Positions 1 through 64,000 of a DNA stretch of 64,000 nt are shown piece after piece. Position 1 is the first letter of the stretch. Each line of letters starts with the position of its first letter. Both the position numbers and the translations under genes were made by a program. This DNA is from a virus. The stretch covers positions 1 through 64,000 of the IMG/VR virus record IMGVR_UViG_3300014913_000009. The stretch is one strand, 5' to 3'. Under the pieces are notes generated by a model, which was not told the DNA's origin, ran no database searches, and saw only the letters and a list, made by a program, of their open reading frames with translations.

Positions 1-61
1 AATTTTCTTCAATAAACCATAAGTATTCATTAAGTTCTCTTTAAATATTTTTAAGTAATCC

Positions 62-96
62 AAAAAAATACTTCCCACTAATTGTGGGAAGTATTT
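62..96 (-). terminator. Intrinsic terminator after the RNAP beta-like gene
   Basis: Inverted repeat AAATACTTCCCAC/GTGGGAAGTATTT followed by a T run on the minus strand, just after the stop at 105. Confidence 0.75.
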
Positions 97-104
97 ATAT
101 TTCT

Positions 105-1847
105 TTAGCTTCTTAATGCAACAAGTAAATTTCTAACATATTCTGATGGTTTGTCATCTTTGTTAGCAATTAAATGCTTATGAAGCAATTCATCACTCCA
201 TCCTTTTGCCGTTGTAATTAAAGCCATTTCACTTGGACTTATTTTCGTTCCGGATAACTTTCCTTTGTTGGTTGGATTTCCGGTATTGTCAAAATGACAA
301 TGTTCTGTATTGCATTTTATCGCTTTACTGGAATATTTATCAAGTACCATCCAATATAATGGAGCGACATATAGATCAGTTGCCTTTCCGTTCCAATCAA
401 CTTCTTTTGTTTTTCCATAACCTTCGTTATAGAGGTTGTGAAAATGAGAAGTTGGTTCAAAATGATCATAATGCATATGAAAATCTTGAATATCTTCTGC
501 TTTTTCATTTGCCATCATTTCGACAAGCATACCTAAATTTCGTCGTTTTAAAACGGCTAATGGTGATGTCGCACAATGAACATTTTTTGGAAATTGGTCA
601 TCAGGAAGAACAAATACAACACCTTTGCCACCAGCACGATTAGTGATTTTATCGCCGGTCTCCAAGGTATGAATTGTTTCGTATAATAAATAAACGCGAT
701 TATATTTCTTGCCTTGAAATAAATATGTAGTTATTTTCAAGTCTCTAATAACACCTTTGTCTATTTTACATATATATTTAGATGAATGACATCCAAGTCG
801 TTTGATCTTTTCATGTTTGGCTAAAACTTTGCCCTTTTCGACAATGTCTCCTATTTTGACCATCATCTTAAAATTGGAAATAGATTTTGGAACGAGAAAC
901 GTTTGTTCGTTTAGTTGTTTGACCGTAAGCATTTCGGAAGCGGTTTTGCTAATTGCAATTTGCTCCTTGTACGTAAGAAAGGGACATAGAATAGTCTTTA
1001 AATGCTTGCCACTTAATGTGCCTGTTATTTGAAATTCATCTCGCCTTCTTTTATGATCGTATTCCGGATGATGGCACCATGGATCTTCGCCATCAACTAC
1101 TTCAACAACACCATTTATGTTAGAGGCGGTCATCCGTCGTCTACTATATTCGGGAAACAATAAATTCTCATGTAATATTTGCGAATATTGTTTACCTCTT
1201 TTTATAAACATTCCATTATTGTCAATTTCCACATCTTTGCATTGATACATAGAAATGCCGACATTTTTACCTTGACTTTGAGTCATATAATCAAGTATGT
1301 TGCTGGCATCAAATATCGGCATTTGACTATTCCGCCCAATATTAGGAGTGTCTATAAATATCTTATTTGGATATAATTTATCAACTGGTGTGACATATTG
1401 TATACTTTTGTGAGTTTTAATGATACGCATTAATTCATATTGAACTCGATCCGGTTCAATCAAATATCCAAACAAATAATGATCTTCTAATGTACGATTA
1501 ATACTATCTCTTATACAACATGCAAGAATATCACATTCATCTATCATATAATAATCTGCAATTGATTTATCCCATGGATTATACAAAGGAGTTGGTTTTG
1601 CAATATTACATATTCTCAATTTTCCGTTTTCCATATGCAAAATATGATTTTCGTCTGGAATCGGCAATGTAAATATAATAGAATAATTGACTTGTTTGTC
1701 ATTTTCTAAATTCATTGTAAATTGAGCATTAGTATCTGAAATTCTAATTTCCGGATTACACATGTAGAACTGTCTGACCGGCGATAACAGTACTTGGAGT
1801 TTTCTTAGTATCTTTTTGACGTTGTCTACTAATAAAGTTTTGTCCAT
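105..1847 (-). CDS. Phage RNA polymerase beta-like subunit (minimal, 580 aa)
   Basis: GDKITNRAGGKGV matches the beta GDKxxxRHGxKGV lysine motif. PLYWMVLDKY and GNPTNKGKLSGTKISPSEM resemble the beta C-terminal YxxKLxH and QPxxGKxxxGGQRFGEME regions. Confidence 0.9.
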   Translation of the reverse strand: MDKTLLVDNVKKILRKLQVLLSPVRQFYMCNPEIRISDTNAQFTMNLENDKQVNYSIIFTLPIPDENHILHMENGKLRICNIAKPTPLYNPWDKSIADYYMIDECDILACCIRDSINRTLEDHYLFGYLIEPDRVQYELMRIIKTHKSIQYVTPVDKLYPNKIFIDTPNIGRNSQMPIFDASNILDYMTQSQGKNVGISMYQCKDVEIDNNGMFIKRGKQYSQILHENLLFPEYSRRRMTASNINGVVEVVDGEDPWCHHPEYDHKRRRDEFQITGTLSGKHLKTILCPFLTYKEQIAISKTASEMLTVKQLNEQTFLVPKSISNFKMMVKIGDIVEKGKVLAKHEKIKRLGCHSSKYICKIDKGVIRDLKITTYLFQGKKYNRVYLLYETIHTLETGDKITNRAGGKGVVFVLPDDQFPKNVHCATSPLAVLKRRNLGMLVEMMANEKAEDIQDFHMHYDHFEPTSHFHNLYNEGYGKTKEVDWNGKATDLYVAPLYWMVLDKYSSKAIKCNTEHCHFDNTGNPTNKGKLSGTKISPSEMALITTAKGWSDELLHKHLIANKDDKPSEYVRNLLVALRS

Positions 1848-3297
1848 TTTTTATTCTTTCAGTAAGTGTGTTTAAAAGTGAATTAAATCCATTGTCTTCA
1901 ATCAATGCATTTAATGTATTAATTCTTTCTTCAAATCCTATTAACCCAGTATTTGAGACTGATGCATCATTAGAAAGAAAATGTAATGGACATCTATTTG
2001 TGATTATCTCACGAATAGTAATTTCATTACGTTCTATTTCTGTCATAAAATCAAAGAAGGGTTTGGATAAATTCTCATCAAGTATGCTTGATAGCAATGG
2101 CATTGTTGTTCTAACTGATAATTTGCTTTCGAGAAGATCAATAATAATTCCGAATCTTTTAGCCAATCCGTGCTTAGAATCAAACAATTCTTGCGATGCT
2201 CTTTCAATGATATGTGCAAATGATTTCATCAATGTAACATTTTGATCTGCGATCAACCATAGCATTTTGGCAAAATTGCCAATCATACCAATCCACAATT
2301 TACCAATAATTATGCCCGATGCTATTTCTAAATCACTTTCTCTTAGATCTTTAAGGTTACCATTAATCCATTTGTTTATATCATCTTTTTTGAGAGATTC
2401 GCAACAATCAAGAATATAATAAGTATCAGAATCTTCATTGAGAATATCTTCAGCGCATAATGAAAAATTATGTACTTCCATTATTCCTTCAATTTCTTCT
2501 TGATAATTATTAATATCTACCGGACCAAGACTTTCCCCAAGTTTCATCTCATGATCCCATTCGAGAGAAGTCCAATCTTCTTGAAGATTCATGCCTGGCA
2601 ATCCCATTAATCCAAATGCCCAATCTCCATCAAAATCGGCATTCATACCTTTCGTATAAGGTGGCGCCATACCAATTGTTGGCTTATCCCATTTTCGAAT
2701 GGTAAGTTTGCGAAAACTTTGATCGTGCAATACTGGCTGCCGAAAAACAATTGCCCATGCAAATTCTGTTGTTTCGCCACAATGTTTATAGAAATATTTT
2801 GCCATTTTTTTGTATATAGGTATTGGTAATGCGATTTCATCATATTCAATCCATGGACAATGACATATAACTCCTCGAAACGAACCTTCGGCACGATGAT
2901 TATATATATTGGTATTTAGCCGTCCTTTCTTGCCGGCAAGATCTAATGTAATGGCATTCCAATACAATCTTACATTAATCGACACTTGCTCATCATAAAA
3001 GTCAGGATCTTCTATATGATAGTCCTCCCATTCTCGAACCATATGAATAAGACGATCAAAATGAAATTGGATATTTGACAATACATATTTGTCATTTATG
3101 ATTTCTGGTTGTTGAGGGGGGATAAGAACATAATCTACTATTTTCCCGCTTGCATTTTCTATTTTGATTGGCAATTTAAATATGCCGCCATTTTTAATGC
3201 ATTCGTCAGTAAGAATATGATTTTCTATAGTCAAAACATCAATAGGATCTACCATCCTCTGGATATATTTCCCTATTGGTCTTAGTATTTTCTTCAT
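1756..3297 (-). CDS. Phage RNA polymerase beta'-like catalytic subunit (minimal, ~513 aa)
   Basis: Contains LAGKKGRLNTNIYNHR...FRGVI, RQPVLH and NADFDGD, with R-to-D spacing of 35 as in cellular beta'. Start set at ATG 3297 after AAAGGAG (track start is 3321). Confidence 0.93.
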   Translation of the reverse strand: MKKILRPIGKYIQRMVDPIDVLTIENHILTDECIKNGGIFKLPIKIENASGKIVDYVLIPPQQPEIINDKYVLSNIQFHFDRLIHMVREWEDYHIEDPDFYDEQVSINVRLYWNAITLDLAGKKGRLNTNIYNHRAEGSFRGVICHCPWIEYDEIALPIPIYKKMAKYFYKHCGETTEFAWAIVFRQPVLHDQSFRKLTIRKWDKPTIGMAPPYTKGMNADFDGDWAFGLMGLPGMNLQEDWTSLEWDHEMKLGESLGPVDINNYQEEIEGIMEVHNFSLCAEDILNEDSDTYYILDCCESLKKDDINKWINGNLKDLRESDLEIASGIIIGKLWIGMIGNFAKMLWLIADQNVTLMKSFAHIIERASQELFDSKHGLAKRFGIIIDLLESKLSVRTTMPLLSSILDENLSKPFFDFMTEIERNEITIREIITNRCPLHFLSNDASVSNTGLIGFEERINTLNALIEDNGFNSLLNTLTERIKNGQNFISRQRQKDTKKTPSTVIAGQTVLHV

Positions 3298-3781
3298 CTT
3301 CGCTCCTTTGCTTAAAGTCAAGTGCCATACGCAGTTTTTGCTCTCCTGTTTGCCCTGCGCTATACTTCATAGACAATCTTACGCTATGATTGTCTTTACC
3401 AATACTTTCATAGTTCCATAATCCAAGATGTCGAATATCCATATTATTAAAATAGTCTGGAGGTGATATTATTCCAGGAATATTCATATTAAATGAAACC
3501 GAACCATCAGATTTTCGCCTACTCGGAACACCATGTATAAATACTTCTCCCGGAGTAGATTTCGTAAGATGTTGTCTTTTTATTTGCAATTTTGCAATTT
3601 CGGCATCTATTTGCTTAATTTCATCTGTTGGTTCTTGTGGTTTATATACTGGAAAAGACTTCATTGATCTCAGTACATGATTCGCGACTTCCTGTATATA
3701 ATCGCAAGTGTCAGGTCTTGGTTGCAACCAAAGTCTTTCTGATTGCATTTCGTCCATTATTTTGAATGCTATATTTGACAT
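3239..3781 (-). CDS. Hypothetical protein overlapping the beta'-like start
   Basis: 180-aa ORF with SD (AAAGGA), in operon with the RNAP genes. Confidence 0.7.
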   Translation of the reverse strand: MSNIAFKIMDEMQSERLWLQPRPDTCDYIQEVANHVLRSMKSFPVYKPQEPTDEIKQIDAEIAKLQIKRQHLTKSTPGEVFIHGVPSRRKSDGSVSFNMNIPGIISPPDYFNNMDIRHLGLWNYESIGKDNHSVRLSMKYSAGQTGEQKLRMALDFKQRSEDEENTKTNREIYPEDGRSY

Positions 3782-3793
3782 AATGTCCTTTCT

Positions 3794-4033
3794 CTATTTT
3801 GCTTCAATATATTTAATATATTGAATAAGTTTCATAATTGTATTTTCTGGATTTGCTTTACGATCAAACAAAAAATCTAAGTTTTCTTTAGTCATCAATT
3901 TTTCAATAGTATGATGTGTTTCTATAATAGAATTTTCTAAATCTATCATATCTGTTGTTACTTTTTTTAACTTTTGTAAAATTTCAAATCTTGTTTTGTC
4001 AAGAAAATCATCATTGAAATCGTCATTATTCAT
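3794..4033 (-). CDS. Hypothetical protein
   Basis: 79-aa ORF with SD, in operon. Confidence 0.65.
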   Translation of the reverse strand: MNNDDFNDDFLDKTRFEILQKLKKVTTDMIDLENSIIETHHTIEKLMTKENLDFLFDRKANPENTIMKLIQYIKYIEAK

Positions 4034-4047
4034 TCTCTATCCTTTCT

Positions 4048-4731
4048 TTATTTTGATAATTGTATTAAAAGTTCTTTTATAGCACTATTAACAATTTCAA
4101 TAACTTCATTTTTTGTAACATATTTATTGTTGAAATTATCAATCAAATTAACAATATCGAAATTAATATCAGAATTAACATTTGTTTGAATCTTTGATGG
4201 GTTACGTTTTTTGATCGAAAGTTTATTTTTTACTTTTGGTAAATAGGGAGTTTTTTTAACTATTGTATTAAAGAATGATAAGTCTTCTTCTTTCATATTC
4301 TGAATTATTTCTTTTGTAGATTTCAAAATTTCTTTTTTATTGTTTTCCCATATTTGCTTTAATGTTTTTCGATTAAAGGAATCGGGTGCTATTCGAAATA
4401 ATTGATATGCATTTATTGTATGATCAATATCTTGTCTTCCTTGCACTATTTTATAAGGAGCAAACATTCTCCCAATCATAAAAGATGAGATATTAAGCCT
4501 TTTGGCTATATCTTTATAAGCCATGTTTGTTGATGTAAGTTTTACCACACGATGATATACTAATCCATCTATTGTATATCGTCTTTTTTCCATATTCCAT
4601 TCAGATGTTAAGCAGTTAGGACATCGGACGAGTCCTTCTTTTTTGTCCCATTGATGTTCGCATTTCATACATGTGAGCATTTTGTAGTCTATCATATTCG
4701 GAAATGTTATTTCTTTTTGAGATGAAGTCAT
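4048..4731 (-). CDS. Zn-ribbon plus HTH-like DNA-binding protein
   Basis: CMKC...CPNC motif and an HTH-like segment MAYKDIAKRLNISSFMIGR. Confidence 0.65.
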   Translation of the reverse strand: MTSSQKEITFPNMIDYKMLTCMKCEHQWDKKEGLVRCPNCLTSEWNMEKRRYTIDGLVYHRVVKLTSTNMAYKDIAKRLNISSFMIGRMFAPYKIVQGRQDIDHTINAYQLFRIAPDSFNRKTLKQIWENNKKEILKSTKEIIQNMKEEDLSFFNTIVKKTPYLPKVKNKLSIKKRNPSKIQTNVNSDINFDIVNLIDNFNNKYVTKNEVIEIVNSAIKELLIQLSK

Positions 4732-5292
4732 TTAGTTTTTCCTTTCAAGAGATTTATTTTCTATAATTTCAATGCGAGATAATACAGATTCAACATCTTG
4801 GACAAGGCTATTAAGTATTGAATATTCAGAATTTTGCGATGAGATTCTATTTGCAACTGCAAGATAATTAGAATATTTCATATTAAATTTTGCCAATTCG
4901 TTTTTTGCTTTTTTTATCAAGTCTTTTCGAATCTTTGTATCTTTGATCGCAATGTCTCCACGTTCCCACATTCTATTAGAATTTGGGATTGATTCAAATG
5001 CACGTATAAATCTATATTTATTATCTGAGCCTTTCATACAAATACGAAGCATGCGAGTAATTTGACGTAATTCATTTTTTCGATTTAGAATACCACCGGA
5101 TCTATCATCCCATGTTAACGAATTATGTAATATATGATTTTTATTTTTTGCTTTTTCTAAAAGCAATTCGATTGTCTTTGATTTTCCAGATACTTTGCTT
5201 ATTGCTTCTCCGACTGCCTGAGCATCAAGTGAAGTCGGGAACATATTTGCCCACGAGAATCTGATAGTCTTTTTTTGTTTTGATGCAATCAT
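4732..5292 (-). CDS. Conserved phage hypothetical protein
   Basis: DAQAVGE...LH..LTWDD pattern that I recall from phage hypotheticals; ATG 5292 follows GAAAGGAA. Confidence 0.65.
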   Translation of the reverse strand: MIASKQKKTIRFSWANMFPTSLDAQAVGEAISKVSGKSKTIELLLEKAKNKNHILHNSLTWDDRSGGILNRKNELRQITRMLRICMKGSDNKYRFIRAFESIPNSNRMWERGDIAIKDTKIRKDLIKKAKNELAKFNMKYSNYLAVANRISSQNSEYSILNSLVQDVESVLSRIEIIENKSLERKN

Positions 5293-5318
5293 TTTGAATT
5301 CCTTTCTTAGAATATAGA

Positions 5319-5352
5319 TATTCAGTCCCCTCAATAAAGAGGGGACTGAATA
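5319..5352. terminator. Intergenic GC-rich hairpin (terminator or processing site)
   Basis: TATTCAGTCCCCTC/GAGGGGACTGAATA 14-bp stem; no clear U tract. Confidence 0.55.
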
Positions 5353-5359
5353 AGGATGA

Positions 5360-6337
5360 CTATGCGCGTATAATACGTGCTGTATGATCTCGAATGTTTT
5401 CGACTTCTTCTATCAATTCTTGTGCATCTTCAGGCAGATTATCAGCCATTGTGCTATCAAGAATTCGACTTGCAATGACTGCTCTGAATGTATAGGGGTG
5501 AACATTTACACTATACGTTTGTAAATTCCCTCGTAAATTTTGCATTCGGGCCTTCATCGGTTTGCCGGTTTTGTTGGATTCTATCTCAACAATATTCCGG
5601 ATATCGTTATGCCATTGAGGTAAAACATCAAGATACAAATGAACACCTGGTTGCATTGTATTGCGACTGAAATAGTCGCTATAAAATGCTTCTAACCGGA
5701 TTTCTGTTCCTTCTCCAGTTGTTGCCGCATAATGAATTAAGTCATTTGGACGGAAATTCATTTTCTCCAGTTGTTGGTTGAACGCGTTATTACGCCGATT
5801 ATTACGCCGATTGTTACGCCTTGCTTGATTCCGTTGATTTCGTTTATCCGATCCACCTTTGCCAACAAGTTCTAATACTGCTAATTCTACATAAGTATGA
5901 ATTTGCAATGAAGTCCCTTCTGGAACTTTCACTTTCTTTGAACTTGTAACATTAATGAATTGAGAAACTACTTCTGCTCCTGCAATTTGATCGCCATTGG
6001 CGATAAATTGCCCCTGAATACGAGCGGGGAGCCAAACTGAATCTTCACCAAGATTTCCAACAATAGATATAATATCGCCTTTTTTATACTCTTTATCGAG
6101 TATGGCTGGATGATATGTTGGAAAATTTGTTTTTGGCTGTGGATTATCAGTTAAAAGACTTCCTACAATTACATCTCCTTGTTTGTGGCATCCTTGGACT
6201 TTAGCAAGTCCTGCGAATTGACACTTTAGAGATATTCCATCTTCTTCCGGAAGAACTACTGCGATTTCTTCTTCTTGGATAATTTCATCAGTTACTTCTA
6301 CTGCTTCGGCCAATACTGGCTTTTTGTTTTTACTCAT
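5360..6337 (-). CDS. Hypothetical protein, possibly OB-fold nucleic-acid binding
   Basis: Long ORF with KKGDIISIVGNL (OB-like), an acidic N-terminus and an NRRN low-complexity insert; start uncertain (6337-6397). Confidence 0.55.
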   Translation of the reverse strand: MSKNKKPVLAEAVEVTDEIIQEEEIAVVLPEEDGISLKCQFAGLAKVQGCHKQGDVIVGSLLTDNPQPKTNFPTYHPAILDKEYKKGDIISIVGNLGEDSVWLPARIQGQFIANGDQIAGAEVVSQFINVTSSKKVKVPEGTSLQIHTYVELAVLELVGKGGSDKRNQRNQARRNNRRNNRRNNAFNQQLEKMNFRPNDLIHYAATTGEGTEIRLEAFYSDYFSRNTMQPGVHLYLDVLPQWHNDIRNIVEIESNKTGKPMKARMQNLRGNLQTYSVNVHPYTFRAVIASRILDSTMADNLPEDAQELIEEVENIRDHTARIIRA

Positions 6338-6655
6338 AATTTTATTCTTTCGATTAGAATTTTTTTTCATATTAGTTAGCATGCCAATCATGTACATGCC
6401 TGCTTGTTTGTTGGCCTATTTACAATTAGCCTTTTGTTACCAAGGGTCGCATTGGTAGCATCCATTATTTAAACAATATTATTACTCCTTATTAAAATTA
6501 ATATTATAAAACCCACTATTTTATGCAAGCCATTAAAAGATGCTCTTTTTCGACTCTCGCTTATGTGTTTTGAATGGCGGAGCATTTGTCATATCATATG
6601 GGGGTCTCAATGTTTACGTCTTAATATCTATATATGGATAGTTATATCTCTTCGG

Positions 6656-6693
6656 AAAAAAATATCCCACCAGTCTTATCGACTGATGGGATT
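6656..6693 (-). terminator. Intrinsic terminator
   Basis: ATCCCA(C/T)CAGTC stem followed by a T run on the minus strand, after ORF 6701. Confidence 0.65.
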
Positions 6694-6700
6694 AGAATTC

Positions 6701-7216
6701 TTAAAGTTCAGGTAAGACGGGCTCTTTGACCTTAGTCTTTGCTTTCGCTTTCGACTTCGTCGAAGATTTTGTCTTCGATTTAGACTTTGTCTCCAATTCT
6801 TCATTATGCCACGATTTGAGCAGTTCTTCTGCTTCTGCAACCGTGATGTGATTAAAATCGGTTAAATCTTCTGTCCCATCAATGGTTTCATCCAGCAACC
6901 TTACTTTGATGCTGTATGTGATAGCATTTATGCTATCAAGCCAATCTGAGAAACGTTCGTCTTTCTTGGCACCACCAATGATGCCATTCATTCGACGAAT
7001 ATCCAGGGTTGACCCAACAATAAATGTCGGTCCGCCTTGACCTCGTCGTTTGGAGACATGAAATGCTCCAAATAGTACTTTCTCGCCAGATTTTCTGGCA
7101 TTGGCAATTTTATTATTTGCCAATGCGTAACACGCCATCAGCAATTCGAATGACGACTCGCCAACTGCCATAGTCAATTTTTCCTGTGACTCTAATACTC
7201 TGTCCATAATGTTCAT
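6701..7216 (-). CDS. Hypothetical protein with Lys/Ser-rich tail
   Basis: 171-aa ORF with SD AAAGGA. Confidence 0.7.
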   Translation of the reverse strand: MNIMDRVLESQEKLTMAVGESSFELLMACYALANNKIANARKSGEKVLFGAFHVSKRRGQGGPTFIVGSTLDIRRMNGIIGGAKKDERFSDWLDSINAITYSIKVRLLDETIDGTEDLTDFNHITVAEAEELLKSWHNEELETKSKSKTKSSTKSKAKAKTKVKEPVLPEL

Positions 7217-7259
7217 AATTTTGTCCTTTCTTAAGACTTTTGAAACTTGAACAATCGAA

Positions 7260-7460
7260 CTATTCGATTGTTTCTTCTACCATTGTCTGACTGTCAGCCA
7301 TTTTGGCTTTTCTTTCAGATACTTTCTCTTTTGCAAGTTCTACTGCTTTCTCAGCATACTTGCTGCCCTTTTCATAGGCCCACAAGCCACCTTCGATGAC
7401 TAATAGTCCTGCAAGACAACTGACACCGACTTCGATGCCTTTTTTAATGACTCTCAACAT
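7260..7460 (-). CDS. Small membrane-anchored hypothetical protein
   Basis: ATG 7460 after AAAGGAG; one hydrophobic helix. Confidence 0.6.
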   Translation of the reverse strand: MLRVIKKGIEVGVSCLAGLLVIEGGLWAYEKGSKYAEKAVELAKEKVSERKAKMADSQTMVEETIE

Positions 7461-7572
7461 AGCGATACTCCTTTCTTTTTGTAATAATAAGTAATAATAT
7501 ATTTCGTAAAGAGAATTATATAAGTTATCTAATAACAATCTTCAATAATCCTCAATACTCTCCCTATTAATC

Positions 7573-7800
7573 TCATACAATCAAGGCCACTACTAAGAAT
7601 AATATTGAGAAACTGCCAATTAGACTGTTTCTCGAAATATTTCTCTTAATACTACCGAAGTTAAGTTCGGCCTCAATGAGAGTCTCTTCGTCCAAGTCTC
7701 TCTTTTTACGCTTGTGGTCATAATACCATAAACCACAAGATGCCAGCATTATTTCAATAACGAATGCCACAATCATCCACACTAATATTTCTGCAACCAT
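7573..7800 (-). CDS. Small two-TM hypothetical protein
   Basis: Two hydrophobic segments; SD AAAGGAAG. Confidence 0.65.
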   Translation of the reverse strand: MVAEILVWMIVAFVIEIMLASCGLWYYDHKRKKRDLDEETLIEAELNFGSIKRNISRNSLIGSFSILFLVVALIV

Positions 7801-7816
7801 AATATCTTCCTTTTCT

Positions 7817-7852
7817 TCATCAATTTTAAATGCGGATTGATGATAACCGCAT
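7817..7852 (-). promoter_or_regulatory. 5'-UTR H-type pseudoknot motif, copy A
   Basis: AUGCGG-UUA-UCAUCAAU-CCGCAU-UUAAA-AUUGAUGA directly before the SD. Confidence 0.7.
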
Positions 7853-7899
7853 ATAAAAAATTAACCCGAGTACAAATCGTACCCGGGTTAATTGAATTA

Positions 7900-8334
7900 T
7901 TATCTATCGCAATTCTCGCAATAGATATACACTTCTCCTCCGGCAATTGCCGGTTCCGATGTATCTAAGTACATCGGACCATGACACTTCGGACATATCC
8001 CGGAAGTGTCGGGTGACCTTTCTAATTCGGGGATTTCGTTTCTTTTGATTGTTCGAAGATACCACCCATCTTCCAATTTTTCGTCTCTTTGAACATCATG
8101 ACCAAATTTTCCGATCCAGTTTACTATTGTGTCTTCCGGATTATTGACTTTTGGTATAATACACCAGAAATTGTCCTCCTCTTCGAGGAAACCTCTTTTT
8201 ACAAACTTCACGAGGGCTTTCCCCTCGCCACCGGGAAGGTATGCGACAACAGCGTACCTCTCCCGAACTGTTTCGCCTTTTCCTCGAAATCCTCCGATTT
8301 CGAAGAACGAAATAGCTTCCAAGAAATTATTCAT
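7900..8334 (-). CDS. Hypothetical protein with C-terminal Zn ribbon
   Basis: CPKC...CENC. Confidence 0.7.
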   Translation of the reverse strand: MNNFLEAISFFEIGGFRGKGETVRERYAVVAYLPGGEGKALVKFVKRGFLEEEDNFWCIIPKVNNPEDTIVNWIGKFGHDVQRDEKLEDGWYLRTIKRNEIPELERSPDTSGICPKCHGPMYLDTSEPAIAGGEVYIYCENCDR

Positions 8335-8349
8335 AACATTCCCTTTTCT

Positions 8350-8383
8350 TCGTCAATTTTATTGCGGATTGACGATAACCGCA
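8350..8383 (-). promoter_or_regulatory. 5'-UTR H-type pseudoknot motif, copy B
   Basis: UGCGG-UUA-UCGUCAAU-CCGCA-AUAAA-AUUGACGA before the SD. Confidence 0.7.
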
Positions 8384-8391
8384 TATTAATA

Positions 8392-8462
8392 TTGGCAAAT
8401 CTCATCAGTACCGGAATGCCAATCCGGCAGACCGACGCCGATACCAGCGTCGGTTTCGATTT
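8392..8462 (-). ncRNA. Type II hammerhead ribozyme (HHR-1)
   Basis: AAAUC-GAAA-[stem III with GUAU loop]-GUC cleavage triplet-[stem I UGCCGGA/UCCGGUA, loop UUGGCAU]-CUGAUGA-GAUUU-GCCAA. Complete core plus a loop I / 3'-tail pseudoknot. Confidence 0.93.
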
Positions 8463-8739
8463 AAATGTATTCTAATACCCAATTTTCCGGGTTGTTTCCC
8501 GGAACTCTACCACCAAAATCAAGATAGTACATTCTATCTATCTTTTTGGAAGAGAGCCCAATTTTGGCGGACTCGTATCCGCCATAACTATCGCTCTCGA
8601 ATGGGTTTATTTCGTATGTCTCTTCATCGACATATCCCAACATGCCGAGAAAATCAGCAACGGTGTCGATAGTGAAGTCATCTGGTTCTTCCCGACTTTC
8701 TACTTCAACGCCGTGAGCGTTATAAATTAAAACTTCCAT
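8461..8739 (-). CDS. Small acidic hypothetical protein between two hammerheads
   Basis: 92-aa ORF with SD AAAGGAAA. Confidence 0.7.
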   Translation of the reverse strand: MEVLIYNAHGVEVESREEPDDFTIDTVADFLGMLGYVDEETYEINPFESDSYGGYESAKIGLSSKKIDRMYYLDFGGRVPGNNPENWVLEYI

Positions 8740-8754
8740 AATATTTCCTTTTCT

Positions 8755-8787
8755 TCGTCAATTTTATTGCGGATTGACGATAACCGC
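8755..8787 (-). promoter_or_regulatory. 5'-UTR H-type pseudoknot motif, copy C
   Basis: Core identical to copy B. Confidence 0.7.
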
Positions 8788-8794
8788 TTTGAAA

Positions 8795-8863
8795 TTGGCA
8801 TTCTCGTCAGTACCCGGGTGCCAGCCGGATAGACCGACGCCGATACCGGCGCCGGTTTAGAAT
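8795..8863 (-). ncRNA. Type II hammerhead ribozyme variant (HHR-2, G12U)
   Basis: Same fold as HHR-1 with compensated stems and CUGACGA, but UAAA replaces GAAA. Confidence 0.8.
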
Positions 8864-8865
8864 TT

Positions 8866-9201
8866 TTAAATATCGTGAATATTTTCTAAAATGCACTTCG
8901 CGCTTTCCGGCGAAGACACTTCGAATTGTTTGACGGCATAGCGTCGGAGACTCATGCCGAATTGTTTCCACATGTCTTCTGCGGAGAATTCTTCTCCGCG
9001 GGGCGGAAATTTCTCGAATTCTACTGCGATATACACGCAGCAGAGGGAAGCTAAGTGCAGCGGCAAATTACCAATACACAAATTCCCGGCGACATCTGCC
9101 GGGATAGCATTTCCCGTGATGATGTCAAAATCAATCCCGCTATAGCGGGATGTAATGGCTTTTACGGTCGCCGGATGGCGACTGATAATTAAATTTCTCA
9201 T
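8866..9201 (-). CDS. Csx16-like (VVA1548-family-like) protein
   Basis: LIISRHPAT...IGNLPLHLA..C resembles the Csx16 SRHxGA / GTLPxHLA motifs. Confidence 0.6.
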   Translation of the reverse strand: MRNLIISRHPATVKAITSRYSGIDFDIITGNAIPADVAGNLCIGNLPLHLASLCCVYIAVEFEKFPPRGEEFSAEDMWKQFGMSLRRYAVKQFEVSSPESAKCILENIHDI

Positions 9202-9203
9202 AA

Positions 9204-9659
9204 TTAAAATCCTTTCTTAAATTTGTATAAATACACATCTGATTTGCAGATGTTTTTAATTAAACTCATAATTTTATCGACTTCTCCGCCTCCAAGCCCA
9301 CAGCCTATCAGATATGGCATATGGAGAGTTTCTTCTCTCTCTTGGGCAAACTGGTCGACTTTTTCTAAACATACTGCTAAGTCTGCGTATGACACTCTCT
9401 GTCGATTTGTCCCTATGCCATCTTGTGCACACATATTGCACACATAGATCTCTGTGTCTACTTGAATTATTCGGATTTTTCCGAGTTCTTGTTTATTATC
9501 CCGAAAGACTTTTTCAGGAAAAGACCATTTTCGAGAAAGTGCTAACACAAATCCGGCACCCCATTTATTCACATTGTTCACAATATGGCATATGATGGCC
9601 GGTTTTTGAATTGGCGAAGTGACATCGCCTTTTATGATTTTGATCATTATTTTCTCCAT
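9204..9659 (-). CDS. Macro domain (ADP-ribose processing) protein
   Basis: IKGDVT, ICHIVN..NKWGAGF and MPYLIGCGLGGG motifs. Confidence 0.88.
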   Translation of the reverse strand: MEKIMIKIIKGDVTSPIQKPAIICHIVNNVNKWGAGFVLALSRKWSFPEKVFRDNKQELGKIRIIQVDTEIYVCNMCAQDGIGTNRQRVSYADLAVCLEKVDQFAQEREETLHMPYLIGCGLGGGEVDKIMSLIKNICKSDVYLYKFKKGF

Positions 9660-9716
9660 TTATTTTGCCAATAATCCCGAGAATAGAAATCGGGGATTAT
9701 TGACATTGACGATTGT

Positions 9717-9953
9717 TCAATCTGGATACAGAAGTTCTCTAACTTCCTCTACGATTCTTTCATATTCACGAGGAATTCTCTCGTTGCAATATGATTCCGT
9801 TGGCTCTCCATCAAGTGCGATCTTGACGGAGGTAATGAATACTCCGCTTTGTAGATGATTTGCAAAGCGGATTGTGATAGAGTTCGCTCCATCACATACT
9901 GTCATTTCTCTTATGGCGGAAGAAATATCTTCCTGTTTTAATCTTTTAAACAT
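9717..9953 (-). CDS. Hypothetical protein
   Basis: 78-aa ORF with SD AAGGAG. Confidence 0.65.
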   Translation of the reverse strand: MFKRLKQEDISSAIREMTVCDGANSITIRFANHLQSGVFITSVKIALDGEPTESYCNERIPREYERIVEEVRELLYPD

Positions 9954-9983
9954 AATAAACTCTCCTTGAAAAGTGTTGAAATT

Positions 9984-10427
9984 TTACTTAAACTTTAACT
10001 GACGTTTGAGTTTTCGTAAATTTAGATTTACGATGCAAGAAATTCCCTGTTTGGAAACTCCTAACAAATCCCCTATTCGTTGATGGGAATATTCTTTGCA
10101 ACCAAATAAACCAAATTTCATAATTAATATTGCCCTATCACGCATTTTCATTTGCGCTAATAATTGGCGAAATATTTTATTAAGATGGTTTACATATTCA
10201 TTCATAAATACTTGGGATTTTAAGTGTTTATAATATAATTCGGCTGTTAGAATATCGACTTTCTCATGTCGACACTCTACACATATGTCTTGCTTTTCAT
10301 ATCCTTGCATATGATTACAATCCCATTTTTTTATTTTTATCGGCGTATAATGTACACGTCGGTAGAAATCTGTAGTATGGTTAGATTGCCCGCATTGCGG
10401 GCAATCTATAAACTTGAATTTTGACAT
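9984..10427 (-). CDS. Zn-finger plus sigma-70 region-4-like HTH protein
   Basis: N-terminal CPQC...CVEC; C-terminal RDRAILIMKFGL...YSHQRIGDLLGVSKQGIS...LRKLK resembles sigma region 4. Confidence 0.75.
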   Translation of the reverse strand: MSKFKFIDCPQCGQSNHTTDFYRRVHYTPIKIKKWDCNHMQGYEKQDICVECRHEKVDILTAELYYKHLKSQVFMNEYVNHLNKIFRQLLAQMKMRDRAILIMKFGLFGCKEYSHQRIGDLLGVSKQGISCIVNLNLRKLKRQLKFK

Positions 10428-10702
10428 TATTTTGAGTTCTCTCTTTCTAATATTTTATTGATACTGGCTCCAGTATCCATTAATTCTTTTAATGTAATTC
10501 TCTTCTGATGATGGATCCCATCACTTCCAAGAATGCAGGATAGATCGGGTAGAGAAAATTCATAAGGTTCACATTCAAGGCTTACCTTTAGAACTTCATT
10601 TTCAATATTCACTTTGACATCTATATCAAAGTGAACTTTCTCTCGATCCATTAATGCTATTGCGAGCAAACTTGCAATAGCATCATGTGTTTTTGTTGTC
10701 AT
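10427..10702 (-). CDS. Hypothetical protein
   Basis: Coupled ORF in operon. Confidence 0.65.
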   Translation of the reverse strand: MTTKTHDAIASLLAIALMDREKVHFDIDVKVNIENEVLKVSLECEPYEFSLPDLSCILGSDGIHHQKRITLKELMDTGASINKILERENSK

Positions 10703-11012
10703 CTTCCTTCTCTTTCTCTATAACAGAACGCAATTCTTTTAATGCTGGCGAATTGCTATACCATCTTTCAATCCGGATACTAAACAATAATCCGGCGAAT
10801 ATACCTATGGGACCACCCTGAATGACACCCATTACTGCAGATGCTCCGAAAGCGGCACCTCCAGTAAGAATGATATCAATAATAAGCATCACTCCGCATA
10901 TTACTGATGGCCATATCATTTTATTTGACATGGCACTTGCCATTCTATCGAATCGCGTCATTAGTGCCCATAACGACACTAATGACAATACTACTAACGC
11001 AATGGTAAACAT
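10683..11012 (-). CDS. Membrane hypothetical protein
   Basis: About three hydrophobic helices; SD AAGGAG. Confidence 0.65.
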   Translation of the reverse strand: MFTIALVVLSLVSLWALMTRFDRMASAMSNKMIWPSVICGVMLIIDIILTGGAAFGASAVMGVIQGGPIGIFAGLLFSIRIERWYSNSPALKELRSVIEKEKEDDNKNT

Positions 11013-11026
11013 AACGAATCTCCTTG

Positions 11027-11500
11027 TTAGAGTTCTGATCGTGCAGATACGGCCATTTTATCGACCATATCATTGAATTGAGCATCTATATGGATGCTCC
11101 CAGTATGACTGCGAATATGTTCAGTGTCAAATTTAACTCTTTGACATAAATCGAGAATGATTTTAATCAAATCGATATTTTTCGCCTTTTTTCCAGACGA
11201 TAGTCTCCAGTTTTTCTCGCGCCATTTCGCGCCATTTTTTATGACCTTGATAGCATATTGGCTATCAGTGACAAGTAATGGTGAGATATTCCGCGAATCA
11301 CAATATTTCAAACCAGAAATGATAGCATATAATTCTGCACGTTGGGATGTGCAGTTTTCTACTGAGAACGAAAAGTTACGAACCTTTCGATTATATTTTG
11401 TGACGACATATGCCATTCCGCCACATTTACTTTTAGGACTGTAACTTCCATCAGTATATAACTTATACTGATAGTCTACTGCATCAGATATCTTTGTCAT
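11027..11500 (-). CDS. rnhA: Ribonuclease HI
   Basis: LYTDGS, TSQRAELYA, VTDSQY, KNIDL, HIRSH and NDMVDKMA motifs. Confidence 0.93.
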   Translation of the reverse strand: MTKISDAVDYQYKLYTDGSYSPKSKCGGMAYVVTKYNRKVRNFSFSVENCTSQRAELYAIISGLKYCDSRNISPLLVTDSQYAIKVIKNGAKWREKNWRLSSGKKAKNIDLIKIILDLCQRVKFDTEHIRSHTGSIHIDAQFNDMVDKMAVSARSEL

Positions 11501-11538
11501 AATAATTTTCCTTTCAAGAGATAGTATGATGTGAATAA

Positions 11539-11553
11539 TGATATATTATATCA
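11539..11553 (-). promoter_or_regulatory. Palindromic extended -10 element (TGATATAAT)
   Basis: TGATATAATATATCA palindrome; also at 13790-13804 and 14041-14061, each just upstream of a minus-strand gene. Confidence 0.55.
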
Positions 11554-11686
11554 AAACAAATGATATAATAAATGATATACAAATGATATAAAACAACGAA
11601 TAATATATATAAATGATATATATCATAAATCCCACCATTGTACAAAAGTGATATGTGTATATGTAAATAATATACAATTCATATTG

Positions 11687-11962
11687 TTATGACTGATTAA
11701 AGAAGAATGCTGGAATATATGTAAATAAATACATATTATAATCTTTTTCTATAACAAACTTTGAAATGAGTTTGGTAGAAAGCCAAACATTCCCGTTTTT
11801 CGTAACAATTTTGCATGAATCATTTTCGACAAATATTTCATTTAAATGGAATATTGTCATTTTTACATCAGGAACAAGCAAGCAAGCCTCAACAACTTCA
11901 GGATCAGTAAAATCATTTGGCAATCCTTCGCCAAATTTAAGGTTAGTATAAAAGAATTTCAT
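11687..11962 (-). CDS. Hypothetical protein
   Basis: 91-aa ORF with SD GGAGG. Confidence 0.65.
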   Translation of the reverse strand: MKFFYTNLKFGEGLPNDFTDPEVVEACLLVPDVKMTIFHLNEIFVENDSCKIVTKNGNVWLSTKLISKFVIEKDYNMYLFTYIPAFFFNQS

Positions 11963-12260
11963 AGTAAAATTTCCTCCAAGAAAAAGGTAAGCAAAAGAGC
12001 GGATAATACTAAATAAATCCGCGAATAATTATTTTTAAGACTGAAAGCTACTTTTCATATATATCAAATAAGTAATGTATAATACACCCAAATCGGCAAA
12101 ATATTAATTAAGTGAAGAGGTATGTATGTATATAGAAACAAATATATCAAGACAGATATGAATAAGATAAAAGATAAGCCAAATAGAGATATTTAGAAGC
12201 ATTCAAAGAATACATCTAAAAACCACTCAGAAACCAACAGAAGCAATCAAAGATATAAAT

Positions 12261-12321
12261 ATATAACATAAATTACACCGAGATATAACATGAATTACAC
12301 CGAGATATAACATAAATTACA
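12261..12321. repeat. 22-bp tandem repeat, about 2.8 copies (iteron-like)
   Basis: ATATAACAT(A/G)AATTACACCGAG units. Confidence 0.75.
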
Positions 12322-12987
12322 AAAACCACACTGTTATTCCAGCCGTCTCGTGCCGTCTCGTGCCGTTTAACGCCATTCTAACAGTATTTCGACATATTAC
12401 TAATATCTCTTGATAGCATTCCTATCACGTTCCATATAACTCTTTATATATGCCATATACAGTATGCCATATAGGTATGTTATATGTAATATTGTGTAAT
12501 GTGATAGCCAGCAATATTAGCACATATATTTAATATTTCGCCGAAAAAAGTCATAAGTCCAATTTGTACACCTAAAATGGCTCTTTTTGCAAATGTCCTT
12601 AAAATTCGTAGTAAACCCCTGACGGGGAATACTACTTATGACATATTTTTATTTTTGAAAAGTCATTTTTTTCTCAGGGTTGTACGAAAAAAGTCCATTA
12701 GACACTTATGACTTTTTTTACGTCTTTTTTGCCACTCTAAACTGCCCCTATTTGGCGAATAGAGGCATTCTACGTTGCAAAAATTGCCCAAAATAGGCTA
12801 TTTTTGTAATTTATGATTTATATAGATTATTGAGCACCATACAAACTCTGTCAACTCTACCAAAATCGGCATATTATTATGTGTATTTCTACTACTGATT
12901 GCCAATCATATCACCTCTATAAATATATGTTTTTTCTCACTTTTTCAAATCGGCATATATTTTATTGATTGGATATTTCTCTTTGAT

Positions 12988-13279
12988 GCGCTCGCTTCGC
13001 TCGCGCCCAATAATAATGGTGATTTACCATATATGTTGACATGTAAAGTCCCATCAGACTGCCTCTACACGGCAAATAAATTCTCCTCAAAACACCTTTT
13101 TATGTGATAAATGACACATAAGGCCAAAATGCTCTTTTGGGTAGATATTTCTCTTAAGTGCGCTCGCTTCGCTCGCGCTTATAATGGGAGTATTATTCTT
13201 GATGATTGCGCTCGCTCCGCTCGCGCTGATATATGACAATCAAGTGTTCTTCTTGATGATACGCTCGCTCCGCTCGCGC
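12988..13279. repeat. Four dispersed GCGCTCGCT(T/C)CGCTCGCGC repeats
   Basis: Copies at 12988, 13160, 13208 and 13261 in AT-rich non-coding DNA. Confidence 0.85.
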
Positions 13280-13482
13280 TTATATGGCGTCAGGTTAATC
13301 GCCATATGTTAAGAAGGGGCTGTTATAATAACGATTGGTAATTCGGCTAATTATAAAAATGGCTGATTGCCTATTTGGTTGCTATCCCTTATGATAGGTG
13401 CCGATTGGTATTATGTGCACGTCTCGGGATTCAGGCTATCAATATAAAGTATTAGCCGGGAAATGGTCTGTCGGCGGAGTAG

Positions 13483-13515
13483 AAAAAGCCCCTCCCCATA
13501 ACAGGGGAGGGGCTT
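13483..13515 (-). terminator. Intrinsic terminator
   Basis: AAGCCCCTCCCC/GGGGAGGGGCTT followed by a T run. Confidence 0.8.
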
Positions 13516-13524
13516 GCCAGGGGT

Positions 13525-13731
13525 TCAGGGAGCGTAAGGGCAGTCAGAGGAACATTCCTCTTCGTAGCACTTCGCGCCCTTATAGTGACAATAATTATGT
13601 ACCCAACATGTTGCATCAGCAGCGTTGATGGCTCGGCGAGCGCCACCACGTTGCACTTTACGACCATTTCGACCTTTGTGACACCAATCGTCACTTTTGG
13701 TCGTTGCCGCAATTCGTTCATATGGTTTCAT
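13525..13731 (-). CDS. Small Cys/His-rich hypothetical protein
   Basis: ATG 7 nt after AAGGAG; followed by a terminator. Confidence 0.55.
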   Translation of the reverse strand: MKPYERIAATTKSDDWCHKGRNGRKVQRGGARRAINAADATCWVHNYCHYKGAKCYEEECSSDCPYAP

Positions 13732-13796
13732 AATGATTCTCCTTGTAAAATGATATAAAAATAATACAAACGATATAAAAGTGATATAATGATATA

Positions 13797-14021
13797 TTAT
13801 ATCACTTTCTCTAAATGTTTTGTCGGTTCCGTCAATATCATAAGTTTTATTGACGGAAACAACAATATAAATGACAATGCGTCTACGTTTTCTCTTCGAG
13901 CCTCTTTATCAGAGACGATGAGGTGGATCAGAATAGATCCTATAATCGCAATCGGAAGGACTGCAATAGCATTTACCACCAATATGGCGATAAATACTGT
14001 AAATACGATTTTGTCTTTCAT
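13797..14021 (-). CDS. Small membrane hypothetical protein
   Basis: SD AGGAG; hydrophobic. Confidence 0.6.
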   Translation of the reverse strand: MKDKIVFTVFIAILVVNAIAVLPIAIIGSILIHLIVSDKEARRENVDALSFILLFPSIKLMILTEPTKHLEKVI

Positions 14022-14115
14022 GATAAATTCTCCTGAAAGTAAGTGATATATTATATCACTTGGGTGAATGAATCTCCCACCATGCCGACAAGTGGCATAG
14101 TGGGAGAAAAATACT

Positions 14116-14508
14116 TTATTCTACGGTTTCTGGAGTTTCCTCTGGCTTTTTGCCGAAGAGGTGACTCCAGATCGACAGGATCTTTCCGAAGACCCAATCG
14201 TGGACTCGCTTCTCCGCTTTGGGAGAAACGACGGAGGCTATCAAAATGCATAGTCCTCCAACACACGCTAATCCCGCGATTAGCGAGAGGTTCTTGAACA
14301 GATAGTACGCCAGAAGAACTGGCATGACCACAACAAGTAAAAATCCCACTGCGGGGGATTTCTCACATAATGTGTCAATCTTCTTTCGGGGATTAACAAA
14401 TCCCGCGAAATGACTGACAAACGAGGACTCTAATCCCCGTTTTTTTGCTTTGCCGAGGATTTCGGTGATCTTCTTTCGGGGATTAACAAAATTTTCTGTG
14501 TGTTTCAT
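14116..14508 (-). CDS. Membrane hypothetical protein with duplicated FVNPRKKI motif
   Basis: Probable start ATG 14508; two TM segments; internal 23-bp direct repeat. Confidence 0.55.
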   Translation of the reverse strand: MKHTENFVNPRKKITEILGKAKKRGLESSFVSHFAGFVNPRKKIDTLCEKSPAVGFLLVVVMPVLLAYYLFKNLSLIAGLACVGGLCILIASVVSPKAEKRVHDWVFGKILSIWSHLFGKKPEETPETVE

Positions 14509-14579
14509 ATTTTTCTTCTTTCTGTTTGCAATTTTAGATGAGATTGCAATTAACTCATTGATGATACTCAAAATACTCA

Positions 14580-14774
14580 CTATTTCTTGAGTAATCCGCC
14601 CAAAAGGCAAACTACTCCAATGAGACCAATCCCATTGCTGGCAGTGAACAGTCCCTGTTGGGACATGAACATTGCCATCTCTAACTGACTCAGTCCAACT
14701 GGGATAGCAGACATAGATATGCCTATGGCTGCTACCACAGTTATAATACCTATGACAATTAATACGTATTTCAT
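14580..14774 (-). CDS. Small membrane hypothetical protein
   Basis: ATG 14774 after AGGAG in the repeated leader module. Confidence 0.6.
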   Translation of the reverse strand: MKYVLIVIGIITVVAAIGISMSAIPVGLSQLEMAMFMSQQGLFTASNGIGLIGVVCLLGGLLKK

Positions 14775-14830
14775 AATATTTCTCCTGATATGACAAGCAA
14801 GCATCGCTTGCTTGTCGTTTGAATAAAAAT

Positions 14831-14855
14831 ACAGACAAGAACTGTTCTTGTCTGT
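14831..14855. repeat. 25-bp palindrome ACAGACAAGAAC-W-GTTCTTGTCTGT, copy 1 of 4
   Basis: Also at 15151-15175 (one mismatch), 17420-17444 and 18416-18440. Confidence 0.9.
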
Positions 14856-14908
14856 AAAAAAACCCTTCTACTTGTTAGAGTGGGAGGTAGACCCCATGAT
14901 GGAGGAGG

Positions 14909-15100
14909 TTATTCCTCCATCAAATCCTCTCTGATTGTTTCTACTGTTGTCATCATGTCGGATAATTCCGACACGACGACGGCCGCTGTTTCTGTCGAAG
15001 GATTTATATCCTCCAACAGGAGATGTATTCTTCTCTTTAGTATCTGTAGTCTTCTGCTGACTACAGCCTTTGGTGTTGCCTTTGGTGTTGCCTTTTCCAT
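14909..15100 (-). CDS. Small hypothetical protein
   Basis: SD AGGAG in the repeated leader; KATP repeat. Confidence 0.6.
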   Translation of the reverse strand: MEKATPKATPKAVVSRRLQILKRRIHLLLEDINPSTETAAVVVSELSDMMTTVETIREDLMEE

Positions 15101-15175
15101 GATATTTCTCCTGATATGACAAGCGATGCTTGCCTGTCGGTTGATTGAATATAGACAAGAACTGTTCTTGTCTGT

Positions 15176-15208
15176 AAAAAGTCTCTCCCACTCGTTAGAG
15201 TGGGAGAG
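15176..15208 (-). terminator. Intrinsic terminator-like hairpin
   Basis: CTCTCCCACTC/GAGTGGGAGAG then T5; a related hairpin lies at ~14864-14888. Confidence 0.65.
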
Positions 15209-15209
15209 G

Positions 15210-15500
15210 TGAGGCCTGGCTTTTGGTTATAGCAATTCCCTCTGGCTCCAGATTCACGAGGAGCATCGTGCTACATATATACCCGTTTCTTCCGCGAGAA
15301 ACAAGGGCTCTTACGGCTGCTGATGTAGCACAACCGGCAGCAAAGTTTATACTCGTTTTGCAGAGAGTTGAGTATTAGTTAATAACACTCAAAATCCCCA
15401 CTATTATTAATTGGTGGGAATTTTATTTACTATGTATTCTCCGTGCAGGGGAAGAATACATAGTGGTCGCATTTGTGTGAGAGTATGCGAGAACTCTTGT
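15210..15500 (-). ncRNA. Candidate structured ncRNA with pseudoknots
   Basis: ORF-free; several long stems and a 12-bp loop-to-downstream pairing. Confidence 0.5.
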
Positions 15501-15616
15501 GAAGATTGCTGTGAAGGACTTAGAATGATATGTAGATAGCAATCATCTCCATATATCAAATTACCCACTATTGTACAAAAAAAGCCATCCCACTTGGCAG
15601 AGTGGAGATGGCGAGT

Positions 15617-15788
15617 ACGATCGGGTTCTCTTCCGAGAACTAATTAACGCTTTGCATCGATTTTGCCAAAACGTTCCACGTCATTCCCGCAATGGCGAGT
15701 TTGACGCACCACATGGAATCAAATGTGGATTTTTCCCGAACTTTCTCTGCCCCCTTGGGCCAGGCATTCGGATACCTAATCTGATCGC
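15617..15788 (-). ncRNA. Candidate multibranch ncRNA
   Basis: GCGAUC/GAUCGU encloses five hairpins; a terminator follows (15576-15612). Confidence 0.5.
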
Positions 15789-16075
15789 ATTTTCAACTGC
15801 CTTTGATTTTAACCGTCAGATCTCGGTTACATCTTTGTTTATACTCCTTATGATGTTTCAGAGTTTTGAATAGGCCTTATTCGAAATCCCCACTATTTCG
15901 AAGTGCCGGAAGACGCAATAGGGAGGTCTTCGAGCACCCCGAAGAGAGTCGGGGTGCGAGTCCGCAAGCGAGTCTTCGAGCGAAGCCTTACGGAGTAAGG
16001 CGGAGTTGCAAGCGAGTCTTCGAGCGAAGCTCTTCTCTTCTCTTGTGGGGGGGGTGGCGGAGTAAGGAAGAAAGA

Positions 16076-17119
16076 CTATTCCTCGTCCTCTTCCTCCTCT
16101 TCTTCCTTTTCTATTTTTACGCCCGACTCCAACAGGAACCGGGCGGCCTCCACAAATCCTTCCTCTATTGCTACTCTCATTTCCCACCCGTAATCTCCAG
16201 AATTGAGGTCTATCCAACCCCCTTCTACGAGGGTCTTTATCATGGGCACACTTCCCAGCGCGTACAGCAGCGCTTGACATGGAAGATCGCCACCTTCCTC
16301 CAACATTAACTGAACCAGACGGCAGTGTCCCGCCCTGATGGCACGGAGGACATCCTCCTCGTCAATTAATGATGCACGAGACCTTGATTCGATCAGGGTC
16401 CGTGAGATGCACTCACATCCCATCCTCACGGATGTGGAGAGGTGCTCTGAAGATGCACGCCCTCCGAACTCAAGAGCGAGATGAATCATAGAAACGTTCC
16501 CACTCTCAAGTGCGTCCTCCATGATGTCTCCCTCATAGTCGGGAGTCCTCTCCAACAGCATCCGTGCTGCGAGGACATTCCCCGATCTTACCTCTCTGTT
16601 CACCTCCATGCCCGAAAGTGGGCATTCAAGTGACTCTAGTATCAACCGGAGGCATTCCACCCCCTGCAGGCTGCCTCCTTGACAGTATCTTATCGCCTGC
16701 GCGAGTGAGCTCTTGTTCTTGCCCGCTCCTCGCTTGAGGAGCAGGCGGACGATCTCAGTATGACCATGGAACGAGGCCCATCTCAAAGGACCCCCCTCGT
16801 CGAAGTGTATACAAGCCCCTGCATCAAGGAGCATGCGAACAGCACCCTCCCTGCCCTCCGTAGAGGCACTAACAAGCGCCTCCCCCAGGGTCTCGTTCGA
16901 AAAACAAGACTCTTTTAAAAGCATCATGAGGATGCTTTCCTTTCCACGCCATGCTGCCGTCAAGAATACCGTCTTGACGGCATCTTTCGACACCCCTCTT
17001 GCGAGGATAGTCTTTACGACAGATTCTCGTCCGCCGTATGAGGCCTTGATAAGGCCTCCTTCCAACACCCTCGTGGGGATGTTGTTTGCCATCAACTCAA
17101 GTGTGAGTCGACGATCCAT
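16076..17119 (-). CDS. Ankyrin-repeat protein (N-terminal domain apparently frameshifted off)
   Basis: Repeats such as PLRWASFHGHTEIVRLLLKRGA; acidic tail. Confidence 0.85.
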   Translation of the reverse strand: MDRRLTLELMANNIPTRVLEGGLIKASYGGRESVVKTILARGVSKDAVKTVFLTAAWRGKESILMMLLKESCFSNETLGEALVSASTEGREGAVRMLLDAGACIHFDEGGPLRWASFHGHTEIVRLLLKRGAGKNKSSLAQAIRYCQGGSLQGVECLRLILESLECPLSGMEVNREVRSGNVLAARMLLERTPDYEGDIMEDALESGNVSMIHLALEFGGRASSEHLSTSVRMGCECISRTLIESRSRASLIDEEDVLRAIRAGHCRLVQLMLEEGGDLPCQALLYALGSVPMIKTLVEGGWIDLNSGDYGWEMRVAIEEGFVEAARFLLESGVKIEKEEEEEEDEE

Positions 17120-17129
17120 TCCTGAGACC

Positions 17130-17327
17130 TCACGAATGAGGTCCCAGTGGGAGTTCTCTCTCGCAAGAGTCTCCCCCCATCTTCTTGGGGGGGGAGATAT
17201 GAGGTTTTACATCAAGGAATTCCCTGATGGAACATCCATCAGGGAATATATCGTTGAATGTTTCTGTCGATTCTTCCGAGAGATCGACAGAATGCATGTT
17301 CTTAAAATATCCTTTTGTGATCTTCAT
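17130..17327 (-). pseudogene. N-terminal fragment of the ankyrin gene, split at a C8 tract
   Basis: MKIT...FPDGCSIREFL matches the N-terminus of paralog 17509-18312; removing one base restores the frame into 16076-17119. Confidence 0.6.
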
Positions 17328-17366
17328 AACATTTTCTCCTGTAATATGACAAAGCAAGCATCGCTT

Positions 17367-17410
17367 GCTTGTCGGTTGCTTGTCGGTTGCTTGTCGGTTG
17401 CTTGTCGGTT
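17367..17410. repeat. 11-bp tandem repeat x4
   Basis: GCTTGTCGGTT x4. Confidence 0.9.
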
Positions 17411-17415
17411 GAACA

Positions 17416-17508
17416 AAATACAGACAAGAACAGTTCTTGTCTGTCATACTCTCTATTGGGGTGATTTCGTCCATACGGAGAAATCCCCACATGGTGTCTC
17501 TTTACATC
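17416..17508. repeat. 93-bp perfect direct repeat, copy 1
   Basis: Identical to 18412-18504. Confidence 0.95.
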
Positions 17509-18312
17509 TTACGCTCCATTCTCAACAAGCAGTTTGACGACTGCTAAATGTCCGTTCCTCCTCGCCCAACGCAACGAGGAACCGTGATTTTCATTCGTAT
17601 TAGCCCCTCCTTTTATTAGTAGTTTCGCAATTTCTGCGTATCCATTTCTCGCAGAAAGATACAATGCACGCCCTTTAAACGCGTTAACATCTGCACCGCT
17701 CTCAAGGAGCAGTTTTACAACTTCAGGGTAATTACCAATCACTGCCCAGCGCAGTGGATCTCCGTCTATAACATCCGCATCCACTCCCGCCTCAAGGAGC
17801 AACCTCACGATTGCAGTGTGTCCGTTTTCAGCGGACGAACACAATGCCCAATCATAATGGGCGTTTATACCCATCTCTATCAGCAATTTCACAATTGCAG
17901 TATGCCCGTATACAGCGGATAAATGTAATATGGAGTCTATATCCACCCCCATCCCTATCAGCAATTTCACAATTGCAGTATGCCCGTTTTTCGCCGACAA
18001 ATGCAACACATGATTATTGTGGGCGTGAACATTCGCGCCATTCTTGAGCAGCAGTTTTACAACCGCTATATTCCCGTGTTCCGCTGCATCTCGCAACGCC
18101 CAATCGTCTCTGACATGAACGTTTGCACCTGCATCAAGACAAGCCTGGGTTATATCGACCCGCCGTGCCATTAGCCAACCCAGCCATCCGTTATTGTCGA
18201 GTTTTTCGAGCAGTTCTGGTACGGTACACCCGTCCGGGAAATGCTTGTCGAACCAGTCAATGCCAGATTCACAGGCTTTGAGTTCTATTAATAAGTCAAT
18301 TGTGATTTTCAT
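17509..18312 (-). CDS. Ankyrin-repeat protein
   Basis: About six or seven canonical repeats (ALxxAAxxGHxxIVKLLLxxGA). Confidence 0.93.
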   Translation of the reverse strand: MKITIDLLIELKACESGIDWFDKHFPDGCTVPELLEKLDNNGWLGWLMARRVDITQACLDAGANVHVRDDWALRDAAEHGNIAVVKLLLKNGANVHAHNNHVLHLSAKNGHTAIVKLLIGMGVDIDSILHLSAVYGHTAIVKLLIEMGINAHYDWALCSSAENGHTAIVRLLLEAGVDADVIDGDPLRWAVIGNYPEVVKLLLESGADVNAFKGRALYLSARNGYAEIAKLLIKGGANTNENHGSSLRWARRNGHLAVVKLLVENGA

Positions 18313-18328
18313 ATTTTTTTTCTTTCTT

Positions 18329-18365
18329 CCATCAATTTTAAAACGGATTGATGGTTAACCGTTTT
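18329..18365 (-). promoter_or_regulatory. 5'-UTR H-type pseudoknot motif, copy D
   Basis: AAAACGG-UUAA-CCAUCAAU-CCGUUUU-AAA-AUUGAUGG; compensatory changes in both stems. Confidence 0.7.
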
Positions 18366-18411
18366 TCCTGTTTGGAAATAAAAAACCTTGACTACAATTG
18401 TAGTCAAGGTT

Positions 18412-18504
18412 AAATACAGACAAGAACAGTTCTTGTCTGTCATACTCTCTATTGGGGTGATTTCGTCCATACGGAGAAATCCCCACATGGTGTCTCTTTA
18501 CATC
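18412..18504. repeat. 93-bp perfect direct repeat, copy 2 (includes the 3' end of the single-chain RNAP gene)
   Basis: Identical to 17416-17508. Confidence 0.95.
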
Positions 18505-21500
18505 CCCACTTGGAGAGTATGTCGGCGACATTTCGTTCGCCAACATTATAATCCCGATTTCTATTCTCGGGATTATCCGTAACGAAGGAGCACCCTTTAT
18601 GGAGTGCATCCATCACTCTCTCCACGGGGAGTGGTGCCCTGTCTTTCCTCTTTCCGTTTACGGAAATAAACAGGACCTTATTCTCCTCCCCATTCCAGTT
18701 GGGGAGATTTTTGACATATCTGCCAGTACTCCCCTTGGAGTCTAGATTTGCCAAAAGGAGATCAGAACGATCCCATTTTGCCTTATCCTTTTCTCCATAT
18801 TTCCCCTGGAAGATTTCCTCCGCAGGGGATCCAAATTCAATCTCATTGGACATTGCATCCAATGAGATTTTGGGAGACCATTCAGGGTTACTCATACGAC
18901 CCCCAATGATCGCCCACACTCCCATCGGAACAATCTGTTCGACGAGAGACCATGGATGAACATTTTCACCCATAGCATAAGGCTTGCCGCTCTTATCGCG
19001 GTTTACCTTAAGAGTTCTATCTTCAAGATAGAACTTCTTAATCCTACCTTTCGTATTGCGCTCGGCGAGACTCATCGAGCGTAATATGCAGATTAGATAG
19101 AACTCAATTGAATGAGGCATATCAATCAAGTACTGTTTGATAGCCTCTATTTGCTGGCTATTATATTTAGAGTCACTTCTAAACATGCTAGCCCAAATAT
19201 CAAATAAGGACATTACCGACATTCCATAGCCGTCAATATCCTTCTCCGAATTCAAACGCCCCTGCATAAGGCGTTCACGTGCCTTACCTCGAACATTCTT
19301 GACGGCTGGGCGTTTAGACCACAACTCTATCAAGAGGCTCGAGACGGCATTATAAAGCCCCACATTATCCTCTGCTCCGAGGGTGGGACTTTTAATGACA
19401 GAGTACATCTGAGCGAGCCTTCCAAAATGAGGCTCCTGGATGTTGCTCCATTTATGACAATTCTCGACTACTTCCTTGTAGCCAAGAATTGTCGAGGTTT
19501 CACCAATCACCCGCTTCTCTGCGAGCGATTGGACTTCGGGGGACGCATCTTTCGATGGGCCCTTTATATATTTATAAAGGGAAGCATCTTCATGCATCCT
19601 CCAAATCGAGGGGCTTCTCTTGCCCCAATTGTCGGGAATTCTATTCCCGAAAGTTCGAGCCAGAATTTTGTCTGGCTCGACCTTGCAACCCAAGAACTGT
19701 TGACATTCGTCTCTAAACAGATCTGGGTTGATAATAACGCCATCCAACTTATGTTTCAATAAGTTGATAGCGACCTGAACCTTCATGGTCAATCCATAAA
19801 GGCTCGAGGCACATGATATGAGATCAAGTCCCATATCATGTGCCTTAGAAAATAGGGATGAGAGTATATTATCATATACTCCAATCCCATTAGTTTGGAC
19901 ATCCATGATCATGTCACGAACGCCCTTCCAACCCCAAGACTCACTCCGCTTGGTGGTCGGAGTGTCAAGCCCATCAGCATAAACATCTTTCGATGCTCTG
20001 ACGGACTTAACAATACTCAGATTCATTGCATGCAACTTAGACCAAGTCGCAGGCAACAAATCAACATGGGACACATTAACTGCATCTCCATCGAAATCTC
20101 CTCGACATAATATCGAGAAGATTTCCGGATTTACACTCATTGCGTTTGAGTGTGAACCCTTAACCTCCCTGGCTACGACGATAGATCCCGCCGTGACCAG
20201 TGGGGAACGTGTCATCATGACGTTCCCCTTGCGAGGTTTCATCCCACCAGGAATGGCAATAATCGTATTGCCACCCCGAAATGGGGGGATACATGGGTCG
20301 GGCATCACATAAGCATAAATGCCACGAACTCTTACATTCGCAGCCTTATGATGCAATGCCTTCCCCATTGCGCTCTCACCATATATGCCCGCGACATGAC
20401 ACTTCATGCCGGGAACATTCATAGCGAAAGCGCCTTTTGTATTGGCATCCACTCCGAATGCCTCATACATGAGCTGGTAATCAGCCCATTTGCCGCCAAT
20501 ATTGACGGCATGAACGCCCCGCGCCAATTTCTCGCACGTGACGTACGTTTTAGCCATCAAATCCTCGACCGAGGCATTATCCGGCATATTGCGGATGATT
20601 TGAGAACTCATTTTTACTGAGTTTCCAACATCCTTAATTTCAGAGATGCATGTAATTGCACCTCTTTTGGCACCACTACCAGTGGACTTTATATTCCACG
20701 GGCTAATAGTCCCAAACTCTGCCGACAATCCCAACCGGGACATCAGCAAAGAAATGAAAGTACTGGAACCACATAGCCCTTTGGCTATGTCAATTCCAGT
20801 TTCTCGAAGTTGTACGGCACGCAGCTGTACAACCTCATCTTTGGGCTCAACATTATATATGTTAAGCCCGTCGAAATATTTATCGCCAAATTCGACAAAC
20901 ACTTTTTCAGTGCTGTCGAACTGAGATAAATATTCTCCTATAGTAACAATGTCACTATAGGCTGGCATTGTCATCCAATCGGACGGCAATGCCTTCTTGA
21001 TGGAACGATTGGCACTATTGTACCATTTGTTCCATCTCCCTTCGGCAATTGTAGACACGATAATTTTTATCGCATCCTCCTTGCCGAAACGAGACAATGG
21101 AAACAAGTCCATTGTCTCGAATTTATAACTTGTCACCTCCCTGCAAGGTGACAACAGGAGCCGCGTATAAATCGCTTCATACACGGCCTTGAAACCCCCA
21201 GGTATGAGGGTTTTAAACTCACCCCGGTTTAGGAGGATGAATTGCTCACCCTTCATATCCGGGATTAATACCGCCACTTTACTGACGGTCCTGAATATGC
21301 TCCCAAGACGACTCTCGAGAGCATCGTCTACACGGGCCCTGACCCATGCAGACATCTTTGCAGGTTCGTCCTGGGGACACCTGTCCCACAGTTCGTCCCG
21401 GACAAGGGCTTTTACACCCTTTATGGAAATAGTAGCAAGTTCCTGACGCTTGCTACCAAGGATTGAAAGGATATGTTCTAAAACACGCCCTTTCACTTCA

Positions 21501-21583
21501 ATCGACCCCACACACGTGAGGTCGATTTTCAATCCCATCGACTTAAATAGAACCTCGAAGGTCCTATTTACTAAATTCTTCAT
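18449..21583 (-). CDS. Single-chain two-barrel RNA polymerase (YonO / cellular RdRP-like)
   Basis: FDG, QLR...AKG...NIK (first barrel), RSP...GDFDGD (R-to-D spacing 37) and IGVYDN, in RdRP/YonO motif order. Confidence 0.82.
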   Translation of the reverse strand: MKNLVNRTFEVLFKSMGLKIDLTCVGSIEVKGRVLEHILSILGSKRQELATISIKGVKALVRDELWDRCPQDEPAKMSAWVRARVDDALESRLGSIFRTVSKVAVLIPDMKGEQFILLNRGEFKTLIPGGFKAVYEAIYTRLLLSPCREVTSYKFETMDLFPLSRFGKEDAIKIIVSTIAEGRWNKWYNSANRSIKKALPSDWMTMPAYSDIVTIGEYLSQFDSTEKVFVEFGDKYFDGLNIYNVEPKDEVVQLRAVQLRETGIDIAKGLCGSSTFISLLMSRLGLSAEFGTISPWNIKSTGSGAKRGAITCISEIKDVGNSVKMSSQIIRNMPDNASVEDLMAKTYVTCEKLARGVHAVNIGGKWADYQLMYEAFGVDANTKGAFAMNVPGMKCHVAGIYGESAMGKALHHKAANVRVRGIYAYVMPDPCIPPFRGGNTIIAIPGGMKPRKGNVMMTRSPLVTAGSIVVAREVKGSHSNAMSVNPEIFSILCRGDFDGDAVNVSHVDLLPATWSKLHAMNLSIVKSVRASKDVYADGLDTPTTKRSESWGWKGVRDMIMDVQTNGIGVYDNILSSLFSKAHDMGLDLISCASSLYGLTMKVQVAINLLKHKLDGVIINPDLFRDECQQFLGCKVEPDKILARTFGNRIPDNWGKRSPSIWRMHEDASLYKYIKGPSKDASPEVQSLAEKRVIGETSTILGYKEVVENCHKWSNIQEPHFGRLAQMYSVIKSPTLGAEDNVGLYNAVSSLLIELWSKRPAVKNVRGKARERLMQGRLNSEKDIDGYGMSVMSLFDIWASMFRSDSKYNSQQIEAIKQYLIDMPHSIEFYLICILRSMSLAERNTKGRIKKFYLEDRTLKVNRDKSGKPYAMGENVHPWSLVEQIVPMGVWAIIGGRMSNPEWSPKISLDAMSNEIEFGSPAEEIFQGKYGEKDKAKWDRSDLLLANLDSKGSTGRYVKNLPNWNGEENKVLFISVNGKRKDRAPLPVERVMDALHKGCSFVTDNPENRNRDYNVGERNVADILSKWGCKETPCGDFSVWTKSPQ

Positions 21584-21695
21584 AATTTCTCCTTTCTTGA
21601 AAAAGATGGCTTATGAATAGCCAGAGGCCAACATAACCCCACACAATAGAAAGACGTTCTTTTCGCGTGGAAAAAAACATTCTTGCGTGGGGAAA

Positions 21696-21753
21696 AAACT
21701 GTTTCATCCCACCTACGGGAATCGTCAGGCACTAAAAGTAAGTGCTACAGTTT
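21696..21753 (-). ncRNA. Type III hammerhead ribozyme (HHR-3)
   Basis: AAACU-GUA cleavage triplet-GCACU(UACUUUU)AGUGC-CUGACGA-U-UCCC(GUAGGU)GGGA-U-GAAACAGUUU. Confidence 0.88.
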
Positions 21754-21818
21754 AGTTAGAGGGAAAGAAAAAATAGAGGAGAGTTTTTACACTCTCCTCT
21801 ATTTCCCATTCGCCTAAT

Positions 21819-22094
21819 TTATGATAAATCGTCTATGGATCCATCGGGGTTCACTCTGTGGCATTCTTCTCCACAGCTCAATATTAGGTGGAGGTTGGCT
21901 TTGTACAGCGATATACTCCAGTGGTAAGAATTATCGTTGGCATTAAGCCAACGATTACTGTAATCAATACCGTACCCGTCATCGCACCCCTCAAACATAT
22001 CTTGATCCGACAATTCAAAATTGTTTTTCAATGTATTCACCTGTGCTTCAGTTACTAATGAAAACAATTTTACTTCTTTCGTTGCATTTGTCAT
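21819..22094 (-). CDS. Hypothetical protein
   Basis: SD AGGAGG; followed by a hairpin at ~21770-21804. Confidence 0.7.
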   Translation of the reverse strand: MTNATKEVKLFSLVTEAQVNTLKNNFELSDQDMFEGCDDGYGIDYSNRWLNANDNSYHWSISLYKANLHLILSCGEECHRVNPDGSIDDLS

Positions 22095-22109
22095 GGATAT
22101 TTCCTCCTA

Positions 22110-22450
22110 TTAAAAAGCTGGTTCCCACCAGGCCTATTTGTTAATAGACTTGTATCTCATGGTTGGGATGGACACTCCCTTAAAATACCAGTAGATACCA
22201 TTGGGTGTAGTTACACTCATCACTCTATGCTCAGTTAACCCCATAGAGTAAGGTATTTAGTTTTTACAGCATTGCCCTTAGGTTACTGCACCAGGTCATT
22301 CTTGTAGGGCTATGTTTCCTGAGATTCGCCCGATCAACTATTTTAAGAGGATTGATCTTCCTCCGCAGGTAATTCTTTGTTTACAATAAGCCCCCACACC
22401 ACGTCAAGGTGATTACCAATCGTGGGAGTAGACCCCATAAGGGGTCCAAC
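22110..22450 (-). ncRNA. Candidate structured leader/ncRNA containing pseudoknot copy E (22332-22364)
   Basis: ORF-free with many hairpins; GGAGG-AA-GAUCAAU-CCUCU-UAAAAUA-GUUGAUC. Confidence 0.5.
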
Positions 22451-23664
22451 GCATAAATATTGCTATTATGCGAAATAGCCATATATCGAAGGCTTCTCAA
22501 CGCATAACTTCAGTTTCAGGTGTTATGTACCTAACCATTCCTTTTGATGACGCAGTCAGAATGATGAACCGCCATTCTGCGTCCACTACTTATAATGCGC
22601 CGTATAGAGGGGCGCAATACAAGGACTGGCAAATACAATTGCGAGTTGATGATATTGAAAGATGATGGTGCTATACAAATGCACAATCACCATCAACATC
22701 ATGTTTCCCTCAACCATACTGTCAAATCCATCTTATATCCCATTCATTTATATCCCAGTATGAGTACTGGCTATTAGTATGTCGCGCACTACCACGTGCC
22801 ACATACCTTCCTTGTTATTCTGCTTATCTACATATACTATATGTATTACACTAGGACACTATGCATTATCCATTCATATATCGTTACGCATATATAAGGA
22901 CTAGTCCTCCAATTGTGGGTTGATGGCATCGCAATATAATGTACTATACAAACGCACTATTACTACCAATCCCCATTCTACTAAGCCATATTTCCCCATT
23001 ATGTCGTCATCGTGCCACCATCTTGTCGCCATGGTATGCTCGTTGTCGCCATTAGAGGTCATGCTCTTCACTTTCAGGCTTATTGGAAAGCCTACATCTA
23101 ATTCTATCCAGATGTTGGATTCTTATATTCACATAGCTATAAGACGCTATATCTACTTCTACATGCTCGAGGCTACTAATAGATTAATATTTGGGCGAGT
23201 AGATTCGCACATATTATAGAGTCGTTTGTATTCTTTCATACTGTCTCTATCTATGATATGACTGCTTCAGCAGCTCCGTCGATTATTATGGCATTTATCG
23301 ACCTGCCTATTTTTAGGTGTTATAATCACCAGAATAAGACCCCACTGGCGTGAAACGAAGAAGTTTCTCATACCAAAAGGATATATTCCATATAGTTGCC
23401 CCCAAAGAAGAAACAACAAAGAAGATACAACAAAGAAGTCATTAAAAGTTAGATCCTCGAAAGAACATTTACATCTCCACTCTTCAAAAAAAAAAAAAAA
23501 TACAAGTCCTTACAAATCATTATATTTGTAACAATTTCGTAAATCTCAAATAAAAAATAACAATATTTGTTTCTTATATAGGGCTATTTTACACTAAAAG
23601 AAAAACCCCCTTGCATTACTACAAGAGGGTTTTGTTATAATTCTTTTAAAAAAATAATGGTTAA

Positions 23665-24285
23665 TTATCTCATTTTAGTTCCTTCATTCCATACTGTTTT
23701 TCTTAGTCTATTAAAATTCGGCTTATCTATTTTACCCTTTTCTTTTTCGATGTCGAGTTTCATACATCTTAAGTCGATTACATGTCTTTTGTCTGGACTT
23801 TGCCTCTTATAAATTAGCGCCGGAAATGATTTGGCGATATTGTTTGTGAATATGTATAAGAAATCACTCATCATATAATTTGCGCGGGTTTGACTGTGAC
23901 TTACTATTGATGCCGAAGCCGAATTATCTTTTTTCTGCTTGCTTTTTTGTAGACATCTTAAGATACCATTCTCCGTAATGCCACCCATAATATTGCCGAA
24001 TTTGTAGTGTCCTATTCTTATCTTGCGTGATTTGACATTATCAACAAATGCCCCCAATTGTAAATCGTAATCTGTAGGGAGTTTGAATATTATTTTATCG
24101 GCGAAGTCGTCAAGATAAAGACTGACTGGAATGTGATTGTAATCAGATTCTCCAGTAGCCATTACAGTTAATTCGTCATATTCAAATTCAGACAATTTCT
24201 TTTTTATATAACTTACTGCTTTTCCGAAGAGCAATTTTGATTCGACTGGAGATGACCCTGTTATAGTAATAGTTAACTTTTTCAT
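23665..24285 (-). CDS. Hypothetical protein, possibly degenerate SLOG/YspA-like
   Basis: Probable start MKKLTITITGS; terminator-like hairpin at ~23601-23633. Confidence 0.55.
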   Translation of the reverse strand: MKKLTITITGSSPVESKLLFGKAVSYIKKKLSEFEYDELTVMATGESDYNHIPVSLYLDDFADKIIFKLPTDYDLQLGAFVDNVKSRKIRIGHYKFGNIMGGITENGILRCLQKSKQKKDNSASASIVSHSQTRANYMMSDFLYIFTNNIAKSFPALIYKRQSPDKRHVIDLRCMKLDIEKEKGKIDKPNFNRLRKTVWNEGTKMR

Positions 24286-24312
24286 ACTTTTTCTTTCTTT
24301 TTTTAAATATAT

Positions 24313-24341
24313 TTGACAAAAAAACATAAAGATATGATAAT
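24313..24341 (+). promoter_or_regulatory. Sigma70-type promoter at the strand switch
   Basis: TTGACA-17 bp-GATAAT. Confidence 0.7.
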
Positions 24342-24388
24342 TACTATAAATGAAGTTATCATATTCTTCAATAGGGAAAAATAGAACT

Positions 24389-24586
24389 ATGAGTAAAAAT
24401 AAAAAACCATTGATTTGTACCACTTGTGGTAATGCTGATATTAGAAAGTATTTGGGGCATTGGAGATGTCTATCATGTCATAAGATATTCATTGACAATC
24501 CTGTGGATAGAGTTGAAACGATAGTTGAAGAAAAACAATATACATTAATTGCCGAAAACAAGGCCAATATGGGAGTATCGAAATGA
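24389..24586 (+). CDS. Small Zn-ribbon protein
   Basis: CTTC...CLSC. Confidence 0.6.
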   Translation: MSKNKKPLICTTCGNADIRKYLGHWRCLSCHKIFIDNPVDRVETIVEEKQYTLIAENKANMGVSK

Positions 24587-24777
24587 AAATGAAAGAACGA
24601 ATTGCCAATCTTGAAAAAGAGAATGCCAGTTTAATCGAGGAGAAAGAACGGTTATTGCGCATTATTGAAAATATGACTGCCAATCACGTCATATATGATG
24701 GCGGCGAAATGATATCAAATGATATTGCATCGGGTGAGGCAGACTGGTTGGTTAGAGATTCACATAGGCGTTCATAG
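24583..24777 (+). CDS. Small coiled-coil protein
   Basis: Heptad pattern; overlapping start. Confidence 0.55.
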   Translation: MKMKERIANLEKENASLIEEKERLLRIIENMTANHVIYDGGEMISNDIASGEADWLVRDSHRRS

Positions 24778-24787
24778 GATATTAAAT

Positions 24788-25435
24788 ATGCTTGAAAAAG
24801 AAATGTTTCCAATTGTAAAGAAGTGGCTATTATCCGGCGGATTCGAAGTGTATGCTGAGGTTCCGAGTCATGGTCGCGATATTGATGTTGTTGGAGACAG
24901 GAATGGATCCCAGCAGGTTTGCATAGAAATGAAACGATCATTTACAAAGAGTTTGAAGCAACAATTATCATATTGCAAGTTTCGTACACCTACTGTATAT
25001 AGTTGTACTTTAACAATGCCATCAAAAAGTAATCAAGAGTGGTGTAAAATAAGGGGTATTGGGATATTGGTCATAAAAGATTCTCGTGAAATTGAAGTGA
25101 TTCTAAGCCCCGTGGATAAACAGCCCGGAAAAAAATATAAATGGCTAAATCTCATGAATGCGCCGAAAGATAATATTGGTGGAGCTGCATCAGGTAAAGA
25201 CAAACATCCTGCAGTAGATACTTATAATAGAATTGTCGATTTCCTTAAGCAGAATCCCGGTGCAAGTTGGGACCTCGTATTTCAATATGTACCCAATCAT
25301 TATAAACATGCTCGAAGTATGATGCAAAGTATGAGACTGCATTGTAAGTGCTATGAATTGGAACCTCTTAAATGCACGGGAAGCGGAACTGGAACTGGCG
25401 GTCGTAAGCGTAAACCTCGATTCAAAAGGTTTTAA
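24788..25435 (+). CDS. PD-(D/E)xK nuclease-family protein
   Basis: YAEVP...DIDVV...CIEMK. Confidence 0.75.
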   Translation: MLEKEMFPIVKKWLLSGGFEVYAEVPSHGRDIDVVGDRNGSQQVCIEMKRSFTKSLKQQLSYCKFRTPTVYSCTLTMPSKSNQEWCKIRGIGILVIKDSREIEVILSPVDKQPGKKYKWLNLMNAPKDNIGGAASGKDKHPAVDTYNRIVDFLKQNPGASWDLVFQYVPNHYKHARSMMQSMRLHCKCYELEPLKCTGSGTGTGGRKRKPRFKRF

Positions 25436-25804
25436 ATGAAAAGACGACCGAGAGATGGATTCCCAACGACCGTTAAAATTATCAATGATATGTATCGTAT
25501 TATTTATTGGAACGAAGACCATGATTTGGAAGTGATAAAAGAAGAGGAAGGTATTGTTGGTGTTTGCGATTACAATAAGAGGGAAATACATATACTGGAT
25601 AAAGGACAGCACAGGTTGGAAATAGCCGATACGTTGATCCATGAGATTTTACATGCAATTGCAGAGGCATTCAGCATTAAAAGTATACATGAAAAAGAAG
25701 ATGAAGAAGATACTGTAGCATCTCTTGCAAAAGGACTTCTGAGCGTCCTGCATGACAATAAATTGGCATTTTGGCTCAGTAAAAAGGATCGGAGTAATTT
25801 ATGA
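25436..25804 (+). CDS. HExxH metallopeptidase-like phage protein
   Basis: DTLIHEILHAI...EE. Confidence 0.75.
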   Translation: MKRRPRDGFPTTVKIINDMYRIIYWNEDHDLEVIKEEEGIVGVCDYNKREIHILDKGQHRLEIADTLIHEILHAIAEAFSIKSIHEKEDEEDTVASLAKGLLSVLHDNKLAFWLSKKDRSNL

Positions 25805-26625
25805 GTAAAATCAGACAAGCACTTATTATTAGCGATATTCATGCGGGATGCCAAATGGCTTTGTGTCCTCCTAGTGGTATCCATCTGGATAATGGCGGTA
25901 TTTATATGCCGTCAGAGTTTCAGCGAGGGTTATGGAAGTTTTGGAACAAGTTTCACAAATGGGTTAAGAAAGTGATGGAGGGTAAGCCATATATTCTTGT
26001 TGTTAATGGAGATGCTCTAGATGGAGTTCATCATAATTCAACCCATCAGATTTCGCATGATTTAGATGATCAGCAGGACTTGGCGTATAAGATTCTTAAG
26101 CCGGTTGTTGATAGGGCGAGGAAATATTATCACATTCGAGGTACGTCAGCACATGTTGGGGAGGCGGGTGTTTATGAAGAGATGTTGGCTAGACGATTGG
26201 GTGCAATTCCGAATGATTTACATCAATATGCTAGACATGATTTGTGGCTTGAGATTGGTGATTCATTAGCACATATTATGCATACAATAGGAACTACTGG
26301 GAGTGTGGCATACGAAAGCACTGCGGTGCATAAAGAGCTTGTAGAAGCACTTAATGAATCGGCACGCTATAATGAAAGACCGCCCGATGCTATCGTCAGA
26401 AGCCATCGTCATCGTTACTTTGAGACTAAGTGGGCATCAGCACAAGGTCGGCAATTTTCAGTAGTTACTGCCGGGTGGCAGGGAAAAACGCCTTTCGTAT
26501 ATAAGATTGCAGGAGGAAGGAATTCTAGGCCGCAATTTGGTGGAATTATATTGAAATGGAATCCTGGCGAAGGATTATATTCAAGGGCACTTGTTGAAAC
26601 GATAGGAAGATCAAAAACAGAATAA
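25801..26625 (+). CDS. Calcineurin-like metallophosphoesterase
   Basis: SDIHAG, NGDALDG, GTSAH and SHRH motifs. Confidence 0.85.
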   Translation: MSKIRQALIISDIHAGCQMALCPPSGIHLDNGGIYMPSEFQRGLWKFWNKFHKWVKKVMEGKPYILVVNGDALDGVHHNSTHQISHDLDDQQDLAYKILKPVVDRARKYYHIRGTSAHVGEAGVYEEMLARRLGAIPNDLHQYARHDLWLEIGDSLAHIMHTIGTTGSVAYESTAVHKELVEALNESARYNERPPDAIVRSHRHRYFETKWASAQGRQFSVVTAGWQGKTPFVYKIAGGRNSRPQFGGIILKWNPGEGLYSRALVETIGRSKTE

Positions 26626-26660
26626 CATTTTATTAATCATGAAAAATAGGAGTATTAACT

Positions 26661-26960
26661 ATGAAAAAGAAAACAAGGAAATCAAGCGTAAAAAAAAGTG
26701 CTACTTTGACAAAAAAGAAAAAAGGTAGTATGATAGATATGGATATATGGTTGGAGGCACTAAATGGCAACCATAAGGTTGAACATAGTGATGATTTTAG
26801 ATCCTCTTCAGAATATGCCGAATTATGGGGTTGTGGCGAAGCGCGTGCAAGAAAAAGATTGATCGTTTTCAAGAAGGCCGACAGACTTAAAATGTCATTC
26901 AGGCCATCAGTATCATTATCAGGCAAGAGAACCCAAACCCCAATTTACAAAATAGTATAA
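26661..26960 (+). CDS. Basic hypothetical protein (winged-HTH-like)
   Basis: SD AGGAG; Lys-rich N-terminus. Confidence 0.6.
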   Translation: MKKKTRKSSVKKSATLTKKKKGSMIDMDIWLEALNGNHKVEHSDDFRSSSEYAELWGCGEARARKRLIVFKKADRLKMSFRPSVSLSGKRTQTPIYKIV

Positions 26961-26969
26961 TTTTTAGGT

Positions 26970-27043
26970 TGCAAGATAGAGTAGAGGTCACTCGACGGTC
27001 TCATAAGCCGTATACCCTGGTTCGATTCCAGGTCTTGCAACCA
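26970..27043 (+). tRNA. tRNA-Met(CAT), initiator-like
   Basis: Full cloverleaf: TGCAAGA/TCTTGCA acceptor, CTCATAA anticodon loop, TTCGATT T-loop, encoded CCA. Confidence 0.93.
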
Positions 27044-27070
27044 TTTTTTTTTTTTTTTTTAATATCAGTT

Positions 27071-27724
27071 ATGACTAAAACAAAAATGAAAATAGTTGCA
27101 TTCATGCCTATCAAGTTGAATAGTCAGCGTTTGCCATGTAAAAATATCAAACCATTGAATGGCAGGCCTATGTTAAACTATGCCATTGATACTGTAAATA
27201 GTCTTAATAGTATAGACAATTACATATTCTGCTCAGATCCAAAAGTAATGGATTATGTGGAGAGTAGTAATGTTGAATTCCTACAAAGAGATACATCATT
27301 AGATAGTGATAATACTTTGGGTAGCGAAATTTATGACGCTTTCATCAAGCAGATAGATGCAGATGCTTACATCTTATATCATGCCACTTCCCCCCTCCTT
27401 GAAAAAAAGTATTATGAACAAGGAATACATTCCATAAATATGGGAATGTCTTCTGCATTTACAGTTTTTAGGCACCAGACATTTGCATGGTATAGGCGAA
27501 TGCCACTCAACTTCGATATCGAAATACATCCACGTACCCAGGATTTGAATCCGATTATGACAGAAACGTCCGGCTTCTATATGTTTAGAAAAGAAATATG
27601 GGATTGGCATAAGCGGAGAATAGGCCCTAGTCCCGATTTGGTCGAAGTAGATTTCTGGTCTTCTGTTGATATAGATTATCAATGGCAGTTCGACTTATGT
27701 GAAAGGAAACTTAAAAATGTCTAA
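27071..27724 (+). CDS. Acylneuraminate/nonulosonate cytidylyltransferase (NeuA-like)
   Basis: PIKLNSQRLPCKNIK, HATSPL, RTQDL and DID motifs. The ORF-track extension upstream is the tRNA. Confidence 0.9.
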   Translation: MTKTKMKIVAFMPIKLNSQRLPCKNIKPLNGRPMLNYAIDTVNSLNSIDNYIFCSDPKVMDYVESSNVEFLQRDTSLDSDNTLGSEIYDAFIKQIDADAYILYHATSPLLEKKYYEQGIHSINMGMSSAFTVFRHQTFAWYRRMPLNFDIEIHPRTQDLNPIMTETSGFYMFRKEIWDWHKRRIGPSPDLVEVDFWSSVDIDYQWQFDLCERKLKNV

Positions 27725-28328
27725 TATAAAACCACTTGCGATATTGTCAAAATGCAAAGGTCGAGTTACAATACTTGGAAGCGGACCATCCTCAAACAAC
27801 TATAGCATTACAACAGATACTGTTATCATTCCCAACCGATCTATTTGTGCTTCCGCGATTAAAGGCAAGCAAGTAATCTGGGTCTTGGGTTCGGGGACGT
27901 TCAAAAAACAAATTGTTGAATTGCATAAGGACTTTCTTCTTAGGAAGGCAGAAGATCCACAAATAATTGTTTTAAGGTGTGCTGGCAATTTGGATAAGTA
28001 TCAAGAGATATATAACCTTCTTAAATCTGAAACAAATGCAACGATTGTATACATTCCGGTAGCGACTGTTATATCGACTGGAGCGGAATGTGTTAAAATT
28101 GCACTACTTCTTGGTTATGATAACTTGCAAGTTGCCGGTATTGAGATGGGTGTTGATACGACGTATTCCCAAGATATTCTTAATAATAATTTGGGACTCG
28201 ACTCGGGTAAAAGGCATCTGAATGAAGATAAAGCATATTTTAATACGATGGACACAAAAGAAAAGCGTTTGATTCATCCGGTTGAAAATTCAGGTTTGTA
28301 TACTTTTTTAGGGTATCCGAATGCTTGA
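27717..28328 (+). CDS. Maf/GT29-like putative sugar transferase
   Basis: ILGSGPS...STG...AL..GY....AGIEM pattern. Confidence 0.6.
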   Translation: MSNIKPLAILSKCKGRVTILGSGPSSNNYSITTDTVIIPNRSICASAIKGKQVIWVLGSGTFKKQIVELHKDFLLRKAEDPQIIVLRCAGNLDKYQEIYNLLKSETNATIVYIPVATVISTGAECVKIALLLGYDNLQVAGIEMGVDTTYSQDILNNNLGLDSGKRHLNEDKAYFNTMDTKEKRLIHPVENSGLYTFLGYPNA

Positions 28329-29544
28329 CATTCTTCCTATAAAACAAATTCGCAAATTGCAAATTCAGCAAATTCAACAACAGATAAACCTACTACACAA
28401 TGCGGCTTCTGACAAAACCTGTTATATATTAACATGCGGTCCATCACTACAAAAAGTATGGACAGATGAAATGAAAGATTTATTAAAAGATAAATTTGTA
28501 ATTACAGTTAAACAGGCATCGAGATTGGCTGGCGACATATCCGATATACATATTGCTAATGAGCATAATGCAGAATCATACTCCGTTAATCAAAATACTT
28601 TAAAAATTTCTACACTAAGTAAAGATATTAAAAATAATTATAATGCTGATATATGCTTTATTCCCAAATATTTTAATTACCGTTTTCAGATATTCAAAGA
28701 TCGCAAAGTAGAGAATCATGCTCTGAGTAAAACGCTTATACGCCCATTCCCGGGAATGATGACGGAGATTGGGATGTATTTGCCAGAACATCTTGGGTGT
28801 ACTAAAACGATCATAATCGGATGGGATTTAAATCCACATGACTTGAGGCATTTTTATAGCAATGATAAAGTCCATGAAGTCGAGGAGTACAAAAAAATCA
28901 TTGATCTTTCTCCACGCATTGTAGAATGGTATGAGAGTGTTGGCAAGGAAATTTATCTTTATTCTCCATTATCCGCACTAAAAATACCACAAATTTCAGA
29001 AGAAGAATTTTACAAAGAGCACAGAACAATGTATAATACTAATAGTGACCGTTTTTTTAATAACCCTATTCACAATAAGGGAGTTGTAATGTCAAGTATT
29101 GAAATTAAAACAAAAAGTGTTACTCAGATTGAGAAAAGTAAGGTGAAAGTCATCTTTTCCATTACTAATTCGGGGGATGCAATATCAACCTCCGAAAAAC
29201 ATTCGCTACATTTTCGTCCGCATGACAATCTTAAGAACATAGCAGGGCAAGTGATGGATATTAATAGAATCGACAAAGGGCAGACTATTGAAGTAGAGCA
29301 AATTTGTCCAATTGATAAAATTGGCGATGCTCGCTTTGGACTTGTCATAGAAGGAAAAAAATGGCTTGTCAAAGGCGTTGAGATAGATGGTGAAATTATC
29401 CCGTTGCCTAAGCCAAAAGAAAAAGTAGTAATAAAGACACAGGAGGAGCAAGAAGAGGGGAAGTCAGTACACTCATCCCCCAAGAAGGGAAGCAAAAGGA
29501 AAAGGAAAAAGCGAAAATACACACGCAAGAGCAACGAATCCTAA
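28321..29544 (+). CDS. Maf/DUF115-like domain plus beta-rich domain and basic tail
   Basis: CYILTCGPSL...HLGC..IIIGWDL...HFY; in-frame internal SD and ATG at 29089. Confidence 0.6.
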   Translation: MLDILPIKQIRKLQIQQIQQQINLLHNAASDKTCYILTCGPSLQKVWTDEMKDLLKDKFVITVKQASRLAGDISDIHIANEHNAESYSVNQNTLKISTLSKDIKNNYNADICFIPKYFNYRFQIFKDRKVENHALSKTLIRPFPGMMTEIGMYLPEHLGCTKTIIIGWDLNPHDLRHFYSNDKVHEVEEYKKIIDLSPRIVEWYESVGKEIYLYSPLSALKIPQISEEEFYKEHRTMYNTNSDRFFNNPIHNKGVVMSSIEIKTKSVTQIEKSKVKVIFSITNSGDAISTSEKHSLHFRPHDNLKNIAGQVMDINRIDKGQTIEVEQICPIDKIGDARFGLVIEGKKWLVKGVEIDGEIIPLPKPKEKVVIKTQEEQEEGKSVHSSPKKGSKRKRKKRKYTRKSNES

Positions 29545-29570
29545 TTGCTTGGGCTGCTACTGATAAAGTC

Positions 29571-30179
29571 TTGTCTAGATTTGTAAAATGCAATGCTATG
29601 CAGGATAAGAAATCTTATTGGAAAAAGTTTGACAAACTTATTGTGACAAATCATACGAGTAAGTTTGATGTAAATATATTTGCCGACTTCGACATAAAGA
29701 GAATAGATACTCATTCTCAAGTTCCGGGTCAAAAAAACCGAAAAGACTTTAATTTATCTAAGGTGAGAAATGCTAGCCTTGACTATGCTGCTGAAAATAA
29801 CTATGACTTTTTAGTTGTAGTAGATGTTGATTGTATAGTATATTCATATCCGTCCAACCTTGACGACAAAAGAATTGGAGGTGTGAAGTTCCGATGCAAG
29901 TCAGGAGAAGAGATTTTCGACAGTAGATCTAATTGCCGCACGGGAACAGCGTCATGGTTTATTATACCCAAATCCCTTTTTCACCTTAGATGGCACGAAG
30001 GTTTTGTGGGCTATGGATGGGAAGATATGGATTGGGCGATGAATGTAGTAGGAAAACGGGGATACAAGACATATGGAAGTAATATGGAGTGTGCACACAT
30101 TTCACACAAAGAGGAGTTTCCCGATGGCAAAATACTGAAGAATAATTCTGCATTATTCGAAAGAAGAAAAAGCATTTAA
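29571..30179 (+). CDS. GT-A glycosyltransferase (GT2/GT7-like)
   Basis: RN...DVD and EGFVGYGWED..HISH; start may be 29598. Confidence 0.8.
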   Translation: MSRFVKCNAMQDKKSYWKKFDKLIVTNHTSKFDVNIFADFDIKRIDTHSQVPGQKNRKDFNLSKVRNASLDYAAENNYDFLVVVDVDCIVYSYPSNLDDKRIGGVKFRCKSGEEIFDSRSNCRTGTASWFIIPKSLFHLRWHEGFVGYGWEDMDWAMNVVGKRGYKTYGSNMECAHISHKEEFPDGKILKNNSALFERRKSI

Positions 30180-30198
30180 ATAGAACTCAGATTAAAAG

Positions 30199-30804
30199 AT
30201 GAAGAAAAGCAACATGATTACCATTCTCGGAAGTGGAATTAGTGCTCATAATTATGAGATAAAAACTTCGTCAGTTATAGTTTCCAATGGATCATTATTA
30301 TCTCCATCAATAAAAGGAAAAAGTATCACATGGATTACCGGAGGAGATACTGGACAAAGAGTCGATCATTATAAAAATATTGTAGATAATGCCGCAAAGA
30401 TCCCGACCTCTATAGTGATACAATACAATGAGATACAGCATATTAATGATATTCTCAAATTTGCTCAATATGCGAAAAAAGCATTTGAAATAGACCCTAT
30501 ATTTATACCATCATACAGACCAATTGAATGCGAGCAATTTACAAAAAATGTTATATCAACTGGAATGAGATGTATTGAAATAGCATTAAAGTATTATAAC
30601 GAAATTTTTGTTGCAGGTATCGAGATGGGAATTAACACAAATTACGACGATACACTAATCAAGAAAAATGCACATGGATATTCTGCTACTTTACATCTTG
30701 AAAAGGATAAAACATTTCTTAAAAGTTTGAATAAAAATAATCTAAATAAAATCAAACCTTGCGATAAGTCGGGATTGAAAAAATTTATGGATGCCTTAAT
30801 ATGA
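30199..30804 (+). CDS. Paralog of 27717 (Maf/GT29-like)
   Basis: ILGSG...ISTG..C..IAL...VAGIEMG...HL..DK shared with 27717. Confidence 0.6.
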   Translation: MKKSNMITILGSGISAHNYEIKTSSVIVSNGSLLSPSIKGKSITWITGGDTGQRVDHYKNIVDNAAKIPTSIVIQYNEIQHINDILKFAQYAKKAFEIDPIFIPSYRPIECEQFTKNVISTGMRCIEIALKYYNEIFVAGIEMGINTNYDDTLIKKNAHGYSATLHLEKDKTFLKSLNKNNLNKIKPCDKSGLKKFMDALI

Positions 30805-31643
30805 ATATCGACAATATAAAACCACCCCCGGACGGAAAAAACCAGATTACAAGATCGCGAAATAGCGACATTGAAAAAAACGATGTAATTACATTTATTT
30901 CCGGCGAAGAAGATATGGCATTTCCATTAGTATCAAATCTTCTTGTGAATGAATATCCCGAAGGCGAACGCGTAACAATCTCCAAAAAGAAAGTAAAAGA
31001 ACTCGAGGATTGGTATAAGGGACGTATTTCCGGATACCACATGTCTCTCGTAATGACTTGCGCAGAGCAATGCCCATATATAAAACAATGTCCAATAAAA
31101 AGAATGGGAATTGATATTCCTGAAGGACATCCATGTGCTTGGGAGTCTGGATTATTTAAGGCTCGTGTTGCCGGATTGTGTGCAGAATTAAATGTAGATC
31201 CACAAGACAAAAACCAATATGTCGATTACAATACTATAAGAGAAATCTCATCCGTCGAAATGTTACTCGAGAGAGTCTCCATGGAAATTAGCACAAAACC
31301 AAGAAGTGTCATTCCTCAGGCAGTCGGCATTGATGGTGATGGACATGCAATATTTCAGGACATGATAAATAAAAGATACGAATGGCTCAATCAATTGACG
31401 CGCAAAAAGGTTGGACTTCTGGAAAGTTTGTCAGCTACTAGACGTGAGAGAATAAAGGCGGGTGTTGCTACAGGACAAGATCCAGCGAGCTATGTGACAG
31501 ATTTAATGAATCGTAAAATGCGCCTAATTGACATGAGGGTCGGAGACGAAACAATAACAACACGAGATCATCCTGAGATTCCAGAGCCGGACGACGACGG
31601 GATGATCTCATTTGAAATTGACGAGGATGAATTAGGTGCCTGA
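30801..31643 (+). CDS. Cys-cluster protein, possible terminase small subunit
   Basis: C..QCP...CP...C..E motif, helical body, position at the start of the virion region. Confidence 0.45.
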   Translation: MNIDNIKPPPDGKNQITRSRNSDIEKNDVITFISGEEDMAFPLVSNLLVNEYPEGERVTISKKKVKELEDWYKGRISGYHMSLVMTCAEQCPYIKQCPIKRMGIDIPEGHPCAWESGLFKARVAGLCAELNVDPQDKNQYVDYNTIREISSVEMLLERVSMEISTKPRSVIPQAVGIDGDGHAIFQDMINKRYEWLNQLTRKKVGLLESLSATRRERIKAGVATGQDPASYVTDLMNRKMRLIDMRVGDETITTRDHPEIPEPDDDGMISFEIDEDELGA

Positions 31644-34437
31644 TCCAAGAGATCCAAGTAGCATCCCCGGAAAATCCGCCAGACAGGCAGTAATCAATCC
31701 CGCCTCTCGAATACAGCATGTCGATGATATACTCGGCTTCAATCAAATCCCTACCGCCTCGTCCAAACAAAGAGCCCTCCTCGCTGCCCGCCAGTATTCC
31801 CCATCGGGCATTCGCCCACAAGGACCATTTACTCAGGGGCAGGGTAATGGTCTTTGGTTTATGGACATTGAAACACTCGGATTAGATAGCGCGTCTCCCG
31901 TTACCATGGGAAGTGTGATGTCTCGAAGTGGCATTGAATCTTTGAGCGGAAATCTTCAGGAGAAGATGATTAGGTCAGGACAATTCGACGAATCAATACT
32001 TCCTGGGTTTGGAAGTGCTGGAGGAAAGATTAAAGGATTACATAATCTCGCAGAATCCGAATGGGACGATCTTGTGAGAAGTATAGATAATGCAACCGAT
32101 TCCGCAGGAAATAATAAACTTAAGGACATTATGGCGGGGCAGTCAAGCAGAGCAATACTCGACGAAGCCAAGCAAACTGGGAGACACCCTGCTGATGTCC
32201 TCTTATCTAAAATGCGGGAAACGAGAAAGGCAGAGGATTTTGGTGCATTATTCAATGCAAAGAAAACAAACAAACGTGCGGGAGATTGGTTTGCCAAGAA
32301 GATAAAGATGATTAGCGATCATGGTGGGGGCACATTGGTCGTCCATAATCTGCCATTTGAATCACGCATAATGAGTACGAGATTTACAGACAAAGGATAT
32401 AAGACCCAGGTTGAGCCTTATTTATATGCATCGTCAATACAAAAGTCCGGCAAAATTGACAAAAGGATGTACTCCACTTCAAAAGAAGTTAGTCGATTGT
32501 CCGATATGCTCCATATTAAAACTCGTGCCGGAGTTGGGGTTGGAGATACTGGAAAGCAATTATTTCAAGCCGTCAAATCTCATATATCTACTCCTGCCGA
32601 CGGATACGTAAAACTTCTTGATAGCCGCGATATTATGCGTTCTGTTAATGCAATGGCAGAAGAGCAGGGGTTCTTGAGTTCAATTGGAGTTACTCGTGGG
32701 TCATCCGTTGATGATTTTTTGCAAGCATTAGATCCCAATCTTAAAGAGTTTCATTTACCATCAGCCGATGATGTTGCCACAGAAGCATTGCTATCACATC
32801 AAATGCAAGCCGGAGAATTACTTGCAAAAGGTGATAAAGAAGCCAAGAAGCAACTTCAGTCCAAATTCGGCGATTACTTCAAGAGGCTGGACATCATCAG
32901 AACGGATAGTCGGCGAGCCGAAAAATATCTCGTTGAAAGATTATCAAATCAAATAGCCAATACACTTGCCGGCAAAGATGTGCGATTGATGGAAGGGAAT
33001 ACTATTAATGGCGTTTTTGTTCCCACGGTAAATGCTTATGAAGGAACTCGCTCAGTATATGATCCAAATGTTGGCAAAAAGGTTGCCGAAACATATTCAG
33101 TACATCGTCCAAAATATTCATCATCACAAAGAACGATAGATGAATTATTTGAATACAATTGGAACGCAACGTCAAAATATCACAGAAAAAATATTTCCAG
33201 AAAAAGATATGATGCTATAAGAGATTCTTTGAAACCCATACTTGAAAAAGGCGAAGCCCTTGATGATGCTGGACTATTATTGCAGAAAGAAATACAAACG
33301 TTAATCAGCAAGGGCGATGATGTCTCAATAAAAGGGATTGAGGCGATCATTGCAAAGCAATCGACCAAAGCAATGGGAAGTGCAACAAAAGCCGCCGAGG
33401 CCGCTTCACGCTTCTCTAAAGCGAAGTGGTTGGGAGTTGGCGTTGGAATTGGACTTGCCGCGACAATGCTATGGGAAGGTAATCCTGAAAGAAATACAGA
33501 AAGGATGACTTCCATAAATCGCGGTGGTAGTGGATCTCCTACTGGAAGTGCTGCGATTGGCGGTGGATTAGCAGTTGCGGGAATTGCAGGTGCATTAAAA
33601 GCGGGGAAAGGATCCCCCGCGTCTTATGGTGCAGTATTGGCCGGCGGATATGCATTGGCAAGTGGAGTTCATGATGTCCTTAATGACAACAAATCGTCAG
33701 ATTGGGGTGGGTCGTTAGGTGCTGGGATTACTGCCGCAGCATTTGGGGGCGTTGCTTATGCAGGGGCCGGAGGGCTGGGGAAGTTAGGACGACCGGAGTT
33801 TTTAAGCAAGGTGGATGATATGTGGAAGGGGCTAGGCGGGCAAAGAATGGGATTTGCTGCTGCCGGAATTATTGGTGCGGGATTAATAGCATCTTATATG
33901 TTGGATGATAATCCCGAAGTTTCCAATCCAATGAGTGAGGCAAGTCATCGCACGCATTCAGATTTTGGCTCACCATACAAAGGGAGGCGAGTATCTGCTG
34001 CTATTGGCGGCTTATTCGAAGATGTTGTCGAAGGAACAAATAAATATATAGGAAAAGTAAGAGGGGGGATGAAGGGTATAGTCAAAACAACGTCGTTGAA
34101 AAAACCGGGTAGTGGACTTATAGTTCATAATGCGACATACTCTGGAAAACAATCAGTCGCAAAAATATCACTATTGGAATCGGCTATGGAGCAAACGGCA
34201 AGCAGACCCGAAATACTTGGAAGAACATCAAGATTGATGCCAAGTGTTGATGATGTCGTTCCATTCAAAAGAATTGCCCAAAAAGGAGGCTTGCCCGAAA
34301 TGCCATCCAAGGGTAAAATAGAATTGCCTTTACCACCGCGTGTAGGTATTCCTCGCGTACAAGGAAGTAAAACCAATACGCCATTTAATGTTGGTAGCAA
34401 TGGAAAGAGTCGGGCAAATGCTAGTTGTATGTATTAA
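31636..34437 (+). CDS. DnaQ-like exonuclease-fold domain fused to a Gly/Ala-rich membrane region
   Basis: FMDIETLG, VHNLPFE, LLDS and HLPSADD; several hydrophobic Gly-rich segments toward the C-terminus. Confidence 0.55.
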   Translation: MPDPRDPSSIPGKSARQAVINPASRIQHVDDILGFNQIPTASSKQRALLAARQYSPSGIRPQGPFTQGQGNGLWFMDIETLGLDSASPVTMGSVMSRSGIESLSGNLQEKMIRSGQFDESILPGFGSAGGKIKGLHNLAESEWDDLVRSIDNATDSAGNNKLKDIMAGQSSRAILDEAKQTGRHPADVLLSKMRETRKAEDFGALFNAKKTNKRAGDWFAKKIKMISDHGGGTLVVHNLPFESRIMSTRFTDKGYKTQVEPYLYASSIQKSGKIDKRMYSTSKEVSRLSDMLHIKTRAGVGVGDTGKQLFQAVKSHISTPADGYVKLLDSRDIMRSVNAMAEEQGFLSSIGVTRGSSVDDFLQALDPNLKEFHLPSADDVATEALLSHQMQAGELLAKGDKEAKKQLQSKFGDYFKRLDIIRTDSRRAEKYLVERLSNQIANTLAGKDVRLMEGNTINGVFVPTVNAYEGTRSVYDPNVGKKVAETYSVHRPKYSSSQRTIDELFEYNWNATSKYHRKNISRKRYDAIRDSLKPILEKGEALDDAGLLLQKEIQTLISKGDDVSIKGIEAIIAKQSTKAMGSATKAAEAASRFSKAKWLGVGVGIGLAATMLWEGNPERNTERMTSINRGGSGSPTGSAAIGGGLAVAGIAGALKAGKGSPASYGAVLAGGYALASGVHDVLNDNKSSDWGGSLGAGITAAAFGGVAYAGAGGLGKLGRPEFLSKVDDMWKGLGGQRMGFAAAGIIGAGLIASYMLDDNPEVSNPMSEASHRTHSDFGSPYKGRRVSAAIGGLFEDVVEGTNKYIGKVRGGMKGIVKTTSLKKPGSGLIVHNATYSGKQSVAKISLLESAMEQTASRPEILGRTSRLMPSVDDVVPFKRIAQKGGLPEMPSKGKIELPLPPRVGIPRVQGSKTNTPFNVGSNGKSRANASCMY

Positions 34438-34447
34438 GGAGATATAA

Positions 34448-34993
34448 ATGCCATTAATAGGAACATCTTACGGATCGTCATCTCATATGCAGGGTGGCTA
34501 CGAGGGATTTATTAAGACCGGATTCTCTGGAAGTATGGCGCTTGATATGACTGCGTTTGGGGCGATTGACACGATGGTAAAAGGGAGTGCAGTTAAAGCA
34601 AATCCAATAACTGGAAGATTACCTGGATTCAAGCATCTGTATAGTTTCCTTGATAAAAACAAAGTCACGTCCGCAGCACTTCAGCGAATGAGTAAAAGTG
34701 TGTTCATGGGGAAATTGGGAGCAATAACGAATGTGTGGATGAGTGGACTAATGGGTGGTATGGCTGGAACTATGAGCACGATGGCTATCGGAGCATTGGG
34801 CGATTATGGATTGCAGCAAGGAGCGGAAAAACGACGCAAAAAATTTACGGGAAATGTAGAAATGTACGGGGAAGGATTTCGCGACACCAAAAATGCACAA
34901 ACAATGAGACAAACAGCATTATCTATGGTGCAGCAATCCCAACTGGGTGTTAGGAGTGCATTAGGCAGAGAAGCATTTCACATGCATAGGTAG
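34448..34993 (+). CDS. Gly/Met-rich putative virion internal protein
   Basis: SD AAGGAG; composition and context. Confidence 0.55.
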   Translation: MPLIGTSYGSSSHMQGGYEGFIKTGFSGSMALDMTAFGAIDTMVKGSAVKANPITGRLPGFKHLYSFLDKNKVTSAALQRMSKSVFMGKLGAITNVWMSGLMGGMAGTMSTMAIGALGDYGLQQGAEKRRKKFTGNVEMYGEGFRDTKNAQTMRQTALSMVQQSQLGVRSALGREAFHMHR

Positions 34994-34999
34994 GGGAAT

Positions 35000-35905
35000 A
35001 TGGGATACGGCAAACGAATCGGGCAAAAAATTAGAAGTTTTGCCAAAAAAGGAATCAAAGCCGTAACTATGCGGGGTGGCGCAAATAGGGTTGCAAAAGG
35101 GGTAAAAAAGGTCTCGAAGATAGGACGAGGTGGAGCGCAGGTAAAGGTTGCTCCCAATAATTTTTCGGCAATAAAAAGACCACCGAGCGACCCACTAAAA
35201 GGATTGACTGTAAAACCTGACGGGATGGTTGATGTTCCGTTGGGAGGAGGGTGGGTTAAACCTACGCCATCAAAAGATATTATAGCACAACACGCTAAGG
35301 AGTCCCGCATAAGAGGGTATAAGGCAGAAGATCTTATACAACGCGAACTTGACGAAGAAATAATAAGGAGAGGAGTTAATCCACTTAACATTGGAAGAAA
35401 CGAAACTTTCATGGATGAGTATGTAAGGAAAAGTGCAGAAGATGCAATCAGAAATCCAAATGCGACGTGGAATAGAGGCATAGCAGGAAGACAGGCAAAG
35501 GCGAGAGGAGGTGCCGATAAAGGTGGAATGAATTGGTTTCAAAGAATGAAACTCAAAATGAAATTGGGACCACTAAAAAATATGGATGAATCTATACCAG
35601 GAGTTACTCCCGAAATAAATAGAAGAAGAGCACTTAAATGGGGATCACTGGCAGATGAAATTACAGGACAAAAAGTTGACCTTGAATCAATCAGAGATAA
35701 TCCAGGCAACTATATACGATCAATACAAAAAAAAGCAAAATACTATAGGGAACATGCTCCGCTGGGAGATGATGTACAAGCATATTTTAAGAAGGACATT
35801 AATGGAGTTCAAAAACTGGTAGAAAATTTGCAAGACGCAAATGTTCCTCATAACAAAATCATAGATTATAGAAACCGGTTATTTAGATATCACAGAAACA
35901 GATAG
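35000..35905 (+). CDS. Basic hypothetical protein
   Basis: 301-aa ORF in operon. Confidence 0.6.
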   Translation: MGYGKRIGQKIRSFAKKGIKAVTMRGGANRVAKGVKKVSKIGRGGAQVKVAPNNFSAIKRPPSDPLKGLTVKPDGMVDVPLGGGWVKPTPSKDIIAQHAKESRIRGYKAEDLIQRELDEEIIRRGVNPLNIGRNETFMDEYVRKSAEDAIRNPNATWNRGIAGRQAKARGGADKGGMNWFQRMKLKMKLGPLKNMDESIPGVTPEINRRRALKWGSLADEITGQKVDLESIRDNPGNYIRSIQKKAKYYREHAPLGDDVQAYFKKDINGVQKLVENLQDANVPHNKIIDYRNRLFRYHRNR

Positions 35906-35914
35906 GAGATATTT

Positions 35915-36562
35915 ATGACGTCGAGACTAAAAATGGCCGGCTCATTTGGATCGGAACAAACAGCAAAAGTAGGTTCAAATTTCGGGCGAAAAATGGTCGA
36001 ACATGGAGGTGTCCGAAAATGGAGTACACACCTAAGAATGTATGGTAGTGGAAGTATGGCGATGAATTCGAGACCTGAATATGGGTTCCCTGCAGGCAGA
36101 CGAAAAAAGAAGTATAGAGGCGGGGGAAGTAACACAAGGAAAAAATACAGAGGGAAGGGAGTGCCCAGTCGCCCCACAACTCCCATATCAAAAGTAAAAG
36201 CGACAATAGATAGGGGAAAACGTCCCGGACTGTCATGGAAGAATGGAGCACCTCAAATGAGGGGACCAAAATCTCCATTGAAAATTTCTTATTTACGAAG
36301 AAAGGCGCACATGAGGGGGCTTCGTGGTATAGATAGGTCTGTCGGAAAATATTCCAAAATGGCAATGGGGGCAGGAGCAATGATGGGCATGTATGGAATT
36401 TACAAATTAGCAAAGACCGAAGGAGAGGAGGGGACTGGATCGCTTCTTTTTGGTGGTGCGATTGCAGCTGCTGGCGTGATGGGGAAAAAGCCATTAGCAT
36501 CGGCAATGAAGGGCAATTATCTTAGAAAAATTGGAAGATTGGCAAAGAAGGTAATAAAATAA
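35915..36562 (+). CDS. Basic Gly-rich protein with hydrophobic segments
   Basis: SD AGGAG. Confidence 0.6.
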   Translation: MTSRLKMAGSFGSEQTAKVGSNFGRKMVEHGGVRKWSTHLRMYGSGSMAMNSRPEYGFPAGRRKKKYRGGGSNTRKKYRGKGVPSRPTTPISKVKATIDRGKRPGLSWKNGAPQMRGPKSPLKISYLRRKAHMRGLRGIDRSVGKYSKMAMGAGAMMGMYGIYKLAKTEGEEGTGSLLFGGAIAAAGVMGKKPLASAMKGNYLRKIGRLAKKVIK

Positions 36563-36575
36563 AGGTAGGCTAATT

Positions 36576-37007
36576 ATGGCAACAATGGCAACAATAGGGG
36601 GGATAACGGCAGCAAGTGTGGCAACAATGGGAGCGATTGGCGTGTCTCAATCAATGGATGCTGGTCCAACTCCTCCAGATCCGTGGGAAATCTACCGATG
36701 GAAAAGAGCGGGTTTATATATGGGAGTTGGAGGAGTGGCGGGTGGTGGAGCCGGAATGCTCGCAGGAAGAAAACATCTGGGGAAAAGAGCCGGATGGGGA
36801 GCGCTCGCAGGTGCCGCCATAGGAATAATTGGTGGTGCAATTTTTGCCAAGTCTACTACCAACGCAGAAAAAAGAGGTGCATATATGGGAGGTCGTGTCG
36901 GACAAAATGAAGCGATGACCAGAGTCAGCGGAAGTGTTGGGCAAATTGCACAATTAAGAGCGGACATCGCAAGACTCCATAAACCTATTCGTGGTGGAGG
37001 ATATTAA
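36576..37007 (+). CDS. Glycine-zipper-like membrane protein
   Basis: GVGGVAGGGAG and GALAGAAIGIIGG. Confidence 0.6.
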   Translation: MATMATIGGITAASVATMGAIGVSQSMDAGPTPPDPWEIYRWKRAGLYMGVGGVAGGGAGMLAGRKHLGKRAGWGALAGAAIGIIGGAIFAKSTTNAEKRGAYMGGRVGQNEAMTRVSGSVGQIAQLRADIARLHKPIRGGGY

Positions 37008-38900
37008 TTGGCTAAAGTAAAGGTCCTGGAACATTTGGCAGAACATTTCCAACAAAGCGAAATGTGCAGAAAATGTATATTGTCTTACCACAAATTATAT
37101 CAACAGGGCAAAACCAACAATCCCTTTCCTGTAAGTTGCAGGGGAGATTCCAGCGTACCTCCTCCTGGTATCGAAAATAATAGAGAAGCACAACAAGCAT
37201 TCTTATTGAGCGATCCATCAACATGGGCGGAATTTGAATTGGAGGATCCAAAAAATCCTGGTAAGTCGATGGAGTATAGATCATATCAAAGTGAGATAGT
37301 GAGATGTACTGCGAAAAGATCTGTTGTGCGAATGGGTAGGCGTACTGGTAAAACATTTGGAATAATTACCAAAATGCTACATCGCATGTTTATCCAGAAA
37401 ACCACCATCATTGTTTTGGTGCCTCACAATCCCGCCAATGTCGCCATATTCAGGGCAATAGACGATCTTATGCGAGGATCAAAAATATTGCAACAATGTA
37501 TTTCTAGAAGAGTAAAAAACCCGAGGATCATAGAGTTTAAGAATGGCTCCCGCATTGAAGGCTTTATTATCAATTCTGGAACCGGAACAAATCCCGATAA
37601 AATACGAGGTCAGGGAGCAGATATTTTATATGTTGATGAAGCAGACTTCATCCCCCCTGAAGACTTTACCCCGGTTTGGGCTATACTTATGGACAATAAG
37701 GATGCCGAGTTCTGGATGACTTCAACGCCATCTGGACTAAAAGAAGTTTTTTATTTTAATTGCACCGAAAAAGATCGCGGTTGGCGAGAGCATTACCATT
37801 CATGTCTAGAACATCCCGATTGGGCTGAAATGGAAGCAGACATGAGGGAGCAATATAAATATAATAAAATAGGATGGGATCATGAGGTTATGGCGCTTTT
37901 CGCCGAAGTTGAGGGTGGCGTATATTCTACTGTTGCACTTGAAAATTCTGTCGAGAAATATACTTACGACGCAATGAGAAGGCAAGATGAATGTATTTAT
38001 GCACTTGGTGTCGATTGGAACGGACATCCGATTGGAGATGTTGGTATCGTCGTTGAATATAATCCGCAATCAAACAAATTTAAAGTTGTCGATAAATTTA
38101 TATCGGCCGAAAAAGAATATACGCAATTAAAAGCCATACAAAAAATCATAGAAGTATCGCAAAAATGGAAAATAGATCAATTGTGGGTTGATTCCGGATA
38201 TGGGAGCCCTCAGATTGAAATGCTAAAAAAATATGCGATAGAACGCCCCGAACTAAAGCTCATCCATAAAATAAAAGGCATACAAATGGGCGGGAAGACA
38301 GAAGTCCGTGATCCATGGACTGGAGGTATGATAAAAAAGAGAAACAAATCCCTTATTGTATCAATTACCGCCGAAAAAATCGCCAGAGGGAACTGTATCT
38401 TCCCAAGTGCAGAAGAACCAAAGGGAGGTTTGGTTGATCAATTGAGAAGTCTTAGAATTAAACGGATGGGACTTGATGGGGATCCAGTTTTTGAAGAATC
38501 GGAAGATCATGCAATGGTAGCATGGCAATGTGCAGTATATGCAATTATGATGAAATATTCCGACATCAATTCGTCAATAGGAGTGTCCCATATAGATGTC
38601 GCTCCGACCATTATGAGGAACGGCAGGAAACTCATCCCATTACAAGATACAGGATCAATGAATATTGAGCCAGATCTCTTAAATTATATGCGCAAAGACA
38701 TAATGAATAGAGACGATAGAAGTGTATTCCATAGCCCGCAACATGGAGCGTCAACACAACTATCACGCAAAATCGGTGGTATGCCCTTGAAGCAAAATGA
38801 AAACAAAAGAGGCAATTTTTCTAAAAGTCCATTTAGACGAACACAAAAAGATTTTGTATTTGGACAAGAAAAAAGGCCTACACGGAGGAGACGGCGTTGA
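37008..38900 (+). CDS. terL: Terminase large subunit
   Basis: YQ motif, Walker A GRRTGKT, Walker B YVDEAD, TSTP, nuclease GVDWN and DH. Confidence 0.93.
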   Translation: MAKVKVLEHLAEHFQQSEMCRKCILSYHKLYQQGKTNNPFPVSCRGDSSVPPPGIENNREAQQAFLLSDPSTWAEFELEDPKNPGKSMEYRSYQSEIVRCTAKRSVVRMGRRTGKTFGIITKMLHRMFIQKTTIIVLVPHNPANVAIFRAIDDLMRGSKILQQCISRRVKNPRIIEFKNGSRIEGFIINSGTGTNPDKIRGQGADILYVDEADFIPPEDFTPVWAILMDNKDAEFWMTSTPSGLKEVFYFNCTEKDRGWREHYHSCLEHPDWAEMEADMREQYKYNKIGWDHEVMALFAEVEGGVYSTVALENSVEKYTYDAMRRQDECIYALGVDWNGHPIGDVGIVVEYNPQSNKFKVVDKFISAEKEYTQLKAIQKIIEVSQKWKIDQLWVDSGYGSPQIEMLKKYAIERPELKLIHKIKGIQMGGKTEVRDPWTGGMIKKRNKSLIVSITAEKIARGNCIFPSAEEPKGGLVDQLRSLRIKRMGLDGDPVFEESEDHAMVAWQCAVYAIMMKYSDINSSIGVSHIDVAPTIMRNGRKLIPLQDTGSMNIEPDLLNYMRKDIMNRDDRSVFHSPQHGASTQLSRKIGGMPLKQNENKRGNFSKSPFRRTQKDFVFGQEKRPTRRRRR

Positions 38901-41746
38901 GCAAATTCCGAAAAAAGCCAAGCATAAAATTCGAGAGACCAAGATCCACATCGAAAAGCGGCATTAATTCTGCTGCTGGCAGAAAATATGGCGAAGCCAA
39001 TATGAGGGATACTGGCGAAGGTGGATATGCTGATACCAAAATCCCAATCTTTGATATTGCATCGAAATCAAGTGCTGAGGAAGCCGACGAAGCATTCCTT
39101 CTTGTTTCTGGAGTAATGTCGAAACTTGAGCAGGCAATGAATATAGCAAGGGTTGCCCCAAAGGCAAGTTTTATTCCTGTTGATAGTGCGTCTCGTAACA
39201 TAAGACAAGCAGTCATGAGGAGAGATAGGACCAATGCTCCTGAAGGAGACAAAATTCACTGGGACTTATTTGAGCGCATAATCAATCATGCTGTCAATCA
39301 ATATGATTTTGTTAATTTCGAGTTTCTTGACAATCTGCAAAATGAACCATATTCAGATACTGTAAATTGGAATGCAAATCAGATTATAAATGATTTGATG
39401 CAAGATGGCAATGACATGTTTGCCAATGCGTCGGACACTGTTGGCGATGATGATTTAACGCCGGGACAATATACTGCCCAATTTATTAACAATGGATTAC
39501 CGCAAGACAAATGGAGTTGGTTAAGAAAACTCTTATTATATTCCGCGCCATTAATATATCTATATTTCGACTATAAATTAAAAGGTCCTCTAAAATCATT
39601 GGACGATGCCGGTGTTGCCGGTGGTAAAATGCCTGCAGGGACAGAGTATGGGACAATTATTGTCCAGATATTAATCGGCATAGCCATTTATCTCCTTATC
39701 CAAGGACTTACGGCACAGCAAATGAAGGATATGCTTCGTGATGCGGGATTTGAAAAAGACATGAAGAAAAGAGGTATCCCAGCTGATCTCGACAATTTAT
39801 GTATGCAAGCACAATCATTACTAAATGGTGATTCCATTACCCTCGATGGCTTTGGGGCTCCGGGTAAAACTTATGCTTTGGGCGATTTACCATTAGGCGT
39901 TAGTGTCGAATTTTTGCACAATGCCACGGCATATATGGGGCAGGGCGATTGGGAAATAATGAGAGATTATTGCGTTGGCTTCCTAATGAATCATTTGGTT
40001 GATGATGAATATTATCCATGGCATATGTATCTTGACTCCAGGATTGGATATGACGATCTTGAAGGAGTCATAGAACAAGCTCCATCATATTCTCCGTTAT
40101 TCAGGGTGCATGCAATAAATAATGATGTCACGATAAATAATGGCGGATCTTATAATACAAACGATCCTGATTTTCCATTAACCGGAAATGATACCGAAGG
40201 ATCGCGCGAAGCGAGAGCCCAAAGAAATAGTACTGATTATTCCAAAAAATTTGAAGCTCCATCGGCAATGGATGCTGTTGGCGATGCACTTGGCAATATT
40301 GGCGATGATTTGCTCGATACTGTTGGAGAAGGAATAGAATTCGGCAATGCGGTTGATGGTGGAGCAAGTACTATCGACGATTATACAATGTGGAAAATGA
40401 TGACTGTCGATGCTGGCCAGTATGGATATATTGACTGGAAGGGCGAAGAATTCAAATATACCGCAAATAATCACAGAACGCCTGAACAGGCATCAAGAAT
40501 GAATGCCGAAGCCGAAAAAGAACTCAGGGAAAGATATCAAAACAGATTTACTATGGCCAGGCATATTAGCGGGATTCAAGAAAAGATGAGTGGCGCAGTA
40601 AAAGGGGCTGGTGATTATCTAAAAATGGATCTCGATAAATTACATTGGACAAGAGAAATTGCATGGGTCTGGAACAAAATCGTAGAATCATTAGTTGCGA
40701 ATCTGTCGTGGCAAGATTGGTATAAAGAATTTTTGTGTTGTTTCATTCGAGCTATCGCATATTATAATCCGGCATTTATATCAGTATTAAAAGAACTTCT
40801 CCGATGGGCAACAATGAATATGACCATCAATTATGGAGAAATGCTCAAAAAATTATACGACAAATTCTGGGTTAGTATGATAGAGGAATTCAAAAAAGCA
40901 CTACATACAATGCTCGATGAAGCATGGCAGAATGTGCTTGATACTTATATCCTCCCATTCATTGAAACAAATACACAGGGCGAAGAAAATGAATATTGCT
41001 ATTTATGGAAAATGTTATTGGAAGCATTGCTCAATTCAATGAAGCAATTTAAAGCCGCCATAGATGCTATTATCGACGATCTGTTTAAGCGCCTAATTAT
41101 CAATTCTGATATATTTAATCAAAAACTAGTATTGAGAATGGGATGTAAATATCTCGATATGTTTGCAAAATTATTGGATAAAATATTAGAATTCGCCGAA
41201 GAATGTGGATTACAAGAAACAGAAGAAGGGTTGGCACAACTTGAATCGTGGTTATCTGAACATGGACTAAGCACATTCAATCAGACCATTCCAAGCAATC
41301 TATCCCCAGACGCCATTAATGCGTTATACGGCAATAATAATGGCGAAATCCCCGATCCCTCAAGTGGTATGGATGGAATCGCAGATATGGTTGGGGGAAT
41401 TATTGGGGTGAGTGATGTAGACGATAATGGCAATCCAATATCGGAAACTCCAGTAGAACAAAGAACGTATAATTCTATAACAGCATATGGACATAAAGTG
41501 GATATTCCTGTAAAATATCAAAAGGCAGCTCCCACGAACTCGTGGTGGTTTGGCGAACCCATTGACTACGATGGACTAATTGTTATGCCAGTATCAGCAT
41601 TGCTGGAGAAGAAATATAAAGACAAAGATTTTGCAGAAGAACAGAAACGAAGATGTAGAGACCAATTAACTCCGGAGAGAATGAAACAAATGGTTAAGCG
41701 ATTTCCGCGCAATATGATTGACCCTCGAATTAACAATAGGAATTAA
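38897..41746 (+). CDS. Large acidic hypothetical protein between terminase and portal
   Basis: 949-aa ORF; no motif recognised. Confidence 0.7.
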   Translation: MSKFRKKPSIKFERPRSTSKSGINSAAGRKYGEANMRDTGEGGYADTKIPIFDIASKSSAEEADEAFLLVSGVMSKLEQAMNIARVAPKASFIPVDSASRNIRQAVMRRDRTNAPEGDKIHWDLFERIINHAVNQYDFVNFEFLDNLQNEPYSDTVNWNANQIINDLMQDGNDMFANASDTVGDDDLTPGQYTAQFINNGLPQDKWSWLRKLLLYSAPLIYLYFDYKLKGPLKSLDDAGVAGGKMPAGTEYGTIIVQILIGIAIYLLIQGLTAQQMKDMLRDAGFEKDMKKRGIPADLDNLCMQAQSLLNGDSITLDGFGAPGKTYALGDLPLGVSVEFLHNATAYMGQGDWEIMRDYCVGFLMNHLVDDEYYPWHMYLDSRIGYDDLEGVIEQAPSYSPLFRVHAINNDVTINNGGSYNTNDPDFPLTGNDTEGSREARAQRNSTDYSKKFEAPSAMDAVGDALGNIGDDLLDTVGEGIEFGNAVDGGASTIDDYTMWKMMTVDAGQYGYIDWKGEEFKYTANNHRTPEQASRMNAEAEKELRERYQNRFTMARHISGIQEKMSGAVKGAGDYLKMDLDKLHWTREIAWVWNKIVESLVANLSWQDWYKEFLCCFIRAIAYYNPAFISVLKELLRWATMNMTINYGEMLKKLYDKFWVSMIEEFKKALHTMLDEAWQNVLDTYILPFIETNTQGEENEYCYLWKMLLEALLNSMKQFKAAIDAIIDDLFKRLIINSDIFNQKLVLRMGCKYLDMFAKLLDKILEFAEECGLQETEEGLAQLESWLSEHGLSTFNQTIPSNLSPDAINALYGNNNGEIPDPSSGMDGIADMVGGIIGVSDVDDNGNPISETPVEQRTYNSITAYGHKVDIPVKYQKAAPTNSWWFGEPIDYDGLIVMPVSALLEKKYKDKDFAEEQKRRCRDQLTPERMKQMVKRFPRNMIDPRINNRN

Positions 41747-41747
41747 A

Positions 41748-43727
41748 ATGCCAAGAACACACAGAATACAATCTCCAGCACATGACAGAATAGCCCCTTC
41801 ATCCATGATGTCTAAAAGCAATCCAAGCGCGATTAGCCACGAGATTATAGAACGGAAGGAAATATTGCCTCCATTAGTGACATTCGCGCCAAAACTCCCG
41901 AGGAACATCCATCGACAAAGATCTAATTTTGAGGAAATCCCATATGATTTAACGGAAATTGTTCGCGCGGAAGATACCGATTCCTATGTAGCAAAGTCAT
42001 TTAACGAACATACGCAACTCATTATGAGAGAGGGATTCGCAATAAAAAGTCAGGATGAGGAGACAGAAAGATATTGTAATATAAGAATGAAAGAAATACA
42101 AATACTTACCGGTATTTCTCCAACAGCGCTTTTAAGGAAAATAGCCCGATCAGTAGTTAGATATTGCAATGCATATGTAGTCAAGTCTAGAGTTCCCGCA
42201 CCATGCATCGGAAAAACATACAGAATGAACAATAGGGATCTCGATCCTATTGTTGGATTATTCGTCGCAGATCCACTTACAATAAGTATTCTGCGAGATC
42301 ATAGGGGTCGCCCCAAAATGTATAAGCAATTTGTTCCAGAAACAAATGGGGTGCGATTTTGGAGCCCCGAAGATGTAATTCATATTTCCTACAATCATCG
42401 TGCGGGCTTTCCCTATGGAACGCCATGGATTATCCCGTCATTAGATGATGTTCGCTTTTTAAGGCGATTTGAGGAGCATGCAGATATTTTGGGAGGCAAT
42501 TTCGCACAACCATTTATTGTGTGGAAAATTGGCACCGATGCAATGCCTACAATGGTTAATCCGGAAACAGGGGAGTCCGAAACAGCATTGGTAAAAAGAG
42601 AAATCCAAAGGTTAGCACAAGAAGGTATCGCCATCGTTGGACACAGGCATAATCCAGAAGCACTTAACACATCTGATAGCGGAGTGAATCTTGTCCCATA
42701 TCTCGAATACCTCAAAGATCGTGTAGTATCCGGCGTTGGATTAAGTTCAATTAGTCTTGGACAAGGAGGCACGGCAAACAGAGCGACAGCAACGCACTTA
42801 ATGCAAGTTGCCATAAATAGATGCAAAGATATACAAGAGGTAATCGCCGATAAAATATCATCAACATTACTTTTTGAGTTACAGCTTGATAGCGGAAAAT
42901 CATTCTCAGTCGCCAATGAAGCATATTTTGAATTTGCGGAGATTGATGTCGAAGCACAGCAATCAAGAGAAAACCATGCCACAGCATTATTCCAGGCCGG
43001 AGCGATGACTCATACAGAATTAAGACGCGAAATGAATCTTAATCCATTCTCAGAAGAAGATAAGAATGACGACTTTATTGCATGGGGAGATAGAAAGAAT
43101 CGTGCAGATTTAGAAGCTCAAAAAGAACTGTCATTAGAGCCACAATTAGAAATGCAAGAGAAAACAGCCAAAATGAGTGCTGCGACAGGTCTTGCTAAAT
43201 CAAAATCCTCCCCATCTTCTTCCGGCAATGGATCGAAAAAATCAATTGCCAACAAAAACCAACCTTCTAATCAATATGGAACAAAGAAGACAAAAACAAA
43301 GGTAACAAAGAATGATGCTATTAAAAATGTGAACTTGGAACAATCCATACTTATCAATTCATTGTTAAACAAGGACAACTTGAAAAATAATCAGAAAATT
43401 ATTTCAAAAACCTTCGATAAATACCTTGACAAAATAACACTTATGGTTGATGATTTAACCAGGGATATAATTACTTCCTTCTGTACAAGGGAGACAATAG
43501 AGTATCCAGATGACGAGATTATAGTGGGTATTATTGAAAAAGTATGGAATAGAGGGTTTGACGAATCCTTGAAAAATACTCAAAAATATTTAATATCAGA
43601 TGAAAATAAAGATAAAATAATCGAGAATGTCAAAAAAGAGGGAACAAAAATACAAACCCTCATTCATATAGTGACTGAACAATTGGAAAACGATCTTAAA
43701 AAGTTATTGCACGAGGACACAAAATGA
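41748..43727 (+). CDS. Portal protein
   Basis: RYCNAY, EDVIHI...YGTP, ANRATA, ELRR pattern; position. Confidence 0.85.
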   Translation: MPRTHRIQSPAHDRIAPSSMMSKSNPSAISHEIIERKEILPPLVTFAPKLPRNIHRQRSNFEEIPYDLTEIVRAEDTDSYVAKSFNEHTQLIMREGFAIKSQDEETERYCNIRMKEIQILTGISPTALLRKIARSVVRYCNAYVVKSRVPAPCIGKTYRMNNRDLDPIVGLFVADPLTISILRDHRGRPKMYKQFVPETNGVRFWSPEDVIHISYNHRAGFPYGTPWIIPSLDDVRFLRRFEEHADILGGNFAQPFIVWKIGTDAMPTMVNPETGESETALVKREIQRLAQEGIAIVGHRHNPEALNTSDSGVNLVPYLEYLKDRVVSGVGLSSISLGQGGTANRATATHLMQVAINRCKDIQEVIADKISSTLLFELQLDSGKSFSVANEAYFEFAEIDVEAQQSRENHATALFQAGAMTHTELRREMNLNPFSEEDKNDDFIAWGDRKNRADLEAQKELSLEPQLEMQEKTAKMSAATGLAKSKSSPSSSGNGSKKSIANKNQPSNQYGTKKTKTKVTKNDAIKNVNLEQSILINSLLNKDNLKNNQKIISKTFDKYLDKITLMVDDLTRDIITSFCTRETIEYPDDEIIVGIIEKVWNRGFDESLKNTQKYLISDENKDKIIENVKKEGTKIQTLIHIVTEQLENDLKKLLHEDTK

Positions 43728-45298
43728 CAAAAGATATTGCCGCAATAGATCTTTATCAATTCGATTCTTCCGCCATAGATATTAATAAGGTGGATAGATT
43801 TTTTGACAATCAAAAGAAATCAATCAAGGCTAGCGGCAAATCGAAAGAAGAAGTATCTACTATTCTTCGCCCGACTATTGATGCTACTCGAAGCGATTCG
43901 ATAGTAAATGCCCGTTGTTATGCTGGCTATAGAGTCAATCAAGCAATCCCAACATGGACTAAACCCTATGCAAAGCCAGTCTTACCACATCATAGATCAA
44001 GTGATTCCTCTGGTTTTTTTGGAGGAGGGTCAAAGGCAGAGGATGCACTAGGAAGAGTCCATAAGGCAACATTCCGTCCATTTCCTGGAGCAGACCTCAG
44101 AAATGGATTTGTATCGGCAACAAAAGGAGGGGCAGGATCAGGACAAGTATTATTGGAAGTCGATATTACTAATAGTGATGCACAGGAAAAAATACTGGAT
44201 AGAAGATACTTGACAGTATCGACAAGCCAAGGGACGACGGATGCGACTTGTAGTATTTGCGGATCATCCCTTGTCTCGGGAGGCTGCTCGCATCGACCCG
44301 GGAGAAAATACCCATTAGAAGAAACATCTCCATTATACAAATTCTTATCCGGCGATGCAAAAAAGAAAAAGAAAATTTATGCAGATTGTTTTTCAATCTG
44401 GGATCAAAAAATAAACTTTAGAGAAGTAAGTTTCGTTAATATTCCAGCACAGCAATATGCGGGAGTATTATCAACCAAATGGGTTGATGTGCAAGATGAC
44501 GAAAGCTTAGATTTAGATATTTCACAAATAGATATTTACGACGGCACATCAGATCATGTCGGCGTAATAAGTATGACTGCAACCAATGGTTTGGTCACAC
44601 AGGAACTATTTGCTGATGACTGGTTTCAATCTCCAAGTGGTCTTTACGTGAGCGCGCCAGCACACGATTACGAGGAGGACGAGATAAATAATATGGATAT
44701 GGGGAACAGGAATCCTCCGGCTACACAGCCAAAAAAGGGCAAGGAGCCCGAACATGTAGATAATCATTCTTTTCAATCTAATGTAGGAGAAGATACAGTG
44801 GAAATCAAAGAATTAGAAAAAAAGCTTGAAGTCGAGACGAAGAAAGTATCTGATGCGGAAGCGAAGATAAAAGAATTGTCCGCCGAGCGCGATTCCCTGA
44901 AGGAAGAGATAGGAAAGATCACTGAAGCAAAAGACGAGGCGGAAAAACGCTTTGTTGATTCACAATCCAAGCGCCTGTTTGATATGTATCAGACTTGTGG
45001 TATTTATGACAAAGAAATGTCAGAAGAAGATACCAAGGAGGCTTTGGACGAATTAGCAAAACGCTCTCTCGAATCCCTCAGTGGCTCTATAGAAGATCTT
45101 AGCCCGAAATACAATTCAATTGTAGAATCGCAAACAAAACAGAATGAAGATGAGGATGATAGTCAGGACAAAGATGATGAACCTGATGTTGCAGACGATA
45201 CGAAAAAGGCAGCCGGAACTGTAGAAGATCCTACGGTCAAAAAATCGGAACCTGTAGAGTATGTAAAACCAACTATGGCTTCAGCTCTTGGATTCTAG
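43724..45298 (+). CDS. Prohead protease with C-terminal scaffold
   Basis: HH..., YLTVS, CSIC..C.H..G, EVSFVNIPA; acidic coiled-coil C-terminus. Confidence 0.8.
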   Translation: MTKDIAAIDLYQFDSSAIDINKVDRFFDNQKKSIKASGKSKEEVSTILRPTIDATRSDSIVNARCYAGYRVNQAIPTWTKPYAKPVLPHHRSSDSSGFFGGGSKAEDALGRVHKATFRPFPGADLRNGFVSATKGGAGSGQVLLEVDITNSDAQEKILDRRYLTVSTSQGTTDATCSICGSSLVSGGCSHRPGRKYPLEETSPLYKFLSGDAKKKKKIYADCFSIWDQKINFREVSFVNIPAQQYAGVLSTKWVDVQDDESLDLDISQIDIYDGTSDHVGVISMTATNGLVTQELFADDWFQSPSGLYVSAPAHDYEEDEINNMDMGNRNPPATQPKKGKEPEHVDNHSFQSNVGEDTVEIKELEKKLEVETKKVSDAEAKIKELSAERDSLKEEIGKITEAKDEAEKRFVDSQSKRLFDMYQTCGIYDKEMSEEDTKEALDELAKRSLESLSGSIEDLSPKYNSIVESQTKQNEDEDDSQDKDDEPDVADDTKKAAGTVEDPTVKKSEPVEYVKPTMASALGF

Positions 45299-45349
45299 TG
45301 ACAATCATCAATTATTTTTTTGGAAACCTATTAACGGAGATTTATAACT

Positions 45350-46183
45350 ATGGCAGTTAAAACACCTTATGGTTATGGTCGTCAATCCAAGGACATCTTA
45401 GAACTTTCTGAGGGCGTATCGCCAACAGGTAGTATCAGACTTGCTCCGTGGATTCCCATAACAGAAAGAAATCAAGCGTCAGAATTTGATATCGCCATCA
45501 AAGCAGGCAATGTAATCGCCATCGAATACATTACTACGGCTGTCGGCAGTATCGCGACTGGCCCATATTATGTTCCGGCAAACGGTGGTAAGGCGACAAC
45601 TTTAGCCTATACATCACTCGATGTTGGATTAACCCTTAACAAAAATACTGGAGCGGTTGTAACAGCAGCAGAAGTTGCCGCAGCCTCTACAGCTACACAT
45701 CCTGCAAATAATCCCGTAGGATACAACTTCTTCGACTTTTATCATGATCAGGAAAATGCATACAACAATATGCAGATTCAGACTTATGAAAAGGCGATTG
45801 TAACACGCTACTTTATCGAAGTCCCTGTCAAATACGAATATCAGCTGGGTTCTCCAGGCGAATTGATTATGGCAGATTGGGCTGTACCAGGCTCATGGCG
45901 ACCGGTGGATGCAAACTATCATACGACTGTTGGCTCCTTCACTCGCTATACTGCTGGCTCCGGAGTTGTAACTGTAGATGAGCAGACAAACAAAGAGACT
46001 CAAATCATTGGACGTCTGTTATTTGTTCAGCCAATTACTGATATTGACAATCTAAGTATGGTAACAACTATGCCTGGTCTGTCTTTGACTGGTAGTGGCT
46101 CAAACGGCGTACCTACTCACTTGCGGAATGCGGCGACAATTTCCGGTGTTGAGTATCGGGCGCGAATTTTAGTAAACGCATAA
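45350..46183 (+). CDS. Capsid-associated/decoration protein
   Basis: Directly upstream of the major capsid gene; beta-rich. Confidence 0.55.
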   Translation: MAVKTPYGYGRQSKDILELSEGVSPTGSIRLAPWIPITERNQASEFDIAIKAGNVIAIEYITTAVGSIATGPYYVPANGGKATTLAYTSLDVGLTLNKNTGAVVTAAEVAAASTATHPANNPVGYNFFDFYHDQENAYNNMQIQTYEKAIVTRYFIEVPVKYEYQLGSPGELIMADWAVPGSWRPVDANYHTTVGSFTRYTAGSGVVTVDEQTNKETQIIGRLLFVQPITDIDNLSMVTTMPGLSLTGSGSNGVPTHLRNAATISGVEYRARILVNA

Positions 46184-46200
46184 TTAGGAGCTTAAATTAA

Positions 46201-47601
46201 ATGAACGAACAAGCAAAAATAAACGAGTTCACCCAGCTCTTTAGCACCATGATGGAAACGAAAGTCGCGGACGTCATGAGTGAAATGGGTTACAAGCCAG
46301 GTGAGGTTCCTAATAGGAAAACATCGCCGGAAATCGCCCTTTTCAATAAGCGCGATAATGCAGTCAACCAGATTGCACGCGTCTGGACAAATGATGGGAT
46401 TGACCCAAAAACTGGTGTTAATTTTAATTTCGAAGATATGCTCAGAGTTGTTAAAACTCAAGAGAGAAAACTCGTATCGGAATACCAGAAGACTGTCGGT
46501 GAAGATGCTGCGGCATCTCCCGACATCATGCTCATCATGCCAAAAGTGGTAAGTAAGATTATACGTGAGCCAATTCATTATACGGAAAATCTGACGCCAT
46601 TGCTTCGGAAAGTACGTGTAAAAGGTGGGCAAATCAACATATCTTATCCCGCAGTTGGAGCGATGGGTGGACAGCCGTTGGATATGGCGGAAGGACAGGA
46701 ATACCCGGAAGGTACTCTCGACATGGCTGGATTAAGCAATGTCAAGATAGGAAAATCCGGTATTGCCGTTCGCTGGACACAGGAAATGCAGCGCTACTCA
46801 CAGTTTGACTTTATGGCCATGCTGTTGCGTGAAGCTGCACGAGCACTCGCTCGGTGGAAAGACAAGAAAATTGCTGACCACATCCTTGCACTCGGTGTAA
46901 CTGCATTTGACAACGATGTAGGTGGAATTGATGGTACGACCGGACGCGATATCGCTGGAGATTATAATGGCACATTAGCTGTTGACGATCTCTTTGTCGC
47001 TTATGCTGACATGGTAAATCAGGGATTCACACCAGACACATTGCTCGTCAATCCTCTTGCATGGCTTATCTTTGCAAGAGATCCGCAGATGCGTCATCTG
47101 GCATATTGGGATGGCGGAGCTTACTTCGGCACATCGCAGGGCAAACTTCCGTATGCTGGTGAATTTGAAACCGGCACAGGAGGCGCTCAAGGTGCATGGA
47201 ATGGTAGTCTCGGAATGGGTGGCGAATCCGCCATCGCCGGAATGTATCATCCTGTATATAAGAGTTTCCCTGTCCCGTTGAAAATTGTTGTTAGCCCTTC
47301 TCTCCCCGTGACTGCTGCATCTGGTAGCACTCCGGCGAAAACAACTATGGTTATGTGCGACTCAAAAGAATTGGGCGTACTCTTTGTTGATGAAGAGCCA
47401 ACAAGCGACCAGTGGGATGATCCTTCTCGGGACATCTATAAAGTCAAGATTCGGGAACGCTATGCAATTGGCATCCTAAATGCAGGGCAAGCAGTAAGAT
47501 CGTTTAAAAACGTGAATATTGCGAAGTCTTATGATTACGATGAACGTATCACGTGGGACGCTGCAACAGCCTCACTGCCGTCAGGTGGATACACCCCGTA
47601 G
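46201..47601 (+). CDS. Major capsid protein (HK97-like)
   Basis: AEGQEYPE, KSG....TQEM, PDTLLVNP, KIRERY pattern; terminator follows. Confidence 0.88.
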   Translation: MNEQAKINEFTQLFSTMMETKVADVMSEMGYKPGEVPNRKTSPEIALFNKRDNAVNQIARVWTNDGIDPKTGVNFNFEDMLRVVKTQERKLVSEYQKTVGEDAAASPDIMLIMPKVVSKIIREPIHYTENLTPLLRKVRVKGGQINISYPAVGAMGGQPLDMAEGQEYPEGTLDMAGLSNVKIGKSGIAVRWTQEMQRYSQFDFMAMLLREAARALARWKDKKIADHILALGVTAFDNDVGGIDGTTGRDIAGDYNGTLAVDDLFVAYADMVNQGFTPDTLLVNPLAWLIFARDPQMRHLAYWDGGAYFGTSQGKLPYAGEFETGTGGAQGAWNGSLGMGGESAIAGMYHPVYKSFPVPLKIVVSPSLPVTAASGSTPAKTTMVMCDSKELGVLFVDEEPTSDQWDDPSRDIYKVKIRERYAIGILNAGQAVRSFKNVNIAKSYDYDERITWDAATASLPSGGYTP

Positions 47602-47632
47602 TTTTTGGACAGGTAGAAGTGAAAAAATAACG

Positions 47633-47672
47633 AAAGGTCTGTCTGGGCCGACCTGGACAGACCTTTTCTTTT
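47633..47672 (+). terminator. Intrinsic terminator
   Basis: AAAGGTCTGTC/GACAGACCTTT followed by a T run. Confidence 0.8.
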
Positions 47673-47699
47673 ATATCGTTTTTACAAAGGAAAATAATT

Positions 47700-47999
47700 A
47701 TGAAAAAAGATCTACTTGACGACGCGCTAAAAAACCTCAGAAATACAGACTCCAACAACATTCGCAAAATTAATACCCGTCCCGATATCGAAGAAAGGGA
47801 AGGTAGAATTAATAAGGCTATAAATAAGTCTATCAGGACATCGAAAAAGCCATGGGAGATTTCAGATAAAAGTCTGGCTCAGTATATTGGAGAAATTGAA
47901 GACGAGAGTACTGACGATGAAGTTGATGTCGAATCATATAATAAGAAGGTGAATACAATAACAGACCATAATAAAATCGCCAAACTTTTAGGATTCTAA
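47700..47999 (+). CDS. Hypothetical protein
   Basis: SD AAGGA. Confidence 0.6.
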   Translation: MKKDLLDDALKNLRNTDSNNIRKINTRPDIEEREGRINKAINKSIRTSKKPWEISDKSLAQYIGEIEDESTDDEVDVESYNKKVNTITDHNKIAKLLGF

Positions 48000-48002
48000 T
48001 AT

Positions 48003-49505
48003 ATGGTAGCCCCAATACTCCTTACAAGCACTCCGGCAAATGGCGCTGATGCCGTTCCAACAAATCTTGAATTACAATTAGAATTCAATACGCCAATTGA
48101 CCCAACAACAGTTGACGGCGCAATTCAAGTTAAGGATGTCGAAACTGGCGTAATATATAATGTTGATTTTGATGTAACTTCAAATGTTATAACAATATAT
48201 ACTGGTAGGACTTTAGAGGATTATACCCGATTTGAAATACGGGTATATGGAAATGATTTATCGTCAATAGTTGATCCAATCAAATCTGCCGATGGAGATC
48301 CATTGGCTGCAAGTTTTTGGATATCATTCATGACATCTAAGCCCGTCAGCACGGGAGTAAGTTCGGACGACGATTCGTATTACGAAACCTCAATTGATGG
48401 TTCTGGAAGCGTTGTCGTTGAATCTTTTGATAAATTCGCATTTACCAGCAGTTTTCCAGACGACGAAACCTTATATTTGGACCCAGGATATTTTAATGCT
48501 GATAGCTCTGGCAATCCAAACAATCCAATAACAATAACATTTAATCTCGATGTCGATCCTGTCAGCACTTCCGGCAACATAACAATCCAACAGCGAGCAT
48601 TTGTTGATACAAGATTCGCCGTACCATCACTCCCCGAAATAGAGGGGTTGTTCGATACGGGATTTAGTTCGCCTTCAGGCAATGTATATTGCCCTACGCA
48701 GAAATCGGATTATGAATACCCCGATTTCTCGGTATCTGTTTCTAACGGCGTGCTTTCGCTCACAATAGACAATGAGGACGGGCTTCGATGGAATTCACAA
48801 ATAAGGATTCATGTCTCGTCCGACCTTCTTTCAACAGAGGCAACTGGAGGGCAGGCATTAGGTACTCCCGTCGATATATTATTTACGACCGGTATGTATC
48901 CATGGTTTGCTGAGATAGAGCAATTAAGACTCGAACTAGGCACAGAGAATACAGAGTATTCAGACTTTCTGTTGGCTCGATTTATTTTAAGAGCATCTAT
49001 CAGAGCGTGGAGATTGTCATGTTTCACATTTGATTTATGCAATCCTCCGTATTTTGTCAATGATTATGTTTTGAACAGAGCCATATATGACATATATACT
49101 GGACCAAAGGGCATCGCGAAATCAACTGGCAAATCAAAATCATTAGGAGACTTCTCGGTAAGATACGGATCGTCCGACACTGGGATAGCATTTAAGCAAA
49201 AACTCAACGACTTAACAAAGATCGTCAAAGAATTCGAAATGTGGCTTAAATGGAGATGCTCCGGTCAAGGTGGGTATGGTGGTATGGCAACGGCCGTCAG
49301 AGGTGGAAGTAGAAGTGATTATCCTATCAAAAGATTCAGAGAAAGACATTGGCATAGGGAGTCACATGGAGATGCCTCCTATCATGGGCTTGAAAATACA
49401 GCATCGGATCGCGCATTTAAATTGCCGCGAATTAATGAAGAATACTTGCCAGTATATAGTAGGTGGGGATACTCCTCGTATTATGCTTGGCGCAATGGAG
49501 AATAA
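48003..49505 (+). CDS. Ig-like (Big_5-type) virion protein with possible head-tail adaptor domain
   Basis: STPANGA..VP....L.FN..ID Ig-like start; KSKSLGDFSVRY. Confidence 0.65.
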   Translation: MVAPILLTSTPANGADAVPTNLELQLEFNTPIDPTTVDGAIQVKDVETGVIYNVDFDVTSNVITIYTGRTLEDYTRFEIRVYGNDLSSIVDPIKSADGDPLAASFWISFMTSKPVSTGVSSDDDSYYETSIDGSGSVVVESFDKFAFTSSFPDDETLYLDPGYFNADSSGNPNNPITITFNLDVDPVSTSGNITIQQRAFVDTRFAVPSLPEIEGLFDTGFSSPSGNVYCPTQKSDYEYPDFSVSVSNGVLSLTIDNEDGLRWNSQIRIHVSSDLLSTEATGGQALGTPVDILFTTGMYPWFAEIEQLRLELGTENTEYSDFLLARFILRASIRAWRLSCFTFDLCNPPYFVNDYVLNRAIYDIYTGPKGIAKSTGKSKSLGDFSVRYGSSDTGIAFKQKLNDLTKIVKEFEMWLKWRCSGQGGYGGMATAVRGGSRSDYPIKRFRERHWHRESHGDASYHGLENTASDRAFKLPRINEEYLPVYSRWGYSSYYAWRNGE

Positions 49506-49508
49506 CAA

Positions 49509-49859
49509 ATGAAAAAAAGATGGAAAATGGCAAAGGAATATCGAACGTCCGACATTAAATTGGCGTCATATTTACTTACAATTGGACAAACATTAATTGA
49601 TTTTAATTATGCGCCGATTAATCAGAATCATAAGCATCAAAAACAAAGAACGAAAGTTTTGTTTGTTTTTGAATTAAATGACGAAATAAACGATTGTATT
49701 ATCGACTATAATGCAAGGCGAGACAGAGTGAGCGCCAGCCTATTATTGGATAACTTTAACAACCTGAAGGCAATGGTGGCCAATAGTAATTACCTTACAT
49801 TGGAAGAAATTACCGAATCGGTCGAAAAAGATAGCAAACAAATCGAAAATGGCGAATGA
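49509..49859 (+). CDS. DUF5659-like small protein
   Basis: YRTSDIKLASYL...FVF. Confidence 0.55.
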   Translation: MKKRWKMAKEYRTSDIKLASYLLTIGQTLIDFNYAPINQNHKHQKQRTKVLFVFELNDEINDCIIDYNARRDRVSASLLLDNFNNLKAMVANSNYLTLEEITESVEKDSKQIENGE

Positions 49860-50833
49860 ATTATTTTGATGAATTACTAACGAATGGTCCCGTTGAAAAA
49901 AACAAACGGAGAATGCCAGACTCAATGGTTCCTCTTATGCAGAGGCCATTGTTTCGCCCCAACGACTACAATCTTACCGAAGACGATGCTCCGGCAAGAT
50001 CAATGTTACCAGGATACGAAAGTATCGTCGATGCAATTGATATAATGCTTAAGCATTTACAGCATTATGTAAAGCCGTATGATACCAATCCAATGCGAGT
50101 ATGGTTTCCATTTGAATATATGCCCCTTAAAGAAGGGGATAAGATATTTGACGCTCAAACACCAACAAATGTTTATACAATAAAAGACCTTGACAATAAA
50201 TATCAGGGCGTGTATAATTTAGAGGGTAATGGATCTGCACCAACAAAGCAATCCATACTTTATGTGAGTCCCGAGGATAGAATCAGATTTATGGTTGGCT
50301 ATCCAGCATCAGAAGATAATGATACTTATGCCGAAACAGAAGGATGGGAATCGTTAAAAAGTGGCACTCACAATCCTACAATTACTTACAGGTTTATTAG
50401 AGTTGAACCTGCTGGACACAAAGACTACTTTTCGGGAACCAGAGATATAGGTTCTAGATTTGTCGGGTCTTTTGAATATGAAGACGGTACAGTTGCTACC
50501 GTAAATTCGCAGAGATTTGACGTGGAACTCCAATTTTCCTGTTGGATGTCCACAAACGTTGGCGCGGTCAATCTTACGCGATGGTTTAGGGAAGCAATGA
50601 GTATTATAATCCCCGTCCTGCGTGGGCATGGATTAGAACATGGACATTTCTACAAACAGGAACAAGATGTCCACCTCACGCGATGGCGCAATGATATTAT
50701 TGCCCGAAGCATTGTCTACCGATTTAGAATCGGCGAGGCAAAAGCAATGAAGGCATATATCTTAAAGAGTCTGACGGTCAGAACGACAGTCAGCGATGAC
50801 GGGGAAATAGGTATGGAAATACCGCTATATTAA
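49856..50833 (+). CDS. Neck/tail-terminator-like protein
   Basis: Position before the sheath; FDVELQFSCW...A..L..WF. Confidence 0.55.
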   Translation: MNYFDELLTNGPVEKNKRRMPDSMVPLMQRPLFRPNDYNLTEDDAPARSMLPGYESIVDAIDIMLKHLQHYVKPYDTNPMRVWFPFEYMPLKEGDKIFDAQTPTNVYTIKDLDNKYQGVYNLEGNGSAPTKQSILYVSPEDRIRFMVGYPASEDNDTYAETEGWESLKSGTHNPTITYRFIRVEPAGHKDYFSGTRDIGSRFVGSFEYEDGTVATVNSQRFDVELQFSCWMSTNVGAVNLTRWFREAMSIIIPVLRGHGLEHGHFYKQEQDVHLTRWRNDIIARSIVYRFRIGEAKAMKAYILKSLTVRTTVSDDGEIGMEIPLY

Positions 50834-50880
50834 TGAATAAGGTAAAACAATTACGGCAATTTAAATAAGGACAACTTATT

Positions 50881-52335
50881 ATGACAGACGTTTTTTCAAA
50901 CGTGCCGGGTGTACGCCTTACTTTCAAAGATGGTGGATTAGCAGTTAATCCTCCAGCTCCAGGAACTAAGGTTACTGTCCTGGCTGTAACAACCTCTTCC
51001 TCACTTGATGTGAATGAACCTGTTGTCACTGCTAAACAATCCGATGCACTCGCACTAAGTTATCATGCAGATGGCAGTCCGTCAGAAATGACGCATGCTA
51101 TTTCCGAAGCTTATGCTGGTGGTGCGCGAATTGTTGAATTAGTCAAAATCTGTCGGGAAGACGCTAGTGGAAATCCGCTCGCTTCTGGTGAAGTCGCTAC
51201 CGAATCTGGTGGTACTTATACCAAATCTGACGATATGACAGCAGACCAAAGATATGATTTACTCGAAGATGCTTATGCACAATTACTCGATCATGATGTT
51301 GATATTGTGGTCCCGTATAATGTATTTATTGATAATCCAGGTACTGCTTCTGGCTCATTGCCGAGGCGGGAATTTGGATGGCAATTAGCACATTTTTGCT
51401 ATGAAAGCACTCGAGGGAATAATACGGCAATAGGCGTAATAGCACATAGAAGTGAATTGGAGGTCGCGGATCAAGAGCATAGCGAAACAGTTGATGTTAT
51501 GCACGGAACTCCGACTCTCGCTCAACTCAGTCGTTGGGCAACTGAACTCAAGAATCATACTTATGATTCGTGGTATGATGGCGACGGCGTAAATGGAACC
51601 GATGGAAATCATAGACCAACCAGTTATGCATATTTCTTAAATGCAAGTGATTCGACCCTCCCTGGTACGATTTCATCTGCTGAGACAGATGCTAACGGAT
51701 GGCCAATAGATCTTGGTAAATATATCAGCGTAGTTGCTGGTAATGTCAGGCATCCAAATTTCATTGCTCAAGTCAATTATCCCGAGTTTGGATATTATAA
51801 TGGCAACAAAGCATGTTATTATGCGGGAATGCTCACAAGGTTACCTTCTGAGATAAGTCCAACTAATAAGGCGCTTTCTGGAATAAGTGTGGCAAGAAAA
51901 TTAAGTATTACACAACTCAACAACTGTATTGGTGCTCGATATATTGTACCTCGAATCAAGGCTGGTAGGGGACTTCTTGTCGCCGATGCCATGACTGGTG
52001 CGTGGAATGTATCGCGGTACTACAGAAGTGATTATACACGTATCACAACTGTACAGATTTCACATGAAGTTGGGGATATAATTCGCAATACTATTGACCC
52101 ACTTATAGGCAATCCGCCAAATCCCAACACTACGGCATCAATTCAGGCTATGCTGGACAATCTTTTGCAGGACATGATTGAGGATGGCAAGTTACTTGCC
52201 GGCTCATCTGCTGTATTTAGCCAGACTCCTGAAGAGCGTGCCCTAAACGAAGGGACTGTTAACGCATCACTCCAAGTACCTGGAGAGTTGCGTATTGTTA
52301 CTGGTGTTATTGGCTTATCGAAAGCCACAGCATAG
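50881..52335 (+). CDS. Tail sheath protein
   Basis: PGV N-terminus, SPTNK, C-terminal LQVPGELRIV. Confidence 0.85.
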   Translation: MTDVFSNVPGVRLTFKDGGLAVNPPAPGTKVTVLAVTTSSSLDVNEPVVTAKQSDALALSYHADGSPSEMTHAISEAYAGGARIVELVKICREDASGNPLASGEVATESGGTYTKSDDMTADQRYDLLEDAYAQLLDHDVDIVVPYNVFIDNPGTASGSLPRREFGWQLAHFCYESTRGNNTAIGVIAHRSELEVADQEHSETVDVMHGTPTLAQLSRWATELKNHTYDSWYDGDGVNGTDGNHRPTSYAYFLNASDSTLPGTISSAETDANGWPIDLGKYISVVAGNVRHPNFIAQVNYPEFGYYNGNKACYYAGMLTRLPSEISPTNKALSGISVARKLSITQLNNCIGARYIVPRIKAGRGLLVADAMTGAWNVSRYYRSDYTRITTVQISHEVGDIIRNTIDPLIGNPPNPNTTASIQAMLDNLLQDMIEDGKLLAGSSAVFSQTPEERALNEGTVNASLQVPGELRIVTGVIGLSKATA

Positions 52336-52348
52336 GAGGAACTAAATT

Positions 52349-52987
52349 ATGGCTATGAGCACAAATGATTATGGTAAAACATACACATCTTTCTCCGGTG
52401 CTGACATTCTCATCTCTGTTGGTGGGAAAATTATGGGTGAATTGCAAGGAATATCCTACAGCATTACCCGTGAAAAAGCACCATTATATACACTAGGGTC
52501 ACCGGACCCCCGCTCATTCTCTCGTGGCAAACGAGGAATTAGTGGAAGTTTAATTTTCTTAGTATTTAATAAAAGTCCGCTTCCCGGAAGCATGCCAGAG
52601 GAAAGGGTTGAGTTTATAGGGGATTCAAAAGAGGGTCAAATTTCTACATCTATGTATAATAATAATCTCTTTCAAGAGCCAACTGCCCCACTACAAACCA
52701 TAGCCGCAGGCACATTCGGCAGCGAAAATCCAATAAAATCATATTATGCAGATCAGATCCCCCCGTTTGATGCCCTGATAAGAGCGTCAAATGAATATGG
52801 ACATACGGCATTCATGGAAATTATTGGTATCGAAATACTTAATACCGGCTCTGGAATGTCTGTTGACGACATTACAATTGATGAATCTCACACTTATGTT
52901 GCGAGACGTATCAAAAAATGGTACAATCAGCAGAGGTTTGCCGGCAGCAGATGGGCCGAGGACGATTATCTTGGTGCCTCATACTAG
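52349..52987 (+). CDS. Tail tube-like protein
   Basis: SFSGADI...LQGISYS...GKRGISGSLIF; follows the sheath. Confidence 0.75.
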   Translation: MAMSTNDYGKTYTSFSGADILISVGGKIMGELQGISYSITREKAPLYTLGSPDPRSFSRGKRGISGSLIFLVFNKSPLPGSMPEERVEFIGDSKEGQISTSMYNNNLFQEPTAPLQTIAAGTFGSENPIKSYYADQIPPFDALIRASNEYGHTAFMEIIGIEILNTGSGMSVDDITIDESHTYVARRIKKWYNQQRFAGSRWAEDDYLGASY

Positions 52988-53033
52988 TGCATGATAAGAC
53001 GAAACAATGAAAAATTTAGATGATTAAGGAAAT

Positions 53034-53070
53034 GGCCTGGCAGCCGTCATGGCTGCCAGGCTCTTTTTAT
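53034..53070 (+). terminator. Intrinsic terminator
   Basis: GCCTGGCAGCC/GGCTGCCAGGC followed by a T run. Confidence 0.85.
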
Positions 53071-53071
53071 T

Positions 53072-53734
53072 ATGACTACTGACCCAAAAAAAGGATTTCC
53101 CGATTATCGCTACTCTTTCACAGGAAGCGATTACCGTGTAACCTACATCTCAAAAAATACCGAAGGACTCAATCGGGTATTAACCGGATTGCAGACTCTT
53201 TCATTCTCTACCCATTCGGACTTATTCCCAGGCAGACGGCTTGGCGAAAAAGGTGTTCATGGATATGCAGTTGGCACAAAAACAGTCGCCGGAACAATGA
53301 TATTCTTATTCAGAGGAAATGACCCTTTCCTTGAAGAAATTGCCATCTCTGAAAAAGAAGTAAAAGGCAATACTCCATACGAAACAAGACCTTGTCATTT
53401 GGAGGCTATTCCTGAATTCGATCTGATTATACAGGCAACTTCAGAAGTACCCTTATATGATGCTCAGGGAAAACTCAAAATACACAATACAAAAATGTTT
53501 CTCGGCGGAATAAAATTATCCGAGACTGGCGGCACATTATCTATACATGATGTATATACAGAAATAATGTACACATTTGTTGCAAGAGAGCAGATTCCTT
53601 TTGCATCATCCATCCCCGATGATACAATAAGTAGAATCACGCAAAATAAAAATCAGTCGTCATCTATTCAATCTCTACTTAACCAATACAACGATCAATT
53701 AGATGAGTTTAGAATAAGAAGGGGAAAAAGTTAA
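53072..53734 (+). CDS. Tube-paralog structural protein
   Basis: SFTGSD..LQTLSFS..GTKTVAGTMIF..FVAR, paralogous to 52349. Confidence 0.7.
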   Translation: MTTDPKKGFPDYRYSFTGSDYRVTYISKNTEGLNRVLTGLQTLSFSTHSDLFPGRRLGEKGVHGYAVGTKTVAGTMIFLFRGNDPFLEEIAISEKEVKGNTPYETRPCHLEAIPEFDLIIQATSEVPLYDAQGKLKIHNTKMFLGGIKLSETGGTLSIHDVYTEIMYTFVAREQIPFASSIPDDTISRITQNKNQSSSIQSLLNQYNDQLDEFRIRRGKS

Positions 53735-54828
53735 TGGCAATACTTAATAATAATATGCCGCATAAATATTTCTCCTCCTCTGATTGTAGAATTCTCATTA
53801 CTAATGGACAAGGAAAAGAAAGTTGGATAGACGAAGCATTCTCGATAGAGTGGATTGTCAATGCGCCAATTAATCCGTTGTATGGATATAAGGATAGAGA
53901 AATTCGGGCATGGACACCAGGGCGAAAAATAGTTCAGGGTTCACTTATAATGAATTTCAAAAGGCGGAATAGTATTACATTGGCAATGACCAACAGTATT
54001 GAAAATCTTCTTTACAAAGACATTACGGTAAAATCTGAAAGTAAATTGCTAGAAACAGAGCAAGAGATAAAAGTAAGGCTTATTAGTTATGCCGAATTTA
54101 TCAATTCCTATTTCTACAAATTGCCGACAGGGATGAGATTCCAGGATTTGGGACTTCCTTCTGTAAATCTGGAAGAACCACAGAATACACAAAGAGCCAA
54201 CGCATTGGCAAATATCCCAATACAAGGAAAAGAAATCAAGATATGCAATCTTCAACATCATGCAAAAAACTGGGAAACAGACGAAACCGTCCTACATTCA
54301 CAGCAATCAAATCCACGCAGTCTTGCCGATGGGTATTCAACAAGAAGAGGTGTTTTTATAGGGGATGGTTATAATGAATCTCTGCTCGACGAATTGGATG
54401 AATTGATTATAGAAGAACCAAAACATGATGGCAATATTATTTCTCTTAATAATAACAATCCATATAATGCAGTCGATACTGTATTGCCGAAATTCCTATC
54501 CGGATACAGAGATAGTCTTGCCCTGAAAAATGCGCAAAATCCCAATAGTCGAGAACGTCTTAAAAATATATATTGGGGCGACGAAAGTAAGGGCGCTTAT
54601 AATTTACCAGCACCTTATGATAGCGCGGAATCATTATCGCGACAAAATGATTTCGTGATACTTATTGGACAGAAAGATCCGATTGATGATTCATTTGAAG
54701 ATTTTAATCCAGTCGATAGAATACGAATAGAAGATGTTAAATTCCAAGGAGAACAACAAAGAATATCACATGCAGAGAAGGATGTGCTTCGTGTAGCATA
54801 TCCGTTTTTGGCCAAAACGGTCGATTAA
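53734..54828 (+). CDS. Tube-fold/baseplate-proximal protein
   Basis: YFSSSD..PLYGY..GRKIVQGSLIMNF..FLAK. Confidence 0.6.
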   Translation: MAILNNNMPHKYFSSSDCRILITNGQGKESWIDEAFSIEWIVNAPINPLYGYKDREIRAWTPGRKIVQGSLIMNFKRRNSITLAMTNSIENLLYKDITVKSESKLLETEQEIKVRLISYAEFINSYFYKLPTGMRFQDLGLPSVNLEEPQNTQRANALANIPIQGKEIKICNLQHHAKNWETDETVLHSQQSNPRSLADGYSTRRGVFIGDGYNESLLDELDELIIEEPKHDGNIISLNNNNPYNAVDTVLPKFLSGYRDSLALKNAQNPNSRERLKNIYWGDESKGAYNLPAPYDSAESLSRQNDFVILIGQKDPIDDSFEDFNPVDRIRIEDVKFQGEQQRISHAEKDVLRVAYPFLAKTVD

Positions 54829-54859
54829 TATTAATACTTTTTTTAAGGATGAAAAACAC

Positions 54860-55510
54860 ATGTCAAATTTACCTCCAGGACAATTCGAAGTACCACTTAA
54901 CGAAGACGAAGTTCCATTGCAAGAAGGTGCAGATGGCTTTCCCGTTGGATTTGGACCTAACTCAGGACGAGACAATAAGTCCGAACCCAAAAAACCAACA
55001 GTACATCAAGTCCCCATGCCACCTCAAGCACAATCTCCCGAAGTATCCACATACTTCAGCCAGAATCGTCAGTTAGAAGGACAACCATCTCCTCCACCAG
55101 GATTCCATTATGACGGATTATTAAATGATATCCCATCCGAATTTCTACAAGCATTGGAAGAGAATCCCGAAGCCGATTTGGCAAACAATTCCTTATATCC
55201 GCCAGGATTAAGACAAGAAATGATTGACAAATGGAAAGAACGATTTGGCAAATCAAATGTTTATCTTGTTACAATCGTCGATCATGTTTATGTATTTCGT
55301 GCAATTTCAAGACAAGAATGGGCCTGGATAAAACAACAGGGATTCGACCAGGAGACGTTTGAAAACCAGATGGTTTGGACAACCCTATTATTCCCCAAGG
55401 TGAGTGCCGAAGTCATGCAAGCATGGCCAGCAGGAATTCCCAGTAGTATTACTGAATATGTGATGCGATTCTCCGGATTCTCCGCAACCGCAACGCCCAT
55501 AAGACTTTGA
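54860..55510 (+). CDS. Putative tail assembly chaperone
   Basis: WKERFG..YVFRAISRQEW..PAGIP..SGF. Confidence 0.55.
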   Translation: MSNLPPGQFEVPLNEDEVPLQEGADGFPVGFGPNSGRDNKSEPKKPTVHQVPMPPQAQSPEVSTYFSQNRQLEGQPSPPPGFHYDGLLNDIPSEFLQALEENPEADLANNSLYPPGLRQEMIDKWKERFGKSNVYLVTIVDHVYVFRAISRQEWAWIKQQGFDQETFENQMVWTTLLFPKVSAEVMQAWPAGIPSSITEYVMRFSGFSATATPIRL

Positions 55511-55513
55511 GCC

Positions 55514-56185
55514 ATGGAAATATCTGATCCGAGGATAGCCTTTGACCTCGACAGACGATGGGCATTGCCAGATACGACACAATGGACAAGGTCTCAATGG
55601 TCGCCACATATAATTGCGGCGATCATTGACGCTAAAGAGCAATATCCAACGGTCTTTATGGTGGAAGTCACTACCCCAAAAACATATAATCATAATGGAG
55701 ATGATTTTCTCTTTATTGTTCGCCCATTATCAAGAAGGGAATTCAATATTGTTGGCTCTGTAAATGCCGCGGGAATGTTCTTCGATAGAGAAGTATTATA
55801 TCGGCGATCATTATTATGGCCGGATGAAGATTTTCTCGACGACTTACCAGCAGGTGTTATAGAGACTGTATATGATACTGTCGAAATGATATCCGGCTGG
55901 GGAGATGTTAGGACACTCCAGGAGTTACAAGCAATTTCGCGCGAACAAATAGGTGTGGATAATGATGTGGGGTCGGTTGAGTCAAAACTCGACATGACGT
56001 TAGGAACAGTTTTCAAATCATTGTCGCCGCTTGACATCAAAGATATGGATGCCTATGAAAGTATGCATCTTATTTCTATGGTGGAAGGAATTCTTTCCGA
56101 ACAAGGATTTAAGTTTGACCTTTCTTTCGAAGACAGAAAAGCAGAAGAGGAGATAAGACGAAAAAGATTCGTTGTTAATAGATGA
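55514..56185 (+). CDS. Putative tail assembly chaperone paralog
   Basis: FIVRPLSRREF..LPAGV..ISGW. Confidence 0.55.
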   Translation: MEISDPRIAFDLDRRWALPDTTQWTRSQWSPHIIAAIIDAKEQYPTVFMVEVTTPKTYNHNGDDFLFIVRPLSRREFNIVGSVNAAGMFFDREVLYRRSLLWPDEDFLDDLPAGVIETVYDTVEMISGWGDVRTLQELQAISREQIGVDNDVGSVESKLDMTLGTVFKSLSPLDIKDMDAYESMHLISMVEGILSEQGFKFDLSFEDRKAEEEIRRKRFVVNR

Positions 56186-59100
56186 CCGATTATAGAGATG
56201 AATCAAGTACTTGGGAATCAACCCTAAAATGGGGAATGATTGGCATTGGTGCCGTTATGGGTGCTCGTGCTGCTTATCGTTATTCCCCTGCATTTCGTAA
56301 AGCCGCAATCGAAACTGCCGCGACTGCAGGTGATTTGTATCGATCGGCTGGAGTCCAAGCCAGAAAATATGCATCCAGATGGTCAACAAGCGCAAGTCCC
56401 GCAAAACAAGCGAGTGCGTCAGCCCTTGAATACTTTGCTGGCATAAAACAGGGAGGTATGCCGGCAGCATCAACAGTCCTCGAATCTGAAATGATTGAGT
56501 CCCTATCTCGTATTGATGTAATCCAATATAGCGACGATGCAATCGGCGATCTTAGATCTGCACTTGGCAGAAAATACGGGCAACCGATAGTAGGAGCGCC
56601 TAAAGGATATCGTCATATGACGGTACAAGACATCCTCACCAATGCACAAAAAGCCAAAAAGGGACATTATGCAATCGGCGAGGGCGGCAGGATGATGACG
56701 GCAAAAGGTTATGAAAACCTTAGGAGCGCCGTACAATCCGGTGCCGTTGACACTGAATGGATATTCAATCAAGACATATTTCTTCGCGAAATGGATAATG
56801 GAAAATTCCTAATAAGAGATGCTCGATTAGTTAATCCTGCAAAAACAGTATCTCAGGCACTTCAAAGATCGCAAAAATTCCGCATATTGGGTATGAGCCC
56901 AGCCGACCCGTTAGTTCCAAGTTCATGGACAACAAAAACTGCATCGGATTTAATGAGTCCAGATATTCCGATAAATCTTCGTGGCAGAGGGCCAACAAAA
57001 GTTGGTGGTGATTCTGTAATGCAAATTGGGGATAATGTATATAGCGTCCAAGGCAATCAAATGAAACGCGTAGGCAAAACCGACGCTCGTATATATACTA
57101 GCCCGAGATTGGTTAAGGAGCGTGCTGGACAAGCCGGTATGGGCGGTCAGTATTATGGACCAAAAGACACCCAAAGAGCAGTTACCGCAAAAGAAAGAAT
57201 TGCACAAGATCCCAATCGCTACAAAGGACCGATTGGGAAAGTCCGGAAATGGGCCGAATCCGGAAAAGGATACAGAGGATTTGGAATCGGCGAAGGATAT
57301 AATATTGGACCGCAATATAAACATGGGCAATCCATATTCGGTTTCGCCAGAGATTGGATGAATAAACTCCTCAATTACAAAACGGCAATCAATCTTAAAA
57401 CGGGAGCAAGGGGCGCAAAAGCATTTGCCGAAGAGAGCGTAATTGACAAGGTTAAGGGTTTCTTCAAAATCACTCCGGATAAAATGAAGAAAAATATGTA
57501 TTGGGCATCCGAAGAAGAACTCGGAAACCTCACCCTCAAACAAATGAAGGATGCCGCGAATCTTCATGCAAGCACCCACACAACCATAGAGTCCGTCTCA
57601 ACGCCGACAATGAGACTTCAGGGTAAATATCATACTGAAGTTAGGGATGTCGCTATGACGCCAGGTGAGGCTGTGGGGGCCTTTGGCAGAAAGTTCACAA
57701 CATCCGCAACAAGGGTGTTTGAATGGGCAACGGGAATGGGAGTTAAGCCCGGCACCGCAGGACAAACAATGCTTAGATTGGTGGCGAAGGGGGTCATCCC
57801 GACATGGCTATTGGTTGAAGCATTTAAGTATGGCGATTTTATGTCGGAAGAAATAACAGGCGTAAGTCCAATAAAAATGGGGGCTTATGGCTATGCGGGG
57901 GCGCAAACTGCAAAGCAGGGAATGCTTAATCTATCCGGATTTTCAACACTTTCAAATGCCGCGGATGAAGCTACAGGTGGTTTTTGGTCATCGACCGGAG
58001 GGACAATATTAAGAACTGCCGGTATTTTTGGAGCAAGTCTGGCAATCGGCGCTCATCCAGCCGCGAGTAAAGCGACAAAAAAATGGGCTCCAAGATTAGG
58101 GCTCGGATTAGCAGCGTTGCAACTTACGGGATCTCCCGGTAAATCGGCATTTGATCAATGGGATGAATACACCGGAAATAAAATGGTGCCGATAAGAAGG
58201 GGAAGGGGTTGGCTCACTGGACCACAACCTTACGAAGGTGGAGAAGTTCAATATTATAGGAAGCATGCAGTAGCACAAATATTGGATGATAGCCAATATG
58301 AAAAGTTTGGCGGGAAACAAGCATATTTTGAAGACTTATCTTTATTGCCAACACCTCATAATTGGATGGGCGCGAAAAGAATATTGGATCCTTATGCATG
58401 GGAAAAGCGCACATATTACGATCAGCCGTACCCACTTAACAAAGGAATGTTTTCTGAAGTTCCAATAGCAGGACCACTCCTTGATCTTACTGCTGGCCGC
58501 ATTCTTAAGCCAAGAGTAATGATGCATCAACAGGAAATCCAGAGGTGGCTCGATACGCCACAAATTCCGAGAGACCCCAAAATGACAATGATTGCAGATC
58601 AACTCAATATGCAATTACCCGTTACCGGAAGAGCCATTCCTAAATTCGGCGTAGCACAAGAAATCGGAACGGCAATAAAGGGTGCAACAGATTTTATTGG
58701 TATGCCCGGATTTATGCTGAATGCACTTAAAGAAAAGGCAACAGGAAGTTCCGAATGGTTCCATGATGGCCCAGTATGGCAAACGCCAGACTATCAGGTA
58801 TCTCAAGTAAGAAATTTCTTTGAGATGGAATGGGGCGGAATGCTTGGGGGATCAGAATTGTTCCGGCGTATGTGGTCAAAAGATTCTCACGAAGTATCAT
58901 TCGTTAATCCAATCCCCAATACAATGCCGGATTATATGCCCGGAAGTAGATCAATGTATGGAGATACTAATTTCATCAATTTCTCCGAAGGTGATCCATT
59001 TTCAAAAATAAGAGCTCCTGGTGCTCGCAATCTCCACATGGCACTCAATCCTCATACGAGTAATTTTGACAAATGGAGAATGCTCAAAGGGGTCGCCCCA

Positions 59101-60291
59101 TTCTCAAGAGCTGCGAAATCATTCGAAGCGGGAGTTATTGGAGCTGGAGAAAATCAAGTATTCAATGATGCACAGCAATCCCAATTCGAAGATGTCCAGA
59201 GTCGTATGAATATGTATGATCCTTCGACCGCATGGGCAGGGGAAGAAGGTGGAAGTTCCGGATTCCAATCATCATTACCTCATATTCCGTGGGTCAGCAC
59301 AAAATTTATGGGCGCTCCATCACCAGAGGAACATTATAGAAAAATGGTAAGATATGGTTCTGATTACTGGGACTGGAAAAATCCTTATGATCAAATGCTG
59401 GATCCATACCTATCATACATGAGCACCCAAAACCCGGTATCTGCAGCTGGTAGTGGTGCATTACTAGGATCAATCGCCGGATCAAGAGGCGCTGTTGTAG
59501 GAGCCGCTTATGGGGCGGTGTCTTCAATCTTTTCTGATGATAGTATTTCCAATAAAGAATCTCGCAGGGAATTTACAGAAGATTATTTTGACAAAATGCA
59601 ATATACCAAATTGCGCATGATGGAAGAACGCGCACTGGATATGAATAGAAGTGACCTTGTCAAAAAAATCCAAAATATGCAATCAAGCACAATGGTCGGA
59701 TTGGATTATAGTCTGGACTCGGAAGAATTTGCATTAGCAGCCAAAAAAGCATTGCCATCAAAAGACAGGGGTTATCTAATGGCGCTTGCAAATTCGGGTA
59801 TGGATACTTCGGAAATGCCAGAATATATGCATCCGATAATTGACAAGCTTCGTGGTCAGGGTAATCCTAAAATGAGTTATGCATCCAGAGATAGGATGGT
59901 CTCTGATTGGGTTGGAGAGAATGGCGGGATTCCCGGTGGAGAATGGGCTGGATGGGCTCCTGGCGTAGATATGCAAAAACTCAAAGCGGTTTCTGTTGCT
60001 GCTGATGGCGATAATATGCATGACTATGGATCTTATGAACCCGATGTAGAAATGGATGCCTATAGTTCTCCCTACTTAGATGCCATACAAAACTACGGGA
60101 CAATTAGCAATCCAGACTTGCAAAATATGAGTAGGATGGTGTATAATAATATGGCTCATCTCCGCAAGTTGGGGATTGACAATGGGGGGGTTATGATTAC
60201 CCCTTCATTTGGCAGTGGGCGGAGTCAATGGAATATTAATAGAGGGCGCGTAAATAGTGCCCGGCAATGGCGACAAAGAGGGATTTGGTAA
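56182..60291 (+). CDS. Tape-measure-like / large virion protein
   Basis: 1369 aa, Gly/Ala-rich with hydrophobic segments; follows the chaperones. Confidence 0.65.
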   Translation: MTDYRDESSTWESTLKWGMIGIGAVMGARAAYRYSPAFRKAAIETAATAGDLYRSAGVQARKYASRWSTSASPAKQASASALEYFAGIKQGGMPAASTVLESEMIESLSRIDVIQYSDDAIGDLRSALGRKYGQPIVGAPKGYRHMTVQDILTNAQKAKKGHYAIGEGGRMMTAKGYENLRSAVQSGAVDTEWIFNQDIFLREMDNGKFLIRDARLVNPAKTVSQALQRSQKFRILGMSPADPLVPSSWTTKTASDLMSPDIPINLRGRGPTKVGGDSVMQIGDNVYSVQGNQMKRVGKTDARIYTSPRLVKERAGQAGMGGQYYGPKDTQRAVTAKERIAQDPNRYKGPIGKVRKWAESGKGYRGFGIGEGYNIGPQYKHGQSIFGFARDWMNKLLNYKTAINLKTGARGAKAFAEESVIDKVKGFFKITPDKMKKNMYWASEEELGNLTLKQMKDAANLHASTHTTIESVSTPTMRLQGKYHTEVRDVAMTPGEAVGAFGRKFTTSATRVFEWATGMGVKPGTAGQTMLRLVAKGVIPTWLLVEAFKYGDFMSEEITGVSPIKMGAYGYAGAQTAKQGMLNLSGFSTLSNAADEATGGFWSSTGGTILRTAGIFGASLAIGAHPAASKATKKWAPRLGLGLAALQLTGSPGKSAFDQWDEYTGNKMVPIRRGRGWLTGPQPYEGGEVQYYRKHAVAQILDDSQYEKFGGKQAYFEDLSLLPTPHNWMGAKRILDPYAWEKRTYYDQPYPLNKGMFSEVPIAGPLLDLTAGRILKPRVMMHQQEIQRWLDTPQIPRDPKMTMIADQLNMQLPVTGRAIPKFGVAQEIGTAIKGATDFIGMPGFMLNALKEKATGSSEWFHDGPVWQTPDYQVSQVRNFFEMEWGGMLGGSELFRRMWSKDSHEVSFVNPIPNTMPDYMPGSRSMYGDTNFINFSEGDPFSKIRAPGARNLHMALNPHTSNFDKWRMLKGVAPFSRAAKSFEAGVIGAGENQVFNDAQQSQFEDVQSRMNMYDPSTAWAGEEGGSSGFQSSLPHIPWVSTKFMGAPSPEEHYRKMVRYGSDYWDWKNPYDQMLDPYLSYMSTQNPVSAAGSGALLGSIAGSRGAVVGAAYGAVSSIFSDDSISNKESRREFTEDYFDKMQYTKLRMMEERALDMNRSDLVKKIQNMQSSTMVGLDYSLDSEEFALAAKKALPSKDRGYLMALANSGMDTSEMPEYMHPIIDKLRGQGNPKMSYASRDRMVSDWVGENGGIPGGEWAGWAPGVDMQKLKAVSVAADGDNMHDYGSYEPDVEMDAYSSPYLDAIQNYGTISNPDLQNMSRMVYNNMAHLRKLGIDNGGVMITPSFGSGRSQWNINRGRVNSARQWRQRGIW

Positions 60292-63200
60292 ATGCCCAGA
60301 AGAAAGAAAAAAGGAATTGTCAAACCATTGTTGGGAGCAGCTGCATTAGGCGGTGCTGGATACGGGTTTTATTATAGTCTTAAAAATCCAATCAAAAGTG
60401 CTGCGGGAGAAGTAGCCGCAACAAAACCTAGTCAAGCATATTCGGGAAAAGGTCCGATAGATAGAACCCCTGAATACAAAGGAAAGCCAATAATGATTGG
60501 TGAAAATCCAATCCCGCCAGGCGGACTTAATTTACGAACCGAATCAGAATTTGCAAAATTGTCCGCGGAACATCTACAAAAAGTCGACGATGCAACACTA
60601 CGAATGCTAAAGCAAAATACAGGACAATCCAATAGTTATGGTGGCATCTTTTCTGCTGCAGAACAACAAGGATTGGGAGTAGATATTACCAGGACTGGCG
60701 GAACAATCAACGTAGAAATACAAGGACTAAAAGGTCCAACACAAGTAGTGCAACTTCCAGCCCAACCAAGAGGAGGCGGAAAAGCAACCTTCGGTCTGCG
60801 CAGATATAATGCACCAACCTTTATTGTTGGCGAAAGAGGTGCGGAAAGAATAGGGCATGTTCAGGATGCAATTGAAGAAAGTATTTTTAATGCAATAAAA
60901 GACAAGAAAAATCTTACTCCAACCCAATTCGCCGATGTGATACAAAACGCAAGACAGGAAGTATTTGATATATTGCCGGCCAGCACCAATACGGATTATC
61001 GCGGATTTGGGCAAACAATCGAAAGTACCAGAATGTCCAATCGTATTGTTGGAACGAGACTTCAAAGGGAATTAAGTACACTTGACAAAATCCACGGAAC
61101 CGGAGTGCAGGCAGAAGCGGCTAGACGCGGATTCAGAGGAATTAAAACACGAGCAGATTTATATGGTGCGGTTATCTCTGATTATTGGCAGGGAATGTCT
61201 GATGACGTATTAAAGAATGTGGGAATATCGACCAATAGAACTTCGCCTGAATTTTACAGACAAGTAATGTCGATGTATGACAATACTAAAGGTGGAAATA
61301 TGATTAAGGGGATTGGACATAGATCGGTCATGGGTAAGTCCGCAATTGTTGGAACCCCACTTGACAAAGTATTACATGAAGGTGGACGTATTTTAAGAAG
61401 TGGAAATCTTGTCAATCCAGAAAGTGGACAAATTGCAAAAACATGGAATGGAATTAAAGATGGAATGATATCCAACTTCCCTGCTGGACCAGAGGGAATA
61501 CGAGCATTAAATACCGGAGCCAATAATAGGCTGATTGGAACAACCAGCCGTGCAGCATTTATCGTTGATCCGAAAGCAGCGGCAGTACTTGGTTTTGATC
61601 CGTTCGAATCCGGCGGATCATTTAGAGTTTCCAAAATGCAAAAAGACGTTCTTACACAAGGTATTCATACAAGGTATAATCTTGATGTTCGACCAGGATC
61701 TCCAGGTGCTCCAAAAGGAATTGATCTCGCCATAAAAAAACAAAAGATTGTCAGGTCGGGAAACAGAGGGAAATATGACAAGTGGATTGGCGGGCTTTCG
61801 CAGAAGGAACAACGTATTGTTGGCGGATTCGATGATCCTTTGATGACATTTGGTAAAGGACAACTCGTTGGATCGGGGTCAATTGAATTCATCGAAGATG
61901 GGGCGACAAGATCAGTCTCAAGCCGCAATATAAGGACAAGAGGTACTTATGATGTTACAAACATAGGATACAATGCCATTGATGATACTCTTTCAATACA
62001 AGGGCATATGCGTGCCTCAACGGCGGCATTAACGATAGGAGGAAGTCATGCAAGTATGAATCCGCATACATTTTCAGCAAGCAAGCTAGGCGATGCTATG
62101 AGCGGAGGGAATGTACATATACTTGGATCGTGGACAGATCTTAAAAAATGGGATCAAATGGGAGTGCTTTTTGATGACCTTGCAGTACAGATCGAACAAG
62201 GGGGAGGAAATGCCGTGAAAGCATTTTCAGACCTCAAAACAATGAATCTAAAAACATACAACCAGACTGTTAAAAAATTTGGGCTTGAAAGCAAAATAGA
62301 TTATATATCCAAAAAAGGAGAGATAAGACTCAAGACGACAACAAGAGATGCGAAAGAAATCGCATTAGCTGCTGGTTATACGGAGGCTCAAGCGGCTGGA
62401 ATAACAGGGCAAATAGAAATGGCAAATCTTGCATCTAAGGTTACGATTGGAGGAGAGGCATCATTCTATTCTTCGAAGGGAGTGTGGTCAAATGCATATC
62501 AAGAAGGTACATCATTGGCACATAGGCGGCTTGGAAAACTCAATGAAATTCAGAGTGTATTACAAAGAGGTGATGTCGAAGAAGCCAAGCGAATGATTAG
62601 AAATATTGGAGGAGATAAAGGAAAAGATATATTCGCATCCGAAAGAAAAGGATATGGCGAAGCATTTGGCAAACTTGGACAAAAAAATATAGACGACAGA
62701 TCAATACTGCTCAATAGAACAAGAGGACTTATTCAAAGTGCAGAAAAAGATATTAATGTTGGACTTAGCAAAATGAATACTATTTCAAATCTTAAAATGG
62801 GATTTGATGAATCTATCATGCTTGGACTTACAGCAAACAAATCATACAAGACATTAAGTAAAATCATACAAGGAGAAATGGTCAAACAATCAGGTTCTGC
62901 TGGCAGAGAATTAAGAGCATACATGGGGCAGATGGGAATGGGGACTCAAGGCAATTGGGGTATCGCCAATGTCGGAGCGCTTCAAACAAAAAGCGGGCCA
63001 TTGACGAGGGTGAAAATTGGAAGTAGCGAACTCAAAGAACTTGGCAGTATTGCAAGAAATTTAGAAAAACAATTATCCGATGGCAGTCCAATCACACAAG
63101 AAATGTTCGACAGTGTAAATAAAAAATTTAATGATGCTCTTGGAAGGGTTGGTGTTGCTCCAGGAGAATCAATGGGTGGATTTCTACTTGAAACAAATGG

Positions 63201-64000
63201 GATGGAATTACCAGTTGCCATTGGAAGTAATCCGGTAAAAGTCGGAGGACAACAAGGGCAAATATATATACCAGGCATTAATGAGGCGGTTCCTCAAAAC
63301 CAAATGTTCCAACCCGGTGGATATTCAAAAAACAAAATACTTTTAAGAAAACTCAAACTTTATCAGCACCTTGGCATGTATCCAAATGAAGCAATAGTTG
63401 GGAAAAGAGCAATGCCGGGGCTTGCCGAAAATTGGAGATTGGGAACTGGCAAAGCAATGGGGGATTTATATGATGAGTTGAATGTAATGTCCACTTCAAA
63501 AAAGGGTGGGGGCAGAAGAATAATGGGGCAAGAATGGAGAGCAGAAGCATCAATTTATTCTCAGGCAATTGGACAAGGACAAATTGATATACAGGATAGA
63601 ATGATGGCATTAAGCGGATCAGAGAGACAGCGAATACAGGGACTAAAGGGGACGCAGCAAATAGAAGCACTTGACGACGCATTAGCAAATACAATATTCA
63701 TATCCAAAGAGCAGGCAAAACTTATGCCCGATGATATTTATCAAGCCATCAAATCCGGCAAAGGATACGGAATCACAGGACGATGGCCAATAGTATCTCC
63801 TGGTGGCATTGGAGTTACGCGTTTTGCTATCGCTGAAAGTTTGCATGGAAATGTCGCAGGAGTTAGTTCTGCTGGACTAATGAGATTTGCCGGTGATGTA
63901 GATATGGATAAAGTCGCAGCATTTGTTGGTCGATTTGAAGGAAATGCAGAAGCACAAAAAGCATTAGAAGAAGCATATAGTTATACACTCAAACAGAATC
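60292..64000 (+). CDS. Large virion protein with RNA-polymerase-like catalytic barrel (partial; candidate virion RNAP)
   Basis: Translated by hand: open for 1236 codons from ATG 60292 to the window end (absent from the ORF track). SKKGGGRRIMG...IFISKEQA...GRWP...AGDVDMDK. Confidence 0.75.
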   Translation, partial: MPRRKKKGIVKPLLGAAALGGAGYGFYYSLKNPIKSAAGEVAATKPSQAYSGKGPIDRTPEYKGKPIMIGENPIPPGGLNLRTESEFAKLSAEHLQKVDDATLRMLKQNTGQSNSYGGIFSAAEQQGLGVDITRTGGTINVEIQGLKGPTQVVQLPAQPRGGGKATFGLRRYNAPTFIVGERGAERIGHVQDAIEESIFNAIKDKKNLTPTQFADVIQNARQEVFDILPASTNTDYRGFGQTIESTRMSNRIVGTRLQRELSTLDKIHGTGVQAEAARRGFRGIKTRADLYGAVISDYWQGMSDDVLKNVGISTNRTSPEFYRQVMSMYDNTKGGNMIKGIGHRSVMGKSAIVGTPLDKVLHEGGRILRSGNLVNPESGQIAKTWNGIKDGMISNFPAGPEGIRALNTGANNRLIGTTSRAAFIVDPKAAAVLGFDPFESGGSFRVSKMQKDVLTQGIHTRYNLDVRPGSPGAPKGIDLAIKKQKIVRSGNRGKYDKWIGGLSQKEQRIVGGFDDPLMTFGKGQLVGSGSIEFIEDGATRSVSSRNIRTRGTYDVTNIGYNAIDDTLSIQGHMRASTAALTIGGSHASMNPHTFSASKLGDAMSGGNVHILGSWTDLKKWDQMGVLFDDLAVQIEQGGGNAVKAFSDLKTMNLKTYNQTVKKFGLESKIDYISKKGEIRLKTTTRDAKEIALAAGYTEAQAAGITGQIEMANLASKVTIGGEASFYSSKGVWSNAYQEGTSLAHRRLGKLNEIQSVLQRGDVEEAKRMIRNIGGDKGKDIFASERKGYGEAFGKLGQKNIDDRSILLNRTRGLIQSAEKDINVGLSKMNTISNLKMGFDESIMLGLTANKSYKTLSKIIQGEMVKQSGSAGRELRAYMGQMGMGTQGNWGIANVGALQTKSGPLTRVKIGSSELKELGSIARNLEKQLSDGSPITQEMFDSVNKKFNDALGRVGVAPGESMGGFLLETNGMELPVAIGSNPVKVGGQQGQIYIPGINEAVPQNQMFQPGGYSKNKILLRKLKLYQHLGMYPNEAIVGKRAMPGLAENWRLGTGKAMGDLYDELNVMSTSKKGGGRRIMGQEWRAEASIYSQAIGQGQIDIQDRMMALSGSERQRIQGLKGTQQIEALDDALANTIFISKEQAKLMPDDIYQAIKSGKGYGITGRWPIVSPGGIGVTRFAIAESLHGNVAGVSSAGLMRFAGDVDMDKVAAFVGRFEGNAEAQKALEEAYSYTLKQN

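What the first reader, a model, noticed from the sequence alone, without database searches (positions are those of the whole stretch)
105..64000. One phage with three distinct two-barrel RNA polymerase systems
Seen: three separate R-x-P...DxDxD active-site signatures with matching spacing. They are beta'-like RQP-35-DFDGD (1756-3297, paired with beta-like 105-1847), single-chain RSP-37-DFDGD (18449-21583), and virion-module RWP-38-DVDMD (60292 onward). Established: phiKZ/AR9-type phages use two multisubunit RNAPs, SPbeta uses single-chain YonO, crAss-like phages inject a single-chain virion RNAP, and Thermus phage P23-45 has a virion and a non-virion enzyme. Inference: a three-tier cascade (injected enzyme, then YonO-like, then minimal beta/beta') mixing these architectures. 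I do not know this combination from a characterised phage.
Basis: partly seen in the sequence, partly recalled or inferred. Interest (0 to 1): 0.92.

Follow-up and report, generated by a model that had tools for sequence, protein, structure and literature searches.

The report
Phage fragment with two, perhaps three, RNA polymerases
A 90-kb piece of a very unusual sediment phage encodes a clear cellular-type beta/beta' RNA polymerase pair and a second, well-supported single-chain polymerase of a very rare family. The proposed third, tail-borne polymerase rests only on a conserved short motif.

Summary
The pattern R-x-P, 30-42 residues, D-x-D-x-D occurs exactly three times in all six-frame ORFs of the 89,970-bp contig, against 0.17 expected by chance.

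(1) ORFs 1756-3321(-) and 105-1847(-) are true beta' and beta homologues. Both pass the Pfam cut-offs and align collinearly with Rpb1 and bacterial beta.

(2) ORF 18449-21583(-), 1044 aa, belongs to a family of four proteins among 1.8 billion representatives. R-x-P...GDFDGD is invariant in it. A profile of known polymerase catalytic barrels (double-psi beta-barrels, DPBB) finds it, and it aligns to a jumbo-phage beta-beta' fusion at E 4.6e-5. Language-model neighbours are phage RdRP/YonO-like proteins. It is probably a second, single-chain polymerase.

(3) ORF 60292-65361(+), 1689 aa, lies between two other giant proteins in the contractile-tail module. Its one relative keeps RWP and D-x-D-x-D, in the most conserved soluble block. 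No profile test rises above background, so it remains only a candidate.

Both AlphaFold runs failed (pLDDT about 34), so no fold was tested. The contig is a fragment (CheckV completeness 47%). A twofold depth step brackets the block that holds ORF 2. The three-tier cascade is untested.

The parts
1756..3321 (-). beta'-like subunit (P0002, 521 aa from TTG; ATG at 3297). It carries GKKGRLNTN...R..S.R.VI, RQPVLH and NADFDGD.
   Evidence: Pfam RNA_pol_Rpb1_2 at 30.0 bits (cut-off 25.3) and phrog_2987. Collinear phmmer alignment to Rpb1 over two motif blocks. The genome search PF00623 is over the cut-off.
105..1847 (-). beta-like subunit (P0001, 580 aa) with TGDKITNRAGGKGVV and SPLAVLKRRNLG, the beta double-psi beta-barrel (DPBB) with both lysines.
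   Evidence: Pfam RNA_pol_Rpb2_6 at 29.6 bits (cut-off 23.4) and phrog_3295 at E 1.3e-11. Aligned to bacterial beta GDKMAGRHGNKGVV...NPLGVPSRMNVG.
18449..21583 (-). Single-chain RNA polymerase candidate (P0003, 1044 aa). It has an upstream Q253-x-R255...K268-G269...K299 block, RSP459-37-GDFDGD(495-500), and an unrelated C-terminal domain of about 120 aa (924-1044).
   Evidence: Three full-length relatives in 1.84e9 representatives; R-x-P, GDFDGD, Q253, R255, K268, G269 and K299 are invariant at 22-26% identity. A profile of 6 known barrels scores HMMER E 0.0024 and hhalign 32.7 (E 1.9e-4), against 18.7 or less for 43 control proteins. hhalign to the beta-beta' fusion on L003 gives E 4.6e-5. 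Weak hits to AR9 beta' chains 7s00_d and 7s01_d. ESM Atlas neighbours are phage PF05183 clusters.
60292..64000 (+). Tail-module giant protein (P0005, 1689 aa; the ORF ends at contig position 65361, beyond the window). It has RWP1164-38-DVDMD1202, KKGGGRR at 1070, ATQTMTG at 1298, and N- and C-terminal hydrophobic segments. It is an unproven candidate virion polymerase.
   Evidence: Motif. The homologue in contig G001 keeps RWP and DTDLD; the 45-aa window 1163-1207 is the second most conserved in the C-terminal half. The best local hhalign match to the P0003 family falls on this window, P 0.038. Not found by HMMER profiles; hhalign 18.5-20.2 is within background.
56182..60291 (+). 1369-aa protein directly upstream of P0005 (P0006); possible tape measure; function unassigned.
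   Evidence: Its stop codon abuts the P0005 start. It lies between the sheath gene (50881-52335) and the baseplate genes, and the gene order is conserved in G001. No family hit.
9984..10427 (-). Small sigma region-4-like protein (147 aa); possible transcription factor in the same leftward arm.
   Evidence: phrog_351 'RNA polymerase sigma factor' at E 1.6e-6. Pfam Sigma70_r4 at 23.1 bits, just under the cut-off of 24.1.
21584..24500 (.). Nearly ORF-free divergent region upstream of P0003, holding the best sigma-70-like promoter matches on both strands.
   Evidence: TTGACA-16-CATGAT at 22725-22698(-), ATGACA-16-TAAAAT at 22094-22067(-), TTGACA-17-GATAAT at 24313-24341(+). These are consensus matches only.

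Best explanation
The window is the larger part of an 89,970-bp fragment of a deep-branching contractile-tailed phage from sediment. It has only one known relative.

The fragment encodes at least two different enzymes of the two-barrel RNA polymerase superfamily.

(a) A beta'-like and a beta-like protein of the cellular/multisubunit lineage. They carry the Asp triad and the two lysines, and would form an active centre at the interface of their barrels. They probably work with further subunits that are not on this fragment.

(b) A roughly 1000-aa single chain (P0003) with a beta'-type barrel (RSP...GDFDGD) and an upstream Q-x-R...KG block. That block resembles the beta-type barrel of YonO, P23-45 gp64 and eukaryotic-type RdRPs. 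P0003 is probably an independent non-virion polymerase. It is the first large gene of the leftward arm, downstream of sigma-70-like promoters, and sits beside two ankyrin-repeat genes.

(c) The 1689-aa tail-module protein may be a third, ejected polymerase, analogous to the tape-measure-fused enzyme of P23-45 or the crAss-like gp66. This is not shown.

What is shown: homology of (a), and motif- and profile-level homology of the beta'-type barrel of (b). What is inferred: the second barrel of (b), catalytic activity, any role for (c), and any temporal order.
For: (a) The Pfam cut-offs are passed, and the proteins align collinearly with Rpb1 and bacterial beta.

(b) The family alignment has invariant R-x-P, GDFDGD, Q253, R255, K268-G269 and K299. 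A profile of six known barrels that excludes this family singles it out from 2664 frames at E 0.0024. By hhalign it scores 32.7, against 18.7 or less for the controls. hhalign to a Pfam-confirmed beta-beta' fusion gives E 4.6e-5 and aligns the R..Y.Y...IP, R.P and GDFDGD blocks in order. One relative, P0148, touches phrog_2987, the beta' phrog that P0002 also matches, at E 0.022. All ten best-named ESM Atlas neighbours are phage PF05183 RdRP clusters, with score 0.89 and 183 of 256 features shared. The best hhalign hit of the N-terminal block in gp64 is AQVRMF...KGVIV, with identical Q-x-R-11-KG spacing, but P is only 0.2.

(c) The R-to-Asp spacing of 38 equals that of P23-45 gp96, and D-x-D-x-D-K matches the gp66 motif DFDIDK. 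The Asp triad is kept while the x positions change in the only relative. The motif lies in the most conserved soluble block.

The motif count is 3 against 0.17 expected.
Against: No fold evidence exists. AlphaFold2 gave pLDDT 33.8 for P0003 with 4 sequences and 35.0 for the P0005 homologue with 2 sequences.

P0003 has no hit to Pfam RdRP or to YonO by hhalign beyond motif level, and its second barrel rests on a short invariant block.

P0005 is invisible to HMMER profiles of 6 or 10 known barrels even at E below 1000. Its Asp triad lacks the aromatic and Gly/Ile residues seen in every reference.

The contig is incomplete. In two runs the k-mer depth is 13-17 outside the block 11.7-23.5 kb that holds P0003, and 33-41 inside it. 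Linkage of P0003 to the other two is therefore not proven.
Confidence: 0.72

Rival explanations
1. The full three-polymerase reading. The 1689-aa tail protein is a genuine two-barrel polymerase carried in the tail or ejected with the DNA. It transcribes the first genes, then the single-chain enzyme and the beta/beta' enzyme act in turn.
For: RWP-38-DVDMD has the same spacing as the validated tape-measure-fused gp96. The triad and RWP are conserved in G001 at 38% overall identity, inside the top-ranked soluble conserved block. The best local profile match to the P0003 family is exactly this window. The gene sits between a giant upstream protein and a nuclease-bearing hub-like giant protein in the tail module. 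There is a precedent for a tail-borne polymerase (PMC10770324).
Against: No profile score rises above the background of other phage proteins. There is no PDB, Pfam, PHROG or Atlas signal. No beta-type barrel could be located. Sigma-70-like promoters and a sigma-like ORF mean an injected enzyme is not required.
Confidence: 0.3
2. The tail protein is an ordinary tape-measure or ejection protein. Its R-x-P...D-x-D-x-D is a chance or metal-binding motif unrelated to transcription, so the phage has two polymerase systems only.
For: One chance hit per genome is not rare (0.17 expected). The Asp triad is non-canonical (DVDMD/DTDLD). The terminal hydrophobic segments and very large size are typical of tail-lumen proteins. 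All database searches were blank.
Against: The whole motif is conserved in the best-conserved soluble block. The register matches in both hhalign comparisons. Upstream KKGG.R...R.[ED]AS.YSQ.I and downstream ATQTMTG blocks lie about 95 residues either side.
Confidence: 0.45
3. The contig joins DNA of more than one element, so the polymerases do not belong to one phage.
For: There is a twofold depth step with contig breaks at 11.7 and 23.5 kb around the GC-richer block that holds P0003 and the ankyrin genes.
Against: Both blocks occur at 99% identity or more in runs from two studies, with the same direction of depth difference. Several repeat families occur on both sides of the boundary. Gene strand and GC skew are continuous across it. 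A collapsed long terminal repeat, a block shared between strains, or GC bias would explain the step equally well. Synteny with G001 supports the right arm.
Confidence: 0.12

Closest known systems
phiKZ/AR9-type split multisubunit phage RNA polymerases (non-virion and virion sets)
   Same: Separate small beta'-type (NADFDGD) and beta-type (GDK...GKG) proteins of about 500-600 aa in a contractile-tailed phage. PHROG families 2987 and 3295 match. The P0003-family profile gives weak hits to AR9 beta' chains 7s00_d and 7s01_d.
   Different: Only one beta' and one beta piece are found on the fragment, with no beta-N or beta'-C modules. There is no tblastn match to any sequenced phage for beta'. A sigma region-4-like ORF is present, whereas group 1 jumbo phages are reported to have none (PMC7824862).
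YonO of SPbeta and phage/eukaryotic RdRP-like single-chain two-barrel polymerases (Pfam PF05183)
   Same: A single chain of about 840-1060 aa. RSP...D-x-DGD, with R-x-P-x-x-x-P-G-S in the relatives. An upstream x-R...KGL block about 230-265 residues before the triad. Atlas neighbours are PF05183 phage clusters.
   Different: There is no HMM hit to PF05183. hhalign to YonO finds nothing in register. The spacing is 37 against 43. The best significant relative is a fusion of the multisubunit lineage. An extra C-terminal domain is shared with polyvalent proteins.
P23-45 gp96 (tape-measure-fused virion polymerase) and gp64 (non-virion)
   Same: One phage with a tail-module candidate and a non-virion single-chain enzyme. 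The R-x-P to Asp spacing is 38 in both gp96 and P0005. gp64 shares the Q-x-R-11-KG spacing with P0003.
   Different: The host phage here is a contractile-tailed virus, and the candidate is a separate ORF rather than a fusion. No significant sequence or profile similarity was found. The triad is DVDMD, not DFDGD. This phage additionally has beta/beta'.
crAss-like virion polymerase (phi14:2 gp66)
   Same: A giant virion-module protein next to other giant proteins. The triad is followed by Lys and lacks Gly at position 4 (DFDIDK against DVDMDK).
   Different: This is a different virion type, a myovirus with sheath and baseplate. There is no detectable homology.

Membership tests
Multisubunit-type RNA polymerase beta' (P0002) | Barrel with the NADFDGD Asp triad preceded by R-x-P-x-L-H, plus the upstream GK.GR.R.N...R..S.R.VI block | tested here: met
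   Pfam Rpb1_2 at 30.0 bits, over the 25.3 cut-off; both blocks align to Rpb1.
Multisubunit-type RNA polymerase beta (P0001) | Barrel with GDK...G.KG (two lysines) and the NP...SR.N.G block | tested here: met
   Pfam Rpb2_6 at 29.6 bits, over the 23.4 cut-off; aligned to bacterial beta.
phiKZ/AR9-type split polymerase (complete enzyme) | Presence of beta-N and beta'-C polypeptides (four or five subunits) and a second paralogous set | tested here: inconclusive
   PF04998, PF04565 and PF04560 give nothing on the contig. However, the contig is a fragment with about 47% completeness, and these phage modules are often too divergent for Pfam.
Single-chain two-barrel polymerase, YonO/RdRP-like (P0003) | beta'-type barrel with an invariant D-x-D-G-D triad after R-x-P | tested here: met
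   Invariant in 4 sequences. Known-barrel profile E 0.0024 and hhalign E 1.9e-4. hhalign to the L003 fusion E 4.6e-5.
Single-chain two-barrel polymerase, YonO/RdRP-like (P0003) | A second, beta-type barrel in the same chain supplying two basic residues | tested here: inconclusive
   Q253, R255, K268-G269 and K299 are invariant. Top hhalign hits fall on gp64 AQVRMF..KGVIV (P 0.2) and on P0001 GGKGVV (P 0.22). There is no significant score and no fold.
Single-chain two-barrel polymerase, YonO/RdRP-like (P0003) | Double-psi beta-barrel folds by structure | tested here: inconclusive
   The AlphaFold2 model has pLDDT 33.8 and is unusable.
Pfam PF05183 RdRP (P0003) | Score over the family cut-off | tested here: not met
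   No hit at E of 1 or less, nor at E of 10 or less on the genome. The only support is language-model neighbours.
Virion two-barrel polymerase (P0005) | beta'-type barrel recognisable by profile or fold | tested here: not met
   HMMER profiles of 6 and 10 barrels find nothing. hhalign scores of 18.5-20.2 are within the control range. The model has pLDDT 35.
Virion two-barrel polymerase (P0005) | Conserved R-x-P and Asp triad across relatives | tested here: met
   RWP plus DVDMD in this contig and RWP plus DTDLD in G001; this is the second most conserved 45-aa window. Only two sequences exist.
Virion two-barrel polymerase (P0005) | Presence in virions and rifampicin-resistant early transcription | not testable with these tools
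   Uncultured metagenomic phage; no RNA run was listed.

The most novel reading that the evidence does not exclude
A contractile-tailed phage carries three evolutionarily distinct two-barrel RNA polymerases. These are a tail-lumen enzyme with a non-canonical DVDMD centre that is ejected with the DNA, a YonO/RdRP-like single chain encoded in an early (possibly terminally repeated) block, and a reduced beta/beta' enzyme. Together they would form a host-independent cascade that mixes architectures so far seen only in separate phage groups.
Probability: 0.27. Interest if true: 0.88.

Novelty: new variant of a known kind. Interest (0 to 1): 0.62.

Why it matters
Phage two-barrel polymerases are the most divergent relatives of the cellular transcription enzyme. 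They inform how that enzyme arose and how far it can be reduced.

In the comparative survey of jumbo phages read here (PMC7824862), multisubunit-type and YonO-like enzymes fall in different phage groups. A contig with both would be a new combination.

The P0003 family has four members in 1.8 billion representative proteins. It would add a new, very rare branch.

If the tail protein were also active, it would be the second case of a polymerase travelling through a tail, and the first in a contractile-tailed phage. It would also have an unprecedented Asp-triad context.

All of this rests on sequence motifs from an uncultured, incomplete genome.

Tried and rejected
- **Structure prediction.** P0003 with a 4-sequence alignment and P0156 with a 2-sequence alignment gave pLDDT 33.8 and 35.0. 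No fold search was run because the models are meaningless.
- **Word-index homologue searches.** Searches for P0003, for P0005 residues 900-1500 and for the P0003 family alignment returned only the query's own record.
- **tblastn against sequenced phages.** P0003 matched only through its C-terminal domain, to Vibrio phage Kuja. P0004 and P0002 had no match. P0001 matched three Vibrio phages weakly.
- **PDB sequence and profile searches for P0003 and P0005.** Nothing significant was found.
- **Pfam and PHROGs on P0003, P0005 and their relatives.** There were no relevant families except a weak phrog_2987 hit for P0148.
- **ESM Atlas for P0005.** No usable hit.
- **Scans for more relatives.** I scanned IMG/VR with P0005, the alignment A2, P0009, P0001 and the sheath alignment. 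I also scanned the metagenome and genome collections, and ran two degenerate DNA patterns for RWPxVSPGxIG. The only result was contig G001. A co-occurrence survey is therefore impossible.
- **G001 and the other polymerases.** G001 carries no P0001, P0002 or P0003 homologue, but it is a 45.6-kb fragment of the structural arm, so this says nothing.
The contexts of P0009 (99-kb contig), P0109 and P0148 could not be read.
- **hhalign of both families against single sequences.** The references were YonO, gp64, gp96 and gp66. No alignment in register was found.
- **Split in G001.** I rejected the idea that the two-ORF form of the P0005 homologue in G001 marks a natural beta/beta' boundary. Similarity continues across the stop in another frame, which points to a frameshift.
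- **RNA evidence.** No RNA holder was listed among public runs.
- **Earlier findings on related DNA.** The 'relatives' look-up returned nothing.
Full report
**What the DNA is.** The window is bases 1-64000 of a single 89,970-bp virus record with no end repeats. CheckV estimates its completeness at 47%. Genes run leftward from about 24 kb to base 105 and rightward from about 24.5 kb to the end.

The right arm is a contractile-tail morphogenesis module:
- large terminase, 37008-38900
- portal, 41718-43727
- major head protein, 46201-47601
- sheath, 50881-52335
- three giant ORFs of 1369, 1689 and 2779 aa (56182-73700)
- baseplate wedge, 74919-76085

The phage is therefore a myovirus, not a crAss-like podovirus. 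Public runs that hold it come from sediment metagenomes. Across IMG/VR, the metagenome collection and the genome collection, the only relative found is a 45.6-kb fragment, IMGVR_UViG_3300035698_009244 (G001). It shares the structural arm at 46-72% protein identity.

**Check of the observation.** The regex R.P.{30,42}D.D.D hits only these three sites in all six-frame ORFs of the contig. Residue shuffles give 0.17 hits on average and 3 or more in 0.2% of trials. The third ORF continues beyond the window to 65361 and is 1689 aa long.

**System 1, the beta'/beta pair.**
- P0002 (1756-3321, -) passes the Pfam Rpb1_2 cut-off. It aligns with Rpb1 over both the GK.GR...R..S.R.VI block and RQPxLH...NADFDGD.
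- P0001 (105-1847, -) passes the Rpb2_6 cut-off. It aligns with bacterial beta over GDK...G.KGVV and NP...SR.N.G.
- These are true homologues of the two catalytic subunits. By PHROG they match families annotated as phage RNA polymerase beta subunit.
- They are very divergent. tblastn of beta' finds no sequenced phage.
- Pfam models for the beta N-terminal and beta' C-terminal modules find nothing on the contig.
- In phiKZ/AR9-type phages, beta' is split in two and beta in two or three polypeptides (PMC7824862). This contig is a fragment, and the beta gene ends 105 nt from its edge.
- I therefore cannot accept 'minimal heterodimer'. Missing partners off the contig are at least as likely.

**System 2, the 1044-aa protein P0003 (18449-21583, -).**
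- An exhaustive HMMER search of 1.84 billion representatives found only three full-length relatives, at E 1.8e-17 to 7.6e-4. Every other hit matched only an unrelated C-terminal domain of about 120 aa.
- At 22-26% identity, the four proteins keep several residues invariant: R459, P461, G495-D500 (GDFDGD), and an upstream set of Q253, R255, K268-G269, K299, Q328 and R331.
- I built a profile from the catalytic-barrel windows of six known enzymes: P0002, a Pfam-confirmed beta-beta' fusion from a 225-kb phage contig, YonO, P23-45 gp64 and gp96, and phi14:2 gp66.
- The profile did not use this family. It picks P0003 out of 2664 frames at E 0.0024.
- By hhalign the same profile scores 32.7 (E 1.9e-4), while 43 other large proteins of the two phages score 18.7 or less.
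- The family profile aligns to the beta-beta' fusion at E 4.6e-5. The R..Y.Y...IP, R.P and GDFDGD blocks fall in order.
- Weaker echoes are AR9 beta' chains in the PDB at E 0.7 and phrog_2987 for relative P0148 at E 0.022.
- Protein-language-model neighbours are phage clusters carrying Pfam RdRP (PF05183), with score 0.89 and 183 of 256 features shared. By the tool's own calibration this is only a lead.
- The relatives read R-x-P-x-x-x-P-G-S. From my own knowledge this recalls the RdRP signature.
- The Q-x-R-11-KG block has the same spacing as AQVRMF...KGVIV of gp64, which is also its top, non-significant hhalign hit (P 0.2).
- PF05183 itself does not match, and YonO does not align in register.

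I conclude that the beta'-type barrel is established at the profile level, that the second barrel is likely but unproven, and that the clade is unresolved between RdRP/YonO-like and a fused derivative of the multisubunit lineage.

**System 3, the 1689-aa protein P0005 (60292-65361, +).** It starts at the stop codon of the 1369-aa ORF. It precedes a 2779-aa protein with a staphylococcal-nuclease domain and a hub-like C-terminus.

Evidence for a polymerase:
- The R-to-Asp spacing of 38 equals that of the experimentally validated tape-measure-fused gp96. The D-x-D-x-D-K context resembles DFDIDK of gp66.
- The G001 homologue keeps RWP and all three Asp residues (DTDLD) while the intervening residues change.
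- At 38% overall identity, window 1163-1207 is the second most conserved 45-aa window of the C-terminal half, after the C-terminal hydrophobic segment. The third is ATQTMTG at 1298.
- The best local hhalign match between this family and the P0003 family is exactly the two motif windows, in register, with P 0.038.

Evidence against:
- HMMER profiles of 6 or 10 barrels do not report it at all.
- hhalign scores of 18.5 and 20.2 lie inside the control distribution.
- There is no hit in Pfam, PHROGs, the PDB, the Atlas or sequenced phages.
- No beta-type barrel could be located.
- The apparent two-gene form in G001 is a frameshift, not a domain boundary.

I put the chance that P0005 is a polymerase at about 0.3.

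**Fold test.** Both AlphaFold2 jobs failed for lack of homologues, with pLDDT 33.8 and 35.0. No fold search was meaningful.

**Is it one phage?**
- GC content varies from 28% to 54% along the left arm.
- In the probable source run, Logan contigs over 4.5-11.7 kb have depth 13-15. Those over 11.7-23.5 kb have depth 33-41, and the next contig has 16.9. Contig breaks fall at both boundaries.
- A run from another study shows the same direction of difference.
- The high-depth block holds P0003 and two ankyrin-repeat genes.
- Against a mis-join, both blocks occur at 99% identity or more in two studies. Strand and skew are continuous. Repeat families occur on both sides of the boundary.
- A collapsed long direct terminal repeat, which gives twofold depth, fits the numbers well. 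It would place P0003 in DNA that is present twice per genome.

**How it may work.** The 2-kb region upstream of P0003 is almost ORF-free and carries the best sigma-70-like promoter matches. Over 5-25 kb there are 78 promoter-like sites against 60.5 ± 8.7 expected, and 64 terminator-like hairpins against 12.9 ± 3.1 expected. A 147-aa sigma region-4-like ORF lies at 9984-10427.

One cascade needs no injected enzyme. Host polymerase reads P0003 and the early block, and the phage enzymes then take over. Neither was tested.

**Comparison and novelty.**
- Two multisubunit enzymes occur in phiKZ/AR9-type phages (PMC7598289 abstract; PMC7824862).
- YonO is the SPbeta single-chain enzyme (PMC5467207 abstract).
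- gp66 of phi14:2 is a virion enzyme (record annotation; PMC10770324).
- P23-45 has a virion and a non-virion enzyme.

In the survey of 224 jumbo phages, multisubunit-type and YonO-like enzymes are reported in different groups. I found no paper describing both in one phage, though my search was limited.

I rate this a new variant of a known kind. The parts belong to the known two-barrel superfamily, while the combination and the P0003 family appear new. The scan's other first-stage notes on this genome cover the same ORFs, and none had been followed up.

Noticed in passing
window 11700-23500: This 11.8-kb block has GC of 42-54% and about 2.4-fold higher k-mer depth than both flanks in two independent runs. 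Contig breaks fall at 11.67/11.73 kb and 23.48/23.51 kb. It may be a collapsed long direct terminal repeat, a block shared between strains, or GC bias.
   Followed up: partly
window 16076-17119 (-) and 17509-18312 (-): Two ankyrin-repeat proteins (Pfam Ank_2 at E 1.7e-19 and 1.1e-47) lie directly downstream of the single-chain polymerase gene. This is unusual for a phage and suggests host manipulation.
   Followed up: no
window 18449-18810 (-), P0003 residues 924-1044: This C-terminal domain of about 120 aa is shared with more than 140 proteins, from 130-aa stand-alone forms to polyvalent proteins of 2000-5000 aa. It also occurs next to DUF4326/NADAR and 2OG-Fe(II) oxygenase domains and in Vibrio phage Kuja. 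It is in no Pfam family.
   Followed up: partly
window 9984-10427 (-): A 147-aa ORF with a sigma-70 region-4-like helix-turn-helix (phrog_351 at E 1.6e-6; Pfam Sigma70_r4 at 23.1 bits against a cut-off of 24.1). Group 1 jumbo phages with multisubunit polymerases are reported to lack sigma factors.
   Followed up: partly
window 5001-25000: Terminator-like hairpins are strongly enriched (64 against 12.9 ± 3.1 in shuffles), mostly on the coding (-) strand between genes. Several belong to repeat families: D2/D4 at 14828, 15148, 17417 and 18413, and D5/D7 at 7800-8864. The last overlap the hammerhead/pseudoknot modules that other first-stage notes describe.
   Followed up: partly
window 6499-6528, 11618-11647, 12261-12290, 15551-15580: A 30-nt repeat (on the - strand, TTTTGTACAATGGTGGGATTTATGATATAT) that reads like TTGTAC-N17-TATAT. 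It may be a reiterated early promoter.
   Followed up: no
contig 65361-73700 (L001:9361-17697): A 2779-aa protein after the candidate polymerase carries a staphylococcal nuclease domain (Pfam SNase at 28.8 bits). Its C-terminus matches phrog_20474. A virion-borne nuclease is likely.
   Followed up: no
L009:7080-7200 (G001): The P0005 homologue is interrupted by a stop at ...AAAGGGAATGATTTAG. Similarity continues in another frame (LGWQELSMLGL against GFDESIMLGL). This is a sequencing frameshift or a programmed shift, not a clean two-gene split.
   Followed up: partly
L003:8213-10975 (IMGVR_UViG_3300028804_000001, 225 kb): A 920-aa single ORF that fuses a beta-type barrel (Pfam Rpb2_6 at 38.6 bits) to a beta'-type barrel (RHP-35-DFDGD). 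It is the closest significant relative of the P0003 catalytic region.
   Followed up: partly
window 11027-11500 (-), 9204-9659 (-): An RNase H (Pfam E 5.6e-27) and a phosphatase (phrog_335) are present. However, no DNA polymerase, helicase or primase was recognised anywhere on the 90 kb, which is consistent with an incomplete genome.
   Followed up: no

What the first reader, a model, noticed from the sequence alone, without database searches (positions are those of the whole stretch)
7817..22364. Repeated covarying H-type pseudoknot placed immediately 5' of ribosome-binding sites
Seen: five copies (7817-7852, 8350-8383, 8755-8787, 18329-18365, 22332-22364) with layout S1 - 2-4 nt - S2 - S1' - A-rich loop - S2'. 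Both stems show compensatory changes. S1 is GCGG/CCGC, ACGG/CCGU or GAGG/CCUC. S2 is UCGUCAAU/AUUGACGA, UCAUCAAU/AUUGAUGA, CCAUCAAU/AUUGAUGG or GAUCAAU/GUUGAUC. Four copies end 16-17 nt before an ATG, and two sit directly downstream of hammerheads. Inference: a 5'-end stabiliser (exonuclease block), translation enhancer or protein-binding site. I do not recognise the family.
Basis: partly seen in the sequence, partly recalled or inferred. Interest (0 to 1): 0.78.

Follow-up and report, generated by a model that had tools for sequence, protein, structure and literature searches.

The report
Portable pseudoknot leader before phage genes
A small knotted RNA fold is repeated in front of the ribosome-binding sites of several small accessory genes of an uncultured sediment phage, sometimes right behind a self-cutting ribozyme, and most likely acts as a swappable leader that keeps each gene's start site usable wherever the gene is moved.

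Summary
The motif lies on the minus strand. All five reported copies exist, and I found a sixth at 14526-14557.

- **Structure.** Both interleaved helices pair in every copy, with two-sided changes at 7 of 12 pairs. Related metagenome contigs carry G-U pairs at the positions that switch between G-C and A-U. This supports an RNA H-type pseudoknot.
- **Known families.** No Rfam family matches, preQ1 and RAGATH models included.
- **Position.** Five window copies end 15-17 nt before an ATG. Copy c5 lies inside a long non-coding stretch.
- **Upstream elements.** c2 follows a type II hammerhead. c3 follows a sub-threshold one with a core substitution. c1 and c4 follow terminator-like hairpins.
- **Mobility.** The ribozyme + pseudoknot + RBS module is 92-93% identical to contigs of a diverged phage whose neighbouring ankyrin genes share only about 40-50% of residues. 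One gene occurs both with and without the module.

Best reading (0.45): a portable cis-acting leader that insulates the RBS and caps the message, a natural counterpart of RiboJ's hairpin. Rivals are a protein operator, ribosome docking and a phage-polymerase promoter. No RNA data exist.

This scan has noted analogous leader folds, with no shared sequence found, in other phages.

The parts
7817..7850 (-). Pseudoknot copy c1: GCGG / UUA / UCAUCAAU / CCGC / AUUUAAA / AUUGAUGA
   Evidence: Model R1 scores 60.1 bits, but c1 was part of that model.
8350..8382 (-). Pseudoknot copy c2: GCGG / UUA / UCGUCAAU / CCGC / AAUAAA / AUUGACGA
8755..8787 (-). Pseudoknot copy c3, with a core identical to c2 (duplicate module)
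   Evidence: Repeat families D6 and D9.
14526..14557 (-).
   Evidence: Descriptor scan and pattern search. It is 76% identical to the c4 module over 50 nt (D15). Covariance models score it only 9.7 bits.
18329..18362 (-). Pseudoknot copy c4: ACGG / UUAA / CCAUCAAU / CCGU / UUUAAA / AUUGAUGG
   Evidence: R1 scores 34 bits, E 1.5e-7, and c4 was not in that model.
22332..22363 (-). Pseudoknot copy c5: GAGG / AA / GAUCAAU / CCUC / UUAAAAUA / GUUGAUC. It has no nearby start codon and lies inside about 435 nt of non-coding sequence.
7801..7816 (-). Purine-rich spacer with RBS (AGAAAAGGAAGAUAUU) between c1 and the ATG of gene 7573-7800
8335..8349 (-). Spacer with RBS between c2 and the ATG of gene 7900-8334
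8740..8754 (-). Spacer with RBS between c3 and the ATG of gene 8461-8739
14509..14525 (-). A-rich spacer with no GG between c6 and the ATG of gene 14116-14508
18313..18328 (-). A-rich spacer with no GG between c4 and the ATG of ankyrin gene 17509-18312
8390..8461 (-). Type II hammerhead, 7 nt upstream of c2
   Evidence: Rfam RF02276, 37.4 bits against a cut-off of 37.
8793..8863 (-). Hammerhead-like element 5 nt upstream of c3. It is below Rfam's cut-off and has U for G in the GAAA core.
   Evidence: RF02276, 32.2 bits against 37. See the alignment.
7859..7893 (-). Terminator-like hairpin plus T-run directly upstream of c1
   Evidence: 16 pairs.
18384..18411 (-). Terminator-like hairpin plus T-run upstream of c4
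   Evidence: 12 pairs.

Best explanation
The motif is an RNA H-type pseudoknot. S1 has 4 bp and S2 has 7-8 bp, the two stems abut with no nucleotide between them, L1 is 2-4 nt, and L3 is A-rich and ends in AAA. Together with the 15-17-nt purine-rich, unstructured spacer that carries the RBS, it forms a leader of about 50 nt.

This leader is one block of swappable between-gene modules. Each module has a 3'-end former (a type II hammerhead or a terminator-like hairpin), then the pseudoknot, then the RBS. The modules stand before small accessory genes of an uncultured sediment phage.

Most likely the pseudoknot works in cis and passively. It locks the leader sequence next to the RBS into a compact fold. 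The RBS therefore stays single-stranded whatever gene or upstream sequence the module is joined to. It also gives the processed or read-through message a structured 5'-proximal block against 5'-end-dependent decay. This is the job ascribed to the hairpin behind the ribozyme in the synthetic insulator RiboJ.

Shown here: the pairing, the position, the conservation of the module and its presence/absence. Inferred: insulation and stabilisation.
For: **Both helices are real.**
- All 94 stem cells in 8 full copies (6 from the window, plus L078 and L129b) form standard pairs.
- 8 of 12 pairs vary, and 7 of those change on both sides.
- On the 7 model-aligned copies, 80 of 80 cells pair. Sliding the 3' partner by 1-3 columns gives only 22-62%.

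**The pairing is strand-specific.** There are 5 G-U cells at 3 positions and no A-C cell. Two of the G-U positions are those that alternate between G-C and A-U among the window copies.

**Conservation fits the fold.** The junction-proximal pairs and the 3' AAA of L3 are invariant. The distal pairs and the 5' half of L3 drift.

**Position.** Every copy is sense to the genes. Five of the six window copies end 15-17 nt before an ATG, and the three metagenome copies end 14-17 nt before one.

**What lies upstream.** c2, L078 and L129b follow hammerheads. c3 follows a sub-threshold hammerhead-like element. c1 and c4 follow terminator-like hairpins.

**Portability.**
- The module is 92-93% identical at nucleotide level to contigs whose ankyrin genes share only about 40-50% of amino acids.
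- One gene (product beginning MYKLKH) stands behind hammerhead + pseudoknot in L129. In L078 it overlaps the upstream ORF directly.
- In run X2 a copy precedes yet another ORF.
- The c4 cassette is bracketed by exact 93-nt repeats.

**Other support.**
- The spacer is 83% purine against 61% for other genes in the block (p 0.0013). c1-c3 are related, so this is not an independent sample.
- A rough energy estimate puts the pseudoknot at or below the best nested fold in 7 of 8 copies.
- The RiboJ design and its suggested effects on stability and RBS exposure are described in the passages I read of PMC6206723.
Against: - No RNA data exist, so neither transcript ends nor the fold are shown.
- A passive insulator needs no conserved sequence, yet CAAU/AUUG, the inner G-C pairs, the UUA of L1 and the AAA of L3 are kept even in the diverged copies c5 and c6. 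That could instead mark a binding site.
- c5 has no RBS beside it.
- After hammerhead cleavage the message already starts with a 5'-OH and the stem I hairpin, so extra protection may be redundant.
- c1 and c4 lie behind terminator-like hairpins with no recognisable promoter between. This fits a promoter reading as well as read-through.
- The RBSs of pseudoknot genes are not weaker than those of other genes (-4.3 against -5.4 kcal/mol, p 0.19).
- The family is known from only about 9 copies in one phage lineage, and several of them are recent duplicates.
Confidence: 0.45

Rival explanations
1. Operator for a trans-acting RNA-binding protein. A phage (or host) protein recognises the conserved junction of the pseudoknot and represses or activates translation of a small regulon of accessory genes. 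It could do so by spreading over the unstructured A-rich spacer onto the RBS, as T4 gp32 does from its leader pseudoknot.
For: - Sequence is conserved beyond what pairing requires: CAAU/AUUG, the inner G-C pairs, the UUA of L1 and the AAA of L3 are kept in all copies, including the diverged c5 and c6.
- The distance to the RBS is constant.
- The layout of pseudoknot plus unstructured A-rich tract plus RBS parallels the T4 gene 32 operator, as described in the passages I read of PMC3014915.
- c5, which has no RBS, could still be a binding site.
Against: - Pfam or PHROGs show no recognisable RNA-binding regulator among the 27 minus-block ORFs scanned.
- The conserved positions are those a compact pseudoknot would need for its own tertiary contacts.
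- Much of the conservation may simply reflect recent copying.
- The MYKLKH gene is found without the element.
Confidence: 0.22
2. Ribosome-docking translation enhancer. The pseudoknot itself contacts the 30S platform or protein S1 and recruits ribosomes, allowing initiation on A-rich spacers that lack a Shine-Dalgarno sequence.
For: The spacers of c4 and c6 contain no GG at all, only GAAAGAAAAAAAA-like tracts. The 3' edge of the pseudoknot sits at about -16, at the upstream rim of the 30S footprint; that footprint position is recalled knowledge. The distance from pseudoknot to GGA is fixed at 6 nt in c1-c3, L078 and L129.
Against: - The RBS strength of pseudoknot genes does not differ significantly from that of other genes (p 0.19).
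- The same AAAGGA-type RBS serves many genes that have no pseudoknot.
- The MYKLKH gene keeps the same RBS without the pseudoknot.
- c5 has no start codon nearby.
Confidence: 0.12
3. DNA-level signal: a promoter for one of the phage's own RNA polymerases, or a PeSL-like promoter with an embedded stem-loop. The invariant TAAAAT would act as a -10-like box, and transcripts would start in or just after S2'.
For: - TAAAAT is invariant in all six window copies.
- The motif sits where a promoter would sit: behind terminator-like hairpins (c1, c4) and 15-17 nt before the ATG.
- The phage encodes RNA polymerase subunits.
- In P23-45, conserved motifs upstream of start sites define phage-polymerase promoters (section 9 of PMC10770324, read in full).
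- T4-type PeSLs combine promoters with stem-loops that may overlap the boxes and that contain G-T pairs (section 13 of PMC2839356, read in full).
Against: - A duplex promoter does not explain two interleaved helices with 7 two-sided changes, nor mismatches that are only of the G-U type on the sense strand.
- The consensus scan lists no sigma-70-like site at any copy; 11 weaker sites were not shown. By eye, no -35 box lies 16-18 nt upstream of TAAAAT.
- In c5 the TAAAAT is shifted by 3 nt relative to S2'.
- S2 is not followed by a T-run, so it is not a terminator.
- Likelier host-type promoters (TGATATAAT palindromes) exist elsewhere in the block.
Confidence: 0.1
4. Decoy or ligand-sensing RNA: a riboswitch-like pseudoknot, a ToxI-like antitoxin mimic or a solitary CRISPR-repeat mimic (Racr).
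For: Its size (about 33 nt) and H-type topology resemble preQ1-I, SAM-II and ToxI-type folds; this is a recalled comparison. A Csx16-like (Cas_VVA1548) gene lies just upstream of the c3 module. I saw the Racr concept only as an abstract in a search listing (PMC10651486).
Against: - No Rfam family matches, even at E up to 10 on 300 bases.
- There is no L2 and no pocket between the stems, and the RBS is not part of S2', so a ligand could not mask it.
- The downstream genes are unrelated orphans.
- The copies are dispersed, not tandem (spacings 405 to about 3,970 nt).
- A pattern scan of 185,579 species genomes found one hit, inside a glycosyltransferase-like reading frame, and no array.
Confidence: 0.04

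Closest known systems
RiboJ synthetic insulator (sTRSV hammerhead followed by a 23-nt hairpin, placed before the RBS; passages of PMC6206723 read)
   Same: The order is the same: self-cleaving hammerhead, then a small stable fold, then the RBS. The fold stays on the 5' end of the cleaved message. Its proposed effects are a standardised leader, RBS exposure and higher mRNA stability.
   Different: The element here is natural. The fold is a pseudoknot, not a hairpin. The ribozyme is type II. Only c2, L078 and L129b follow a convincing hammerhead, c3 follows a sub-threshold one, and the other copies follow terminator-like hairpins or nothing. No function has been measured.
T4/T2 gene 32 leader pseudoknot (translational operator; passages of PMC3014915 read)
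   Same: A phage mRNA leader carries an H-type pseudoknot with coaxial stems, followed by an unstructured A-rich tract that reaches the RBS.
   Different: The T4 element is a single copy 67 nt upstream of one gene, whose own product binds it. Here at least six copies lie 15-17 nt upstream of unrelated orphan genes, none with an SSB-like domain. No sequence comparison with the T4 element was made.
PeSL cassettes of T4-type phages (Arbiol et al. 2010, PMC2839356; abstract and section 13 read)
   Same: Short repeated regulatory cassettes with a covarying stem-loop stand immediately upstream of ORFans in plastic genome regions and end in an SD and start codon. They serve as recombination points for module shuffling.
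   Different: PeSLs are defined by a strong sigma-70 promoter, and none is detectable here. The structure here is a pseudoknot, and half the copies are coupled to ribozymes.
Clustered hammerheads flanking single genes in prophages (Perreault et al. 2011, PMC3088659; passages read)
   Same: Type II hammerheads bracket a single small gene (8461-8739). The implied role is to cut long phage transcripts into single-gene messages.
   Different: In the passages I read, that work describes only the ribozymes, not a conserved fold between ribozyme and RBS.
preQ1-I riboswitch (Rfam RF00522; features recalled)
   Same: A pseudoknot of about 34 nt with a short S1, an A-rich L3 and a position next to an RBS.
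   Different: The covariance search gives no match. There is no L2 or ligand pocket. S2 is 7-8 bp rather than 3-4. The RBS lies outside the fold. The downstream genes are not queuosine-related.

Membership tests
H-type RNA pseudoknot (structural class) | Two helices in the order S1-5', S2-5', S1-3', S2-3', each supported by covariation | tested here: met
   S1 has 3 of 4 pairs with two-sided changes and S2 has 4 of 8. No cell is unpaired. Slide controls give 22-62% pairing.
H-type RNA pseudoknot (structural class) | Loops long enough to cross the grooves (L1 over S2, L3 over S1) | tested here: inconclusive
   L1 is 2-4 nt over 7-8 bp and L3 is 6-8 nt over 4 bp. Recalled rules of thumb make this plausible, but no 3D modelling tool was available. 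A rough energy estimate favours the pseudoknot in 7 of 8 copies.
Any Rfam 15 family (including preQ1, RAGATH, pistol and twister) | Covariance-model match | tested here: not met
   gathering cut-offs; E up to 10 over 7000-23500; five copies, 300 bases, E up to 10: 0 matches.
preQ1-I riboswitch | L2 with the ligand-pairing C, and the RBS inside the 3' strand of P2 (recalled definition) | tested here: not met
   S2 abuts S1' with 0 nt between them, and the GGA of the RBS starts 6 nt after S2'.
RiboJ-like ribozyme insulator | Self-cleaving ribozyme directly upstream of the fold | tested here: inconclusive
   Met for c2 (37.4 bits), L078 and L129b. c3's element scores 32.2 bits and has a core substitution. 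c1, c4, c5 and c6 have no hammerhead.
RiboJ-like ribozyme insulator | Expression becomes independent of upstream context | not testable with these tools
   Needs reporter assays.
PeSL cassette | Strong sigma-70-type promoter within the cassette | tested here: not met
   The listed output shows no promoter-like site at any copy (11 weaker sites were not shown). By eye, no -35 box lies 16-18 nt upstream of TAAAAT.
PeSL cassette | Sits before ORFans in a plastic region and marks recombination junctions | tested here: met
   The downstream genes are orphans. Module swaps and indels appear, and flanking repeats.
T4 gene 32-type autoregulatory operator | The downstream gene encodes the protein that binds the pseudoknot | tested here: not met
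   The five downstream genes are unrelated: an ankyrin-repeat protein and four proteins with no family match.
Type III toxin-antitoxin RNA (ToxI-like) | Tandem array of repeats next to an endoribonuclease toxin gene | tested here: not met
   The copies are dispersed at 7.8, 8.4, 8.8, 14.5, 18.3 and 22.3 kb. No toxin family was seen among the proteins scanned against Pfam or PHROGs. PADLOC was not searched.
Solitary CRISPR-repeat mimic (Racr) | Sequence matches the repeats of a host CRISPR array | tested here: inconclusive
   A pattern scan of 185,579 species genomes gave 1 hit, in a coding region, and no array. The pattern covers only c1-c4-like sequence, and the host is unknown.
Type II hammerhead (flanking elements) | Rfam RF02276 gathering score and an intact catalytic core | tested here: inconclusive
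   8390-8461 meets both. 8793-8863 scores 32.2 bits (below 37) and has UAAA for GAAA.

The most novel reading that the evidence does not exclude
The pseudoknot is not a passive fold. It is the address tag of a post-transcriptional regulon: a phage-encoded or hijacked host factor, or the ribosome itself, reads its conserved junction. The phage can then switch a whole set of freely exchangeable accessory or anti-defence genes on or off together, whatever gene is plugged in behind the tag. The hammerhead would serve to release each tagged message.
Probability: 0.25. Interest if true: 0.75.

Novelty: new variant of a known kind. Interest (0 to 1): 0.5.

Why it matters
Why phages place hammerhead ribozymes between genes has been open since 2011. 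Here a ribozyme is coupled to a second conserved RNA fold and an RBS in one portable unit. That unit is far better conserved than the genes around it. This gives a concrete, testable model: phages carry natural insulator cassettes that let orphan genes be expressed predictably wherever recombination drops them. The unit is short (about 120 nt with the ribozyme, about 50 nt without) and could be tested directly as an expression part. The motif itself is a new candidate RNA family that is absent from Rfam.

Tried and rejected
- **Alignment problems.** MAFFT alignments of the six copies (A1 and A2) misplace S1 or S2' in c4, c5 and c6 and were not used for counts. Covariance models R1 (from c1-c3) and R2 (7 copies) do not detect c5 or c6 at E up to 5. 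Their membership therefore rests on the pattern, the descriptor scans and repeat family D15. In one search the script chose, for each copy, the register that pairs, so the 94 of 94 count is not an independent test.
- **Chance matches.** A sixth hit of my first loose pattern, at 33325-33341, lies in coding sequence without the fold. I set it aside as chance.
- **Other fold-like sites left out.** The sites at 22450-22479, 14373-14405 and 13827-13865 lack the conserved core or lie in coding sequence. I did not count them.
- **Weaker Shine-Dalgarno idea rejected.** The difference from other genes is not significant (p 0.19).
- **Searches for relatives.**
  - The pattern scan of viral contigs gave 6 hits. 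Five fail S1 pairing. One (L007) can pair but has no RBS context and looks like chance.
  - The 1044-aa protein, the 144-aa protein and the MYKLKH protein have no relatives.
  - Relatives of the RNA polymerase subunit are only 24-48% identical (best segment). Their loci hold no convincing copy.
  - 3 of the 5 records I asked for were searched for type II hammerheads, and none was found. Nothing rang in that search's control genomes either, so this blank says little.
Only 2 contigs (L078, L129; 3 copies) are real, and more may exist.
- **RNA data.** No RNA holder was listed for this stretch, so nothing can be said about expression or RNA ends.
- **Contig joints.** The joints (8765 to 8365; 18313 to 8746) turned out to be L078-type variant copies laid piecewise. 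They are not proof of circles or duplications.
- **Literature.** I searched for a published description of such a leader fold behind phage hammerheads and saw none in the listings. The promoter logos of PMC10770324 (Supplementary Fig. 4) and the hammerhead alignments of PMC3088659 (Dataset S1) could bear on the promoter rival and on prior sightings.

Full report
**What is there.** The window is the first 64 kb of an 89,970-bp IMG/VR virus record that CheckV rates 47% complete. Genes from 1 to about 24.4 kb run on the minus strand and are mostly small orphans, plus two RNA polymerase subunit-like genes. Larger genes follow on the plus strand; earlier notes call these virion genes. The reported motif reads in the sense of the minus-strand genes.

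Each copy has the layout S1 (4 nt), L1 (2-4 nt), S2 (7-8 nt), S1', L3 (6-8 nt, A/U-rich, ending in AAA or AAAAUA), S2'. No nucleotide separates S2 from S1'. All five reported copies are present with the quoted stem sequences.

**More than chance, and a sixth copy.** The pattern CAATC-N3-N{1,5}-TAAAAT contains no pairing information. It hits exactly six sites in the window, all on the minus strand. About 0.86 were expected, and 0 of 100 shuffles reached six. Five are the reported copies. The sixth, at 14526-14557, is new (UGAG / UUAA / UUGCAAU / CUCA / UCUAAA / AUUGCAA) and stands 17 nt before the ATG of gene 14116-14508. Its module is 76% identical to the c4 module over 50 nt (D15).

All six sites also satisfy both helices. 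A structure-only descriptor finds 22 sites in the record, against a mean of 4.65 (maximum 11) in 20 Markov simulations. For sites with an ATG 12-19 nt downstream the figures are 8 against 0.75. The covariance models, which lean on sequence, recover c1-c4 but not c5 or c6.

**Copies elsewhere.**
- A pattern scan of viral contigs gave only chance-like hits.
After filtering for pairing, two short contigs from one metagenome remained, L078 and L129. Model R1, built only from c1-c3, scores their three copies at 48.2, 49.1 and 34.6 bits; the last is cut by the contig end.
- Logan contigs of a second sediment study (run X2) carry c2-like copies. In them L3 is changed from AAUAAA to GUCAAA, and one contig has 2 nt inserted in L1. 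One copy stands 17 nt before a different ORF.
- A scan of 185,579 species genomes found one coding-region chance hit and no array.

**Is it an RNA pseudoknot?**
- Across 8 full copies, all 94 stem cells are standard pairs. In S1, three of four pairs change on both sides: G-C, A-U, U-A and G-U at the first, C-G, G-C and A-U at the second, and G-C and A-U at the third. In S2, four of eight pairs change on both sides and one more shows U-A or U-G. The register was chosen to pair, so I also used the tool on the 7 model-aligned close copies. There, 80 of 80 cells pair. Sliding the 3' partner by 1-3 columns gives 22-62%. 18 of 500 shuffles reach the observed covariation score. That subset has little variation, so most of the covariation comes from c5 and c6.
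- The metagenome copies carry G-U at S1 pair 1 and at S2 pair 6, the positions that alternate between G-C and A-U in the window. c5 has a U-G pair. No A-C cell occurs. This is the path expected for RNA helices on the sense strand. It does not fit a duplex-DNA palindrome.
- Conservation also fits the three-dimensional layout of an H-type knot. The pairs next to the helical junction and the 3' AAA of L3, which must lie beside them, are invariant. The distal pairs and the 5' half of L3 drift.
- Nested folding picks S1 or S2 alone with unremarkable z-scores. A crude pseudoknot energy estimate, using recalled penalty constants, is equal to or better than the nested optimum in 7 of 8 copies.
- No Rfam family matches, even with only 300 bases searched at E up to 10.

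**Context.**
- c2 lies 7 nt behind a type II hammerhead (37.4 bits, cut-off 37).
- c3 lies 5 nt behind a hammerhead-like copy that scores 32.2 bits and has U for the G of the GAAA core, so it may be inactive.
- L078 and L129b also follow hammerheads.
- c1 and c4 follow terminator-like hairpins with T-runs.
- c6 follows the stop codon of the upstream ORF by 22 nt.
- c5 sits in about 435 nt of non-coding sequence with no Rfam match.

The hammerhead cut lies upstream of the motif, so the fold belongs to the downstream message.

The spacer to the ATG is 14-17 nt and purine-rich: 83% against 61% for the 21 other genes examined in the block (p 0.0013). Its predicted pairing to the anti-SD is not weaker than for other genes (p 0.19). 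I therefore dropped the idea that the fold compensates for poor RBSs. The downstream genes are an ankyrin-repeat protein and four proteins with no family match, one of which has no homologue among 5.8 billion clustered proteins.

**Portability.** Between the window and L078/L129, only the hammerhead + pseudoknot + RBS module aligns at nucleotide level (92-93% over about 120 nt). The neighbouring ankyrin genes share about 40-50% of residues.

The ankyrin gene that follows terminator + c4 in the window follows a hammerhead + c2-type copy in L078 and in a strain in run X1. The gene whose product begins MYKLKH stands behind hammerhead + pseudoknot in L129. In L078 it overlaps the upstream ORF with no module, and the two arrangements join at the 3' edge of the pseudoknot. 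The c4 cassette is bracketed by exact 93-nt repeats. The element is thus a dispensable, exchangeable block rather than a gene-specific control.

**Mechanism.** I favour a passive cis role. The compact fold keeps the adjacent RBS free of pairing with whatever lies upstream, and it gives the message a structured 5' region. This is what the hairpin behind the ribozyme is thought to do in the synthetic insulator RiboJ. It also fits the 2011 suggestion that clustered phage hammerheads cut long transcripts into single-gene messages. My confidence is 0.45.

The conserved junction sequence keeps two alternatives alive: a specific protein operator, along the lines of T4 gene 32, and direct ribosome docking.

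A promoter for one of the phage's own polymerases is a genuine rival on grounds of position. Such promoters are short conserved motifs in P23-45, and T4-type PeSLs merge promoters with stem-loops. But that reading leaves the two interleaved covarying helices unexplained, and no sigma-70-like boxes are present. Riboswitch, ToxI-like and CRISPR-repeat-mimic readings fail their defining features.

**Novelty.** The fold is a new candidate RNA family known so far from one sediment phage lineage. Its kind, a portable structured leader coupled to ribozymes or terminators, is close to PeSL cassettes and RiboJ. Earlier notes of this scan describe analogous leader folds in other phages. A look-up with this motif's sequence found none of them.

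**Limits.**
- No RNA data exist.
- About 9 copies are known, and several are recent duplicates.
- The metagenome scan was truncated.
- Supplements of the papers were closed.

Noticed in passing
window 8866-9201 (-): A 111-aa ORF matches Pfam Cas_VVA1548 (Csx16-like CRISPR-associated family; E 6e-7, 30 bits against a cut-off of 25). It lies just upstream of the second hammerhead-like element. It could be an anti-defence gene.
   Followed up: no
window 8793-8863 (-): The second hammerhead copy is below Rfam's cut-off (32.2 against 37 bits) and has U in place of G in the GAAA core. It may be a dead copy that is kept together with an intact pseudoknot.
   Followed up: partly
window 17416-17508 and 18412-18504: Two exact 93-nt direct repeats bracket the unit of terminator hairpin + c4 + ankyrin gene (996-bp spacing). 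This looks like a cassette duplication or insertion scar (D5).
   Followed up: no
window 11539-11552, 13790-13803, 14044-14057 (-): The perfect palindrome TGATATAATATATCA occurs three times upstream of genes (9 hits at up to 2 mismatches, against 1.8 expected). It reads as an extended -10 promoter and may be the early promoter type of this phage.
   Followed up: no
window 22095-22530 (-): About 435 nt without a plausible ORF hold c5 and a second pseudoknot-like fold at 22450-22479 (GCUA / UUU / CGCAUAA / UAGC / AAUAU / UUAUGCG). No Rfam match was found. This may be a larger structured RNA or a long leader of gene 21819-22094.
   Followed up: partly
window about 14860, 15200, 17170 and 22425 (-): Repeated GC-rich boxes (GGGGTCTAC(C)TCCCAC and CTCCCACTCTAAC) stand upstream of several genes, next to repeated terminator hairpins ACAGACAAGAACnGTTCTTGTCTGT. 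They may be a second class of regulatory module.
   Followed up: no
window 8383-8430 (-) against 8350-8375 (-): The core of S2 (GUCAAU/AUUGAC) nearly mirrors the tertiary helix of the adjacent hammerhead (tail GCCAAU with loop I AUUGGC). The 5' strand of S2 could therefore pair with loop I over 6 bp, including one G-U. The nested optimum fold of the whole module uses such alternative pairings downstream of the ribozyme stems. There may be folding cross-talk.
   Followed up: no
window 9984-10427 (-) and 11027-11500 (-): One small ORF gives a near-threshold Sigma70_r4 match (23.1 against 24.1 bits). Another is a clear RNase H (95 bits).
   Followed up: no
L078 1020-1085 (+): A third ankyrin paralogue is preceded by a GC-rich hairpin and then TTTATTATTGAAAAGGAAAAAAAAGAATAAAT-ATG. 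This looks like the 3' remnant (ATTGA + purine spacer) of a decayed pseudoknot module.
   Followed up: no

Follow-up and report, generated by a model that had tools for sequence, protein, structure and literature searches.

A candidate cut-and-restart cassette between genes of a phage early operon: duplicated type II hammerhead elements, one probably inactive, each followed by a pseudoknot leader

Phage genomes contain thousands of hammerhead ribozymes, and their biological role has been termed an open question (PMC6155905, in the part of that article available). A locus in the IMG/VR virus record IMGVR_UViG_3300014913_000009 (89,970 bp), analysed here over a 64-kb stretch (the window), poses that question for a single small gene. 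On the minus strand, a hammerhead element, a 33-nt H-type pseudoknot, a Shine-Dalgarno sequence and a start codon follow one another in this order twice, around a 92-codon ORF (gene X). A first-pass annotation had described the repeat as one portable, self-processing module whose two ribozymes might release the enclosed gene as an RNA of its own. The account that we consider rather probable is that the ~130-nt unit is an intergenic 'cut-and-restart' cassette of a phage early operon, with one live and one probably dead ribozyme and a pseudoknot leader. The elements of the locus, in the direction of transcription, are the following.

8866-9201, minus strand: gene of the Cas_VVA1548 (Csx16-type) family, 111 aa (ORF list; Pfam PF09652)
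8793-8864, minus strand: HHR-A, hammerhead-like element of type II topology (RF02276 below gathering score; direct reading)
8755-8787, minus strand: PK1, H-type pseudoknot with a 4-bp S1 (GCGG/CCGC), a 7-bp S2 (UCGUCAA/UUGACGA) and an A-rich linker (model R1, 69.7 bits)
8737-8750, minus strand: Shine-Dalgarno AAGGA (8750-8746) and ATG (8739-8737) of gene X (direct reading; ORF list)
8461-8739, minus strand: gene X, 92 aa, acidic, pI 4.05 (ORF list)
8390-8463, minus strand: HHR-B, complete type II hammerhead (Rfam RF02276, Hammerhead_II; direct reading; fold)
8350-8382, minus strand: PK2, the same pseudoknot as PK1 (repeat family D5, 96%; model R1, 64.5 bits)
8332-8345, minus strand: Shine-Dalgarno AAGGG and ATG (8334-8332) of the 144-aa gene (direct reading; ORF list)
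7900-8334, minus strand: downstream gene, 144 aa, with C-terminal CxxC..CxxC motifs and without known family (ORF list)
7859-7893, minus strand: terminator-like hairpin of 16 pairs followed by a U run, occupying the hammerhead's place ahead of PK3
7817-7850, minus strand: PK3, with S2 UCAUCAA/UUGAUGA (model R1, 69.3 bits)

The two parts of the unit are repeated to different degrees: a repeat search recovers the hammerhead part over 63 nt (79% identity, 402-nt spacing) and the pseudoknot/RBS part over 51 nt (96% identity), the latter also being present a third time at 7800-7850. The hairpin at 7893-7859 has a 9-mer in common with stem I of HHR-A. The upstream gene matches PF09652 with an E of 6e-7 (30 bits against a cut-off of 25), and its stop codon (8868-8866) lies 2 nt ahead of HHR-A stem II. 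Gene X has no match in Pfam, PHROG, NCBIfam or the PDB and no usable match in the Atlas, and its alignment returned no relative in IMG/VR or in 185,579 species genomes; five homologues with 67-93% identity are present in metagenomes. No IMG/VR relative carrying gene X, the 144-aa gene or the RNA polymerase beta'-like gene was found, and positions 7000-10000 had no blastn match among GenBank phages.

HHR-B (8461-8390) matches RF02276 with 37.4 bits, a margin of only 0.4 bits over the gathering score of 37 (E 5.6e-4 for the 64-kb window and 4227 families), and possesses the core CUGAUGA, GAAA, an A15.1-U16.1 pair and C17, with stems I, II and III of 7, 5-6 and 10 bp, respectively. As annotated in the first pass, the hammerhead overlaps the stop codon of the enclosed ORF, with the stop codon of gene X (8463-8461) forming part of HHR-B stem II, and the minimum-energy fold is the canonical three-way junction (-29.5 kcal/mol, z -3.51). 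HHR-A (8863-8793) scores 32.2 bits, under the gathering score of 37 (E 1.6e-4 when 801 nt are searched, and 4.3e-6 when the 89,970-bp record is searched with this family only), with stems of 7, 4 and 10 bp, the core CUGACGA and a three-way junction as its minimum-energy fold (-28.7 kcal/mol, z -2.43). These two are the only RF02276 matches in the record, and a gathering-level Rfam scan of the window returned a tRNA and HHR-B only. Both contain the core C3-U4-G5-A6-N7-G8-A9 as defined in PMC3088659 and follow the type II arrangement, in which stem II is open and GAAA, the stem III hairpin, H17, the stem I hairpin and CUGANGA occur in sequence. In each, A15.1-U16.1 is followed by C17 in a GUC triplet, at 8432-8430 for HHR-B and 8834-8832 for HHR-A by direct reading, which places the predicted cuts at 8430/8429 and 8832/8831 with a 402-nt piece between them, in agreement with the cut sites and the ~402-nt length proposed earlier.

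The unit is conserved in a relative, a 1.2-kb metagenome contig (L015) with two tandem gene X paralogues, each followed by an intact hammerhead and a pseudoknot; the full order is pseudoknot, gene X paralogue, hammerhead, pseudoknot, gene X (93% identical), hammerhead, pseudoknot and ATG. Both L015 hammerheads carry G12 and every core nucleotide. Hammerhead 1 has the canonical three-way junction as its minimum-energy fold and is not reported by RF02276 at E <= 0.1, and hammerhead 2 scores 33.3 bits. In an alignment of four sequences, the two from the window and the two from L015, 96.1% of 76 cells are paired, compared to at most 45.2% when the partners are slid, five pairs have changed on both sides, and the A15.1-U16.1 pair (columns 14-38) is AU in all four. 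Pairing between loop I and the 3' tail (UGGCA with UGCCA, 5-6 bp), read by eye, is present in all four copies and includes one G-U pair in one of them. The core is kept in HHR-B and in both L015 hammerheads while the stems compensate, a signature of selection for catalysis beyond that expected of hairpins. In a more distant relative (L016), whose gene X is 69% identical, the 20,279 nt examined contain no hammerhead and only a weak pseudoknot match (20.6 bits), which makes the module dispensable for gene X.

The two window copies are set apart by a single core position. HHR-A has UAAA instead of the GAAA of the family, with U12 corresponding to the plus-strand A at 8859. A structure-based scan permitting any base at position 12 found G at 131 of 131 IMG/VR sites among the matches listed and at both sites in L015. 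Mutagenesis was reportedly carried out at every position of the hammerhead core by Ruffner and co-workers in 1990. The pKa of uridine N3 is close to that of guanine N1, and for that reason some residual activity of HHR-A is possible. Position 12 is described as the general base (PMC6155905), and the reported rate penalty, ~10^5-10^6-fold in the full-length hammerhead, is for G12A, with HHR-A carrying G12U (PMC2553840, as far as available). Judged by its core, HHR-A is probably either inactive or a very slow ribozyme, and by the same reading HHR-B is the sole catalytically complete hammerhead in this phage; due to the absence of G12, HHR-A is classed as hammerhead-derived and not as a consensus member. 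The U12 call comes from one assembled contig. Among sequencing runs, the stretch is found in two sediment-metagenome DNA runs and in no RNA run. Contigs from the two barely cover 8832-8905 (depth 1.29), show nothing at 8859 and, when aligned to the window, break up at the repeats, and with this depth U12 may be an assembly error or a minority variant. A contig joint that skips 8765-8863 (depth 2.8, with a 20-letter side) was not relied on.

The pseudoknot has a wider distribution than the hammerhead. Six copies occur in the record at E <= 1e-6, and three more in L015. Those outside the immediate locus are the following.

14506-14558, minus strand: PK6, with S1 UGAG/CUCA and S2 UUGCAA/UUGCAA (model R1, 41.4 bits, E 3e-9)
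18310-18363, minus strand: PK4 and leader, with S1 ACGG/CCGU and S2 CCAUCAA/UUGAUGG (model R1, 64.4 bits)
22311-22367, minus strand: PK5, divergent, with S1 GAGG/CCUC and S2 GAUCAA/UUGAUC (model R1, 32.8 bits)

Four of the six genome copies are without a hammerhead. PK3, in which S2 shows a compensatory change, leads into a Shine-Dalgarno sequence and a 75-aa gene (ATG at 7800-7798) and has no hammerhead ahead of it, PK4 is preceded by a hairpin instead of a hammerhead, PK5 has no ATG at the usual distance, and PK6, which is outside the seed alignment, was recovered by model R1. Eight of the nine copies end 15-18 nt before an ATG (15 nt for PK1 and gene X), and the pseudoknot precedes at least five different genes. 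The nine copies, in an alignment obtained by fitting to helix S2, have 90.8% of their 87 cells paired, compared to at most 53.8% when slid; seven of ten pairs have changed on both sides, and none of 500 shuffles attains the observed score. The RF02276 matches, the repeats and the covariation together bear out the earlier description of a duplicated hammerhead, pseudoknot and ribosome-binding site around ORF 8461-8739. The idea of one portable module stands only in part: the unit is duplicated on the coding strand between genes, but the pseudoknot and ribosome-binding site are a leader unit separate from the hammerhead.

In a permissive scan of 8200-9000 with Rfam 15 (E <= 10), no minus-strand match covered PK1 or PK2, and identification of the pseudoknot as a preQ1-type or other known riboswitch was dropped on that basis. 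An exact 36-nt degenerate pattern of the pseudoknot had no match in IMG/VR, and a looser pattern found 10 loci, none of which matched model R1 at E <= 0.1; seven of these 10 are near-identical contigs with weak resemblance only. Model R1 likewise found the pseudoknot at none of the 119 other hammerhead-bearing phage loci among the IMG/VR matches listed. One strand of the pseudoknot is complementary to the hammerhead core, possibly by chance; the probability of this is roughly estimated at between a few percent and tens of percent for each module, and there are only two independent cases. The mean unpaired probability of the Shine-Dalgarno/AUG region, cut versus uncut, was 0.51 versus 0.53, 0.36 versus 0.52, 0.46 versus 0.48 and 0.87 versus 0.71, with no consistent gain in accessibility after cleavage in this nested-structure calculation, which cannot represent pseudoknots.

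The general layout recurs in other phages. A pattern scan of IMG/VR gave at least 133 type II hammerhead matches in at least 119 loci; because the set was picked by a pattern of our own making, the proportions below hold for that subset only, and all are among the matches listed. An upstream ORF stops within 25 nt of G12 at 95 of 112 distinct sites (at 2-3 nt in 72), and a downstream start lies within 150 nt at 111 of the 112, at a median of 14 nt, a pattern that the self-processing expression cassette of the first-pass annotation fits. Two or three same-strand hammerheads, 385-2054 nt apart, were found in 12 of the 119 loci, and the contiguous stem II is 2-3 bp long at 100 of the 112 sites. 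Compared to the median of 14 nt for the 111 sites, the distance from core to ATG in the window is 63-66 nt. A 17-mer from stem III occurs at 12 IMG/VR loci, none of which is an Rfam hammerhead, and these were taken as chance matches.

On the cut-and-restart reading, the first part of the unit would be the type II hammerhead, starting at or just past the stop codon of the upstream gene. HHR-B, we infer, cuts the polycistronic minus-strand RNA in vivo between 8430 and 8429, such that the upstream message would terminate in the stem III hairpin (10 bp) and carry a 2',3'-cyclic phosphate, and the downstream message would open with the stem I hairpin (7 bp), whose first, paired nucleotide would bear the 5'-OH. 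As stem II is short and the sole helix joining the products, these would be expected to separate, making the cut effectively one-way. From this anatomy, protected 5' ends are plausible, and protection of both new ends may be the purpose served. The second part, the 33-nt pseudoknot ending 15-18 nt ahead of the ATG and followed by an A-rich Shine-Dalgarno stretch, could act as a context-independent translation leader, either an insulator that frees the ribosome-binding site or an operator for some factor. Two products are predicted, an RNA 1 with the Cas_VVA1548-like gene and gene X, and an RNA 2 beginning with the 144-aa gene. As HHR-A lacks G12, this phage would be expected to form neither a free 402-nt RNA nor, consequently, a circle.

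The earlier proposal that both sites cut and release a ~402-nt single-gene RNA is accordingly disfavoured for the window by the missing G12 of HHR-A, and we regard it as improbable that both hammerheads cut, HHR-A slowly or with another metal ion, to give a linear gene X mRNA of 402 nt with a hairpin at each end. The helices and the tertiary pseudoknot of HHR-A have been kept by compensatory changes, which hints at continued selection on the fold, and the A6C core variant of phage Bcep176 is active in Mn2+ (PMC7151607, in the portion available, a study with a GAAA-to-GUUU type of control), an indication that natural variants can work under other conditions. In L015, where both flanking hammerheads have G12, single-gene release is plausible. 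Set against this for the window are the role of position 12 as general base (PMC6155905), the ~10^5-10^6-fold cost of G12A (PMC2553840), the absence of any non-G base at position 12 in the 133 other sites (those among the matches listed and in L015), and the family curation of Perreault et al., which, as described in the available text, threw out any core mutation (PMC3088659). Excision followed by circularisation through an RtcB-type ligase or the reverse hammerhead reaction, giving a viroid-like or retrozyme-like circular mRNA, is highly improbable. Its support is limited to topology, in that the ends left by two cuts are hammerhead halves able to reassemble, and to the chimeric stem II of L015, which has three contiguous pairs, whereas the same stem in the window has two pairs and then a mismatch, stem II is short across the class among the matches listed, favouring product release, and an HHR-A cut that is itself unlikely would be needed. 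Perreault et al. detected no circular or spliced products from such arrangements, according to the available text (PMC3088659), and the circularisation suggested in the first-pass annotation thus finds no support here.

Two further readings concern what the elements do. It is unlikely that neither is a ribozyme in vivo and that both are structured leaders with decaying hammerhead remnants, serving as stability hairpins, attenuators or protein-binding sites, or as selfish repeats spread by recombination. G12 is already gone from one copy, a plain hairpin and U run stand in the hammerhead's place at PK3 and PK4, the 7893-7859 hairpin shares its 9-mer with HHR-A stem I, and L016 is without hammerheads, but HHR-B and both L015 hammerheads keep the full core while their stems compensate, and comparable phage hammerheads are reported to cleave in vitro and in vivo (PMC3088659, PMC8782182, both as far as available). 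There is likewise little reason to expect that the ribozyme cuts for differential decay instead of protection, such that each cistron would acquire a half-life or translation rate of its own and one side might even be down-regulated, though the anatomy is the same as for the cut-and-restart cassette and no sequence feature separates the two. [quoted passage not shown] Against differential decay, the type II topology caps both new ends with hairpins, which is better suited to stabilisation, and RiboJ-type processing raises expression (PMC6206723, in the available part).

A broader extension of the cut-and-restart cassette, which we think rather unlikely, is that the unit is a natural, portable 'RiboJ-like' cassette plugging small accessory genes into the early operon, with the pseudoknot as operator or enhancer, a G12/U12 switch and recombination between leaders. 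If true, the accessory genes plugged in would possibly be anti-defence genes, the pseudoknot would serve an early-gene regulon as a shared translational operator or enhancer not described before, the choice of G12 or U12 would act in evolution as a switch of one nucleotide, coupling or uncoupling neighbouring genes on one mRNA, and recombination between leaders would duplicate and exchange genes, as the tandem gene X paralogues of L015 suggest. The gene content beside the modules differs between the window and L015, which lends some support to cassette-like turnover and, to that extent, to the earlier suggestion that the repeats drive gene shuffling. The locus also offers a natural experiment, in which gene X is flanked by a live and a probably dead ribozyme here and by two G12-bearing hammerheads in L015, and the fusion of a ribozyme to a covarying RNA element that is also found alone makes the effects of the cut and the leader separable. 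Should the composite work like RiboJ, phages would have reached the same design and would provide a natural pseudoknot-based part for the toolbox; otherwise, it is one further example of a layout known since 2011.

Hammerheads bracketing phage genes and the idea of transcript processing have been in print since that year (PMC3088659, as available), and new here is the pseudoknot placed between the ribozyme and the ribosome-binding site. A title-level literature search found no description of a pseudoknot between a phage hammerhead and the Shine-Dalgarno sequence, and the supplements of PMC3088659 and PMC8782182 may hold comparable leaders; those supplements (Figures S1-S7 and Table S2, respectively) may also hold some inactive core variants. 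In the available text of Perreault et al. 2011, in vitro cleavage is described for hammerheads that flank prophage genes, with one case of cleavage upon expression in E. coli, phage transcripts are proposed to be processed into single-gene mRNAs and possibly circles, and some clustered copies may be non-functional (PMC3088659). The window shares with these clusters the same-strand hammerheads, a few hundred to a few thousand nt apart, that bracket small, varied phage genes, and the type II topology with a pseudoknot between loop I and the 3' tail (PMC3088659); its two hammerheads lie on the coding strand, in the consecutive gaps around ORF 8461-8739. Unlike in the clusters as described there, one of the two copies has a general-base substitution, such that not all copies are competent by sequence, and the ribozyme is separated from the ribosome-binding site by a 33-nt H-type pseudoknot that shows covariation. 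With one ribozyme lacking G12 and a chimeric stem II of two pairs and then a mismatch, the locus does not resemble viroid-like elements or retrozymes.

In Desulfovibrio vulgaris, three type II hammerheads, two of them ~313 nt apart, cleave in vivo, as demonstrated by the capture of 2',3'-cyclic-phosphate and 5'-OH ends (Olzog et al. 2021, PMC8782182, in the text available). Its loc 2 and loc 3 resemble the window in having two nearby type II hammerheads by phage-like genes (PMC8782182), whereas the window pair was recognised from the DNA sequence. Among RNA viruses, self-cleaving ribozymes in the 5' UTR are reported to enable translation initiation, and tandem pairs enclose segments of 186-399 nt (Lopez-Galiano et al. 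2026, PMC13725137, as far as available). In common with the window, a ribozyme is directly upstream of a viral ORF, with cleavage in that case tied to downstream translation, but that system is eukaryotic and cap-independent with type I hammerheads, and the window belongs to a DNA phage with Shine-Dalgarno-led initiation (PMC13725137). The leader itself is similar, when compared by description, to the T4-type gene 32 leader, in which an H-type pseudoknot is followed by an unstructured A/U-rich stretch into the ribosome-binding site (PMC3014915, in the part available). In T4, the element is a gp32-binding site 67 nt ahead of a single, autoregulated gene (PMC3014915), whereas the window pseudoknot is 15-18 nt before the ATG of at least five genes and is without a known binding protein.

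The closest analogy for the unit as a whole, in part order, is RiboJ, which consists of the sTRSV hammerhead and a 23-nt hairpin before the ribosome-binding site and increases the amounts of transcript and protein (Clifton et al. 2018, PMC6206723, in the part available). Its 5' end is made uniform by cleavage, and the structure left behind is believed to make the mRNA more stable and the ribosome-binding site more accessible (PMC6206723). The order of hammerhead, structured spacer and ribosome-binding site is the same in the window, a functional analogy and not a family relationship, with RiboJ being synthetic, built on a type III hammerhead, placed after a promoter and spaced by a hairpin, whereas the window unit is intercistronic and spaced by a pseudoknot (PMC6206723).

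The first-pass annotation had described a module of hammerhead, pseudoknot and ribosome-binding site (RBS) occurring twice around one gene, and this is confirmed by two Rfam-matching elements (HHR-A and HHR-B) and two pseudoknots (PK1 and PK2) flanking an acidic ORF, here gene X. The module stretch, read on the minus strand from 9201 to 7798, sits in a minus-strand gene block spanning ~100 to ~24,400 (window ORFs), and the window makes up the first 64 kb of its source record in IMG/VR, which is 89,970 bp long with an estimated completeness of 47% (CheckV).

Features of the module stretch in reading order, with the tRNA gene of the window
First in 9201 to 7798, minus: Cas_VVA1548 (Csx16-type) family gene, 111 aa (Pfam E 6e-7, 30 bits, cut-off 25)
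8864-8793, minus: HHR-A, hammerhead-like element (Rfam Hammerhead_II, 32.2 bits)
8787-8755, minus: PK1, pseudoknot, then Shine-Dalgarno stretch and ATG of gene X (sequence reading)
8739-8461, minus: gene X, acidic ORF, 92 aa, pI 4.05
8463-8390, minus: HHR-B, second hammerhead (Rfam Hammerhead_II, 37.4 bits)
8382-8350, minus: PK2, then Shine-Dalgarno stretch and ATG of the 144-aa ORF (sequence reading)
8334-7900, minus: 144-aa ORF
7893-7859, minus: terminator-like hairpin and U run (sequence and fold)
7850-7817, minus: PK3, then Shine-Dalgarno stretch and ATG of a 75-aa ORF (sequence reading)
26970-27040, plus: tRNA gene, anticodon loop CUCAUAA, anticodon CAU (Rfam 60.9 bits)

At 8866-9659 (minus strand) the Cas_VVA1548-family protein directly adjoins a phrog_335 'phosphatase'/macro-like protein (E 2e-21), and the two may be anti-defence genes. 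The very acidic gene X (pI 4.05) neighbours this pair.

HHR-B scores above the Hammerhead_II gathering score of 37 bits and HHR-A under it, and the two are the only matches to this family in the whole record. The arrangement of each is that of type II, running (G/U)AAA, stem III hairpin, GUC, stem I hairpin and CUGAYGA with stem II open, and each also possesses a loop I/3'-tail pseudoknot of UGGCA with UGCCA. The minimum-energy folds (ViennaRNA) are canonical three-way junctions (HHR-B, -29.5 kcal/mol, z -3.51; HHR-A, -28.7 kcal/mol, z -2.43). When these two were aligned with both hammerheads of the related contig L015 (n = 4), 96.1% of 76 cells were paired, compared with at most 45.2% with the partners slid, and two-sided changes occurred at five of 19 pairs. 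The overlap of a hammerhead with the ORF stop codon had been noted correctly, stem II of HHR-B including 8463-8461, and the predicted cuts at 8430/8429 and 8832/8831, 402 nt apart, are correctly placed as judged by reading the sequence.

The 3' half of the module as first described is a separate unit, an H-type pseudoknot. After its 4-bp S1 come a short loop and the 5' strand of S2 (5–7 bp); a single nucleotide separates this from the S1 3' strand, and an A-rich linker connects the latter to the S2 3' strand. A covariance model built from eight copies (R1) finds three copies in L015 and, at E ≤ 1.3e-6, six in this record, among them a non-seed copy (14558-14506, minus; 41.4 bits) in which both helices have other letters and still pair; a seventh match (11732-11787, minus; 17 bits, E 0.095) is marginal. 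Complementarity is kept across variants of S1 (GCGG/CCGC, ACGG/CCGU, GAGG/CCUC, UGAG/CUCA) and of S2 (UCGUCAA/UUGACGA, UCAUCAA/UUGAUGA, CCAUCAA/UUGAUGG, UUGCAA/UUGCAA and others). In a nine-copy alignment fitted to S2, 90.8% of 87 cells are paired versus at most 53.8% when slid, two-sided changes occur at seven of ten pairs and the observed score was reached by none of 500 shuffles; the S1 counts are lowered because two copies are shifted one or two columns there. The gap from pseudoknot to ATG is 15–18 nt in eight of the nine copies and contains an A-rich AAGGA-type stretch. Of the six copies in this genome, four stand without a hammerhead, and the leader matches no Rfam family even at E ≤ 10. 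Seven near-identical IMG/VR contigs (L137, L139-L144; 49–99 kb) have, where two genes meet, a short pseudoknot-tail-like piece together with a Shine-Dalgarno stretch, with no covariance-model match at E ≤ 0.1.

A strong hairpin and U run take the place of the hammerhead before PK3 (7859-7893, minus) and PK4 (18384-18411, minus), and the space left for a promoter between hairpin and pseudoknot is too small, so that either the downstream genes are read through the hairpin or it serves as a stability element. The hairpin at 7893-7859 may be a hammerhead remnant; it and stem I of HHR-A have a 9-mer in common. In three modules UCGUCA, the S2 5' strand, could pair with UGAYGA of the hammerhead core, while in the first module of L015 it is the S1 3' strand, not the S2 5' strand, that is complementary to the core (stretches concerned: window, minus, 8774-8780 / 8803-8809 and 8369-8375 / 8402-8408; L015 740-775). 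An alternative core-pseudoknot helix is predicted for the HHR-A module (ViennaRNA), and the complementarity could let the RNA switch from ribozyme to leader fold or could be due to chance.

A search of 5.8 billion proteins returned five gene X homologues (67–93% identity), and two contigs encoding them, L015 and L016, were compared. L015 (1,218 nt, JGI metagenome) opens with an A/T-rich region and then has a pseudoknot before a gene-X paralogue (64% identity to the next copy) and a full-core hammerhead; there follow a pseudoknot, gene X 93% identical to that of the window, a second full-core hammerhead (Rfam 33.3 bits; four double changes rebuild stem III), a pseudoknot and an ATG. The stretch 5' of its first pseudoknot (1-340) is very A/T-rich with three tandem TTTTTTCAC-type repeats and could represent either a promoter region or the end of the assembly; a long T run lies at the contig end. 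When gene content was compared, the gene before the module was found to differ, a gene-X paralogue in L015 versus the Cas_VVA1548-like gene in the window. HHR-B and the first L015 hammerhead share an identical stem I, and stem I of HHR-A resembles that of the second L015 hammerhead, making the stems mosaic between positions. Across these two genomes, the pattern is that expected of recombination between repeated leaders and weakly supports the gene shuffling proposed earlier. In L016, represented by 20,279 nt out of a 46-kb contig, gene X (69% identical) sits between ankyrin-like ORFs; that stretch lacks a hammerhead and gives no more than a weak R1 match to the pseudoknot. In the sediment metagenome run that contains the phage, the repeated leaders show several alternative junctions among contigs, and summed contig depth over HHR-B (8388-8461) is about 8 times the baseline (105.7 versus 13.2), which indicates several module variants or copies in the community.

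HHR-A has UAAA instead of the family GAAA, placing a U at position 12 (a base call from one assembly). Position 12 is described as the general base (PMC6155905), G12A is reported to slow the full-length hammerhead about 10^5–10^6-fold (PMC2553840), and a core mutation of any kind is given as grounds for rejection by hammerhead curators (PMC3088659). In a structure-based scan that left position 12 free, G occupied it at all 131 sites passing in 119 IMG/VR loci, among the matches listed, and at both L015 sites; the sole U was that of HHR-A, the third window match being an alternative register of HHR-B. Because the hammerhead that precedes gene X in L015 looks live, the U12 of the window is derived. 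With U12, the Cas_VVA1548-like gene and gene X most likely stay on one RNA. Of the original interpretation, the processing cassette is supported and shuffling weakly so; two-site excision of a 402-nt RNA is disfavoured, HHR-A with its U12 being likely uncut. Circularisation is disfavoured too, given the same U12 and the comparable arrangements of Perreault et al., for which circles were sought and not detected (PMC3088659).

Owing to the type II order of parts evident in the sequence, a cut would leave hairpin-capped ends, the upstream RNA ending in the 10-bp stem III hairpin with a 2',3'-cyclic phosphate and the downstream RNA starting with a 5'-OH on U1.1, which forms the basal pair of the 7-bp stem I with A2.1. 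The action of 5'-end-dependent RNase E and RNase J, of 3' exonucleases and of poly(A) polymerase is impeded by terminal hairpins, by a 5'-OH and by 3' ends that lack a free OH. As the short stem II is their only join, the cleavage products should separate. The pseudoknot would present a constant A-rich RBS at a fixed distance, independent of upstream sequence, and by analogy the leader would follow the logic of the engineered RiboJ placed before an RBS, whose hairpin is believed to stabilise the transcript and keep the RBS exposed (PMC6206723). Such exposure was not seen in an accessibility calculation, a method that cannot model pseudoknots, and the pseudoknot could equally be a protein-binding operator, for which the T4 gene 32 pseudoknot as described (PMC3014915) would be the model.

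Type II hammerheads sharing the same stem III base occur at no fewer than 133 sites in at least 119 IMG/VR loci, with 131 sites in 119 loci passing the structure filter among the matches listed. Among these matches, a stop codon (ORFs of ≥40 codons) lies ≤25 nt upstream of G12 at 95 of 112 distinct sites (2–3 nt away in 72), an ORF starts ≤150 nt downstream at 111 of 112 (median distance 14 nt; quartiles 9 and 28), stem II has 2–3 contiguous bp at 100 of 112, and in 12 of the 119 loci two or three hammerheads lie on one strand, 385–2054 nt apart. Hammerheads bracketing a gene are thus unexceptional among phages. Perreault et al. (2011) described such arrangements, with three cleaving in vitro and one in E. 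coli, and already proposed single-gene mRNAs and possible circles, the latter not detected in the work described (PMC3088659), and Olzog et al. report that two neighbouring type II hammerheads of D. vulgaris cleave in vivo (PMC8782182). What sets the window apart from the IMG/VR phage hammerheads is a long spacer filled by a pseudoknot: the distance between the end of CUGAYGAG and the ATG is 63 nt for HHR-A and 66 nt for HHR-B, whereas among the matches listed the spacer exceeds 56 nt at only three of 111 IMG/VR sites and R1 finds the pseudoknot in none of the 119 hammerhead-bearing loci. While bracketing hammerheads, single-gene mRNAs and circles were known ideas, the new element here is the fusion of hammerhead and lineage-specific pseudoknot leader, one copy of the hammerhead being probably disabled naturally.
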